Shown here piece after piece: positions 1-64,000 of a stretch of 64,000 nt of DNA; positions within the stretch are counted from its first letter, which is position 1, and each line of letters starts with the position of its first letter. Source of the stretch: Macrostomum hystrix. Its lineage: Eukaryota; Animalia; Platyhelminthes. Below the pieces are notes generated by a model. It searched no databases. It worked only from the letters and a program-made list of their open reading frames with translations, and had not been told where the DNA came from. The stretch lies in NCBI GenBank assembly GCA_950097015.1, contig CATNEN010000002.1:7998001-8062000 (forward strand), given 5' to 3'. The translations under genes and the position numbers were made by a program.

Positions 1-2337
1 AAATGCTGCAGGGACAAAATTTTTTTAAGGCAACAAGTTCAAGTTTTACTCTGGGATCCGTTATGTATCTATCTATCTTGTACTCAAAGAACAATAATGC
101 TGCAAGGTGCTGCAATATGGCTCAAACTAACACAATTGCTGAAACTTTTGGGATGACCCTCGGTCAAACCAAACTTACAGGTGCTATTTCATAGCTTTTG
201 CCCAGCTTAAGTCCCTTGAGTCCCATCGTACATGTCGCTCTTACATGTATTTCGTACTTATCCTTCGAATTACTCCCAACACTGCAGTCGTTTAGTCTGC
301 TAGTCACTCGACAAACCGAAGATGCATACGTATCTCGGAGACTCGGACACATGAATATCGGAAGCCACGAAGTCATATCGGAAGCCATGCAGCGAATAGT
401 GCTGAGTTGATTGTGATGCAACCCTGCGTAAGGCTTGTGAACTAAGCTACAACCCGAGGTGCTGCGTAGCAGGGGATCAGGCCTCACCCTCCCAGAGGCA
501 CCCGCACTAGATGAAATATGGTAGCTTGGGGCTGTGGTCCGAGGGCAAGGACCCACTGTTCTTATCCCAACTATGTCAGGGAATTTTGAAGGTAGGGACT
601 AGTTACAGTAGTTCTGCCACCACCCCTTGGGAGGATAGACTCCGAAACTAACCTCTAACGAGGCAGGGGCCCCGGTGGCTTTGACAATGTTTAGGCCGAA
701 GGAGAAACAATGTCTGCTTTAAGGGACTCTATGCTGGGCATCTGAAGGGTGTCCTGGACAGTGCTGAGAATGAGGACTTTCTCATAGGGGGACTTTTGAT
801 CTGCACAAGGTCTAGATCCCTAGTTCTAACAATCTAACTGGTGCATTGAGATTGAGTAAGAGTTTAGAAATTAATGATTCTATTCCCGACTGGCAAGTGC
901 TAAGTTGCAATCGATGACGGTGATGGATTGGCTTTCAATAGATTCAGGCGCTGTGCACGGCTTTTATGATATATGAATTACATTATAAGTACTGTATTTG
1001 TATTAATCACAAATTAAATATTCACTTCTTCATGATTGGCCAACGGCTTCGGTCTCAGCTCCCTGCAGCCTGAGCTGTCTACTCCCTAGCCTGCATGCTA
1101 AAGAAATAGAAAGCTAAAGCAATTGACAAAGATTTGGCTAATGATTCTCAACTCAGCTGCGGATCCCTACTTGAGGCGCAAATGATAATTTATTGAGCAG
1201 ATTAACACATGCAAAACCCAATGCGGTCAGCAACAGAAAATTAAGTCTACCCTGAGAGTGATTCTCCAATAGCGGCGGCAAGGCTGATGAGGCTGGCAGA
1301 GGTCAAGGCGCGGCCTCAATGTTGCTCACGCTGGAGGTCTCGCTGACACAAGGGGAACCGGCTTCGGAATTTGGGATAACGTGAATCCGGCTAGCCGAAG
1401 GTCTGACTCCCTTCGGGGATAGGAGATAGGACGAACGGGGATCGAGGATGTTCCCCGACAAACGGTTCCGAGCCACCGGAAACGAGAGGTAGGGGATCCC
1501 CTTCGAGCATATCAAACAGTTCTTACAGGCGATTTATAAAGCCTAACCTAACCCTAACCCTTACCTGGCCCTGGCCACTCCAATGCCCCGATAGCGTCGG
1601 TGTGGATCAACCGCTGAATAAATGAATTTTAATATTTAACGCATAATCGAGGGTTACAAAATGCACAAGATTCGATTCGTAAGCTGGAAAATGCCAGGTG
1701 TCGATCTTTAATGTCATTATAATGCTATATAAAGTATATTTGCTGAAATTGCTAAAAACGCAAGCATGGCAACAAAAACTCTGCTCTTAAGTCTGAGGGG
1801 GTTGTTGTAGACTTTAGCTAAAAAGTTTGTGAGAGGTGTTTTACATTTTTGCAATGAAAACACTAGGAAATGCATAGTAGCTATATACGGTGCAGATCAG
1901 AACACTAGCTTTCAGTCAGTCTTTCTTTACATTCAGGCGATTGGTTCTTAAATGCGCTAGATCTAAAACAGCATTTCTTAGCATACATAATAGAAACCCG
2001 TTAACATTTTCATAGGGTTTAAACCTTTTCCTGACTGCCCTTTCGTACCCCCACACCCATTCCGGACGGCTTGGACCGAAATCGTGCCATAGAATTTTTT
2101 GGTCTCAAATCTATAGCTCGCATATACACCCTTCACGACTGAGCGATTTTCAAACTGATTCGCCACATAAGAATTGGCTTTCCAGAATGCTTTCAGAATG
2201 CTTTCCAGAACATAAGAATGCTTTCCAGATATTCAGTGCGTGTGCTTTGCCCCGCCATTCTTCGCTACGACTCTCACAGACTAATCATCGCATCACTCGA
2301 ATCACTGCACTCAGAATCGCAAACCAATGATCCAGAC

Positions 2338-2770
2338 GGTTTACCCCGGATTCGCCGAATCCCGATTTCCCGATTCTCAGCTCGCCGAATCCCGATTCGC
2401 CGATTCCTGGTTCGCTGAAATTCCCAAGTCGCCGAATTTCCTGATTTGCGAAATTCTTATCTTAATTGGATGGAATTATAAGAATGGAATGGCTGGCGGG
2501 AAGGGATACTGATGGGGTGGAGAGGAAGTCGGTCATCAGGGTATATAAAGACCATCCTGTGGCGCATCAGAGACGTGCTATTTCTTATTTTTCATTGAGT
2601 ACTGATTCTACCAAGTTTCAGAGCAGCGATTAACAATTTCGACAAATCAGGAAATTCGGCGAATCAGGAAATTCAGCGAATCAGGAATTCTGGCGAACCA
2701 GGAATCGGCGAATCGGGATTCAGCGAGCTGGGAATCGGCGAATCGGGATTCGGCGGATCGGGGGTAAACC
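2338..2770. mobile_element. Non-autonomous TIR DNA transposon (MITE), 433 bp, 8-bp TSD
   Basis: Starts GGTTTACCCC at 2338 and ends GGGGTAAACC at 2770. Imperfect inverted repeats extend ~120 bp and are built from CGCCGAATC/CCGATT sub-repeats. ATCCAGAC flanks both sides (2330-2337, 2771-2778). No ORF with recognisable domains. Confidence 0.9.
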
Positions 2771-2834
2771 ATCCAGACAACAGAACCAGTAACGGATCAG
2801 AATACGTTATTCTGCACGGGGGTGGAGGAACCTC

Positions 2835-5180
2835 TTAAAGATTTCGTGTTATTTCGCGTTTCGGCGCCGCCGCGGCAACTACCACGAAGCGGGCAGAAGA
2901 GCCGCCAACAACGACCGTGGGGCGGCCAGAGGAACCGCCACCCGAAACGACAATTGAACGGCCGAAGGAGCCGCCACCGGCGACGGCCGTAGAGCGACCA
3001 GAGGAGCCGCCACCCGATATCACAGTGGAACGGCCAGAAAAGCCGCCTCCAGCGACATCCTCAGAGCGGCCAGAGGAGCCGCCACCGGCGACGGCCGTAG
3101 AGCGACCAGAGGAGCCGCCACCCGAAACGACAATTGAACGGCCGAAGGAGCCGCCACCGGCGACGGCCGTAGAGCGACTAGAGGAGCCGCCACCCGATAT
3201 CACAGTGGAACGGCCAGAAAAGCCGCCTCCAGCGACATCCTCAGAGCGACCAGAGGAGCCGCTACCCGATATCACAGTGGAACGGCCAGAAAAGCCGCCT
3301 CCAGCGACATCCTCAGAGCGACCAGAGGAGCCGCTACCCGATATCACAGTGGAACGGCCAGAAAAGCCGCCACCGGCGACATCCTCAGAGCGGCCAGAGG
3401 AGCCGCCACCGGCGACGGCCGTAGAGCGACCAGAGGAGCCGCCACCCGATATCACAGTGAAACGGCCAGAAAAGCCGCCTCCAGCGACATCCGCAGAGCG
3501 GCCGAAGGAGCCGCCACCGGCTACATCCTCAGAGCGGCCAGAGGAGCCGCCACCGGCGATGGCCGTAGAGCGACTAGAGGAGCCGCCACCCGATATCACA
3601 GTGGAACGGCCAGAAAAGCCGCCTCCAGCGACATCCTCAGAGCGGCCACAGGAGCCGCCACCGGCGACGGCCGTAGAGCGACCAGAGGAGCCGCCACCAG
3701 CTATCACAGTGAAACGGCCAGAAAAGCCGCCTCCAGCGACATCCGCAGAGCGGCCGAAGGAGCCGCCACCGGCTACATCCTCAGAGCGGCCAGAGGAGCC
3801 GCCACCGGCGATGGCCGTAGAGCGACTAGAGGAGCCGCCACCCGATATCACAGTGGAACGGCCAGAAAAGCCGCCTCCAGCGACATCCTCAGAGCGGCCA
3901 CAGGAGCCGCCACCGGCGACGGCCGTAGAGCGACCAGAGGAGCCGCCACCAGCTATCACAGTGGAACGGCCAGAAAAGCCGCCTCCGGCGACATCCGCAG
4001 AGTGGCCAGAGGAGCCGCCGCTGTTGCCGTCGCTTGAAAAAGGTATAAATCTTAGTTCGTTGCGAAAATTGTACACGCGCCGCAACTCGGCTGAGTTTAT
4101 TTCCCCGGGATTTTTTATTTCCGGCATGAAAACACCTTTCAGGTTCTTGAAGTTAATTTTGCAACCCATACCGGCGGCAACTGAAATTCATAATTTAAAA
4201 TGTTGAACTTCTAAAAAATAAATTGTAAAGTAAAATCTGTATAACTACAGAAAGAATAGAAAGAACTCGCCTAAAATAGACTACTTAAAGCTTATTAAAT
4301 TGTTGCATGACTCACCATAAGCCATTCGCACGGCAGCGCGAACCTCCTTCCGCATCAAATCAACCGTAGGTTGCCGTCCAGACAATTGCGTAAGCTGATT
4401 TTCTGATGACAGAAGTTCAAATTTCTAAAAAACGTCGTGCGTCGGTTAGTATAGGAGATTAAAGAGATAACCAGTATCCATACATTAGATATTACAAGTA
4501 GAACCAAACGGAAGGATATTAAAATATAAATACCTACTGAATTTCTTTCTTCACATACTCTTGCTAGTCCTTAAATACTGTTATTATAATTACCTGAATA
4601 AGACCACACTCCACGTGGAGAAATTCGTCTAATCCTGGAGACGCGCATACACGGAGATTCGTCCCGTCGCGCTTCTTAGAAATAACAACTACATGGTAGT
4701 TGTTAAACATTGCACGGGCCTGGAAGAAGAGTTGCGTAACGTCATTATGGAGGGAGAAAAAACTGTTGAGCCCAAATGCCGATCTGATCATTTACGAAAA
4801 AATATATTTCTGACAGCTAAATTCCATATCGCTGTCAGATATGAAACTTAGATTTACCATACTGTCTATTATTACCAGTTGCTCCAACTCAAGCCCCGAT
4901 GGGCATCGCTGATGGCTCTGCTCATTTGCCTCCTTAGTAACATTCTCTAGCAAAGCCCTGTCGTCAGCGGTGAGTTGCTTGAACTCATTAGCTAAGAAAG
5001 CCATACGATCCTTCGAAAAGCGGTCTGAAAAAGAAATCCAAATAATTCAAACTAAAACTAAATTGCCTAAGCCGCTTATTTTTAACTTAATGACTAAAAT
5101 ATGCTAAACTTACTGGATCCTCTTAGCTTCACAAACATGGACCATGCACTTCTTTTTCGAACCTTGCCAAGGCGGCCCAT
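2835..5180 (-). CDS. Five-exon gene (~598 aa): HMG-box-like N-terminus, GTF2I-repeat-like segment, Gly/Ser-rich repeat tail
   Basis: Exons 5180-5114, 5024-4876, 4719-4594, 4424-4316 and 4180-2835 are joined by GT-AG introns whose phases (1,0,0,1) all keep the frame, total 1797 nt. HMG-like: RKRSAWSMFVK...RMAFLANEFKQLTADDRALLENVTKEANE. GTF2I-like: LMRKEVRAAVRMAY...KINFKNL...KNPGEINSAELRRVYNFRNELRFI. Domain calls are by eye. Confidence 0.7.
2911..4022. repeat. 36-bp GC-rich coding minisatellite (~30 units)
   Basis: Units such as GAGCGGCCAGAGGAGCCGCCACCGGCGACGGCCGTA. They read as 12-aa repeats on both strands (RPEEPPPATAVE on +, GGGSSGRSTAVA on -). Confidence 0.95.
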
Positions 5181-5350
5181 CGTTTTCGAAAAAAATAACT
5201 TCTGGAAATTCAGTCACATTTGCAATATAACCTATAACTCTTTCAGAAAACTTAGAGAAGGCCAAAAAGTGTGGAAAACGTCAGAAAGAGGGCAAGAAAG
5301 GACAGAAAATGTGGAACAGTGTGAAAGATTTTTAAGAGGGAGAGTGCAGT

Positions 5351-5846
5351 AGAGAGCAGAAAGGAAGAGAATGTGCTAGAAGGGTGTGGTAGAGAGCAGA
5401 AAGGAAGGGAATGTGCTAGAAGGGTGTGGTAGAGAGCAGAAAGGCAGGGAAGGTGCTAGAAGGGTGTGGTAGAGAGCAGAAAGGCAGGGAAGGTGCTAGA
5501 AGGGTGTGGTAGAGAGCAGAAAGGAAGGGAAGGTGCTAGAAGGGTGTGGTAGAGAGCAGAAAGGAAGGGAATGTGCTAGAAGGGTGTGGTAGAGAGCAGA
5601 AAGGCAGGGAAGGTGCTAGAAGGGTGTGGTAGAGAGCAGAAAGGCAGGGAAGGTGCTAGAAGGGTGTGGTAGAGAGCAGAAAGGCAAGGAAGGTGCTAGA
5701 AGGGTGTGGTAGAGAGCAGAAAGGAAGGGAATGTGCTAGAAGGGTGTGGTAGAGAGCAGAAAGGCAGGGAAGGTGCTAGAAGGGTGTGGTAGAGAGCAGA
5801 AAGGCAGGGAAGGTGCTAGAAGGGTGTGGTAGAGAGCAGAAAGGAA
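5351..5846. repeat. 40-bp purine-rich tandem repeat (~12 units)
   Basis: Unit AGAGAGCAGAAAGGAAGGGAATGTGCTAGAAGGGTGTGGT recurs every 40 bp. Confidence 0.95.
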
Positions 5847-6282
5847 ACAAAGAGGTGGAATGGTATAGCAGAATGCAGAAAGGCACAAAGGTATGGTAGA
5901 GGGCAGATAGGCAAGGAAGGAAGAACAAAGGTATGGGAGAGGGCAGAAAGGTATAAGCAGAAAGGTATAGGATATTAAAGGACAGAATATTGCAGCTAAG
6001 GACAGAAAAGCATAAGATAAATAAGATAATGGTAAGAAAATATAAATAAGGATGGGTAAAGTCAAAAGAAAAAGTGGGTTTATAGGAAAGCCAATATATA
6101 AGTGATATATTGGCCTACAATTAGGCCAATAAGGCCTTGCTAATTCTATCATACCTATTCAAATTATTGTTTATAAGGCTGGCCCCATAGCTACTCAAGC
6201 CTAGTTAAATATATAGCTTAATAACTGTAGGTAATGTAGGCCTAGCTATGCCCCTATTAAAGTAAAATTTCAAGTTAGCTAT

Positions 6283-6996
6283 TGAGGCAGGCCCAAATTT
6301 ACCGTAGATTTATAAGTTGAATTCCCGCCAAATGCTTTTCCTCAATTTTATATTCTGTTTTGTTTAAATGTGTTTCGTCACCCCCCCAAAATCTTGCTAT
6401 AAATATAGGCGCAGTTTAGCCCAAAAATGACCAACCGGTGCCCCGTGCCCAGTTCGGAGAGCAATAAAGGAGAATAAATCTCAATGTGTTTTTCAATTAT
6501 TTTACAGAGGAGAAAAGCAGGTCCGTGATAATTCACAAGTCAGGAATATTCGAAAGAATAAAGAAGGGAATAGTCATAAAAAGCAGTGGAGTGTAAAAAC
6601 TAAAGAGCAGAAGGGTAAATCCCGATTGGTGGGAAAGCACTGTGTGCAAAGTTGGGCAACTTCAGTCTATTGGAAGCCTTGAAAGACTGGGAACAAACCA
6701 GAGAGCCAGACAGTTGTGAGTAAGTAGAGGAGAGGAAGAAGTGTCTTGCCGCTCGGACACTCGTGAGAACGCTACCAAATTTTGGAAGGAAAGCAGCCTA
6801 TCTGGCCAGTTTAAGCAATTTATGCATATGCAATAAGGGGATACATAGCTAGCCTATGAAGAATAACTAAGTCATAGACAAAGGAAACTAAGAATTATTT
6901 CAAGGATTAAGTCAAGGTGTGAAATAAGCAATTGTTAATATTTAATAAAAGAGTATCTGAGGTATTTAAACCCAAAAGAGGAAATAGCCTACGACA
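6283..6996 (+). repeat. 5' LTR (~714 bp; 3' boundary ambiguous because of the 42-bp repeats)
   Basis: Begins TGAGGCAGGCCC, matching TGTGGCAGGCCC at 14216. Ends ...CTACGACA before the first PBS-like motif. Contains TATAAATA and AATAAA. Confidence 0.8.
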
Positions 6997-7147
6997 ACTT
7001 AGTGGCAGCTGTAAGATTTAGTAGAGAGCCCTACAGCAACTTAGTGGCAGCTGTAAGATTTAGTAGAGAGCCCTACAGCAACTTAGTGGCAGCTGTAAGA
7101 TTTAGTAGAGAGCCCTACAACAACTTGGTGTCAGCGGTAAAGGATTG
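6985..7147 (+). promoter_or_regulatory. Four tandem 42-bp LTR-end/PBS units; the last resembles a tRNA-Leu PBS
   Basis: CAACT+TAGTGGCAGCTGTAAGATT at 7000, 7042 and 7084; CAACT+TGGTGTCAGCGGTAAAGGATT at 7126. Resembles TGGTG(G/T)CAGCGGTGGGATT, the complement of metazoan tRNA-Leu 3' ends as I recall them. Confidence 0.7.
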
Positions 7148-7193
7148 AAATCCAGCTAAAAGCACACAGTCAGTTAAAAGTTAAGATAACGGT

Positions 7194-8096
7194 ATGGCCG
7201 CAGGAATTAATGATGCTATTGGTTTGTTAGCCGAAGAGCTAAGAAATAGACTAGAATTAGGACCCATGAGACATGTAAAGATCCAAAAGTATACACCTAG
7301 CCAGAACATTAGAATTTGGCTTACAGCATTCGATCAGAGATGCGACAATGAAGGATTAGAACAGGACGAGCATAGGAAGAATGAACTATTAGCTAACTTA
7401 GATCTTGCGACTGCATTTGCAGCCGTCCAACGTCTGAATTTGCCAGAAGAACTAACATACGAGGAGCTGAAGGAAAGACTTGTAGAAAGGTTTGGAAGAC
7501 TAGGAAGCTCAGCCGAGTTTAGGGAGGAATTTAGAGGTAGGGGTAGGATACAAGGGAGGAATGAGCCAGTTGACTCATTCGCAGATGCTTTGATCGAGTT
7601 GTCCGCGCAAGCATTCCCCAATATGAATGCAGAGCAAAGGGAGGAGGTAGTAGAGCAGTTCATCAAAGGAGCGAGAATCCCCTCCGACACTAGGGAAAAG
7701 TTAATATTTGCACAGCCAGCCAGCCTGCAAGAGGCTAGGAGAATGCTGAGACGCATAGAAGCAGCGTGGCATATGTCGCACAAGAATGGAGTACGAGTCG
7801 TAAAAGACGAGCAAGTCGATGAGGATCGGAATAAGAAGATGGAGGAGACCATCGAGAGGCAGAAATATGAGATCAATAAGCAGAAGAAGCTGATTGAAGA
7901 CCTGATTCAGGAAAGGAGGAAGGCTGAATGCCAAAAAGTAACACCTCAGCCGCTCATGCAGCAGAAGACGTACCTGAAGCCGCAACAACAGTCGAGGCCT
8001 CCGCCGACATGTTTTAACTGTAACAAAGTTGGGCATATTGCCAAGTACTGCAAGAGCTCACAGCAGCAGCAGCGGTACCGATATCAGGGAAACTGA
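7194..8096 (+). CDS. gag: Gag polyprotein (300 aa) with CCHC zinc knuckle
   Basis: Uninterrupted ORF after the PBS. Capsid-like QGRNEPVDSFADAL...QFIKG segment and CFNCNKVGHIAKYC. Confidence 0.92.
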   Translation: MAAGINDAIGLLAEELRNRLELGPMRHVKIQKYTPSQNIRIWLTAFDQRCDNEGLEQDEHRKNELLANLDLATAFAAVQRLNLPEELTYEELKERLVERFGRLGSSAEFREEFRGRGRIQGRNEPVDSFADALIELSAQAFPNMNAEQREEVVEQFIKGARIPSDTREKLIFAQPASLQEARRMLRRIEAAWHMSHKNGVRVVKDEQVDEDRNKKMEETIERQKYEINKQKKLIEDLIQERRKAECQKVTPQPLMQQKTYLKPQQQSRPPPTCFNCNKVGHIAKYCKSSQQQQRYRYQGN

Positions 8097-8145
8097 ATAT
8101 CGAGGGACGAGAGTCGAGGCCGCGCCCCTCTAGTAAACCCCGATT
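8087..8145 (+). promoter_or_regulatory. -1 programmed ribosomal frameshift signal (G GGA AAC plus probable pseudoknot)
   Basis: Heptamer 8087-8093 is in X XXY YYZ phase directly before the gag TGA. The -1 frame is open from 8093 to 9367 through the protease. Possible stems 8102-8109/8123-8130 and 8112-8119/8138-8145. Confidence 0.8.
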
Positions 8146-11100
8146 CGAATCGCAGGCCTCTAAGAATCGGCGATACCCAGCCCAGTCGTCGAGATTGTGT
8201 AATGCACAGAAGCAGCCGAAGTATCGAGTATCAGCACCCATTGCGTCAGCACCATTTGCGTCAGCACCATCTGCGTCAGCACCCATTGCGTCAGCACCAT
8301 CTGCGTCAGCACCCATTGCGTCAGCACCATCTGCGTCAGCACCCATTGCGTTAGCCCCAGCGGCATCTGTGTCAGCAACCATTGCGTCAGCCCCCTGCAT
8401 GTCAGTCCTGGAGGAACCAGCTTCCGAAGTATCAGCCCCGAGATCAGCCGCCGCAACATCTGGAAAATACTCAAGGACACGTGAGAATAAACGCAAAGTA
8501 TTTGTTTCTAATTCTAAGCTAGAACTTATTAAACCTGAAGGATTTGAAGCTGTAATTGTAGGAAAATTTAAGAATCAGGAAATTAATTTTATCCAAGACA
8601 CAGGGGCTAGGAACAGCTTTTTGAGCAAATCTATTTGGTCAAAATTACTTAAGCCAGAACAGATAAGGAGTACAGACAAGCGAGTCTCTACTTTCGATGG
8701 AACCAGAGTACAATTGGAAGGCGAGAGTTGTATTCCAGTTAGATTCGGAGACATCCAGATAGAAATAGAATTCCTTTTGTGTGGACATGAGAGCGACAAT
8801 ATCTTAGGAATGGAATTTTTCCTAGGACATTGTGATAGCATTCATCTTGCTAAAGGCATGTTGATTCTAAATGAAGGAGCAAGCATTCCTATGCAGTTCA
8901 CTCATCTACCTGTAAAAGTATGCAGAGTGTATACTCAGGAGAAAGTAGTGATTCCTGCAAATAGTGCGTTGAGAATCCCAGTGAGATTGGCGAGAGATGC
9001 TGAGTGCAATTTGGGAACACCTATGACAGTTAGTATGATTGGCGAAGGTGTAAAAGCCAAAGAATTGACAGTCGAGATGGCTCCCACTCTAGTCACAATG
9101 CGAGAAGGTTCCGCTATTGTGGAAATAGTGAACAACAATTCAGTTGAAGTGAAGCTGTCTAAGTCAACATTGGTAGGCCTAGCCAAACCAGTGAAAGCAA
9201 GTGAGTTGAAGTATTTCAAAGAGGAAAAAGAAGTAGTCAGTCAACCTACCGGACGAGTCAATCAGACACAGACTGTGGAAGATGCGTGGATCCATGAGGT
9301 CAAGATTGGTCAAGATCTTACCGAGGATCAGAGGAAGTCAGTGATCGAACTTATTCTACTCCATTAGTCATTGTGCCAAAAAAGGACGGATCCATACGGA
9401 TTGTGAGCGATTTTAGAGTGTTAAACTCGAAGGTGAACTATGTTCCGTATCCGCTTCCTAACATCCACCAGACTTTCACCTATTTATCAGGCAGTCAGTA
9501 CTTTAGTAGTCTCGATTTGAATTCTGGTTATTGGCAGGTGCCGATAAAGGAAGAACACAAGTTCATGACCGCCTTCTCTACTCTAACCTGAGGACAGTTT
9601 GAGTACGAGGTTATGGCACAAGGTTTATCGAATGCCCCAGGAACATTCCAAAGGCTCATGAATCTTGTACTTTTAGGAATTCAGCATAAGTTTGCCATGT
9701 CATATATAGACGACATAGTTACCTATTCTAAAAATTTTAATGACCACCTTTCCCATCTAAAGGAAGTGTTCAAGAGATTAATAATCGCAGGATTGAAGCT
9801 AAGGCCAAAGAAATGTAACCTTTTTCATAGAGAGTTAAAGTACTTAGGACATGTGATCAGTACAGAAGGTATCTATACGGATGAGACGAAGATTGAAGCA
9901 ATCAAGACCTGGCTGAAGCCAAAAGATGTGAAGGAGCTACGCAGTTTTCTTGGTCTATGTAATTACTACAGCCGTTTCATTAAAAATTATGCAGAAGCTG
10001 CCCATCCCCTTTTCCAGTTAACAAGGAAAGGAATTAAGAACTTTCAAGAGAGATGGAGCAAAGAGCATGACGAAGCGTTTGAGTCGCTAAAGAACCGGAT
10101 GATGTCCACTGAAGTCTTAGCGTATCCCGAATTTGTGGATGACGAGAAGGTGAAGATGGTATTGGATACCGATGCAAGTGATAGCCGTATTGGCGCTGTA
10201 CTTAGCCAGATCCAATCAGATGGCATAGAGAGACCCATAGCTTATTTCAGCCGAGCTATGAAAGAGTCGGAAAAACGCTACCCTATCACTAGAAAAGAAC
10301 TCTTAGCCCTAGTGGATGCCATGAGGCATTTCTGTTTCTACCTGTTAGGCAAGAAGTTTTTGGCAAGAACGGATCATAAGGCGATAATTTGGCTGTTAAG
10401 GCAAACAGAAGCTCAAGGAATTCTTGGTCGGTGGGTCGAGCGCCTAAACGAATTCTCGTTTGATATAGAACACAGAAGCAGTGCAAAGAACCAGAACGCT
10501 GACAGTCTGTCAAGAAGACCAGCTGATGTCCCTGAAGCAGAGCAAGTTATTGAGCCGATAGTGCAAAGCTGCAGTGTAATGGAAGAGTCAGGACAGGAAG
10601 TCAAGGCTAATGATAGCTTATATAGCTTGACACAGCCCCAGACTGCCCTAAGTGAAGGAGAGAAAAAGACATTAGATCCCAATAGCAGGATCCAGTCTAC
10701 TATCTCAGGACAAGGAGAGGTGAGAATTCTCAGTGAACTTGAACATGACTCCAGCATTCCGCTTCTGAGTCCAGTTTCTGAGGAATTTAATCCTATTGAT
10801 CCTATTGATATTGAGAGTGAGGATATGCTGCAAGTAGCAAGTAGCAAGTGCGAGAAGTTATTGACCGATTTCTTACCCAGCCCATTGAAACGAGAGCAAA
10901 TTATTGCGTCACAAAGAGATGACCCAGTAATTAGAGTGCTAATAGAATGGAAGAAATCAGGAGAGAACGATCCCCAGTTACCAGAAATTGTCAGCCCAGA
11001 ATTGAAGAAGATGAGGAAATCCTTTGAGGATATGAAGATAGAGAATGAGATGTTAATCATTAGAGAAGATGACAGTTGGAAAGTAGTACTGCCCCAGTCC

Positions 11101-12610
11101 TTGGACAAGCTAGTTCTCAGCGATCTGCATGATAGCCCCCTAGCAGGACATTTGGGACGAGATAAAACAATCCAACGTGTCAGAAAGAGATTTTGGAGAC
11201 CAGGATTGGTCAAAGCAGTCGAAGCCCATATCGCAGAGTGTATTCCATGCTTGGAAAGCAAAAGAGGAAATCCGATACAGGCGCCAGTGCAATCGTTCCC
11301 TATCAGTGAACCTTTCCATCGCCTGCATGTCGATTTTATAGGCCCATTATCCAAAGAGCAAAAGAGGGCACAAATATGTCCTAACTATTGTGGATAGCAC
11401 CACTAGATATCAGTTTGCATTCCCTACTAGAAATCAGAAGTCAGATACAGTGATCAAGATTTTACAGGAAAGAATTTTTGCAGAGTATGGGCAATGTCAG
11501 TGGTTACACACAGACAATTGCAAGGCGTTCGCCAGCAAGCAGTTCAAAGCTTTCTGTGAAATGTATAATGTGAAACATACATTTACAATGCCATACCATG
11601 CCCAAAGTAATGGATTAGTGAAGTCGATAGTAACTTGTCTCATTGAGAAAGATCACAGTGATTGGGACCTAATGATCCCAGCTGCATTAGTCGCGGTCCG
11701 CACTAGTGTGAACAAAACCACAGGCTTTACTCCCCACTACCTGTTATTTGGTCGGGAAGCAGTGATGCCTGTGGATAGTGAAATCAGCCAACCTAAGTCA
11801 TTTGCCAGCTATCCATCTTATGTAACAGAGCATGCCGAACGGCTGAAGATCGCTAATGACATTGTCAGAAGAAAGATGGAGAAAGTTGTCAGTAAGAGAC
11901 AAGTGTCAGCACAGAATAGCAAATTGCCTAAAACAGTTCCAGTCGGAAGCTTAGTATTGATCAATAATCCACAGTTGGACAGTGAGGAATTGCACAAATT
12001 TCATAGGAAGAAGAGAGCAGCCTTCAGAGTAATAGAGCAAATTTCAGATGTAGTGTTCCGTGTGCAAAAAGAGGAGCAAGGACAATTAGTGGGCAATGTC
12101 ATGATTGTCCATAGAGACAACATAACTATTGTGCCTAATTCGACCCAAGAGGAATTAATTAGGGGAAGCCAGGCCGCACCAGAGAAGAAAGCCAAGAAGA
12201 CAGAAGTCAAAGTTAGGGGAAGCCAGCCGAAGGAGAAGGGAAGATCTGTTCTAACAGAGGAAGTTGAATCCGAAGAGGAAGAAGACAGATTAGAATGGCA
12301 ATGCCACTTTAGGAGGAATCCAAGTGAAATTAATGGAGAAGATTTGGAGTTAGGAGCTGAGATGGAAGTTGAGGATGAATCACACACCGAGCCTGAGACT
12401 ACGAGCAGTGAAGAGGAGAGCGAAAGCAAAGGGACAGCTGAGGGTCTGGCGACAGCCACCTCAGAAGGAGGCATGTACATTGCACAGAATGAAGAAAGGG
12501 AAGGAGTGACAAGCCGTCCGCGCAGACAAATCAGACCCCCCGCGAGGTTTGAAGGCTATTTGCAGAGGCTTGCCACTGTGTTCAGTATACTTGGGAATTT
12601 ACAGATCTAG
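8093..12610 (+). pseudogene. pol: pol (aspartic protease, RT, RNase H, integrase) with four lesions
   Basis: Motifs: PR QDTGA; RT PKKDGSIRIVSDFRVLN and YIDD; RH TDASD, ELLAL, TDH, NADSLSR; IN H-H-C-C, HVDFIGP, TDN. Lesions: deletion/frameshift at ~9360, TGA at 9589-9591, +1 frameshift at ~11353, in-frame deletion at 11620/11621. Confidence 0.92.
8231..8400 (+). repeat. 30-bp coding repeat (SAPIASAPSA) between gag and protease
   Basis: About 5 copies of TCAGCACCCATTGCGTCAGCACCATCTGCG. Confidence 0.9.
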
Positions 12611-12910
12611 GCAGAGATTGGGGTGACGCAATAGTAACACAAGGAGACCACGTGCAAGGGATAGAAAGGGAGTAGGGGTTAGGCCTAGCCACTTCTAGTC
12701 AATTAGGTAGGGGTTAATTGAAATCAAGTAGGGATCCAATAGGATTAAGAATAAGCCAGTATAGCCCAATGAAATCGGAGACACAATGATGCGCGTCAGC
12801 CTCACGCCTATATAAACCAGTGCTCTGGGAAGGCAAACAAACATACAGAGTGAGAGAAAAGTCATATTGACAAAGCAAGCAGGTCCGAAACGGAACAAGA
12901 TAGTGAAGCC

Positions 12911-14065
12911 ATGAGTGCTAGTGAATTCGAGAAGTTATTAGAAGCCGTTACCGTGGATTTTTCGGACAGTGAGAATGTCGAACCTGACAGAGCAGAGCAG
13001 ACTAAGAAGAAGGAAGCCGGAGATGGCGAAGTGGATATTGTTCAAGCAATTATCGAGGAGTCAGAACAATTTGAGGCGCCATTACGGCAGAGAACACAGC
13101 CATCTATGGCTGGACAGCAGGCAAGGGTAAATACCCAGAAGCGAGCTGCCACATCAGTACAGGAAGGAGTCGCCAGTAAGAGAAAGCTGCCCAGTTCGAG
13201 ACTGCCAGTGTTCCTCGATGCTACCACGAGAGTAAATCTACTCATGTAGCATTCGATTGCGCCGGTGGCAGAAGCGGAAGCTGCTCAGGATGGACGAATG
13301 GAAGGACCTAGGACCACCAAAGTCATTGCTGCGCTGAGTCAGGAGCCAGGCCGACGTACTGCCGGACAGCGGCCGATATCCCCAAGGCCGGTTCCTTAGC
13401 CACAGCCACAGCCTAAGGGTCGTCCAATAGCTCCAAAGGCGCAAAAGGTACCGATTCAGTACCGATATCGAACTGACTTTCGACAGCCGTCGCAGCAGCA
13501 GCAGCCCCAGCCATCGCAGCAACAGCCGCCACAGCAGCAGCCTTTGTACCAGCAGCCGCAGCTGCAGCCGTCGCAGCAGCAGCAGCCCCAGCCATCGCAA
13601 CAACAGCCGCCACAGCAGCAGCCTTTGTACCAGCAGCCGCAGCCCCAGCCGTCGCAGCAGTCGCCACAGCCGATGGAAGATGAGGACAATGCCAGCATGG
13701 AATCCGTAGAAAATCAAGAATTCGCCCAAACAATGGCGGAGATCCCTCACACTCAGCACGAGCATTTCAAACGGCTGATTCGGCATATGAAAGGCTACAT
13801 TCTGGACGCTGGACTATTCAACAACGACCGGCGGTACCCACAGCAAGCTGCAATTTACTCCGTCATGCGAGTGCTATGCCAGAAGTTCTCGAGGGCGCAC
13901 TGCATAACTGCCTGGAAGAGAGCCGTGCAGTATGCGCGGAAGGTCATTAATCGCAGCCCACTGCCAGTAAATCGCATCCCTCTCAACATTGAGTTGAGAT
14001 GGATGGCCAGCACCGTAGGATGGCCCCGCAATGAGAGACTGACCGAGGAGTGCTACTTTTCTTAA
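12911..14065 (+). pseudogene. Extra 3' ORF of the Gypsy element (~385 codons, two in-frame TAG stops), function unknown
   Basis: ORFs 12911-13249 and 13544-14065 share a frame, broken only by TAG at 13247 and 13397. Acidic N-terminus, Gln/Pro-rich middle with an 81-bp duplication, non-repetitive C-terminal domain. No signal peptide or TM segment seen. Confidence 0.7.
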
Positions 14066-14202
14066 AGGACAATTTAACCATTTTACTATAACGTTTGTCC
14101 CCCGTTTTAATTTGTGTGTATGCTTTTTTTGTTACCCATTTTATTTTGTGTATGCTATAAATTTTGTCACGCGTTGCAATTTTCTTATTCCAAAATTTAT
14201 GT

Positions 14203-14215
14203 AGGGGAAGCCAGT
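14203..14215 (+). promoter_or_regulatory. Polypurine tract
   Basis: AGGGGAAGCCAGT directly precedes the 3' LTR start TG at 14216. Confidence 0.85.
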
Positions 14216-14524
14216 TGTGGCAGGCCCAAATTTACCGTAGATTTATAAGTTGAATTCCCGCCAAATGCTTTTCCTCAATTTTATATTCTGTTTTGTTTAA
14301 ATGTGTTTTGTCACCCCCCCAAAATCTTGCTATAAATATAGGCGCAGTTTAGCCCAAAAAGAACCAACCGGTGCCCCGTGCCCAGTTCGGAGAGCAATAA
14401 AGGAGAATTAATCTCAAAGTGTTTTTCAATTATTTTACAGAGGAGAAAAGCAGGTCCGTGATAATTCACAAGTCAGGAATATTCGAAAGAATAAAGAAGG
14501 GAATAGTCATAAAAAGCAGTGGAA
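14216..14524 (+). repeat. 3' LTR, first ~309 bp only
   Basis: Matches the 5' LTR up to AAAAGCAGTGGA, then switches to Helitron sequence (A|TCTAATATAC). Confidence 0.92.
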
Positions 14525-17500
14525 TCTAATATACTAAAAATGAAAATCTTGTTTGTATGTTTGTATGTTTGTATGTTTGCAATCGACTAGCTCCCGAACG
14601 GCTCAACCGATTTTCGCAATTCCTTCGCTAAAAGATCACAATTGGTCCCGAATCGGTACACGTATTTTTATTAAGCTTAATTCCATTGCCAAGGGGATTA
14701 AATATTCGAAAAACAGTTTTAAATAGGCTTTTCTAATGCATTCTTGTTTTCAGCTTGTGCACAGTGAGGCTCCAGTGCCAATTTTTATGATTGCATCAGA
14801 GCCAGTTTTGATAACGAACTGATAAGAACTCCAGTGAGGCTACCCAGAGGGTAGCGAAGGCAGCTAGTCTAATATACTAAAAATGAAAATCTTGTTTGTA
14901 TGTTTGTATGTTTGCAATCGACTAGCTCCCGAACGGCTTAACCGATTTTCACAATTCCTTCGCCAAAAGATCACAATTGGGCCGGAATCGGTACACGTAA
15001 TTTTATTAAGCTTAATTCCATTGCCAAGGGGATTAAATATTCGAAAAACAGTTTTAAATAGGCTTTTCTAATGCATTCTTGTTTACAGCTTGTGCACAGT
15101 GAGGCCTCCAGTGCCAATTTTAATGATTGCATCAGAGCCAGTTTTGATAACGAACTGATAAGAACTCCAGTGAGGCTACCCAGAGGGTAGCGAAGGCAGC
15201 TAGTCTTATATACTAAAAATGAAAATCTTGCTTGTATGTTTGCAATCGACTAGCTCCCGAACGGCTCAACCGATTTTCGCAATTCCTTCGCCAAAAGATC
15301 ACAATTGGTCCCGAATCGGTACACGTATTTTTATTAAGCTTAATTCCATTGCCAAGGGGATTAAATATTCGAAAAACTGTTTTAAATAGGCTTTTCTAAT
15401 GCATTCTTGTTTTCAGCTTGTGCACAGTGAGGCCTCCAGTGCCAATTTTTATGATTGCATCAGAGCCAGTTTTGATAACGAACTGATAAGAACTCACAGG
15501 GAGGCTACCCAGAGGGTAGCGAAGGCAGCTAGTCTTCTATTATAATATACTAAAAATGAAAATCTTGTTTGTATGTTTGTATGTTTGTATGTTTGCAATC
15601 GACTAGCTCCCGAACGGCTTAACCGATTTTCACAATTCCTTCGCCAAAAGATCACAATTGAGCCGGAATCGGTACACGTAATTTTATTAAGCTTAATTCC
15701 ATTGCCAAGGGGATTAAATATTCGAAAAACAGTTTTAAATAGGCTTTTCTAATGCATTCTTGTTTACAGCTTGTGCACAGTGAGGCCTCCAGTGCCAATT
15801 TTAATGATTGCATCAGAGCCAGTTTTGATAACGAACTGATAAGAACTCAATGGAGGCTACCCAGAGGGTAGCGAAGGCAGCTAGTCTTATATACTAAAAA
15901 TGAAAATCTTGCTTGTATGTTTGCAATCGACTAGCTCCCGAACGGCTTAACCGATTTTCACAATTCCTTCGCCAAAAGATCACAATTGAGCCGGAATCGG
16001 TACACGTAATTTTATTAAGCTTAATTCCATTGCCAAGGGGATTAAATATTCGAAAAACAGTTTTAAATAGGCTTTTCTAATGCATTCTTGTTTACAGCTT
16101 GTGCACAGTGAGGCCTCCAGTGCCAATTTTAATGATTGCATCAGAGCCAGTTTTGATAACGAACTGATAAGAACTCAATGGAGGCTACCCAGAGGGTAGC
16201 GAAGGCAGCTAGTCTAATCTTAATATACTAAAAATGAAAATCTTGTTTGTATGTTTGTATGTTTGTATGTTTGTATGTTTGTATGTTTGCAATCGACTAG
16301 CTCCCGAACGGCTCAACCGATTTTCACAATTCCTTCGCCAAAAGATCACAAATGGGCCCGAATCGGTACACGTATTTTTTTTAAGCTTAATTCCATTGCT
16401 AAGGGGATTAAATATTCGAAAAACTGTTTTAAATAGGCTTTTCTAATGCATTCTTGTTTTCAGCTTGTGCACAGTGAGGCTCCAGTGCCAATTTTTATGA
16501 TTGCATCAGAGCCAGTTTTGATAACGAACTGATAAGAACTCCAGTGAGGCTACCCAGAGGGTAGCGAAGGCAGCTAGTCTTATTATACTAAAAATGAAAA
16601 TCTTGCTTGTATGTTTGTTTGCAATCGACTAGCTCCCGAACGGCTCAACCGATTTTCAAAATTCTTTCACTAAAAGATCGCAATTGGGCCGGAATCGGTA
16701 CACGTATTTTTATTAAGCTTAATTCCATTGCCAAGGGGATTAAATATTCAAAAAACTGTTTTAAATAGGCTTTTCTAATGCATTCTTGTTTTCAGCTTGT
16801 GCACAGTGAGGCCTCCAGTGCCAAATTTAATGATTGCATCAGAGCCAGTTTTGATAACGCACGCGCGTACTGATAAGAACTCACAGGGAGGCTACCCAGA
16901 GGTAAAAATGAAAATCTTGCTTGTATGTTTGCAATCGACTAGCTCCCGAACGGCTTAACCGATTTTCACAATTCCTTCGCCAAAAGATCACAATTGAGCC
17001 GGAATCGGTACACGTAATTTTATTAAGCTTAATTCCATTGCCAAGGGGATTAAATATTCGAAAAACAGTTTTAAATAGGCTTTTCTAATGCATTCTTGTT
17101 TACAGCTTGTGCACAGTGAGGCCTCCAGTGCCAATTTTAATGATTGCATCAGAGCCAGTTTTGATAACGAACTGATAAGAACTCAATGGAGGCTACCCAG
17201 AGGGTAGCGAAGGCAGCTAGTCTAATCTTAATATACTAAAAATGAAAATCTTGTTTGTATGTTTGTATGTTTGTATGTTTGTATGTTTGTATGTTTGCAA
17301 TCGACTAGCTCCCGAACGGCTCAACCGATTTTCACAATTCCTTCGCCAAAAGATCACAAATGGGCCCGAATCGGTACACGTATTTTTTTTAAGCTTAATT
17401 CCATTGCTAAGGGGATTAAATATTCGAAAAACTGTTTTAAATAGGCTTTTCTAATGCATTCTTGTTTTCAGCTTGTGCACAGTGAGGCTCCAGTGCCAAT

Positions 17501-20130
17501 TTTTATGATTGCATCAGAGCCAGTTTTGATAACGAACTGATAAGAACTCCAGTGAGGCTACCCAGAGGGTAGCGAAGGCAGCTAGTCTTATTATACTAAA
17601 AATGAAAATCTTGCTTGTATGTTTGTTTGCAATCGACTAGCTCCCGAACGGCTCAACCGATTTTCAAAATTCTTTCACTAAAAGATCGCAATTGGGCCGG
17701 AATCGGTACACGTATTTTTATTAAGCTTAATTCCATTGCCAAGGGGATTAAATATTCAAAAAACTGTTTTAAATAGGCTTTTCTAATGCATTCTTGTTTT
17801 CAGCTTGTGCACAGTGAGGCCTCCAGTGCCAAATTTAATGATTGCATCAGAGCCAGTTTTGATAACGCACGCGCGTACTGATAAGAACTCACAGGGAGGC
17901 TACCCAGAGGTAAAAATGAAAATCTTGCTTGTATGTTTGCAATCGACTAGCTCCCGAACGGCTTAACCGATTTTCACAATTCCTTCGCCAAAAGATCACA
18001 ATTGAGCCGGAATCGGTACACGTAATTTTATTAAGCTTAATTCCATTGCCAAGTGGATTAAATATTCGAAAAACAGTTTTAAATAGGCTTTTCTAATGCA
18101 TTCTTGTTTACAGCTTGTGCACAGTGAGGCCTCCAGTGCCAATTTTAATGATTGCATCAGAGCCAGTTTTGATAACGAACTGATAAGAACTCAATGGAGG
18201 CTACCCAGAGGGTAGCGAAGGCAGCTAGTCTAATCTTAATATACTAAAAATGAAAATCTTGCTTGCTTGTATGTTTGCAATCGACTAGCTCCCGAACGGC
18301 TTAACCGATTTTCGCAATTCCTTCGCCAAAAGATCACAAATGGGCCGGAATCGGTACACGTATTTTTAATAAGCTTAATTCCATTGCCAAGGGGATTAAA
18401 TATTCGAAAAACAGCTTTAAATAGGCTTTTCTAATGCATTCTTGTTTACAGCTTGTGCACAGTGAGGCCTCCAGTGCCAAATTTAATGATTGCATCAGAG
18501 CCTGCAGTTTTGATAACGCACGCGTACTGATAAGAACTCACAGGGAGGCTACCCAGAGGGTAGCGAAGGCAGCTAGTCTTATAATATACTAAAAATGAAA
18601 ATCTTGTTTGTATGTTTGTATGTTTGTATGTTTGCAATCGACTAGCTCCCGAACGGCTCAACCGATTTTCACAATTCCTTCGCCAAAAGATCACAAATGG
18701 GCCCGAATCGGTACACGTATTTTTTTTAAGCTTAATTCCATTGCTAAGGGGATTAAATATTCGAAAAACTGTTTTAAATAGGCTTTTCTAATGCATTCTT
18801 GTTTTCAGCTTGTGCACAGTGAGGCTCCAGTGCCAATTTTTATGATTGCATCAGAGCCAGTTTTGATAACGAACTGATAAGAACTCCAGTGAGGCTACCC
18901 AGAGGGTAGCGAAGGCAGCTAGTCTTATTATACTAAAAATGAAAATCTTGCTTGTATGTTTGTTTGCAATCGACTAGCTCCCGAACGGCTCAACCGATTT
19001 TCAAAATTCTTTCACTAAAAGATCGCAATTGGGCCGGAATCGGTACACGTATTTTTATTAAGCTTAATTCCATTGCCAAGGGGATTAAATATTCAAAAAA
19101 CTGTTTTAAATAGGCTTTTCTAATGCATTCTTGTTTTCAGCTTGTGCACAGTGAGGCCTCCAGTGCCAAATTTAATGATTGCATCAGAGCCAGTTTTGAT
19201 AACGCACGCGCGTACTGATAAGAACTCACAGGGAGGCTACCCAGAGGGTAGCGAAGGCAGCTAGTCTAATATACTAAAAATGAAAATCTTGCTTGTATGT
19301 TTGTTTGCATCTAATATACTAAAAATGAAAATCTTGCTTGCTTGCTTGTTTGCAATCGACTAGCTCCCGAACGGCTCAACCGATTTTCAAAATTCTTTCA
19401 CTAAAAGATCGCAAATGGGCCGGAATCGGTACACGTAATTTTATTAAGCTTCTTATATACTAAAAATGAAAATCTTGTTTGTATGTTTGTATGTTTGTAT
19501 GTTTGCAATCGACTAGCTCCCGAACGGCTCAACCGATTTTCAAAATTCCTTCACTAAAAGATCGCAATTGGGCTGGAATCGGTACACGTATTTTTATTAA
19601 GCTTAATTTCATTGCCAAGGGGATTAAATATTCGAAAAACTGTTTTAAATAGGCTTTTCTAATGCATTCTTGTTTTCAGCTTGTGCGCAGTGAGGCTCCA
19701 GTGCCAATTTTAATGATTGCATCGGAGCCAGTTTTGATAACGCACTGATAAGAACTCACAGGGAGGCTACCCAGAGGGTAGCGAAGGCAGCTAGTCTAAT
19801 ATACTAAAAATGAAAATCTTGCTTGCTTGCTTGTATGTTTGCAATCGACTAGCTCTCGAACGGCTCAACCGATTTTCGCAATTCCTTCGCCAAAAGATCA
19901 CAAATGGGCCGGAATCGGTACACGTAATTTTATTAAGCTTAATTCCATTGGCAAGGGGATTAAATATTCGAAAAACAGTTTTAAATAGGCTTTTCTAATG
20001 CATTCTTGTTTTCAGCTTGTGCACAGTGAGGCCTCCAGTGCCAATTTTAATGATTGCATCAGAGCCAGTTTTGATAACGAACTGATAAGAACTCAATGGA
20101 GGCTACCCAGAGGGTAGCGAAGGCAGCTAG
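14525..20130 (+). mobile_element. Tandem array 1 of short non-autonomous Helitrons (type A, ~330-360 bp, ~16 units plus fragments)
   Basis: Units start TC(T/A)ATATACTAAAAATGAAAATCTTG plus a 4-bp microsatellite. They end with hairpin GCTACCC-AGA-GGGTAGC, 8 nt, then CTAG. Junctions read CTAG|TC. Confidence 0.92.
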
Positions 20131-21857
20131 TTTCTATTATACTAAAAATGAAAATCTTGTATGTTTGTTTGCAATCGACTAGCTCCCGAACGGCTCAACC
20201 GATTTTCACAATTCCTTCGCCAAAAGATCACAAATGGGCCGGAATCGGTACACGTAATTTTATTAAGCTTAATTCCATTGGCAAGGGGATTAAATATTCA
20301 AAAAACAGTTTTAAATAGGCTTTTCTAATGCATTCTTGTTTTCAGCTTGTGCACAGTGAGGCCTCCAGTGCCAATTTTAATGATTGCATCAGGGCCAGTT
20401 TTGTTAGGCGAGCGTACTGATAAGAAATTTCTCACCCAAATGTGCATAGCTGTGTCAACCCCACTGGCGAGATAATTATGCCCAATGTGCACAGGCTGAG
20501 CTGGCTTCTGTTAACTGCTGGCAGTGTGATATTTTATTATTTTATTTATTTATTTATTGAGTTTTTGCAATCAAATAGCATATTCACATCATACACCAAA
20601 AGGCTACAGCTGAGAACTGAATTGATCCAAGTGATCGGCCTTTTTCTAGCAGAGCGAAGCGAACCGAACCGAATCCCAGGCACAACAATGACACAGCCAA
20701 ATAGCATAAATACAAATCCAGGCTCAGAATCGATAGATATCTAGGCTGAGCATTGATAGATATCTAGGCTGAGCATTGATAGATATCTAGGCTGAGCATT
20801 GATAGATATCTAGGCTGAGCATTGATAGATATCTAGGCTGAGCATTTATAGATATCTAGGCTCAGCATTGATAGACATCTAGGCTCAACATTTTTATAAA
20901 TATCTAGGCTCAACATTTTTATAGTTATCTAGGCTCAGCATTGACAGATATCTAGGCTGAGCATTGATAGATATCTAGGCTCAGCATTGATAGACATCTA
21001 GGCTCAACATTTTTATAAATATCTAGGCTCAACATTTTTATAGTTATCTAGGCTCAGCATTGATAGACATCTAGGCTCAACATTTTTATAAATATCTAGG
21101 CTCAACATTTTTATAGTTATCTAGGTTCAGCATTGACAGATATCTAGGCTCAGCATTGATAGATATCTAAGCTCAAAATTGATAGATATCTAGGCTCAGC
21201 ATTGATAGATATCTAGGCTGAGCATTGATAGATATCTAGGCTGAGCATTGATAGATATCTAGGCTCAGCATTGATAGACATCTAGGCTCAACATTTTTAT
21301 AAATATCTAGGCTCAACATTTTTATAGTTATCTAGGCTCAGCATTGACAGATATCTAGGCTCAGCATTGATAGATATCTAAGCTCAAAATTGATAGATAT
21401 CTAGGCTCAGCATTGATAGATATCTAGGCTCAGCATTGATAGTTATCTAGGCTCAGCATAGATAGAAGATAGATATCTAGGCTCAACATTTTTATGGATA
21501 TCTAGGCTCAGCATTGAAAGATATCTAGGCTCAGCATTGATAGATATCTAGGCTCAAAATTGATAGATATCTAGGCTCAGCATTGATAGTTATCTAGGCT
21601 CAACATTTTTTATGGATATCTAGGCTCAGCATTGATAGATATCTAGGCTCAGCATAGATAGAAGATAGATATCTAGGCCCAACATTTTTATGGATATCTA
21701 GGCTCAGCATTGAAAGATATCTAGGCTCAGCATTGATAGATATCTAGGCTCAGCATTGATAGATATCTAGGCTCAGCATTGATAGATATCTAGGCTCAGC
21801 ATTGATAGATATCTAGGCTCAGCATTGATAGTTATCTAGGCTCAGCATAGATAGAAT
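20131..21857 (+). mobile_element. Truncated long Helitron (type B) with 23-bp satellite
   Basis: Same 5' arm as type A, diverging after GCCAGTTTTG into TTAGGCGAGCG. Satellite from ~20735, cut by a new TCTAATATAC start at 21858. Confidence 0.85.
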
Positions 21858-23705
21858 CTAATATACTAAATAATATACTAAAAATGAAAATCTTGTATGT
21901 TTGCAATCGACTAGCTCCCGAACGGCTCAACCGATTTTTGCAATTCCTTCGCCAAAAGATCACAAATGGGCCGGAATCGGTACACGTAATTTTATTAAGC
22001 TTAATTCCATTGGCAAGGGGATTAAATATTCGAAAAACAGTTTTAAATAGGCTTTTCTAATGCATTCTTGTTTTCAGCTTGTGCACAGTGAGGCTCCAGT
22101 GCCAATTTTAATGATTGCATCAGAGCCAGTTTTGATAACGAACTGATAAGAACTCACAGGGAGGCTACCCAGAGGGTAGCGAAGGGCAGCTAGTCTTCTT
22201 GTATGTTTGCAATCGACTAGCTCCCGAACGGCTCAACCGATTTTCGCAATTCCTTCGCCAAAAGATCACAAATGGGCCCGAATCGGTACACGTATTTTTA
22301 TTAAGCTTAATTTCATTGCCAAGGGGATTAAATATTCGAAAAACTGTTTTAAATAGGCTTTTCTAATGCATTCTTGTTTTCAGCTTGTGCACAGTGAGGC
22401 TCCAGTGCCAATTTTTATGATTGCATCAGAGCCAGTTTTGATAACGAACTGATAAGAACTCCAGTGAGGCTACCCAGAGGGTAGCGAAGGCAGCTAGTCT
22501 TATTATACTAAAAATGAAAATCTTGCTTGTATGTTTGTTTGCAATCGACTAGCTCCCGAACGGCTCAACCGATTTTCAAAATTCTTTCACTAAAAGATCG
22601 CAATTGGGCCGGAATCGGTACACGTATTTTTATTAAGCTTAATTCCATTGCCAAGGGGATTAAATATTCAAAAAACTGTTTTAAATAGGCTTTTCTAATG
22701 CATTCTTGTTTTCAGCTTGTGCACAGTGAGGCCTCCAGTGCCAAATTTAATGATTGCATCAGAGCCAGTTTTGATAACGCACGCGCGTACTGATAAGAAC
22801 TCACAGGGAGGCTACCCAGAGGGTAGCGAAGGCAGCTAGTCTAATATACTAAAAATGAAAATCTTGCTTGTATGTTTGTTTGCATCTAATATACTAAAAA
22901 TGAAAATCTTGCTTGCTTGCTTGTTTGCAATCGACTAGCTCCCGAACGGCTCAACCGATTTTCAAAATTCTTTCACTAAAAGATCGCAAATGGGCCGGAA
23001 TCGGTACACGTAATTTTATTAAGCTTCTTATATACTAAAAATGAAAATCTTGTTTGTATGTTTGTATGTTTGTATGTTTGCAATCGACTAGCTCCCGAAC
23101 GGCTCAACCGATTTTCAAAATTCCTTCACTAAAAGATCGCAATTGGGCTGGAATCGGTACACGTATTTTTATTAAGCTTAATTTCATTGCCAAGGGGATT
23201 AAATATTCGAAAAACTGTTTTAAATAGGCTTTTCTAATGCATTCTTGTTTTCAGCTTGTGCGCAGTGAGGCTCCAGTGCCAATTTTAATGATTGCATCGG
23301 AGCCAGTTTTGATAACGCACTGATAAGAACTCACAGGGAGGCTACCCAGAGGGTAGCGAAGGCAGCTAGTCTAATATACTAAAAATGAAAATCTTGCTTG
23401 CTTGCTTGTATGTTTGCAATCGACTAGCTCTCGAACGGCTCAACCGATTTTCGCAATTCCTTCGCCAAAAGATCACAAATGGGCCGGAATCGGTACACGT
23501 AATTTTATTAAGCTTAATTCCATTGGCAAGGGGATTAAATATTCGAAAAACAGTTTTAAATAGGCTTTTCTAATGCATTCTTGTTTTCAGCTTGTGCACA
23601 GTGAGGCCTCCAGTGCCAATTTTAATGATTGCATCAGAGCCAGTTTTGATAACGAACTGATAAGAACTCAATGGAGGCTACCCAGAGGGTAGCGAAGGCA
23701 GCTAG
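21858..23705 (+). mobile_element. Tandem array 2 of type-A Helitrons (~5 units plus fragments)
   Basis: Same termini and CTAG|TC junctions; largely a copy of 18.9-20.1 kb. Confidence 0.9.
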
Positions 23706-24324
23706 TTTCTAATATACTAAAAATGAAAATCTTGCTTGCTTGCTTGCTTGCTTGTATGTTTGCAATCGACTAGCTCCCGAACGGCTCAACCGATTTTCGC
23801 AATTCCTTCGCCAAAAGATCACAAATGGGCCGGAATCGGTACACGTAATTTTATTAAGCTTAATTCCATTGCCAAGGGGATTAAATATTCGAAAAACTGT
23901 TTTAAATAGGCTTTTCTAATGCATTCTTGTTTTCAGCTTGTGCACAGTGAGGCTCCAGTGCCAATTTTTAATGATTGCATCAGGGCCAGTTTTGTTAGGC
24001 GAGCGTACTGATAAGAAATTTCTCACCCAAATGTGCATAGCTGTGTCAACCCCACTGGCGAGATAATTACTGCCCAATGTGCACAGGCTGAGCTGGCTTC
24101 TGTTAACTGCTGGCAGTGTGATATTTTATTATTTTATTTATTTATTTATTGAGTTTTTTTCAATCAAATAGCATATTCACATCATACACCAAAAGGCTAC
24201 AGCTGAGAACTGAATTGATCCAAGTGATCGGCCTTTTTCTAGCAGAGCGAAGCGAACCGAACCGAATCCCAGGCACAACAATGACACAGCCAAATAGCAT
24301 AAATACAAATCCAGGCTCAGAATC

Positions 24325-26840
24325 GATAGATATCTAGGCTGAGCATTGATAGATATCTAGGCTGAGCATTGATAGATATCTAGGCTCAGCATTGATAGAC
24401 ATCTAGGCTCAACATTTTTATTAAATATCTAGGCTCAACATTTTTATAGTTATCTAGGCTCAGCATTGACAGATATCTAGGCTCAGCATTGATAGATATC
24501 TAGGCTCAAAATTGATAGATATCTAGGCTCAACATTTTTATAGTTATCTAGGCTCAGCATTGACAGATATCTAGGCTCAGCATTTTTATGGATATCTAGG
24601 CTCAGCATTGAAAGATATCTAGGCTCAGCATTGATATATATCTAGGCTCAGCATTGATAGATATCTAGGCTCAGCATTGATAGATATCTAGGCTCAGCAT
24701 TGATAGTTATCTAGGCTCAGCATTGATAGTTATCTCGGCTCAGCATTGAAAGTTATCTAGGCTCAACATTTTTGTAGATAACTAAGCTCAGCATTGATAG
24801 TTATCTAGGCACGGCATTGATAGTTATCTAGGCTCAGCATTGATAGTTATCTAGGCTCAGCATTGATAGTTATCTAGGCTCAGCATTGACAGTTATCTCG
24901 GCTCAGCTTTGATAGTTATCTAGGCATGGCATTGATAGTTATCTAGGCTCAGTATTGATAGTTATCTAGGCTCAGCATTGATAGTTATCTAGGCTCAGCA
25001 TTGATAGTTATCTAGGCTCAGAATTGATAGTTATCTAGGCTCAGCATTGATAGTTATCTAGGCTCAGTATTGATAGTTATCTAGGCTCAGCATTGATAGT
25101 TATCTAGGCTGAGCATTGATAGATATCTAGGCTGAGCATTGATAGATATCTAGGCTCAGCATTGATAGACATCTAGGCTCAACATTTTTATTAAATATCT
25201 AGGCTCAACATTTTTATAGTTATCTAGGCTCAGCATTGACAGATATCTAGGCTCAGCATTGATAGATATCTAGGCTCAAAATTGATAGATATCTAGGCTC
25301 AACATTTTTATAGTTATCTAGGCTCAGCATTGACAGATATCTAGGCTCAGCATTTTTATGGATATCTAGGCTCAGCATTGAAAGATATCTAGGCTCAGCA
25401 TTGATATATATCTAGGCTCAGCATTGATAGATATCTAGGCTCAGCATTGATAGATATCTAGGCTCAGCATTGATAGATATCTAGGCTCAGCATTGATAGT
25501 TATCTAGGCTCAGCATAGATAGAAGATAGATATCTAGGCTCAACATTTTTATGGATATCTAGGCTCAGCATTGAAAGATATCTAGGCTCAGCATTGATAG
25601 ATATCTAAAGGCTCAGCATTGATAGATATCTAGGCTCAGCATTGATAGATATCTAGGCTCAGCATTGATAGATATCTAGGCTCAGCATTGATAGATATCT
25701 AGGCTCAGCATTGATAGATATCTAGGCTCAGCATTGATAGTTATCTAGGCTCAGCATAGATAGAAGATAGATATCTAGGCTCAACATTTTTATGGATATC
25801 TAGGCTCAAAATTGATAGATATCTAGGCATAACATTTTTATAGTTATCTAGGCTCAGCATTGACAGATATCTAGGCTCAGCATTTTTATGGATATCTAGG
25901 CTCAGCATTGAAAGATATCTAGGCTCAGCATTGATATATATCTAGGCTCAGCATTGATAGATATCTAGGCTCAGCATTGATAGATATCTAGGCTCAGCAT
26001 TGATAGATATCTAGGCTCAGCATTGATAGATATCTAGGCTCAGCATTGATAGTTATCTAGGCTCAGCATAGATAGAAGATAGATATCTAGGCTCAACATT
26101 TTTATGGATATCTAGGCTCAGCATTGAAAGATATCTAGGCTCAGCATTGATAGATATCTAAAGGCTCAGCATTGATAGATATCTAGGCTCAGCATTGATA
26201 GATATCTAGGCTCAGCATTGATAGATATCTAGGCTCATCATTGATAGATATCTAGGCTCAGCATTGATAGTTATCTAGGCTCAACATTTTTTATGATTAT
26301 CTAGGCTCAGCATTGATAGATTTCTAGGCTCAGCATTGATAGTTATCTAGCCTCAGCATTGATAGTTATCTAGGCTCAACATTTTTTATAGATATCTAGG
26401 CTCAACATTTTTATAGATATCTAGGCTCAACATTTTATAGATATCTAGGCTCAGCATTGATAGTTATCTAGGCTCAGTATTGAAAGATATCTAGGCTCAA
26501 CATTTTTTATAGATATCTAGGCTCAACATTTTTATAGATATCTAGGCTCAGCATTGATAGTTATCGAGGCTCAGAATCGATAGAAATCTAGGCTTAGCAT
26601 TGATAGTTATCGAGGCTCAGAATCGATAGAAATCTAGGCTCAGAATCGATACATATCTAAGCTCAGAATCAATTGAAATCAAGGCTCAGAATACACGTAT
26701 AGATGTCTAAGCTCAGAATTGAAAGATATCTAAGCCCAGAAGCGATTGAAATCTAGGCTGAGAATCGATGGGTATCTAGGCACAGAATCGATTGAAATCT
26801 AGGCTCAGAAATTAGAATTGATAGATACATAGGCTCCGAA
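24325..26840. repeat. 23-bp satellite, B family (ATTGATAGATATCTAGGCTCAGC)
   Basis: About 100 tandem units with variants and degenerate edges. Contains palindrome TAGATATCTA. Confidence 0.97.
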
Positions 26841-27437
26841 TTTGTAAATATACAATGATATTTATTTAAGACAATAATGACTGATTCGAAAGCACAGCAC
26901 TGTCAGATTTCAAGGCACAACAGTGACATACAAGTTTCATCAAGACTCAAGACTATCATCGTGTGGTAATCGGTCAGTGGACGCATTTTTTCACATCAAT
27001 TTAGAGTTGAGAGTTTAGAGACGTGAAAGGCCTTTGAGATAACTTAGACGCTATCATATTGAAATTTGGGCGCACTGGCCTACCCAATCCAAGTCCTTAC
27101 CGGCTATTCTAGGCTGGCGCAGGCAATGTACATTATTCCCCCTCTTGCCCCCAAATGTGCACGCACGGGCTGGAGAGCCCTCACCCCATTCCATCGGTTT
27201 TTAAGATTTCAAGCGGTCAGAGGTCCGTTTTATCGATTTTTACCCTAGGTCTTAAGATAATATCCGATTCAGCCCACTGTGATGATATATAGCTTGCAAA
27301 TTAGTGTGGTTTATAAAGGCTCCTTATCTGATTCTTCAGACATCGAAATTCAAATCCAAATTTCACAACCTATCTCTCTTTCAAGCCTTTCATTATCTCT
27401 CAACTTATCATTTCATTTTACTTTTCAGTTCTCAATC

Positions 27438-30400
27438 ATGGTTCGACGCGGCGCAAGCAGTTTGAAGAAAAGTCGCGATGCCAAGCGACGGCGACAAGCT
27501 GAATCCGAGGCCGATCGCGAGGTCCGTTTGGAAGAACGACGTCAGCGAATGGCTGAGAAGCGAGCCTCTCAAACTGAGGCAGAGCGAGCTGCCCGACTGG
27601 AGGAACAGCGGCAGCGGATCGCTGAGCGCAGAGATGTCGAGACTGAGGCAGAGCGAGCTGCCCGACTGGAGGAACAGCGGCAGCGGGATGCTCAGCGCAG
27701 AGATGCTGAGACTGAGGCAGAGCGAGCTGCCCGACTGGAGGAACAGCGGCAGCGGGATGCTCAGCGCAGAGATGCTGAGACTGAGGCAGAGCGAGCTGCC
27801 CGACTGGAGGAACAGCGGCAGCGGGATGCTCAGCGCAGAGATGCTGAGACTGAGGCAGAGCGAGCTGCCCGACTGGAGGAACAGCGGCAGCGGGATGCTC
27901 AGCGCAGAGATGCTGAGACTGAGGCAGAGCGAGCTGCCCGACTGGAGGAACAGCAGCAGCGGGATGCTCAGCGCAGAGATGCTGAGACTGAGGCAGAGCG
28001 AGCTGCCCGACTGGAGGAACAGCAGCAGCGGGATGCTCAGCGCAGAGATGCTGAGACTGAGGCAGAGCGGGCTGCCCGACTGGAAGCCGAGCAGATTCGT
28101 CGCCGTGGAGCTTTGGTTTCCAAGTGAGTTTTATGAGGCTCTATAAAATAACGTTACATAACATAATTATGGTTTTATTTAGTTTTTTTCTAAATCGCCT
28201 CATAAGTGTTGATTTTTTTGCTGTAGATTTGAGTAACTTAACCTGCAGTCCAACAATTGGTTTAAAAATTCTGTAAATGCAGCTGTGCTTTATTTTCACT
28301 GCATTGCCAACTTAGGTCGGACACCCAGCAGCAAGGTATGGAAGCTATTGTACCATTTGAGCAGTTGCAGGTAATCCCTATTATTGGTGATGGCAATTGC
28401 TTCTTTTATGCTGTGTGTGATCAGCTGCGTGGAACCCCGCTAGAAACTGACGCAGCCTCCTTGCGGCAGGATTTGTCTTGCCGTGTTGCAGAACTCATGC
28501 CACAGTTGGTTGCAGATGGCCTCATCGCACCTGAGAGTGCTGATGACATTGTGAGTTCCTCTTTTCAAACAGGCACTTATGTTTCAGACGAAGTTGCCTC
28601 TTTGTTGAGCCGCTGCTTTAATGTGGACCTGGTCATTTACCAGGCCAATGGTAATGTGATGCAGTATTTCAGGGCTAATCTCTATCCTCCTAATGCGATT
28701 GTGCGCGTGCTCTTGCGCCATGAGCATTACGAGTCACTGAGACTTCGAGAGCCTTTGCAAGCCCTTTCAGATGCAGAGTTTCCAAGCTTGGCAGCAAGCA
28801 AAACTCCTGCCAAGAGGGCCAAGAAAGCCAAGGGCCCGAGAGCGATGCCAGCTGACAGCCCCAGCTCATGTGCTGACACTGGAGCACAGGCTGAGCAGAT
28901 GTGAGTAACTTGCTTTTGTTATTTTGCATTTATTCGTTTAAATCAGTTTAATCTGCTGACACAAATAAATCACTAGCATGGAAAGCAATGTCAATCAAAT
29001 CAATGTACCCTCTTAATAAACTCTGCTCAACCCCTACTCAAACCCTGCTCACAGGCATGCCGAGCCGGTGATGCCAGAAGCCCCGGCTCACCAATGCGGC
29101 CCAATGAACCGCGCCTGCAATGACTGCGGCGCCCTGCTGTGGGCCAAGGAGACGAGCAATTTCTGCTGCGCCAAGGGCAAGGTGAAGCTGCCCACCCGTT
29201 CCATGCCGCAGGTCCTGGCAGATCTGTACACGGGGCAGCACCGCCTCAGTGCAGAGTTCCTGGCTAACATCAGGAGCTACAACTCTGTGCTGCACCTGAC
29301 ATCTCTGGGTGCGAGGCTCAGACTGGTGCCTGGCTGGAGTCCCAGCTTCATCATCAGCGGCCAGCTGCATCACAACTTGGGGCCGCTGCTTGCCGACACC
29401 TCAGCCGTGCCGCATGGCTGGCAGGTGTACTTCACGGACCGCGAGCTGGAGAGCCGCCTGAGCCTCAGCCAGAAGGTGAAGCCGGAGCTGCTGGAGCTGC
29501 TGCAAACTGTGCTGCACGAGTGCAACGGCTATGTGCAGAGCCTGCGAGCTGCTGCTCAGCGGATCAGTGGCGACCCTGAGCTGGGAGATGCGCGAATTGT
29601 GATTCACCCGGACCGACGACCAGCTGGGGAGCACATTCGGTGAGTGAGCTGTGTTATGGAGCTGCTGGTTGGGATCCTATTTCGCCTGCACTTATACTGT
29701 TCAGTCTGTGCAGTTGATTCTGTGAAGTACCTGCTGTACCAATTCCATTCCTGTTCATTCCCAGGCGTTACAATCTCCCTACTGCCAATGAGGTTGGCAT
29801 CCTGGTTGTCGGTGGTTCCGAGGACGCACCGACAAGCCGTGACGTTGTGATTCGACTGCGCGGAGGCGAAGTCCAGCGCATATCCGAGACCCACCGGTCC
29901 TACGACCCTCTGGAGTACGTGCTGCTGTTCCCGAATGGCGAGGACGGCTGGCACCCAGAGCTGCAGATGGCGAATGGGCGGAAGCTGACGCCCATGAAGT
30001 ACTACGCCAGCGAAATCATGGTGCGAGCTGGCCAGTTCAACGTGCTGCACCACGGCAGGCGCCTCTTCCAGCAGTACCTGGTTGACATGGCTGCCAAGAT
30101 CGAGTCCGAGAGGCTGCTGTACCTGCGCACTCATCAGAACGACCTGCGCAGCGAGACCTACAGCGGCCTGCGAGACGCTCTGTTCGCTGCTGATGGCAGG
30201 AGCACCGAGAGAGACCCCAATGAGATTGGTAAGCCTGCCCATGTGTACCTGTCTTCCAGCTTTGTAGGTGGACCCAGGTACCTGATGGAGCGGCTGCAAG
30301 ATGCAATGGCCTACGTGCACAAGTTCGGCAAGCCGGACCTGTTTGTCACAGCCACATGCAACCCGAAGTGGCCGGAAATCAGCGTGCAGCTGCTGCCCGG

Positions 30401-33400
30401 TCAGCGGGCAGAGGACCGCCCGGACATTGTGACTCGAGTCTTTGAACTGAAGAAAAAGGCTCTGCTTGAAGTGCTCAGGAAGCGTTTTGGCAAGGAGGCT
30501 GCGCATGTGTGCTCCTTGGAGTACCAGAAGCGCGGTGAGTAAAATCAGATTTTCATGCAGACATTGGCAATATTAACAGCCTGGAATAACGAGTCCGCAT
30601 GCTTTTATCAACTCGCCTCAGGCCTTCCCCATGTGCACTTCCTGCTCTGGCTGGCGAACGGGAGTCGAGTCACCCCGGATCGCTACGATGCCATCGTGTC
30701 TGCGGAGATCCCAGACCCACAGCGGCAGCCAGTGCTGCACGAGCTGGTCAAGACCCACATGATCCACGGGCCGTGTGGCGAGCTGAACCCGGCCTGCCCT
30801 TGCATGGAGAACGGCAAGTGCAGCAAGAGCTTCCCGAAGGACTTCCAGCCGGTGACGCTGACGAGCGACAGCGGCTATCCGTTCTACAGGAGGCGCTCCC
30901 CTGAGATGGGAGGCTTCACGGTGGACAAACTGTTCAAGGGTCGCAGCATCCAAATGGACAACAGGTGAGTCAGTAGCTGCGTGGCCATAGCATTTCTGTG
31001 CTCTGCAAGCCGCTGCTTCCCTCCAATCACCAGGTGGGTGGTGCCATACAACCCTGACCTGCTGCTACAGTTCGCGTGCCATTTGAACGTAGAGGTTTGT
31101 GCCACTGTCAAGTCTGTCAAGTACGTGATCAAGTACTTGATGAAGAATGGCGACATGGCGGTTTTCAAAGTCGCCGCCGCCGCAGGAGCTGCTGAAGCTC
31201 AGCCGAGTGCTCAATCTGAGCAGCCGGAGAAGCCCCGTGATGAAATCTCCGAGTACCTGTCTGCACGCTACATTGGTCCGATGGAAGCTGTTAACACCAT
31301 CTTGGCCTTTGAGGTAATTGCTCTGCTCTGCTTTCATTGCCTGTGCTTTTAGTACTGCATTACGTTTTTTTCAGCAGCTCTGATGCTCAAAAAATATCCT
31401 CACCTTTGCCCAGGTGCACAACAGGTTCCCAGCGGTCATCCGACTCTGTGTGCACAAGTCGGAAGAGCAGCTCGTGTACTTCAACGAGCAGACCGCGGGC
31501 GCCAGAGCAAAGGCGCCACGAGACTCGACACTGACGGCCTTCTTCAAGCTGTGCCGCACTGACGAGTTCGCCCGCCTGCTACTCTACACAGAGGTGCCCA
31601 CCTTCTTCGTGTGGCACCCGAGTGCGAGAGAGTGGCGTCGAGCCAAGCAGGGCGTCGATGTCGAAGGACATCCCGGCGTGAAGCGCAACACCAACATTGC
31701 GCGGATGTACACGGTCAGTCCTAGAGCTGGTGACCTGTTCTACCTGCGGCTGTTGCTGCTGCACGTGCGAGGACCGACCAGCTTCGAGTCGCTGCAGACC
31801 GTGGCCGGCGTGCATTGTGCCAGCGCCAAGGCCGCCTGCATGGCTCTCGGCCTGCTGCAGCGTGATGATCACTGGCATCGCTGCATGACTGAGGCTGTCC
31901 AGAGCCGAATGCCGCGAGCTCTGAGGCACCTGCTGGCTGTCGTTCTCATCTGGGGCGAGCCAGACGACGGCGCTGATCTGTGGAGCAGGTTTGCAGAGGA
32001 TCTCTGCGAAGACCTGCGCTTCCACCAACCGGACTTAAGCGCCGAGGAAGTCAGCGACCTGGCTCTGCGGGAGCTGCAGAGCATGCTGACGTCAATGGGC
32101 GGCCGCAGTCTGCAAGAGTACGGACTGCCTGCTGCCTCTGCAATGCCGCAAGTCGGGCCGCTGCAGTTTGACACGGTCGAACAGGCGGAGATCACCGAGA
32201 TGCGGCTGCCAATGCTCACGGCCGAGCAGATGGCCATCTACGAGGCTGTGACTGTGGATCTTGTCGCTGGCTCGGGCGGCCTGCATTTCATTGACGCTCC
32301 GGCAGGCACTGGCAAGACCTTCCTGCTGGAGGTTTTGCTGGCGTTTGTGCGGAGTCGAGGGGAAGTCGCCCTGGCTGTTGCGTCGTCGGGAATCGCAGCC
32401 ACCCTGCTGCCAGGCGGGCAGACGGCGCATTCAACGTGCGTTTTTTAATGGAAATCAAATTCACACTTAATGTTCTCCTGCTCATTCAGTCTCAATCTAC
32501 ATTTTTCGCCAGATTCAAGATCCCAGTGCGGCTGGTTCGCTCTGACAAGGACGTGTGTTCTGTCCGAGCGCAGTCTAAGCTGGCCGCAGTCTTTCGCACT
32601 GTACGGCTGATCGTCTGGGACGAGATCTCCATGACAAACCGGAAGGACCTGGAGGCTGTCGACCGCAGTCTGCGAGACCTGCGGAAGCAGGACTGCCCGT
32701 TCGGCGGAATCGTCGTGGTCTGCGCTGGAGACTTTCGCCAGCTGCTGCCGGTGGTGAAAAATGGCACGCGCGCTAACAACATCCTGGCGTGTGTTAGCAA
32801 GTCCCCGCTGTGGTCTTTGTTCCGGAGGCACCGCCTATCCAAGAACATCCGGCTGCAGAGCTGTGCTGATGCTGAGCTGTACCATCGCTATATGCAGCTG
32901 CTCATGCAGGTAAGCTTTGTTCTTGCTGTTTTTAGATAACCTCACAGGCTGCAGTTCTCGTGCATTTACCTGCCAACCCCACACAGATCGGCTCTGGGGT
33001 AGCCGATCAGTCAGACGACACGGTCTGCCTTCCTGCCAAGATCATCATTCCGACGGAGGCACCGCTGTCCGAGCTGATCCAGTTCGTGTACCCTTCGTTC
33101 GAGGCGTCAGCGGAGCGCGACGGCTACTTTGCCAGCCGAGCCATTCTGGCGCCCTACAACGATGCGGTTGACGCGATCAACAACGAGTGCCTGGCCATGT
33201 TCCCAGGCCAACTGCGCGAGTATCGCTCAGTGGACAGCGTGGCTGACGAGGAAGCGGCCACGCACTTTCCTCCGGAGCTGCTGAATCAGCTGGATGCTCC
33301 GAACTTCCCTGCTCACCTGCTGAAGCTCAAGGTGGGCATGCCGCTGGTTCTGCTGCGGAATCTGAATCCGCCACGGCTGTGCAACGGCACCCGGCTGATC

Positions 33401-33745
33401 ATCCTGGAGCTGGGCGAGAATGTGCTGCGCTGCAAAGTCGCTGCCGGCCAGTTCACTGGAGATGAGATCCTGCTGCCGCGGATTCCACTGGAGCCCAACA
33501 ATGCTGACCTGCCAGTCTGCTTCAAGCGGCTGCAGTTCCCAGTCAAGCCGAGCTTCTGCCTGACGATCCACAAGTCGCAGGGCCAGTCGCTCGACACCGT
33601 GGGCATCGACCTAGCTGTCGGCTGCTTCGCCCACGGCCAGCTGTACACGGCGCTGTCCCGGGCCAAGAATGTCGACAGCGTGCGCGTCCGGATCTCCGGT
33701 GAGCGGACGAGAAATGTCGTGTACCCTGAGGTGCTGAGTGACTGA
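27438..33745 (+). CDS. Helitron RepHel transposase, 9 exons, 1808 aa: STPR repeats, OTU protease, Cys-rich zinc finger, HUH Rep, PIF1-like helicase
   Basis: Exons 27438-28123, 28316-28900, 29055-29639, 29765-30534, 30622-30964, 31034-31313, 31414-32435, 32513-32909, 32987-33745. All introns GT-AG and frame-preserving, 5427 nt. OTU GDGNCFFYAV/HEHY; ZnF CNDC...FCC; Rep FVTATCNPKW, EYQKRGLPHVH, KYVIKY; helicase APAGTGKTF, WDEISM, GDFRQLLPV, TIHKSQGQSL, HGQLYTALSR. Confidence 0.93.
27500..28095 (+). repeat. 69-bp coding repeat encoding 23-aa STPR-type units (~9 copies)
   Basis: ETEAERAARLEEQRQRDAQRRDA repeats. The 23-residue period and E-T-x-E-x-R-x-x-R-L pattern match the STPR domain of FMBP-1-like proteins. 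Confidence 0.85.
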
Positions 33746-33990
33746 ACCTCGGTATCACAAGTTGAGCCACCTGATATGTAAATGGTGTTTAACACCATGG
33801 GCCCATGGAAGGCATATCAGTTCAAATCCTGTTACAGTGGCACTAAAAACCTTAAAAACAAGTGCACCACCATAGTTAAAGCCATTTAGTCAGATTATTA
33901 CCAGCCAAAATCTGAAGCATATAAAAACTAGCACCTAAAATATAACAATTTTCGTTAAAGACAATTCAGTGCAGATATATTATGGCTAAA

Positions 33991-34664
33991 AATAATTGAG
34001 CGTTTTATGTGCGAAAATTGCAAGCAAAAGCTTGAAAAAAATTAGACATATATAGATTAGCTAGAAATAATTGAGCACTTCATGTGCGAAAATTGCAAGC
34101 AAAAGCTTGAAAAAAATTAGACAAATATAGATTAGCTAGAAATAATTGAGCACTTTATGTGCGAAAATTGCAAGCAAAAGCTTGAAAAAAATTAGACAAA
34201 TATAGATTAGCTAGAAATAATTGAGCACTTTATGTGCGAAAATTGCAAGCAAAAGCTTGAAAAAAATTAGACAAATATAGATTAGCTAGAAATAATTGAG
34301 CACTTTATGTGCGAAAATTGCAAGCAAAAGCTTGAAAAAAATTAGACAAATATAGATTAGCTAGAAATAATTGAGCACTTCATGTGCGAAAATTGCAAGC
34401 AAAAGCTTGAAAAAAATTAGACAAATATAGATTAGCTAGAAATAATTGAGCACTTCATGTGCGAAAATTGCAAGCAAAAGCTTGAAAAAAATTAGACAAA
34501 TATAGATTAGCTAGAAATAATTGAGCACTTCATGTGCGAAAATTGCAAGCAAAAGCTTGAAAAAAATTAGACAAATATAGATTAGCTAGAAATAATTGAG
34601 CACTTCATGTGCGAAAATTGCAAGCAAAAGCTTGAAAATAAAATGTAGACAAATATAGATTAGC
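33991..34664. repeat. 75-bp AT-rich tandem repeat (9 units)
   Basis: AATAATTGAGC recurs at 33991, 34066, 34141 ... 34591. Confidence 0.95.
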
Positions 34665-34924
34665 ATTGTAAGGTTTCGTGCCACTGTAGTGAGAGCAGGT
34701 TGGCTGCATAGTGTGGGCCCTGAGAAGCAGTTGAAAAGTACATGTTCGCTACTTTCATGATCCATACTTTCTTCTGCTTAAACTGGAGAGACTATGCAGC
34801 CATGGTCTGAAGTAGCCTTAGCAGACCTGTAGGCTCCTTGTGATGCTTAATTCGAGAGTAAACAGCTGTTCCCAGCTGCTGAGTGTGCTGAGTGCATTGC
34901 TTAGCCCCCATGCATGTCTCCCAC

Positions 34925-36120
34925 GATGCGGAGTTGAAGCCAGCAAGCAGAAAGACTGACACCTGAGAATAGATCCATTTGATCAAACTGTGCAGGGTTT
35001 CTGGTCTTGCTGGTGGCAAACTCTGCAGAAGCATCTGCCCAACCCCCCACCTCACTACTAATTTTATTGTCACTGAAATATGAGAATGAGTTTGCTGTTA
35101 TTAACTGGCATAAAGTGGATTGATTGCTACATTTCTTATTTTACTATTATTGACTTCTCAAATTCAATCTTCCATGCGGAGTTGAAGCCAGCAAGCAGAA
35201 AGACTGACACCTGAGAATAGATCCATTTGATCAAACTGTGCAGGGTTTCTGGTCTTGCTGGTGTCAAACTCTGCAGAAGCATCTGCCCAACCCCCCACCT
35301 CACTACTAATTTTATTGTCACTGAAATATGAGAATGAGTTTGCTGTTATTAACTGGCATAAAGTGGATTGATTGCTACATTTCTTATTTTACTATTATTG
35401 ACTTCTCAAATTCAATCTTCCATGCGGAGTTGAAGCCAGCAAGCAGAAAGACTGACACCTGAGAATAGATCCATTTGATCAAACTGTGCAGGGTTTCTGG
35501 TCTTGCTGGTGGCAAACTCTGCAGAAGCATCTGCCCAACCCCCACCTCACTACTAATTTTATTGTCACTGAAATATGAGAATGAGTTTGCTGTTATTAAC
35601 TGGCATAAAGTGGATTGATTGCTACATTTCTTATTTTACTATTATTGACTTCTCAAATTCAATCTTCCATGCGGAGTTGAAGCCAGCAAGCAGAAAGACT
35701 GACACCTGAGAATAGATCCATTTGATCAAACTGTGCAGGGTTTCTGGTCTTGCTGGTGTCAAACTCTGCAGAAGCATCTGCCCAACCCCCACCTCACTAC
35801 TAATTTTATTGTCACTGAAATATGAGAATGAGTTTGCTGTTATTAACTGGCATAAAGTGGATTGATTGCTACATTTCTTATTTTACTATTATTGACTTCT
35901 CAAATTCAATCTTCCATGCGGAGTTGAAGCCAGCAAGCAGAAAGACTGACACCTGAGAATAGATCCATTTGATCAAACTGTGCAGGGTTTCTGGTCTTGC
36001 TGGTGTCAAACTCTGCAGAAGCATCTGCCCAACCCCCCACCTCACTACTAATTTTATTGTCACTGAAATATGAGAATGAGTTTGCTGTTATTAACTGGCA
36101 TAAAGTGGATTGATTGCTAC
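34925..36120. repeat. ~247-bp tandem repeat (~4.8 units)
   Basis: CATGCGGAGTTGAAGCC at 35173, 35421, 35668 and 35915; units near-identical. Confidence 0.95.
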
Positions 36121-37135
36121 AATCTGTTACAATAGATAGATACAATCTATCTATCTGTTTGCAATCGACTAGCTCCCGAACGGCTCAACCGATTTTCGCA
36201 ATTCCTTCGCCAAAAGATCACAAATGGGCCGGAATCGGTACACGTATTTTTATTAAGCTTAATTTCATTGCCAAGGGGATTAAATATTCAAAAAACTGTT
36301 TTAAATAGGCTTTTCTAATGCATTCTTGTTTTCAGCTTGTGCACAGTGAGGCCTCCAGTGCCAATTTTAATGATTGCATCAGAGCCAGTTTTGATAACGC
36401 ACGCGCGTACTGATAAGAACTCACAGGGAGGCTACCCAGAGGGTAGCGAAGGCAGCTAGTCTAATATACTAAAAATGAAAATCTTGCTTGCTTGCTTGCT
36501 TGCTTGTATGTTTGCAATCGACTAGCTCCCGAACGGCTCAACCGATTTTCGCAATTCCTTCGCCAAAAGATCGCAAATAGGCCCGAATCGGTACACGTAA
36601 TTTTATTAAGCTTAATTCCATTGCCAAGGGGATTAAATATTCGAAAAACTGTTTTAAATAGGCTTTTCTAATGCATTCTTGTTTTCAGCTTGTGCACAGT
36701 GAGGCCTCCAGTGCCAAATTTAATGATTGCATCAGAGCCAGTTTTGATAACGCACGCGCGTACTGATAAGAACTCACAGGGAGGCTACCCAGAGGGTAGC
36801 GAAGGCAGCTAGTAATATACTAAAAATGAAAATCTTGTATGTTTGCAATCGACTAGCTCCCGAACGGCTCAACCGATTTTTGCAATTCCTTCGCCAAAAG
36901 ATCACAAATGGGCCGGAATCGGTACACGTAATTTTATTAAGCTTAATTCCATTGGCAAGGGGATTAAATATTCGAAAAACAGTTTTAAATAGGCTTTTCT
37001 AATGCATTCTTGTTTTCAGCTTGTGCACAGTGAGGCTCCAGTGCCAATTTTAATGATTGCATCAGAGCCAGTTTTGATAACGAACTGATAAGAACTCACA
37101 GGGAGGCTACCCAGAGGGTAGCGAAGGGCAGCTAG
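36121..37135 (+). mobile_element. Tandem array 3 of type-A Helitrons (3 units; first has an aberrant 5' end)
   Basis: Hairpin+CTAG ends at 36459, 36812 and 37135. Confidence 0.88.
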
Positions 37136-40100
37136 TCTTCTTGTATGTTTGCAATCGACTAGCTCCCGAACGGCTCAACCGATTTTCGCAATTCCTTCGC
37201 CAAAAGATCACAAATGGGCCCGAATCGGTACACGTATTTTTATTAAGCTTAATTTCATTGCCAAGGGGATTAAATATTCGAAAAACTGTTTTAAATAGGC
37301 TTTTCTAATGCATTCTTGTTTTCAGCTTGTGCACAGTGAGGCCTCCAGTGCCAAATTTAATGATTGCATCAAAGCCAGTTTTGTTAGGCGAGCGTACTGA
37401 TAAGGAATTTCTCACCCAAATGTGCATAGCTGTGTCAACCCCACTGGCGAGATAATTACTGCCCAATGTGCACAGGCTGAGCTGGCTTCTGTTATCTGTT
37501 CGGCACTGAGATATTTTTTTATTTTTATATATTGAGTTTTATTCAAACTCATTTAGCAGATATAGCAGATTTCAATTATAGCAGATTCATTCACATCACA
37601 GCATACTCCAAAGGCAACAGCTGAGAACTGAATTGATTCAAGTGATCGGCCTTTCTTGGCAGCAAGTAACATTTGTTGATAATACTTGCTTACTTACTTG
37701 CTTACTTGCTTACTTACTTGCAAAAGCATTGATAGATATCTAGGCTTAGAATTAATATTAATAGATTCCTAGGCTCCGAATCGATCCATATCTAGGCTCA
37801 ACATTCTTATAGATTTCTAGGCTCAACATTTTTATAGAGATCTAGGCACAGCATTGATAGTTATCTATGCTCAACATTTTTATAGATATCTAGGCACAGC
37901 ATCAATTGTTATCTAGGCTCAGCTTTGATATTTCTCTAGGCTCAGCATTGATAGTTATCTAGGCTCAGCATTGATAGTTATCTAGGCTCAGAATTAATAG
38001 TTATCTAGGCTCAGCATTGATAGTTATCTAGGCTCAGCATTGATAGTTATCTAGGCTCAGCATTGATAGTTATCTAGGCTCAGCATTGATAGTTATCTAG
38101 GCTCAGCATTGATAGTCATCTAGGCTCAGCATTGATAGTTATCTAGGCTCAGCATTGATAGTTATCTAGGCTCAGCATTGATAGTTATCTAGGCTCAGCA
38201 TTGATAGTTATCTAGGCTCAGCATTGATAGTTATCTAGGCTCAGCATTGATAGTTATCTAGGCTCAACATTTTTATAGATAACTAGGCCCAGAATTGATA
38301 GTTATCTAGGCCCAGAATTGATAGTTATCTAGGCCCAGAATTGATAGTTATCTAGGCTCAGAATTGATAGTTATCTAGGCTCAGAATTGATAGTTATCTA
38401 GGCTCAGAATTGATAGTTATCTAGGCCCAGAATTGATAGTTATCTAGGTTCAGCATTGATAGTTATCTAGGCTCAGCATTGATAGTTATCTAGGCTCAGC
38501 ATTGATAGTCATCTAGGCTCAGCATTGATAGTTATCTAGGCTCAGCGTGATAGTTATCTAGGCTCAACATTTTTATAGATATCAAGGCTTGGCGTGAAAG
38601 TTATCTAGGCTCAACATTTTTATAGATATCAAGGCTCAGCATTGATAGTTATCTAGGCTCAGCATTGATAGTTATCTAGGCTCAGCATTGATAGTTATCT
38701 AGGATCAGCATCGATTGTTATCCAGCCTTAGCATTGATAGTTATCTAGGCTCAACATTTTTATAGATATTAAGGCTCAGCGTGGTAGTCATCTAGGCTCA
38801 ACAGTTTTATAGATAACTAGGCTCAGCATTGATAAGTATCTAGGCTCAACATTTTTATAGATAACTAGGCCCAGAATTGATAGTTATCTAGGCTCAGCAT
38901 TGATAGTTATCTAGGCTCAGCATTGATAGTTATCTAGGCTCAGCATTGATAGTTATCTAGGCTCAGCATTGATAGTTATCTAGGCTCAGCATTGATAGTT
39001 ATCTAGGCTCAGCATTGATAGTTATCTAGGCTCAGCATTGATAGTTATCTAGGCTCAACATTTTTATAGATAACTAGGCCCAGAATTGATAGTTATCTAG
39101 GCCCAGAATTGATAGTTATCTAGGCCCAGAATTGATAGTTATCTAGGCTCAGAATTGATAGTTATCTAGGGTAGAATTGATAGTTATCTATGCCCAGAAT
39201 TGATAGTTATCTAGGCCCAGAATTGATAGTTATCTAGGCCCAGAATTGATAGTTATCTAGGCCCAGAATTGATAGTTATCTAGGCCCAGAATTGATAGTT
39301 ATCTAGGCTCAGAATTGATAGTCATCTAGGCCCAGAATTGATGGTTATCTAGGCCCAGAATTGATAGTTATCTAGGCCCAGAATTGATAGTTATCTAGGC
39401 CCAGAATTGATAGTTATCTAGGCCCAGAATTGATAGTTATCTAGGCTCAGAATTGATAGTTATCTAGGCCCAGAAGTGATAGTTATCTAGGCTCAGAATT
39501 GATAGTTATCTAGGCTCAGAATTGATAGTTATCTAAGCTCAGAATTGATAGTTATCTAGGCTCAGCATTGATAGTTATCTAGGCTCAGCATTGATAGTTA
39601 ACTAGGCTCAGCATTAATAGTTATCTAGGCTCAGCATTGATAGTTATCTAGGCTCAGCATTGATAGTTATCTAGGCTCAGCATTGATAGTTATCTAGGCT
39701 CAGCATTGATAGTTATCTAGGCTCAGCATTGATAGTTATCTAGGCTCAGCATTGATAGTTATCTAGGCTCAGCATTGATAGTTATCTAGGCTCAACATTT
39801 TTATAGATAACTAGGCCCAGAATTGATAGTTATCTAGGCCCAGAATTGATAGTTATCTAGGCCCAGAATTGATAGTTATCTAGGCCCAGAATTGATAGTT
39901 ATCTAGGCTCAGAATTGATAGTTATCTAGGGTAGAATTGATAGTTATCTATGCCCAGAATTGATAGTTATCTAGGCCCAGAATTGATAGTTATCTAGGCC
40001 CAGAATTGATAGTTATCTAGGCCCAGAATTGATAGTTATCTAGGCCCAGAATTGATAGTTATCTAGGCTCAGAATTGATAGTCATCTAGGCCCAGAATTG

Positions 40101-42214
40101 ATAGTTATCTAGGCCCAGAATTGATAGTTATCTAGGCCCAGAATTGATAGTTATCTAGGCTCAGAATTGATAGTTATCTAGGCCCAGAATTGATAGTTAT
40201 CTAGGCCCAGAATTGATAGTTATCTATGCCCAGAATTGATAGTTATCTAGGCCCAGAATTGATAGTTATCTAGGCTCAACATTGATACATATCTAGGCTC
40301 AACATTTTTATAGATATCAAGGCTTGGCGTGAAAGTTATCTAGGCTCAACATTTTTATAGATATCTTGGCTCGGCATTGATAGTTATCTAGGCTCAGCAT
40401 TGATAGTGAACTAGGCTCAGCATTGATAGTTATCTAGGCTCAGCATTGATAGTTATCTAGGCTCAGCATTGATAGTTATCTAGGATCAGCATCGATTGTT
40501 ATCCAGCCTTAGCATTGATAGTTATCTAGGCTCAACATTTTTATAGATATTAAGGCTCAGCGTGGTAGTCATCGAGGCTCAACAGTTTTATAGATAACTA
40601 GGCTCAGCATTGATAAGTATCTAGGCTCAACATTTTTATAGATGTCAAGGCTCAGCATTGATAGTTATCTAGGCTCAGCATTGATAGTTATCTAGGCTCA
40701 ACATTTTTATAGATGTCAAGGCTCAGCATTGATAGTTATCTAGGCTCAGCGTGATAGTTATCTAGGCTCAACATTTTTATAGATATCTAGGCTCAGCATT
40801 GATAGTTATCTAGGCTCAGCATTGATAGTTATCTAGGCTCAGCATTGATAGTCATCTAGGCTCAGCATTGATAGTTATCTAAAAGGCTCAGCATTGATAG
40901 TTATCTAGGCTCAACATTGATACATATCTAGGCTAAACATTTTTATAGATATGAAGGCTCAGCGTGATAGTTATCTAGGCTCAGCATTGATAGTTATCTA
41001 GGCTCAGCGTGATAGTTATCTAGGCTCAACATTTTTATAGATATCAAGGCTTGGCGTGAAAGTTATCTAGGCTCAACATTTTTATAGATATCAAGGCTCA
41101 GCATTGATAGTTATCTAGGCTCAGCATTGATAGTTATCTAGGCTCAGCATTGATAGTTATCTAGGATCAGCATCGATTGTTATCCAGCCTTAGCATTGAT
41201 AGTTATCTAGGCTCAACATTTTTATAGATATTAAGGCTCAGCGTGGTAGTCATCTAGGCTCAACAGTTTTATAGATAACTAGGCTTAGCATTGATAAGTA
41301 TCTAGGCTCAACATTTTTATAGATGTCAAGGCTCAGCATTGATAGTTATCTAGGCTCAGCATTGATAGTTATCTAGGCTCAACATTTTTATAGATATTAA
41401 GGCTCAGCGTGATAGTTATCTAGGCTCAACATTTTTATAGATATCTAGGCTCAGCATTGATAGTTATCTAGGCTCAGCATTGATAGTTATCTAGGCTCAG
41501 CATTGATAGTGATCTAGGCTCAGCATTGATAGATATGTAGGCTCAACATTTTTATAGATATTAAGGCTCAGCGTGATAGTTATCTAGGCTCAGCATTGAT
41601 AGTTATCTAGGCTCAGCATTGATAGATATCTAGGCTCAACATTTTTATAGATATTAAAGCTCAGCGTGATAGTTTTCTAGGCTCAACATTTTTATAGATA
41701 TCTTGGCTCGGCATTGATAGTTACCTAGGCTTAAAATTTTTATAGATAACTAGACACAGCATTGTTATTTATCTAGGCTTAGAATTGATAGATTCCTGGG
41801 CTCAACATTTTTATAGATATCTCGGCTCAGCACTGGTAGATATCTAGGCTCAGAATGGATAGATATCGTACTTTAGATTTGATAGATATCTACATAACTT
41901 CATTGGTTAAAAATCGATAGAAATTAAATCTCAGAATCGATAGATATTGAAGCTCAGAATTTATACTCGTGGAAATCTAAGGTCAGAATTGATAGAATTC
42001 TAAGCTCAGAATTGATAGAAATCTTGGCTCAGCACGGGTAGATATCTAGGCTCAGTGTTGATAGATATTTAGGCTCCAAATCGATAGAAAGTTAAGCTCA
42101 GAATCAATAGATATCTTCGTTCAGAGTTGATATCTATTGACTTACTAAATACTGTTTTATTATTGTAAAGTTGCCTTCAAGCTAAGGTCCCCAAAGGGGG
42201 GCCTACATTGCTAG
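37136..42214 (+). mobile_element. Non-autonomous long Helitron, type B (~5.1 kb)
   Basis: Type-A-like 5' arm (lacking its first ~25 bp), B-specific arm, 23-bp satellite. 3' end AGGTCCCC-AAA-GGGGGGCCT-ACATTG-CTAG at 42214, followed by TC. Confidence 0.88.
37725..42150. repeat. 23-bp satellite, B family (ATTGATAGTTATCTAGGCTCAGC / ...GGCCCAGA)
   Basis: About 190 tandem units in homogenised sub-blocks. Confidence 0.97.
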
Positions 42215-43986
42215 TCTTCTTCTAATATACTAAAAATGAAAATCTTGCTTCTAATATACTAAAAATGAAAATCTTGTTTGTATGTTTGTATGTTTGTATG
42301 TTTGCAATCGACTAGCTCCCGAACGGCTCAACCGATTTTCGCAATTCCTTCGCCAAAAGATCACAAATGGGCCGGAATCGGTACACGTATTTTTATTAAG
42401 CTTAATTCCATTGGCAAGGGGATTAAATATTCGAAAAACAGTTTTAAATAGGCTTTTCTAATGCATTCTTGTTTTCAGCTTGTGCACAGTGAGGCCTCCA
42501 GTGCCAATTTTAATGATTGCATCAGAGCCAGTTTTGATAACGCACGCGCGTTCTGATAAGAACTCACAGGGAGGCTACCCAGAGGGTAGCGAAGGCAGCT
42601 AGTCTTCTAATATACTAAAAATGAAAATCTTGTTTGTATGTTTGTATGTTTGTATGTTTGCAATCGACTAGCTCCCGAACGGCTCAACCGATTTTCGCAA
42701 TTCCTTCGCCAAAAGATCACAAATGGGCCGGAATCGGTACACGTATTTTTATTAAGCTTAATTCCATTGGCAAGGGGATTAAATATTCGAAAAACAGTTT
42801 TAAATAGGCTTTTCTAATGCATTCTTGTTTTCAGCTTGTGCACAGTGAGGCCTCCAGTGCCAATTTTAATGATTGCATCAGAGCCAGTTTTGATAACGCA
42901 CGCGCGTTCTGATAAGAACTCACAGGGAGGCTACCCAGAGGGTAGCGAAGGCAGCTAGTCTATTATACTAAAAATGAAAATCTTGTATGTTTGTTTGCAA
43001 TCGACTAGCTCCCGAACGGCTCAACCGATTTTCACAATTCCTTCGCCAAAAGATCACAAATGGGCCGGAATCGGTACACGTATATTTATTAAGCTTAATT
43101 CCATTGCCAAGGGGATTAAATATTCGAAAAACAGTTTTAAATAGGCTTTTCTAATGCATTCTTGTTTTCAGCTTGTGCACAGTGAGGCTCCAGTGCCAAT
43201 TTTTATGATTGCATCAGAGCCAGTTTTGATAACGAACTGATAAGAACTCCAGTGAGGCTACCCAGAGGGTAGCGAAGGCAGCTAGTCTAATATACTAAAA
43301 ATGAAAATCTTGCTTGCTTGTATGTTTGCAATCGACTAGCTCCCGAACGGCTCAACCGATTTTCAAAATTCTTTCACTAAAAGATCGCAATTGGGCCGGA
43401 ATCGGTACACGTATTTTTAATAAGCTTAATTCCATTGCCAAGGGGATTAAATATTCGAAAAACTGTTTTAAATAGGCTTTTCTAATGCATTCTTGTTTTC
43501 AGCTTGTGCACAGTGAGGCTCCAGTGCCAACTTTAATGATTGCATCAGAGCCAGTTTTGATAACGAACTGATAAGAACTCCAGTGAGGCTACCCAGAGGG
43601 TAGCGAAGGCAGCTAGTCTTAATATACTAAAAATGAAAATCTTGCTTGCTTCTATTATACTAAAAATGAAAATCTTGCTTGCTTGCTTGTATGTTTGCAA
43701 TCGACTAGCTCCCGAACGGCTTAACCGATTTTCACAATTCCTTCGCCAAAAGATCACAATTGGGCCGGAATCGGTACACGTAATTTTATTAAGCTTAATT
43801 CCATTGCCAAGGGGATTAAATATTCGAAAAACAGTTTTAAATAGGCTTTTCTAATGCATTCTTGTTTACAGCTTGTGCACAGTGAGGCCTCCAGTGCCAA
43901 TTTTAATGATTGCATCAGAGCCAGTTTTGATAACGAACTGATAAGAACTCCAGTGAGGCTACCCAGAGGGTAGCGAAGGCAGCTAG
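42215..43986 (+). mobile_element. Tandem array 4 of type-A Helitrons (5 units plus 5' fragments)
   Basis: CTAG ends at about 42602, 42958, 43286, 43616 and 43986. Confidence 0.9.
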
Positions 43987-44627
43987 TCCACTATACTAAA
44001 AATGAAATGGTTGGTTGGTTGGTTGGTTGGTTGGTTGTAATTGATTTTCTCCCGAACGGCTCAACCGATTTTCACCATTTCTTCACCAAAAGATGCCAAA
44101 TATGGGGACAATTATACACGTATTTTTATTAAGCTTAACTTTATTGCTAAAGGGATTAAATATTCGAAAAACATGATTTTTTCAAAGGTCAAACCATCTT
44201 GGCCTATTGAGAATTTCACTCACTGCCACTGAATTGAAATTGCATCGTCAAATTGCGCAACAACCCCTAGCTGATTGAATTTGAAGCCTGCACTCTGGAG
44301 ACAAATTGGAAATAAATGTACACAACCAACCGCGAGACTGAGTGTACTCTATTTTCTTACTTCATTGTACAAAGCCAGAACTTTGAGAATTCATTTTATA
44401 AGGCTGATTTCTGCACCCACTAACCAACAGTCGGAATAGCCGATGTGTTAGGCACTAGGAATAAGTTAGGCATGGCTAGGCTTCGATTCTGCACTGCGTC
44501 AAATCATTTAGACTAATTTTCAGCCAGTAGTGATTGAAGATTATTTTTATTTATTTTTTTCATTTCGTTAATAAAATATCATAAATCATAGCAAATCTGA
44601 GTTTGAATCATTGCAACAATAGAGTCT

Positions 44628-46330
44628 GAATCATGGCTAAACCAGAGTCTGAAACATGACTAAACCAGAGTTTAAATCATGGCTAAACCAGAGTCTGAAT
44701 CATGGCTAAACCAGAGTTTGAATCATGGCTAAACCAGAGTCTGAATCATGGCTAAACCAGAGTTTGAATCATGGCTAAACCAGAGTTTGAATCATGACTA
44801 AACCAGCGTTTGAATCATGGCTAAACCAACGTTTAAATCATGGCTAACCTAGAGTCTGAATCATGGCTAAACCAGAGTCTGAATCATGGCTAAACCAGAG
44901 TCAGAATCATGGCTAAACCAGAGTTTGAATCATGGCTAAACCAGAGTTTCAATCATGGCTAAACCAGCGTCTGAATCATGGCTAAACCAGAGTTTGAATC
45001 ATGGCTTAACCAGAGTTTGAATCATGGCTAAACCAGAGTTTGAATCATGGCTAAACCAGAGTCTGAATCATGGCTAAACCAGAGTCTGAATCATGGCTAA
45101 GCCAACGTTTGAATCATGGCTAACCTAGAGTCTGAATCATGGCTAAACCAGAGTTTGAATCATGGCTTAACCAGAGTTTGAATCATGGCTAAACCAGCGT
45201 CTGAATCATGGCTAAACCAGAGTTTGAATCATGGCTTAACCAGAGTTTGAATCATGGCTAAACCAGAGTCTGAATCATGGCTAAACCAGAGTCTGAATCA
45301 TGGCTAAGCCAACGTTTGAATCATGGCTAACCTAGAGTCTGAATCATGGCTAAACCAGAGTCTGAATCATGGCTAAACCAGAGTTTCAATCATGGCTAAA
45401 CCAGAGTCTGAATCATGGCTAAACCAGAGTCTGAATCATGGCTAAGCCAACGTTTGAATCATGGCTAACCTAGAGTCTGAATAATGGCTTAACCAGAGTT
45501 TGAATCATGGCTTAACCAGAGTTTGAATCATGGCTAAACCAGCGTCTGAATCATGGCTAAACCAGAGTTTGAATCATGGCTTAACCAGAGTTTGAATCAT
45601 GGCTAAACCAGAGTCTGAATCATGGCTAAACCAGAGTCTGAATCATGGCTAAGCCAACGTTTGAATCATGGCTAACCTAGAGTCTGAATCATGGCTAAAC
45701 CAGAGTCTGAATCATGGCTAAACCAGAGTTTGAATCATGGCTAAACCAGAGTCTGAATCATGGCTAAACCAGAGTCTGAATCATGGCTAAGCCAACGTTT
45801 GAATCATGGCTAACCTAGAGTCTGAATCATGGCTAAACCAGAGTTTGAATCATGGCTTAACCAGAGTTTGAATCATGGCTAAACCAGCGTCTGAATCATG
45901 GCTAAACCAGAGTTTGAATCATGGCTTAACCAGAGTTTGAATCATGGCTAAACCAGAGTTTGAATCATGGCTAAACCAGAGTCTGAATCATGGCTAAACC
46001 AGAGTCTGAATCATGGCTAAGCCAACGTTTGAATCATGGCTAACCTAGAGTCTGAATCATGGCTAAACCAGAGTCTGAATCATGGCTAAACCAGAGTTTG
46101 AATCATGGCTAAACCAGAGTCTGAATCATGGCTAAACCAGAGTCTGAATCATGGCTAAGCCAACGTTTGAATCATGGCTAACCTAGAGTCTGAATAATGG
46201 CTTAACCAGAGTTTGAATCAAGGCGAAACCAGAGTTTGAATCATGGCTAAATTAGAGTTTGAATCATGGTAAAACGAGAGTTTGAATCATAGCCCACCAG
46301 GGTTTAAAACATGGCGAAACCTGAGTTTGA
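44628..46330. repeat. 23-bp satellite, C family (TTTGAATCATGGCTAAACCAGAG)
   Basis: About 74 tandem units. Confidence 0.97.
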
Positions 46331-46344
46331 ATCTTGGCTAACCC

Positions 46345-48445
46345 AGCGTTTGAAAAATCAACGTCAACTGGGGAGTCATCATCAAAATGGGGATCAAGGT
46401 AAACTGGGGGATAATCGTCAACTGGAGGATCTTGGTAAACTGGGGGATAATTGTCAACTGGGGGATCATTGTCAACTGGGGGATCGTTGTGAACTGGGGG
46501 ATCATTGTCAACTAGGGGGTAATGGTCAACTGGGGGATAATTGTCAACTGGGGAATCATCATAAAATGGGGGATCATGGTCAACTTGGGGATCATTGTCA
46601 ACTGGGGGATCATTGTCAACTGTGGGATCATTGTCAACTGGGGGATCATTGTCAAATGAGGGATCATTGTCAACTGGGGGATCTTTGTCAACTGGGGGTT
46701 CATTGTCAACTGTGGGATCATTGTCAACCGGCGGGATCATTGTCAACTGTGGGATCATTGTCAACTGGGGGATCATTGTCAACTGGGGGATCATTGTCAA
46801 GTGGGTGATCATCGTCAACTGGGGGATCATTGTCAACTGGGGGATCTTTGTTAACTGGGTGTTCATTGTCAACTGGGGGAACATTGTCAACTGGAGGAAC
46901 ATTTTTAACTGGGGATCATCATCAATGGTGAGACTTCATCAACTGGGGATCATTGTGAACTGGGGGATCTTTGTTAACTGGGGGATTATTGTCAACTGGG
47001 GGATCATTCTCAACTGGGGGATCATTGTCAACTGTGGGATCATTGTCAACCGGCGGGATCATTGTCAACTGTGGGATCATTGTCAACTGGGGGATCATTG
47101 TCAACTGGGGGATCATTGTCAAGTGGGTGATCATCGTCAACTGGGGGATCATTGTCAACTGGGGGATCTTTGTTAACTGGGTGTTCATTGTCAACTGGGG
47201 GATCATTGTCAACTGGAGGAACATTGTTAACTAGGGATCATCATCAATGGGGAGACTTCATCAACTGGGGGATCATTGTGAACTGGGGAATCTTTGTTAA
47301 CTGGGGGATCATTGTCAACTGGGGGATCATTCTCAACTGGGGGATCATTGTCAACTGGGGGATCATTTTCAACTGGGGGATTATTGTCAACTGGGGGAAC
47401 ATTGTCAACTGGAGGAACATTTTTAACTGGGGATCATCATCAATGGTGAGACTTCATCAACTGGGGATCATTGTGAACTGGGGGATCTTTGTTAACTGGG
47501 GGATTATTGTCAACTGGGGGATCATTCTCAACTGGGGGATCATTGTCAACTGGGTGATCATTCTCAACTGGAGGATCATTGTCAACTGGGGGATCATTGT
47601 CAACTGGGGGGAATTGTGTTCAACTGGGGGATCATTGTCAACTGGGGGATCATTGTAAACTGGGGTATCATTGTCAACTGGGGGATCATTGTCAACTGGG
47701 GGATCATTCTCAACTGGGGGATCATTGTCAACTGGGGGATCATTTTCAACTGGGGGATCATCATCAACTGGGGGATCATCATCAACCGGCGGGATCATTG
47801 TCAACTGGGGGATCATTGTCAACTGGGGGATCATTGTCAACTTGGGGATCATTGTCAACTGGGGGATCATTGTCAACTGGGGGATCATTCTCAACTGGGG
47901 GATCATTCTCAACTGGGGGATCATTGTCAACTGGGGGGAATTGTGTTCAACTGGGGGATCATTGTGAACTGGGGGATCTTTGTTAACTGGGGGATCATTG
48001 TGAACTGGGGGATCTTTGTTAACTGGGTGATCATCATCAACTGGGGGATTATTGTCAACTGGGGGAACATTGTCAACTGGAGGAACATTTTTAACTGGGG
48101 ATCATCATCAATGGTGAGACTTCATCAACTGGGGATCATTGTGAACTGGGGGATCTTTGTTAACTGGGGGATTATTGTCAACTGGGGGATCATTCTCAAC
48201 TGGGGGATCATTGTCAACTGGGGGGTCATTTTCAACTGGGGGATCATTGTCAACTGGGGGATCATTCTCAACTGGGGGATCATTCTCAACTGGGGGATCA
48301 TTCTCAACTGGGGGATCATTCTCAACTGGGGGATCATTGTCAACTAGGGGATCGTTGTCAACTGGGGGTTCATTGTCAACTGGGGGTTCATTGTCAACTG
48401 GGGGATCATTGTCAACTGGGGGATCATTGTCAACTGTGGGTTCAT
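46345..48445. repeat. 18-bp satellite (GGGGGATCATTGTCAACT)
   Basis: About 115 tandem units; source of the NWGIIV/QLTMIP/VDNDPP spurious ORFs. Confidence 0.97.
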
Positions 48446-48541
48446 TGTAGCTTTAAAAAGCTGTAAATTCAGCTGCTAAAAAGTATATACTAGACGAATT
48501 AAAAGTACTTCTGCTCCCCGAAGGGGGGCAAAACTTGCTAG

Positions 48542-49872
48542 TCTTATATACTAAAAATGAAAATCTTGCTTGCTTGTATGTTTGCAATCGACTAGCTCCC
48601 GAACGGCTCAACCGATTTTCGCAATTCCTTCGCCAAAAGATCACAAATGGGCCCGAATCGGTACACGTATTTTTATTAAGCTTAATTTCATTGCCAAGGG
48701 GATTAAATATTCGAAAAACTGTTTTAAATAGGCTTTTCTAATGCATTCTTGTTTTCAGCTTGTGCACAGTGAGGCCTCCAGTGCCAATTTTAATGATTGC
48801 ATCAGAGCCAGTTTTGATAACGCACGCGCGTACTGATAAGAACTCACAGGGAGGCTACCCAGAGGGTAGCGAAGGCAGCTAGTCTAATATACTAAAAATG
48901 AAAATCTTGCTTGTTTGCAATCGACTAGCTCCCGAACGGCTCAACCGATTTTCGCAATTCCTTCGCCAAAAGATCACAAATGGGCCGGAATCGGTACACG
49001 TATTTTTATTAAGCTTAATTTCATTGCCAAGGGGATTAAATATTCGAAAAACTGTTTTAAATAGGCTTTTCTAATGCATTCTTGTTTTCAGCTTGTGCAC
49101 AGTGAGGCCTCCAGTGCCAATTTTAATGATTGCATCAGAGCCAGTTTTGATAACGCACGCGCGTACTGATAAGAACTCACAGGGAGGCTACCCAGAGGGT
49201 AGCGAAGGCAGCTAGTCTTCTTCTAATATACTAAAAATGAAAATCTTGCTTGCTTGTTCGTAATTGATTTTCTCCCGAACGGCTCAACCAATTTTCACAA
49301 TTTCTTCACCAAAAGATGCCAAATGTGGGGACACATATACACGTATTTTTATTAAGCTTAATTCCATTGCCAAGGGGATTAAATATTCGAAAAACTGTTT
49401 TAAATAGGCTTTTCTAATGCATTCTTGTTTTCAGCTTGTGCGCAGTGAGGCCTCCAGTGCCAATTTTAATGATTGCATCAGAGCCAGTTTTGATAACGAA
49501 CTGATAAGAACTCCAGTGAGGCTACCCAGAGGGTAGCGAAGGCAGCTAGTCTAATATACTAAAAATGAAAATCTTGCTTGTTTGCAATCGACTAGCTCCC
49601 GAACGGCTCAACCGATTTTCGCAATTCCTTCGCCAAAAGATCACAAATGGGCCGGAATCGGTACACGTATTTTTATTAAGCTTAATTTCATTGCCAAGGG
49701 GATTAAATATTCGAAAAACTGTTTTAAATAGGCTTTTCTAATGCATTCTTGTTTTCAGCTTGTGCGCAGTGAGGCTCCAGTGCCAATTTTAATGATTGCA
49801 TCGGAGCCAGTTTTGATAACGCACTGATAAGAACTCCAGTGAGGCTACCCAGAGGGTAGCGAAGGCAGCTAG
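48542..49872 (+). mobile_element. Tandem array 5 of short Helitrons (4 units; 49216-49548 is a C/A chimera)
   Basis: CTAG ends at about 48882, 49215, 49548 and 49872. Confidence 0.88.
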
Positions 49873-50390
49873 TCTAATATACTAAATCTATTATACTAAA
49901 AATGAAAATCTTGCTTGCTTGCTTGTAATTGATTTTCTTCCAAACGGCTCAACCGATTTTCACCATTTCTTCACCAAAAGATGCTAAATATGGGGACAAT
50001 TATACACGTATTTTTATTAAGCTTAACTTTATTGCTAAGGGGATTAAATATTCGAAAACATGATTTTTCAAAGGTCAAACATCTTGGCCTATTGAGAATT
50101 TTACTCTCTGCCACTGAATTAGAATTGCATCGTCAAATTGCGCAACAACCCCTAGCTGATTGAATTTGAAGCCTGCACTCTGGAGACAAATTTGAAATAA
50201 ATGTACACAACCAACCGCAAGACTGAGTGTACTCTATTTTCTTACTTCATTGTACATAGCCAGAACTTTGAGAATTCATTTTATAACGCTGATTTTTGCA
50301 CCCACTAACCAACAGTCGGAATAGCCGATGTGTAGGCACTAGGAATAGGTTAGGCTAGGCTAGGGTTCGATTCTGCACTGCGTCAAATCA

Positions 50391-50835
50391 TCTAATATAC
50401 TAAAAATGAAAATCTTGCTTGCTTGCTTGTTTGCAATCGACTAGCTCCCGAACGGCTCAACCGATTTTCACAATTCCTTCGCCAAAAGATCACAATTGGG
50501 CCGGAATCGGTACACGTAATTTTATTAAGCTTAATTCCATTGCCAAGGGGATTAAATATTCGAAAAACAGTTTTAAATAGGCTTTTCTAATGCATTCTTG
50601 TTTTCAGCTTGTGCACAGTGAGGCCTCCAGTGCCAATTTTAATGATTGCATCAGAGCCAGTTTTGATAACGAACTGATAAGAACTCACAGGGAGGCTACC
50701 CAGAGGGTAGCGAAGGCAGCTAGTCTTATATACTAAAAATGAAAATCTTGCTTGCTTGCTTGTATGTTTGCAATCGACTAGCTCCCGAACGGCTTAACCG
50801 ATTTTCACAATTCCTTCGCCAAAAGATCACAATTT
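50391..50835 (+). mobile_element. Nested type-A Helitron (one full unit plus one 5' fragment)
   Basis: Left junction CAAATCA|TCTAAT, where the uninterrupted copy reads CAAATCA|TTTAG: a canonical A|T target. About 30 bp of the host arm is missing at the right junction. Confidence 0.85.
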
Positions 50836-50899
50836 TGAAGACTATTTTATATTATTTTTTTCATTTCGTAAATCAAATATCATAAATCATAGCACACCG

Positions 50900-53800
50900 G
50901 CTAAAACAGAGTTTGAATCATGGCTAAACCAGAGTCTGAATCATGGCTAAACCAGAGTCTGAATCATGGCTAAACCAGAGTCTGAATCATGGCTAAACCA
51001 GAGTCTGAATCATGGCTAAACCAGAGTCTGAATCAAGGCTAAACCAGATCTTGAATCATGGCTAAACCAGAGTCTGAATCATGGCTAAACCAGAGTCTGA
51101 ATCATGGCTAAACCAGAGTTTAAATCATGGCAAAACCAGAGTTTGAATCATAGCTACACCAGAGTCTGTATCATGACTAAACCAGAATTTGAATCATAGC
51201 TAAACCAGCGTCTGAATCATGGCTAAACCAGAGTCTGAATCAAGGCTAAACCAGAGTCTGGATCATGGCTAAACCAGAGTTTGAATCATGGCTACACCAG
51301 AGTCTGACTCAAGGCTAAACCAGAGTCTGAATCATGGCTAAACCAGAGTTTGAATCATGGCTGAACAAGAGTCTGAATCATGGCTAAACCAGAGTCTGAA
51401 TCATGGCTAAACCAGAGTCTGAATCATGGCTAAACCAGAGTCTGAATCATGGCTAAACCAGAGTGTGAATCATGGCTAAACCAGAGTTTGAATCATAGCT
51501 AAACCAGAGTCTGAATCATGTCTACACCAGAGTCTGAATCAAGGCTAAACCAGAGTCTGGATCATGGCTAAACCAGAGTCTGAATCATGGCTACACCAGA
51601 GTCTGACTCAAGGCTAAACCAGAGTCTGAATCATGGCTAAACCAGAGTCTGAATCATGGCTAAACCAGAGTCTGAATCATAGCTAAACCAGAGTCTGAAT
51701 CATGGCTACACCAGAGTCTGAATCATGGCTAAACCAGAGTTTGAATCATGGCTAAACCAGAGTCTGAATCATGGCTAAACCAGAGTCTGAATCATGGCTA
51801 AACCAGAGTTTGAATCATAGCTAAACCAGAATTTGAATCATGGCTACACCAGAGTCTGAATCATGGCTAAACCAACGTTTGAATCATGGCTAATGCAGAG
51901 TTTGAATCATGGCTAAACCAGAGTTTGAATCGTGGCTAAACCAGAGTTTGAATCATGGCTAAACCAGAGTTTGAATCATGTCTACACCAGAGTCTGAATC
52001 AAGGCTAAACCAGAGTCTGGATCATGGCTAAACCAGAGTCTGAATCATGGCTACACCAGAGTCTGACTCAAGGCTAAACCAGAGTCTGAATCATGGCTAA
52101 ACCAGAGTCTGAATCATGGCTAAACCAGAGTCTGAATCATAGCTAAACCAGAGTCTGAATCATGGCTACACCAGAGTCTGAATCATGGCTAAACCAGAGT
52201 CTGAATCATGGCTAAACCAGAGTCTAAATCATGGCTAAACCAGAGTCTGAATCATGGCTAAACCAGAGTTTGAATCATAGCTAAACCAGAATTTGAATCA
52301 TGGCTACACCAGAGTCTGAATCATGGCTAAACCAACGTTTGAATCATGGCTAATGCAGAGTTTGAATCATGGCTAAACCAGAGTTTGAATCGTGGCTAAA
52401 CCAGAGTTTGAATCGTGGCTAAACCAGAGTTTGAATCATGGCTAAACAAGAGTTTCAATCATGGCTAAACCAGAGCTTGAATCATGGCTAAACCAGAGCT
52501 TGAATCATGGCTAAACAAGAGTTTGAATCATGGCTAAACCAGAGCTTGAATCATGGCTAAACCGGAGTTTGAATCATGGCTAAACCAGAGTTTGAATCAT
52601 GGCAAATGCAGAGTTTGAATCATGGCTAAACCAGAGTTTGAATCATGGCTAAACCAGAGTTTGAATCATGGCTAAACCAGAGTCTGAATCATGGCTAAAC
52701 CAGAGTCTGAATCATGGCTAAACCAGAGTTTGAATCATAGCTAAACCAGAGTCTGAATCATGGCTACACCAGAGTCTGAATCATGGCTAAACCAACGTTT
52801 GAATCATGGCTAATGCAGAGTTTGAATCATGGCTAAACCAGAGTTTGAATCGTGGCTAAACCAGAGTTTGAATCATGGCTAAACCAGAGTTTGAATCATG
52901 GCTAAACAAGAGTTTCAATCATGGCTAAACCAGAGCTTGAATCATGGCTAAACCAGAGCTTGAATCATGGCTAAACAAGAGTTTGAATCATGGCTAAACC
53001 AGAGCTTGAATCATGGCTAAACCGGAGTTTGAATCATGGCTAAACCAGAGTTTGAATCATGGCTAAACCAGAGTCTGAATCATGGCTAAACCAGAGTCTG
53101 AATCATGGCTAAACCAGAGTTTGAATCATAGCTAAACCAGAGTCTGAATCATGGCTACACCAGAGTCTGAATCATGGCTAAACCAGAGTTTGAATCATGG
53201 CTAATGCAGAGTTTGAATCATGGCTAAACCAGAGTCTGAATCATAGCTAAACCAGAGTCTGAATCATGGCTAAACCAGAGTTTGAATCATGGCTAAACCA
53301 GAGTCTGAATCATGGCTAAACCAGAGTCTGAATCATGGCTAAACCAGAGTCTGAATCATGGCTAAACCAGAGTCTGAATCAAGGCTAAACCAGATCTTGA
53401 ATCATGGCTAAACCAGAGTCTGAATCATGGCTAAACCAGAGTCTGAATCATGGCTAAACTAGAGTTTGAATCATAGCTACACCAGAGTCTGAATCATGAC
53501 TAAACCAGAATTTGAATCATAGCTAAACCAGCGTCTAAATCATGGCTAAACTAGATTCTGAATCATGGCTAAACCAGAGTCTGAAACATGGCAAAACCAG
53601 AGTTTGAATCATGGCTAAACCAGAGTTTGAATCATGGCTAAACCAGATCTTGAATCATGGCTATACCAGAGTCTGAATCATGGCTAAACCAGCGTCTGAA
53701 TCATGGCTACACCAGAGTCTGAATCATGGCTAAACCAGAGTTTGAATCATAGCTAAACCAGAGTCTGAATCATGGCTACACCAGAGTCTGAATCATGGCT

Positions 53801-55683
53801 AAACCAACGTTTGAATCATGGCTAATGCAGAGTTTGAATCATGGCTGAACAAGAGTTTGAATCATGGCTAAACCAGAGTTTGAATCGTGGCTAAACCAGA
53901 GTTTGAATCATGGCTAAACCAGAGTTTGAATCATGGCTAAACCAGAGTTTGAATCATGGCTACACCAGAGTTTGAATCATGGCTAAACCAGAGTTTGAAT
54001 CATAGCTAAACCAGAGTTTGAATCATGGCTAAACCAGAGTCTGAATCATGGCTACACCAGCGTCTGAATCATGGCTAAACCAACGTTTGAATCATGGCTA
54101 ATGCAGAGTTTGAATCATGGCTAAACCAGAGTTTGAATCGTGGCTAAACCAGAGTTTGAATCATGGCTAAACCAGAGTTTGAATCATGGCTAAACAAGAG
54201 TTTCAATCATGGCTAAACCAGAGCTTGAATCATGGCTAAACCAGAGCTTGAATCATGGCTAAACAAGAGTTTGAATCATGGCTAAACCAGAGCTTGAATC
54301 ATGGCTAAACCGGAGTTTGAATCATGGCTAAACCAGAGTTTGAATCATGGCTAATGCAGAGTTTGAATCATGGCTAAACCAGAGTTTGAATCATGGCTAA
54401 ACCAGAGTTTGAATCATGGCTAAACCAGAGTCTGAATCATGGCTAAACCAGAGTCTGAATCATGGCTAAACCAGAGTTTGAATCATAGCTAAACCAGAGT
54501 CTGAATCATGGCTACACCAGAGTCTGAATCATGGCTAAACCAGAGTTTGAATCATGGCTAATGCAGAGTTTGAATCATGGCTAAACCAGAGTCTGAATCA
54601 TAGCTAAACCAGAGTCTGAATCATGGCTAAACCAGAGTTTGAATCATGGCTAAACCAGAGTCTGAATCATGGCTAAACCAGAGTCTGAATCATGGCTAAA
54701 CCAGAGTCTGAATCATGGCTAAACCAGAGTCTGAATCAAGGCTAAACCAGATCTTGAATCATGGCTAAACCAGAGTCTGAATCATGGCTAAACCAGAGTC
54801 TGAATCATGGCTAAACTAGAGTTTGAATCATAGCTACACCAGAGTCTGAATCATGACTAAACCAGAATTTGAATCATAGCTAAACCAGCGTCTAAATCAT
54901 GGCTAAACTAGATTCTGAATCATGGCTAAACCAGAGTCTGAAACATGGCAAAACCAGAGTTTGAATCATGGCTAAACCAGAGTTTGAATCATGGCTAAAC
55001 CAGATCTTGAATCATGGCTATACCAGAGTCTGAATCATGGCTAAACCAGCGTCTGAATCATGGCTACACCAGAGTCTGAATCATGGCTAAACCAGAGTTT
55101 GAATCATGGCTAAACCAGAGTCTGAATCATGGCTAAACCAGAGTCTGAATCATGGCTACACCAGAGTCTGAATCATGGCTAAACCAGCGTCTTAATCATG
55201 GCTAAACTAGAGTCTGAATCATGGCTACTCCAGAGTCTGAAACATGAGTTTGAATCATGGCTAAACCAGAGTTTGAATCATGGCTAAACCAGATCTTGAA
55301 TCATGGCTAAACCAGAGTCTGAATCATGGCTAAACCAGAGTCTGAATCATGACTAAACTAGAGTCTGAATCATGGCTAAACCAGAGTTTAAATCATGGCA
55401 AAACCAGAGTTTGAATCATAGCTACACCAGAGTCTGAATCATGGGTAAACCAGAATTTGAATCATAGCTAAACCAGCGTCTTAATCATGGCTAAACTAGA
55501 TTCTGAATCATGGCTAAACCAGAGTTTGAATCATGGCTAAACCAGATCTTGAATCATGGCTAAACCAGAGTCTGAATCATGGCTAAACCAGAGTCTGAAT
55601 CATGGCTAAACTAGAGTCTGAATCATGGCTAAACCAGACTCTGAATCATGGCTACACCAGACTGTGAATCATGGCTAAACCAG
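50900..55683. repeat. 23-bp satellite, C family (~4.8 kb)
   Basis: About 205 tandem units of GAATCATGGCTAAACCAGAGT(C/T)T. Confidence 0.97.
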
Positions 55684-55689
55684 AACTGG

Positions 55690-58600
55690 TGGATAATCGT
55701 CAACTGGGGGATCATGGTAAACTGGGGGATAATTGTCAACTGGGGGATCATTGTCAACTGGAGGATAATTGTCACGGGGAAACATCACCAAATGCGGGAT
55801 CATAATCAACTGGGGGATCATTGTCAACTAGGGGATCATGTTCAACTGGGGGAACATTGACAACTGGGATCACCATCAATGGGGGATCATAGTCAACTGA
55901 GAGATAATTGTCGACTGGGGGATAATCGTCAACTGGGGGATCATGGTCAACTGGAGGATCATTGTCAACGGGGGGATAATTGTCAACTGGGGGATAATTG
56001 TCAACTGGGGAGTCATCATCAAATGCGGGATCATGGTCAACTGGGGGATAATTGTCAATGTCAACTGGGGGATCATTGTCAACTGTGAGATCATTGTCAA
56101 TGTCAACTGGGGGATCAATGTCAACTGGGGATCATTGTCAACTGTGGGATCATTGTAAACTGGGGGATCATTGTCAACTGGGGGTTTATCATCACCCGGA
56201 GGATCATTGTGAACTGGGGGGATCATTGTCAACTTGTTGATCATCATCAACTGGGGGATCATAGTCAACTGTGGGAACATTGTCAACTGGGGGAACGTTG
56301 TCAACTGGGGATCATCATCAATGGGGAGTCATCATTAACTGGGGGATCATTGTCAACTGTGGGATCATTGTCAACTGGGGGATCATTGTCAACTGGGGGT
56401 TCATTGTCAAATGGGGGAACATTGTCAACTGGGGGATCATTGTCAACTGGGGGTTCATTGTCAACTGGGGGTTCATTGTCAACTGGGGGTTCATTGTCAA
56501 CTGGGGGATCATTGTCAACTGGGGGATCATTGTCAACTGGGTGATCATCATTAACTGGGGGATCATTGTCAACTGGGGGATCATTGTCAACTGTGGGATC
56601 ATTGTCAACTGGGGGATCATTGTCAAATGGGGGATCATTGTCAACTGGGGGATCGTTGTCAACTGGGGGTTCATTGTCAACTGGGGGATCATTGTCAACT
56701 GGGGGATCATTGTCAACTGTGGGATCATTGTCAACTGGGGGATCATTGTCAAATGGGGGAACATTGTCAACTGGGGGTTCATTGTCAACTGGGGGTTCAT
56801 TGTCAACTGGGGGATCATTGTCAACTGGGGGATCATTGTCAACTGGGGGATCATCATCAACTGGCGGATCATTGTCAACTGGGGGTTCATTGTCAACTGT
56901 GAGATCATTGTCAACGGGCGGGATCATTGTCAACTGGGGAATCATTGTCAACTGGGGGATCATTGTCAACTGGGTGATCATCATCAACTGGGGGATCATT
57001 GTCAACTGGGGGAACATTGTCAACTGGAGGAACATAGTTAACTGGGGATCATCATCAATGGGGAGTCATCATCAACTGGGGGATCATTGTGAACTGGGGG
57101 ATCTTTGTTAACTGGGGGATCATTGTCAACTGGGGGATCATTGTCAACTGGGGGATCATTGTCAACTGGGGGATCATTGTCAACTGGGTGATCATCATTA
57201 ACTGGGGGATCATTGTCAACTGGGGGATCATTGTCAACTGTGGGATCATTGTCAACTGGGGGATCATTGTCAAATGGGGGAACATTGTCAACTGGGGGAT
57301 CATTGTCAACTGGGGGTTCATTGTCAACTGGGGATTCATTGTCAACTGGGGGTTCATTGTCAACTGTGGGATCATTGTCAACGGGCGGGATCATTGTCAA
57401 CTGGGGGATCATTGTCAACTGGGGGATCGTTGTCAACTGGGGTTCATTGTCAACTGGGGGATCATTGTCAACTGGGGGATCATTGTCAACTGGGGGATCA
57501 TCATCAACTGGCGGATCATTGTCAACTGGGGGTTCATTGTCAACTGTGAGATCATTGTCAACGGGCGGGATCATTGTCAACTGGGGAATCATTGTCAACT
57601 GGGGGATCATTGTCAACTGGGGGATCATTGTCAACTGGGTGATCATCATCAACTGGGGGATCATTGTCAACTGGGGGAACATTGTCAACTGGAGGAACAT
57701 TGTTAACTGGGGATCATCATCAATGGGGAGTCATCATCAACTGGGGGATCATTGTGAACTGGGGGATCTTTGTTAACTGGGGGATCATTGTCAACTGGGG
57801 GATCATTGTCAACTGGGGGATCATTGTCAACTGGGGGATCATTGTCAACTGGGTGATCATCATTAACTGGGGGATCATTGTCAACTGGGGGATCATTGTC
57901 AACTGTGGGATCATTGTCAACTGGGGGATCATTGTCAAATGGGGGAACATTGTCAACTGGGGGATCATTGTCAACTGGGGGTTCATTGTCAACTGGGGGT
58001 TCATTGTCAACTGGGGGTTCATTGTCAACTGTGGGATCATTGTCAACGGGCGGGATCATTGTCAACTGGGGGATCATTGTCAACTGGGGGATCGTTGTCA
58101 ACTGGGGTTCATTGTCAACTGGGGGATCATTGTCAACTGGGGGATCATTGTCAACTGGGGGATCATCATCAACTGGCGGATCATTGTCAACTGGGGGTTC
58201 ATTGTCAACTGTGAGATCATTGTCAACGGGCGGGCTCATTGTCAACTGGGGAATCATTGTCAACTGGGTGATCATCATCAACTGGGGGATCATTGTCAAC
58301 TGGGGGAACATTGTCAACTGGAGGAACATTGTTAACTGGGGATCATCATCAATGGGGAGTCATCATCAACTGGGGGATCATTGTGAACTGGGGGATCTTT
58401 GTTAACTGGGGGATCATTGTCAACTGGGGGATCATTGTCAACTGGGGGATCATTGTCAACTGGGGGATCATTGTCAACTGGGTGATCATCATTAACTGGG
58501 GGATCATTGTCAACTGGGGGATCATTGTCAACTGTGGGATCATTGTCAACTGGGGGATCATTGTCAAATGGGGGATCATTGTCAACTGGGGGATCGTTGT

Positions 58601-61600
58601 CAACTGGGGGTTCATTGTCAACTGGGGGATCATTGTCAACTGGGGGATCATTGTCAACTGTGGGATCATTGTCAACTGGGGGATCATTGTCAAATGGGGG
58701 AACATTGTCAACTGGGGGTTCATTGTCAACTGGGGGTTCATTGTCAACTGGGGGATCATTGTCAACTGGGGGATCATTGTCAACTGGGGGATCATCATCA
58801 ACTGGCGGATCATTGTCAACTGGGGGTTCATTGTCAACTGTGAGATCATTGTCAACGGGCGGGATCATTGTCAACTGGGGGATCATCATCAACTGGGGGA
58901 TCATTGTCAACTGGGTGATCATCATTAACTGGGGGATCATTGTCAACTGGGGGATCATTGTCAACTGGGGGTTCATTGTCAACTGGGGGATCATTGTCAA
59001 CTGGGGGATCATTGTCAACTGGGGGATCATCATCAACTGGCGGATCATTGTCAACTGGGGGTTCATTGTCAACTGTGAGATCATTGTCAACGGGCGGGAT
59101 CATTGTCAACTGGGGAATCATTGTCAACTGGGGGATCATTGTCAACTGGGGGATCATTGTCAACTGGGTGATCATCATCAACTGGGGGATCATTGTCAAC
59201 TGGGGGAACATTGTCAACTGGAGGAACATTGTTAACTGGGGATCATCATCAATGGGGAGTCATCATCAACTGGGGGATCATTGTGAACTGGGGGATCTTT
59301 GTTAACTGGGGGATCATTGTCAACTGGGGGATCATTGTCAACTGGGGGATCATTGTCAACTGGGGGATCATTGTCAACTGGGTGATCATTGTCAACTGGG
59401 GGTTCATTGTCAACTGGGGGTTCATTGTCAACTGGGGGTTCATTGTCAACTGTGGGATCATTGTCAACGGGCGGGATCATTGTCAACTGGGGGATCATTG
59501 TCAACTGGGGGATCGTTGTCAACTGGGGTTCATTGTCAACTGGGGGATCATTGTCAACTGGGGGATCATTGTCAACTGGGGGATCATCATCAACTGGCGG
59601 ATCATTGTCAACTGGGGGTTCATTGTCAACTGTGAGATCATTGTCAACGGGCGGGATCATTGTCAACTGGGGAATCATTGTCAACTGGGGGATCATTGTC
59701 AACTGGGGGATCATTGTCAACTGGGTGATCATCATCAACTGGGGGATCATTGTCAACTGGGGGAACATTGTCAACTGGAGGAACATTGTTAACTGGGGAT
59801 CATCATCAATGGGGAGTCATCATCAACTGGGGGATCATTGTGAACTGGGGGATCTTTGTTAACTGGGGGATCATTGTCAACTGGGGGATCATTGTCAACT
59901 GGGGGATCATTGTCAACTGGGGGATCATTGTCAACTGGGTGATCATCATTAACTGGGGGATCATTGTCAACTGGGGGATCATTGTCAACTGTGGGATCAT
60001 TGTCAACTGGGGGATCATTGTCAAATGGGGGAACATTGTCAACTGGGGGATCATTGTCAACTGGGGGTTCATTGTCAACTGGGGGTTCATTGTCAACTGG
60101 GGGTTCATTGTCAACTGTGGGATCATTGTCAACGGGCGGGATCATTGTCAACTGGGGGATCATTGTCAACTGGGGGATCGTTGTCAACTGGGGTTCATTG
60201 TCAACTGGGGGATCATTGTCAACTGGGGGATCATTGTCAACTGGGGGATCATCATCAACTGGCGGATCATTGTCAACTGGGGGTTCATTGTCAACTGGGG
60301 AATCATTGTCAACTGGGGGATCATTGTCAACTGTGGGATCATTGTCAACTGGGTGATCATCATCAACTGGGGGATCATTGTCAACTGGGGGAACATTGTC
60401 AACTGGAGGAACATTGTTAACTGGGGATCATCATCAATGGGGAGTCATCATCAACTGGGGGATCATTGTGAACTGGGGGATCTTTGTTAACTGGGGGATC
60501 ATTGTCAACTGGGGGATCATTGTCAACTGGGGGATCATTGTCAACTGGGGGATCATTGTCAACTGGGTGATCATCATTAACTGGGGGATCATTGTCAACT
60601 GGGGGATCATTGTCAACTGTGGGATCATTGTCAACTGGGGGATCATTGTCAAATGGGGGATCATTGTCAACTGGGGGATCGTTGTCAACTGGGGGTTCAT
60701 TGTCAACTGGGGGATCATTGTCAACTGGGGGATCATTGTCAACTGTGGGATCATTGTCAACTGGGGGATCATTGTCAAATGGGGGAACATTGTCAACTGG
60801 GGGTTCATTGTCAACTGGGGGTTCATTGTCAACTGGGGGATCATTGTCAACTGGGGGATCATTGTCAACTGGGGGATCATCATCAACTGGCGGATCATTG
60901 TCAACTGGGGGTTCATTGTCAACTGTGAGATCATTGTCAACGGGCGGGATCCTTGTCAACTGGGGGATCATCATCAACTGGGGGATCATTGTCAACTGGG
61001 TGATCATCATTAACTGGGGGATCATTGTCAACTGGGGGATCATTGTCAACTGGGGGTTCATTGTCAACTGGGGGATCATTGTCAACTGGGGGATCATTGT
61101 CAACTGGGGGATCATCATCAACTGGCGGATCATTGTCAACTGGGGGTTCATTGTCAACTGTGAGATCATTGTCAACGGGCGGGATCATTGTCAACTGGGG
61201 AATCATTGTCAACTGGGGGATCATTGTCAACTGGGGGATCATTGTCAACTGGGTGATCATCATCAACTGGGGGATCATTGTCAACTGGGGGAACATTGTC
61301 AACTGGAGGAACATTGTTAACTGGGGATCATCATCAATGGGGAGTCATCATCAACTGGGGGATCATTGTGAACTGGGGGATCTTTGTTAACTGGGGGATC
61401 ATTGTCAACTGGGGGATCATTGTCAACTGGGGGATCATTGTCAACTGGGAGATCATTGTCAACTGGGTGATCATCATTAACTGGGGGATCATTGTCAACT
61501 GGGGGATCATTGTCAACTGTGGGATCATTGTCAACTGGGGGATCATTGTCAAATGGGGGAACATTGTCAACTGGGGGATCATTGTCAACTGGGGGTTCAT

Positions 61601-64000
61601 TGTCAACTGGGGGTTCATTGTCAACTGGGGGTTCATTGTCAACTGTGGGATCATTGTCAACGGGCGGGATCATTGTCAACTGGGGGATCATTGTCAACTG
61701 GGGGATCGTTGTCAACTGGGGTTCATTGTCAACTGGGGGATCATTGTCAACTGGGGGATCATTGTCAACTGGGGGATCATCATCAACTGGCGGATCATTG
61801 TCAACTGGGGGTTCATTGTCAACTGGGGAATCATTGTCAACTGGGGGATCATTGTCAACTGTGGGATCATTGTCAACTGGGTGATCATCATCAACTGGGG
61901 GATCATTGTCAACTGGGGGAACATTGTCAACTGGAGGAACATTGTTAACTGGGGATCATCATCAATGGGGAGTCATCATCAACTGGGGGATCATTGTGAA
62001 CTGGGGGATCTTTGTTAACTGGGGGATCATTGTCAACTGGGGGATCATTGTCAACTGGGGGATCATTGTCAACTGGGGGATCATTGTCAACTGGGTGATC
62101 ATCATTAACTGGGGGATCATTGTCAACTGGGGGATCATTGTCAACTGTGGGATCATTGTCAACTGGGGGATCATTGTCAAATGGGGGATCATTGTCAACT
62201 GGGGGATCGTTGTCAACTGGGGGTTCATTGTCAACTGGGGGATCATTGTCAACTGGGGGATCATTGTCAACTGTGGGATCATTGTCAACTGGGGGATCAT
62301 TGTCAAATGGGGGAACATTGTCAACTGGGGGTTCATTGTCAACTGGGGGTTCATTGTCAACTGGGGGATCATTGTCAACTGGGGGATCATTGTCAACTGG
62401 GGGATCATCATCAACTGGCGGATCATTGTCAACTGGGGGTTCATTGTCAACTGTGAGATCATTGTCAACGGGCGGGATCATTGTCAACTGGGGAATCATT
62501 GTCAACTGGGGGATCATTGTCAACTGGGGGATCATTGTCAACTGGGTGATCATCATCAACTGGGGGATCATTGTCAACTGGGGGAACATTGTCAACTGGA
62601 GGAACATAGTTAACTGGGGATCATCATCAATGGGGAGTCATCATCAACTGGGGGATCATTGTGAACTGGGGGATCTTTGTTAACTGGGGGATCATTGTCA
62701 ACTGGGGGATCATTGTCAACTGGGGGATCATTGTCAACTGGGGGATCATTGTCAACTGGGTGATCATCATTAACTGGGGGATCATTGTCAACTGGGGGAT
62801 CATTGTCAACTGTGGGATCATTGTCAACTGGGGGATCATTGTCAAATGGGGGAACATTGTCAACTGGGGGATCATTGTCAACTGGGGGTTCATTGTCAAC
62901 TGGGGATTCATTGTCAACTGGGGGTTCATTGTCAACTGTGGGATCATTGTCAACGGGCGGGATCATTGTCAACTGGGGGATCATTGTCAACTGGGGGATC
63001 GTTGTCAACTGGGGTTCATTGTCAACTGGGGGATCATTGTCAACTGGGGGATCATTGTCAACTGGGGGATCATCATCAACTGGCGGATCATTGTCAACTG
63101 GGGGTTCATTGTCAACTGTGAGATCATTGTCAACGGGCGGGATCATTGTCAACTGGGGAATCATTGTCAACTGGGGGATCATTGTCAACTGGGGGATCAT
63201 TGTCAACTGGGTGATCATCATCAACTGGGGGATCATTGTCAACTGGGGGAACATTGTCAACTGGAGGAACATTGTTAACTGGGGATCATCATCAATGGGG
63301 AGTCATCATCAACTGGGGGATCATTGTGAACTGGGGGATCTTTGTTAACTGGGGGATCATTGTCAACTGGGGGATCATTGTCAACTGGGGGATCATTGTC
63401 AACTGGGGGATCATTGTCAACTGGGTGATCATCATTAACTGGGGGATCATTGTCAACTGGGGGATCATTGTCAACTGTGGGATCATTGTCAACTGGGGGA
63501 TCATTGTCAAATGGGGGAACATTGTCAACTGGGGGATCATTGTCAACTGGGGGTTCATTGTCAACTGGGGGTTCATTGTCAACTGGGGGTTCATTGTCAA
63601 CTGTGGGATCATTGTCAACGGGCGGGATCATTGTCAACTGGGGGATCATTGTCAACTGGGGGATCGTTGTCAACTGGGGTTCATTGTCAACTGGGGGATC
63701 ATTGTCAACTGGGGGATCATTGTCAACTGGGGGATCATCATCAACTGGCGGATCATTGTCAACTGGGGGTTCATTGTCAACTGTGAGATCATTGTCAACG
63801 GGCGGGCTCATTGTCAACTGGGGAATCATTGTCAACTGGGTGATCATCATCAACTGGGGGATCATTGTCAACTGGGGGAACATTGTCAACTGGAGGAACA
63901 TTGTTAACTGGGGATCATCATCAATGGGGAGTCATCATCAACTGGGGGATCATTGTGAACTGGGGGATCTTTGTTAACTGGGGGATCATTGTCAACTGGG
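55690..64000. repeat. 18-bp satellite with higher-order structure (>8.3 kb)
   Basis: GGGGGATCATTGTCAACT units; landmark GGAGGAACATTGTTAACTGGGGATCATCATCAATGGGGAG recurs every ~0.5-0.9 kb. Confidence 0.97.

Follow-up and report, generated by a model that had tools for sequence, protein, structure and literature searches.

A same-strand train of canonical Helitrons carrying short tandem repeat arrays in Macrostomum hystrix

Layout of the locus

We analysed a window of 64,000 nucleotides from Macrostomum hystrix (contig CATNEN010000002.1, forward strand). From 14.5 to 64 kb it is occupied by a single same-strand, head-to-tail train of canonical Helitrons, with the Helitron signature of 5'-TC, a hairpin, CTAG-3' and an A|T target. 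The train contains about 40 mini-units of approximately 335 bp (type A), a 3'-truncated autonomous copy encoding the RepHel transposase, one element of type B and two of type C, and arrays of 23-bp and 18-bp repeats are located within these elements. The 50-kb block, which has the look of satellite DNA, is thus made of related rolling-circle elements, some of them with short tandem repeats. At its head the train adjoins non-Helitron DNA (...GGAA|TC, 14525). The features are as follows.

14525-20130, + strand: train of A mini-Helitrons, about 335 bp each, including a 1008-bp higher-order repeat
20096-20130, + strand: example of an A-type 3' terminus (7-bp stem, 3-nt loop, 8 nt, CTAG)
20131-21860, + strand: 3'-truncated duplicate of the autonomous 5' part, with no 3' end
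21861-23705, + strand: A units that separate the truncated duplicate from the autonomous copy
23706-36121, + strand: autonomous Helitron of lineage Ia, 3'-truncated
36156-37135, + strand: A units, one 5'-truncated and two complete
37136-42214, + strand: B, a non-autonomous element
42215-43986, + strand: train of A units
43987-48541, + strand: C, copy 1
48542-49872, + strand: four A units, including the mosaic unit 49216-49549
49873-64000, + strand: C, copy 2, continuing to window-equivalent position 64355

The first A train (14525-20130) contains short 5'-end fragments, after which it restarts. Several 5' fragments of 35-140 bp, each followed by a fresh complete 5' tip, are present in the window, and 41 5' tips against 34 3' ends make a modest 5' excess. 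The upstream 14 kb of the window also contains an LTR retrotransposon. The initial annotation placed all long satellites of the window inside the elements; this holds for the 23-bp and 18-bp arrays, but two arrays in the upstream 14 kb, of 1.1 kb (2911-4019) and 0.5 kb (5349-5846), lie outside Helitrons. It also took the element starting at 20131 for a B element, whereas this is the truncated duplicate listed above, formed by an a-type arm, an internal region of type Ia (99% identical) and an array of the 23-bp type 23a (20716-21860).

Autonomous copies and non-autonomous elements

The autonomous copy of the window starts with an arm (23706-23994) and an internal region (to 24308), followed by a 23a array (24309-26808), the RepHel exons (27438-33745), a 75-bp repeat (33985-34664) and a 247-bp repeat (34926-36121). 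It has no 3' end of its own and breaks off within the 247-bp array at 36121. Exon-by-exon protein searches detected the domains Helitron_like_N (E-value 3.5e-47), PIF1 (5.6e-37 and 8.4e-20) and Pif1_2B (1.3e-16) at 29.8-33.7 kb, and the fusion of Rep (HUH) to a Pif1-type helicase is that of a canonical Helitron. Autonomous Helentrons encode an AP-endonuclease domain; among nine forward-strand ORFs, each of at least 123 aa, at 27.3-33.7 kb, no endonuclease family was found. At its N-terminus the transposase carries STPR repeats of 23 residues, which belong to a DNA-binding repeat family.

At least two autonomous lineages are present. Lineage I is represented by eight copies that are approximately 100% identical and one at 98%, and the RepHel of lineage II is 92-93% identical to it; further RepHel families occur at 73-82% identity. 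The one transposase assumed in the initial annotation is therefore not supported. The layout of the autonomous elements is common to both lineages: a TC tip, a microsatellite, an arm of about 300 bp, a lineage-specific short-period array (23-bp in lineage I, 21-bp in lineage II), an intron-containing RepHel gene and a hairpin 7-8 nt before CTAG. In lineage I, further repeats lie downstream of the RepHel gene. Five other autonomous copies of lineage I end in GCTCCCC-AAA-GGGGGGC, then ACAAATTG and CTAG, which is the B-type hairpin. Lineage II combines a c-type arm, the 21-bp array and an exact C terminus.

The arm of B is of the a type and lacks 23 nt at the 5' tip. The element further has an internal region of type Ib that is 98% identical to the autonomous copy c38c, a 23a array (approximately 37725-42132) and a 3' tail with hairpin and CTAG (42185-42214) that reads GGTCCCC-AAA-GGGGGGCC, TACATTG, CTAG. 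It matches sublineage Ib in both the internal region and the 3' end. A genome-wide search with the B and autonomous-I terminus variants gave 13 exact matches.

In C copy 1, a c-type arm (43987-44150) and a private internal region (to 44583) are followed by an array of another 23-bp type, 23b (44584-46354), an 18-bp array (46363-48448) and a 3' tail (48449-48541) that contains GCTCCCC-GAA-GGGGGGC, then AAAACTTG and CTAG. In C copy 2 the 23b array occupies 50899-55684, and the 18-bp array extends from 55684 beyond the end of the window. This copy carries a nested A unit with a partial A (50391-50835), inserted at an A|T site (...AAATCA|T) that is empty in C copy 1. C matches lineage II in the 5' arm and the last 65 bp or so, and has a private body with two arrays. 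Since this internal region and these arrays are missing from lineage II, C is not a simple deletion derivative. The boundaries of B and C are reproduced at many independent loci.

The A units consist of the first 300 bp or so of the lineage-I 5' region and a 35-nt terminus. In the window there are 41 copies of the 5' motif TATACTAAAAATGAAAATCTTG and 30 of the 3' end GCTACCC-AGA-GGGTAGC-GAAGGCAG-CTAG, all on the + strand, with none expected by chance. The ends of A, B and C (the latter two at 42214 and 48541) are thus exactly those described initially. Genome-wide there are 383 exact A termini, and 95 of the first 100 listed sit in runs of about 330-bp period in few regions; much of the A copy number may therefore stem from unequal exchange rather than transposition. 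Many of the runs lie on the window's own contig. No autonomous element with an exact A-type terminus was found among the fetched copies. Short A units exist with either arm: the unit 49216-49549 joins a c-type arm to an A-type 3' end, and thus is a mosaic.

Termini, arms and arrays

DNA folding places a 7-8-bp stem at the same position in A, B, C and the autonomous copy. The common 3' design is a 7-8-bp stem, a 3-4-nt loop, 7-8 nt and CTAG; the distance from the end of the stem to the final base is 10-12 nt in A, B, C and autonomous I, which is typical of canonical Helitrons. One stem pair shows a compensatory change, with both sides altered. The A hairpin agrees in register with the other termini in 15-16 of 29 positions, a level equalled by 24-76 of 20000 shuffles. 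A derivation of the A 3' end from the autonomous internal region was also considered. MAFFT matched it to AAGGCTAC...CAGAGCGAAGCG with a long gap and approximately 70% matches, and this origin is unconvincing given the gap-free, in-register match to the other termini. To judge from the alignments, the A-type and CCCC-type ends, initially regarded as two classes of terminus, are in-register variants of one hairpin design.

All element ends read CTAG. The next base is T in all 96 junctions, and TC follows in 88 of them; at exact C-type termini genome-wide T is next in 324 of 326. The true host flanks form a small sample, in which four 5' flanks have A as their last base (window 14524, c31, c38c, c1b) and two train-end 3' flanks begin with T (c39, c1b). 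Insertion between A and T without target duplication is characteristic of canonical Helitrons. Comparison of the first 60 with the last 80 nt gave inverted matches of at most 5-7 nt, which do not exceed those of shuffled sequences. The elements thus have no terminal inverted repeats, again as in canonical Helitrons, and do not show the 11-12-bp subterminal inverted repeats of Helentrons.

The initial 16 nt do not vary among A, B, C and both autonomous lineages; a microsatellite and some 200 bp of homologous sequence follow in all of them. The microsatellite is formed by (CTTG)n, (TGGT)n or TGTTTGTA repeats, beyond which lie the 23-, 21- or 18-bp arrays. The homologous arm supports the original proposal of one Helitron family complex with shared 5' ends, although C shares only the first 200 bp or so. 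Two haplotypes, a and c, exist for the first part of the arm (75% identity between them, 94-99% within each), and two, Ia and Ib, for the internal region (76% between, 98% within); all four combinations of arm and internal region were observed. Segments of the 5' arm have been shuffled between neighbouring elements, and the exchange documented in this way lies within the 5' arm, not at the 3' end.

These data bear on a reading close to the initial one, namely that there is one 5' arm, that short and long forms have swapped two unrelated classes of 3' end, and that a single transposase serves them all. It would account for the mosaic short units with a c-type arm and an A-type end, and for the A arm being 96-99% identical to autonomous I while the last 29 nt before CTAG match it at only 55%. 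However, for B as well as for C there is an autonomous partner that it matches at both ends, B having the hairpin of autonomous I, and C the arm and 3' tail of autonomous II. Stem and loop lengths, spacer and register are common to the termini, and one stem pair has changed on both sides; two RepHel lineages and more distant families coexist; and the exchange is seen in the arm. We consider this reading rather unlikely. The modular shuffling that it shares with the initial annotation does stand for the arm and internal region, but not for B and C as end-swapped forms.

Genome-wide, 661 candidate 18-bp arrays and 74 candidate 23a arrays were counted, together with 605 tails and 430 internal regions of C. 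Array flanks were checked in best-scoring samples, among the matches listed: a C terminus was found on the same strand within 400 bp downstream of nine out of ten 18-bp arrays on contigs C1-C3, and the 5' internal region within 1 kb upstream of 17 of the 21 23a arrays checked. Among 326 C termini, 139 are followed by another 5' end of the family, and thus more than half border other DNA. In agreement with the initial suggestion that the satellites are internal to the elements and spread by them, the 18-bp and 23-bp arrays appear, from their flanks, to travel inside elements to hundreds and tens of loci respectively.

In three lineages an array of 21-23-bp period lies in the same orientation 0.5-0.7 kb from the 5' end, with unrelated monomers. 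The best rotation of 23a against 23b gives 12 of 23 matches, reached by 579 of 2000 shuffles; the best monomer pair, 23b against the 21-bp unit, is reached by 66 of 2000 shuffles and is not significant across six comparisons. Among autonomous copies with an approximately 100% identical RepHel region, the array length varies four-fold, from 538 to 2508 bp.

Origin of the block and known systems

The block is likely to be a young complex in which canonical Helitrons have accumulated head to tail. The RepHel protein would nick the conserved 5' tip, unwind toward the 3' end and stop at the hairpin with CTAG. Recognition probably depends on hairpin shape and position and not on sequence, in which case A, B and C would all be moved in trans. 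Unequal exchange and new insertions at, or next to, the ends of resident elements may have lengthened the train, and the mosaics may have arisen by homologous recombination or by template switching between neighbours in the train.

Another possibility is that the block arose mainly by unequal crossing-over and segmental duplication, the Helitron ends being passively carried with little transposition. Such processes have left traces: the 1008-bp higher-order repeat in the A array, the duplication of 19270-20700 at 22845-24290, the recurrence some 45 kb downstream of the layout of truncated 5' fragment, A units and autonomous copy, a 12.1-kb tandem duplicate in C38, and the occurrence of A termini mostly in runs. 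On the other hand, C termini are found on many contigs, almost invariably before T and more than half of them without a family neighbour; the A|T junctions are precise, and the nested insertion has a paralogous empty site; and the nearly identical autonomous copies adjoin A arrays of differing unit lengths. Little transposition is thus improbable as an explanation of the block.

It is still less probable that the 21-23-bp arrays are working parts fixed near the 5' end, for instance binding arrays for the STPR repeats, and not cargo. Their constant place and orientation in three lineages despite unrelated monomers, and the STPR repeats at the start of the transposase, speak for such a role, but A has no array and yet 383 exact termini, array length varies four-fold among copies with identical genes, the STPR repeats of lineages I and II are 83-84% identical while their arrays share nothing, and in the HINEs of oyster, for which no such function has been demonstrated, related flanks likewise enclose central repeats that are unrelated (PMC7492417). 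Equally doubtful is a more specific form, in which iteron-like arrays load or titrate the transposase via STPR and array turnover would drive the splitting of Helitron lineages.

Returning to the complex of canonical Helitrons, it is a clear example of a kind of system known from oysters, flies, nematodes and plants, and no new principle is involved. Helraiser-type Helitrons reportedly have a conserved 5' end, tolerate variation of the 3' hairpin and form chimeric families. The elements of M. hystrix resemble them in the conserved 5' end, the variable 3' hairpin and the chimeras, but their 3' variants keep one geometry and the demonstrated exchange is in the 5' arm. Canonical Helitrons with flexible 3' ends were described by Grabundzija et al. 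2016, as cited in PMC12628747.

The closest precedent comes from the Pacific oyster, whose Cg_HINE elements are non-autonomous Helentrons (Vojvoda Zeljko et al. 2020, PMC7492417). Both of their flanks are conserved, the left one contains a microsatellite, and a satellite-like array lies centrally in a fixed orientation. As in M. hystrix, there are one or two consecutive arrays per element, related flanks enclose unrelated repeats, and the elements disperse the arrays genome-wide. The combined architecture, in which any novelty would lie according to the initial annotation, has thus been published for the oyster and is reviewed in PMC12628747. However, Cg_HINE has subterminal inverted repeats of the Helentron type, whereas the M. 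hystrix elements have none and are bounded by TC...CTAG at an A|T target; moreover, in M. hystrix the autonomous copies themselves bear arrays. The left-flank microsatellite and central tandem repeats are a resemblance in layout to Helentrons and HINEs, not membership.

A similar situation is that of the rolling-circle DINE-1 and DINE-TR1 elements of Drosophila, whose central tandem repeats are reported to expand to satellite-like arrays (Thomas et al. 2014; Dias et al. 2015, as cited in PMC12628747). They differ from the M. hystrix elements in repeat periods and in host group, and the DINE-1 lineage is associated with Helentrons. Tandem Helitron arrays formed by rolling-circle amplification (Xiong, Dooner and Du 2016, summarised in the same review) and Helitron-associated centromeric arrays of Meloidogyne (PMC13404089) are likewise head-to-tail, with autonomous and non-autonomous elements interleaved with tandem repeats; they have more 5' than 3' ends, an excess that is modest in the M. 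hystrix window. As far as these accounts describe them, the M. hystrix train differs in mixing several subfamilies and in its precise CTAG|TC junctions, and it is not known to be linked to a centromere.

The locus gives an unusually complete view of one Helitron family, with live-looking autonomous copies, derivatives and arrays all found across a few hundred kilobases. The stem pair changed on both sides makes it a natural covariation test of the 3' hairpin, and the arm haplotypes provide direct sequence evidence of recombination of 5' arms between neighbours in a train. With nine out of ten arrays on contigs C1-C3 so flanked, the 18-bp satellite of about 660 loci appears to be essentially Helitron-borne. 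The locus is well suited to transposition assays on hairpin recognition.

Composition of the window

The window belongs to a 220-Mb eukaryotic assembly. Its left part is occupied by a retrotransposon and two tandem arrays.

Features of the left part of the window
Within 1-14.5 kb, + strand: Ty3/gypsy-type LTR retrotransposon, forward ORFs at 7194-12610 with zinc knuckle, aspartyl protease, RT, RNase H and integrase matches
2911-4019, open in both strands: GC-rich 72/252-bp array upstream of the retrotransposon
5349-5846: 40-bp array upstream of the retrotransposon

The rest of the window, from 14525 on, consists entirely of + strand elements of one Helitron family complex. Counts in the window are 41 for the 22-nt 5' motif and 30 for the 29-nt 3' end of the mini-Helitron A, with a chance expectation of none in both cases. 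The A units were called by Tandem Repeats Finder as a 328-356-bp "satellite". The same program lists the 23-bp, second 23-bp and 18-bp arrays (below, 23a, 23b and 18) reported in the initial annotation, whose 3' ends of the long elements B (42214) and C (48541) are exact.

Several 5' ends have "stutters": a 5' arm fragment of 35-140 bp gives way to a new, complete 5' tip (TCTAA/TCTTA plus TATAC), and the missing remainder of the fragment does not recur downstream.

Positions of 5'-end stutters
Window, + strand: 19270-19460
Window, + strand: 22845-23035
Window, + strand: 42226-42260
Window, + strand: 49873-49900
Copy c2a: 2292-2410
Copy c25: 2289-2360

This fits arrays amplified by rolling-circle copying, in which 5' ends outnumber 3' ends, the outcome of the model of Xiong et al. 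as it is summarised in a 2025 review (PMC12628747).

Autonomous lineages and the long elements

The gene of the Rep-helicase transposase, RepHel, indeed lies at 27.4-33.7 kb, spread over successive forward ORFs with STPR, Helitron_like_N, PIF1 and Pif1_2B matches, the protein searches having been run on separate exons without joining. Genome-wide, the gene region is about 100% identical at eight loci, 98% identical at one, 92-93% at three and 73-82% at many more. Decay as the cause of the broken reading frame is ruled out by the near-identical copies, and the interruptions thus reflect exon structure. Eleven other autonomous copies were fetched with about 18 kb around each and their landmarks mapped; flanks at the sequence level are those of these eleven loci. 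At its N-terminus the transposase is built of STPR repeats, each of 23 residues, with about seven in autonomous lineage I and about four in lineage II (window 27438-28124 versus 5958-6368 of locus L022). The repeats of the two lineages are 83-84% identical, with an A-to-D and a D-to-E difference recurring in each repeat.

In five copies of lineage I (c38a, c38b, c39, c31, c38c) the 247-bp repeat is followed by a unique tail of about 260 bp ending in GCTCCCC-AAA-GGGGGGC, ACAAATTG and CTAG, and then directly by TC of the next element. The 3' end of lineage I, as seen in these copies, is the B-type end. B had been proposed to be an end-swapped derivative. This is not borne out: with the B-type end present on autonomous copies, B is simply one of their non-autonomous relatives, and its internal region shares 98% identity with that of c38c but only 76% with that of the window autonomous copy. 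The latter has no unique 3' tail; it breaks off at 36121, within the 247-bp array, and 34 nt connect it to a 5'-truncated A unit. The element at 20131, which is 99% identical to the 5' part of the window copy and has no 3' end, is a truncated duplicate of that part.

Lineage II comprises c1a, c38d and c1b, with RepHel 92-93% identical. In the 83 bp that follow the microsatellite, its 5' arm is 95-96% identical to that of C, and in c1b the last 65 bp or so match the C tail, the terminal 28 nt being identical. In the position of the 23-bp array of lineage I there is a 21-bp array (unit CAGTATTCTAAATGTGTTTAC, 17-30 copies).

Lineage II loci with the 21-bp array
L021: C1:2.78 Mb
L022: C38:33.09 Mb
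L023: C1:16.48 Mb

Downstream of RepHel, these loci contain an (ACAG)n tract and a CAG-rich stretch that resembles coding sequence. The 434-bp internal region of C and both C arrays are absent from c1a, c38d and c1b. With arm and tail matched in lineage II and the interior absent there, C shares both ends with this lineage and has a body of its own.

All five kinds of 3' ends (A, B, C, autonomous I and autonomous II), aligned from CTAG, have an identical layout: a 7-8-bp stem, a 3-4-nt loop, a 7-8-nt spacer and CTAG. The initial annotation distinguished two classes of ends; the A and CCCC sequences do differ, but they follow one layout in register rather than forming separate classes. With CTAG excluded, the A terminus matches the others without gaps at 15-16 of 29 positions, a value reached by 24-76 of 20000 shuffles. 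At the fourth stem pair the CCCC type has C-G where A has A-T, a change on both sides, and the adjacent T·G wobble of the CCCC type is replaced by T-A in A. We read the 3' ends as variants of one terminator design. The likeness of A to the other ends may be due to descent or to constraint.

Array turnover, arm exchange and junctions

No significant similarity was observed among the four monomers (23a, 23b, 21 and 18). The 23a array varies from 538 to 2508 bp, and the 75-bp repeat region from 310 to 685 bp, among autonomous copies whose genes are about 100% identical. In the repeats after the RepHel stop codon (window 33985-36121), otherwise identical elements differ in copy number, the 75-bp unit being present 3-9 times and the 247-bp unit from about 2.5 times to more than 10. 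The 23b and 18-bp arrays span 1.8 and 2.1 kb in C copy 1, and 4.8 and more than 8.3 kb in C copy 2. Thus array length changes faster than point mutations accumulate. Unequal exchange also seems to have shaped the train: there is a 1008-bp higher-order repeat, 19270-20700 recurs as a duplicate at 22845-24290, the layout is found in similar form some 45 kb farther downstream, and contig C38 has a tandem duplicate of 12.1 kb.

The 83 bp after the microsatellite have two haplotypes, a and c (75% identical between, 94-99% within), and so does the internal region, Ia and Ib (76% between, 98% within). All four combinations are found.

Arm and internal haplotypes
Window autonomous copy: arm a, internal Ia
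c31 (RepHel about 100% identical): arm c, internal Ia
c38c: arm c, internal Ib
Window B: arm a, internal Ib

Recurrent mutation is ruled out by about 20 differences per segment, and the segments must, on this comparison, have recombined. Head-to-tail neighbours with common arms would be an obvious substrate; template switching during rolling-circle copying is an alternative. Both arms are also seen on short A-type units, such as window 49216-49549 and several units of c31 and c38c.

The base after CTAG is T in all 96 junctions from the window and loci L013-L034, and TC follows in 88. The filler between CTAG and TATAC varies by TCT/TCTA steps; most often it is TCTAA (36 times), then TCTTA, TCTAT, TCTTCTAA, TCTTCTTCTAA, TCTATCTAA and others. 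Longer filler stacks stand at some train heads, e.g. TCTTCTATCTTCTAA in c31. At the borders of trains with other DNA, A is the last base of the left flank in four cases, and T the first base of the right flank in two. An A unit with a partial A is inserted in C copy 2 between ...GCGTCAAATCA and T, the same site being empty in C copy 1; at the right-hand joint the unit is truncated and 27 bp of C sequence are lost. No subterminal inverted repeats are present at the element ends. The elements are canonical Helitrons, not Helentrons; the left-flank microsatellite followed by a central array, as in HINE elements, is a likeness of layout, not membership.

At c38a 2480-2505 (contig C38), upstream of an autonomous copy, a 23a array runs into ...GGCTCAGCATTGCTAG, followed by TC, without a hairpin. 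The last 23a monomer supplies the end CATTGCTAG, like the B terminus CATTGCTAG. Here a terminator may have formed from a monomer, or a deletion may have occurred.

Genome-wide distribution and known systems

Genome-wide checks used coordinates and exact counts, and the array samples were the best-scoring matches rather than random ones. The exact C-type terminus occurs 326 times (reversed control, 0) and is followed by T in 324 cases. A family 5' tip lies within 12 nt after 139 of these ends, in most cases TCCAC, which marks another C, or TCTAA/TCTTA, of the A or autonomous-I type; thus over half of them adjoin other DNA. A first look gave 661 candidates with the 18-bp array, 605 with the C tail and 430 with the internal region of C. 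Terminus coordinates are known for contigs C1-C3; there, nine of ten 18-bp arrays are followed on the same strand, at a distance of no more than 400 bp, by a C terminus. Another eight loci have the internal region of C on the same strand as the array, 2.5-8 kb upstream of it. The 23a array has only 74 candidates. The B/autonomous internal region was found at most 1 kb upstream of 17 of the 21 distinct 23a arrays (40 of 112 internal-region candidates scored). Seven 23a arrays have a B-type or autonomous-type terminus downstream, by an IUPAC pattern over known variants, in one case 11.6 kb past the last listed array match. In these best-scoring samples Helitron flanks thus accompany the arrays, and independent loci reproduce the B and C boundaries, so that the outcomes which the initial annotation said would refute it were not observed. 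The exact A terminus occurs 383 times; among the first 100 listed, 95 are in runs of about 330 bp, which often adjoin B or autonomous copies, and the other five are solitary.

Conserved ends with central satellite-like arrays are common in Helitron and Helentron elements (PMC12628747). The oyster Cg_HINE elements are described as having unique combinations of flanks and central satellite-like repeats in one or two consecutive arrays, some with related flanks and unrelated repeats (PMC7492417). In Meloidogyne centromeric clusters, autonomous and non-autonomous Helitrons are interleaved with tandem arrays (PMC13404089). Our literature search for Helitron and Macrostomum found no paper on Helitrons of this genus. 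The observation is sound and the locus instructive, the architecture being of an already described kind. Three findings are of some value in their own right: each long form is paired with an autonomous lineage of its own, the 3' hairpin covaries, and the four haplotype combinations are evidence for arm exchange.
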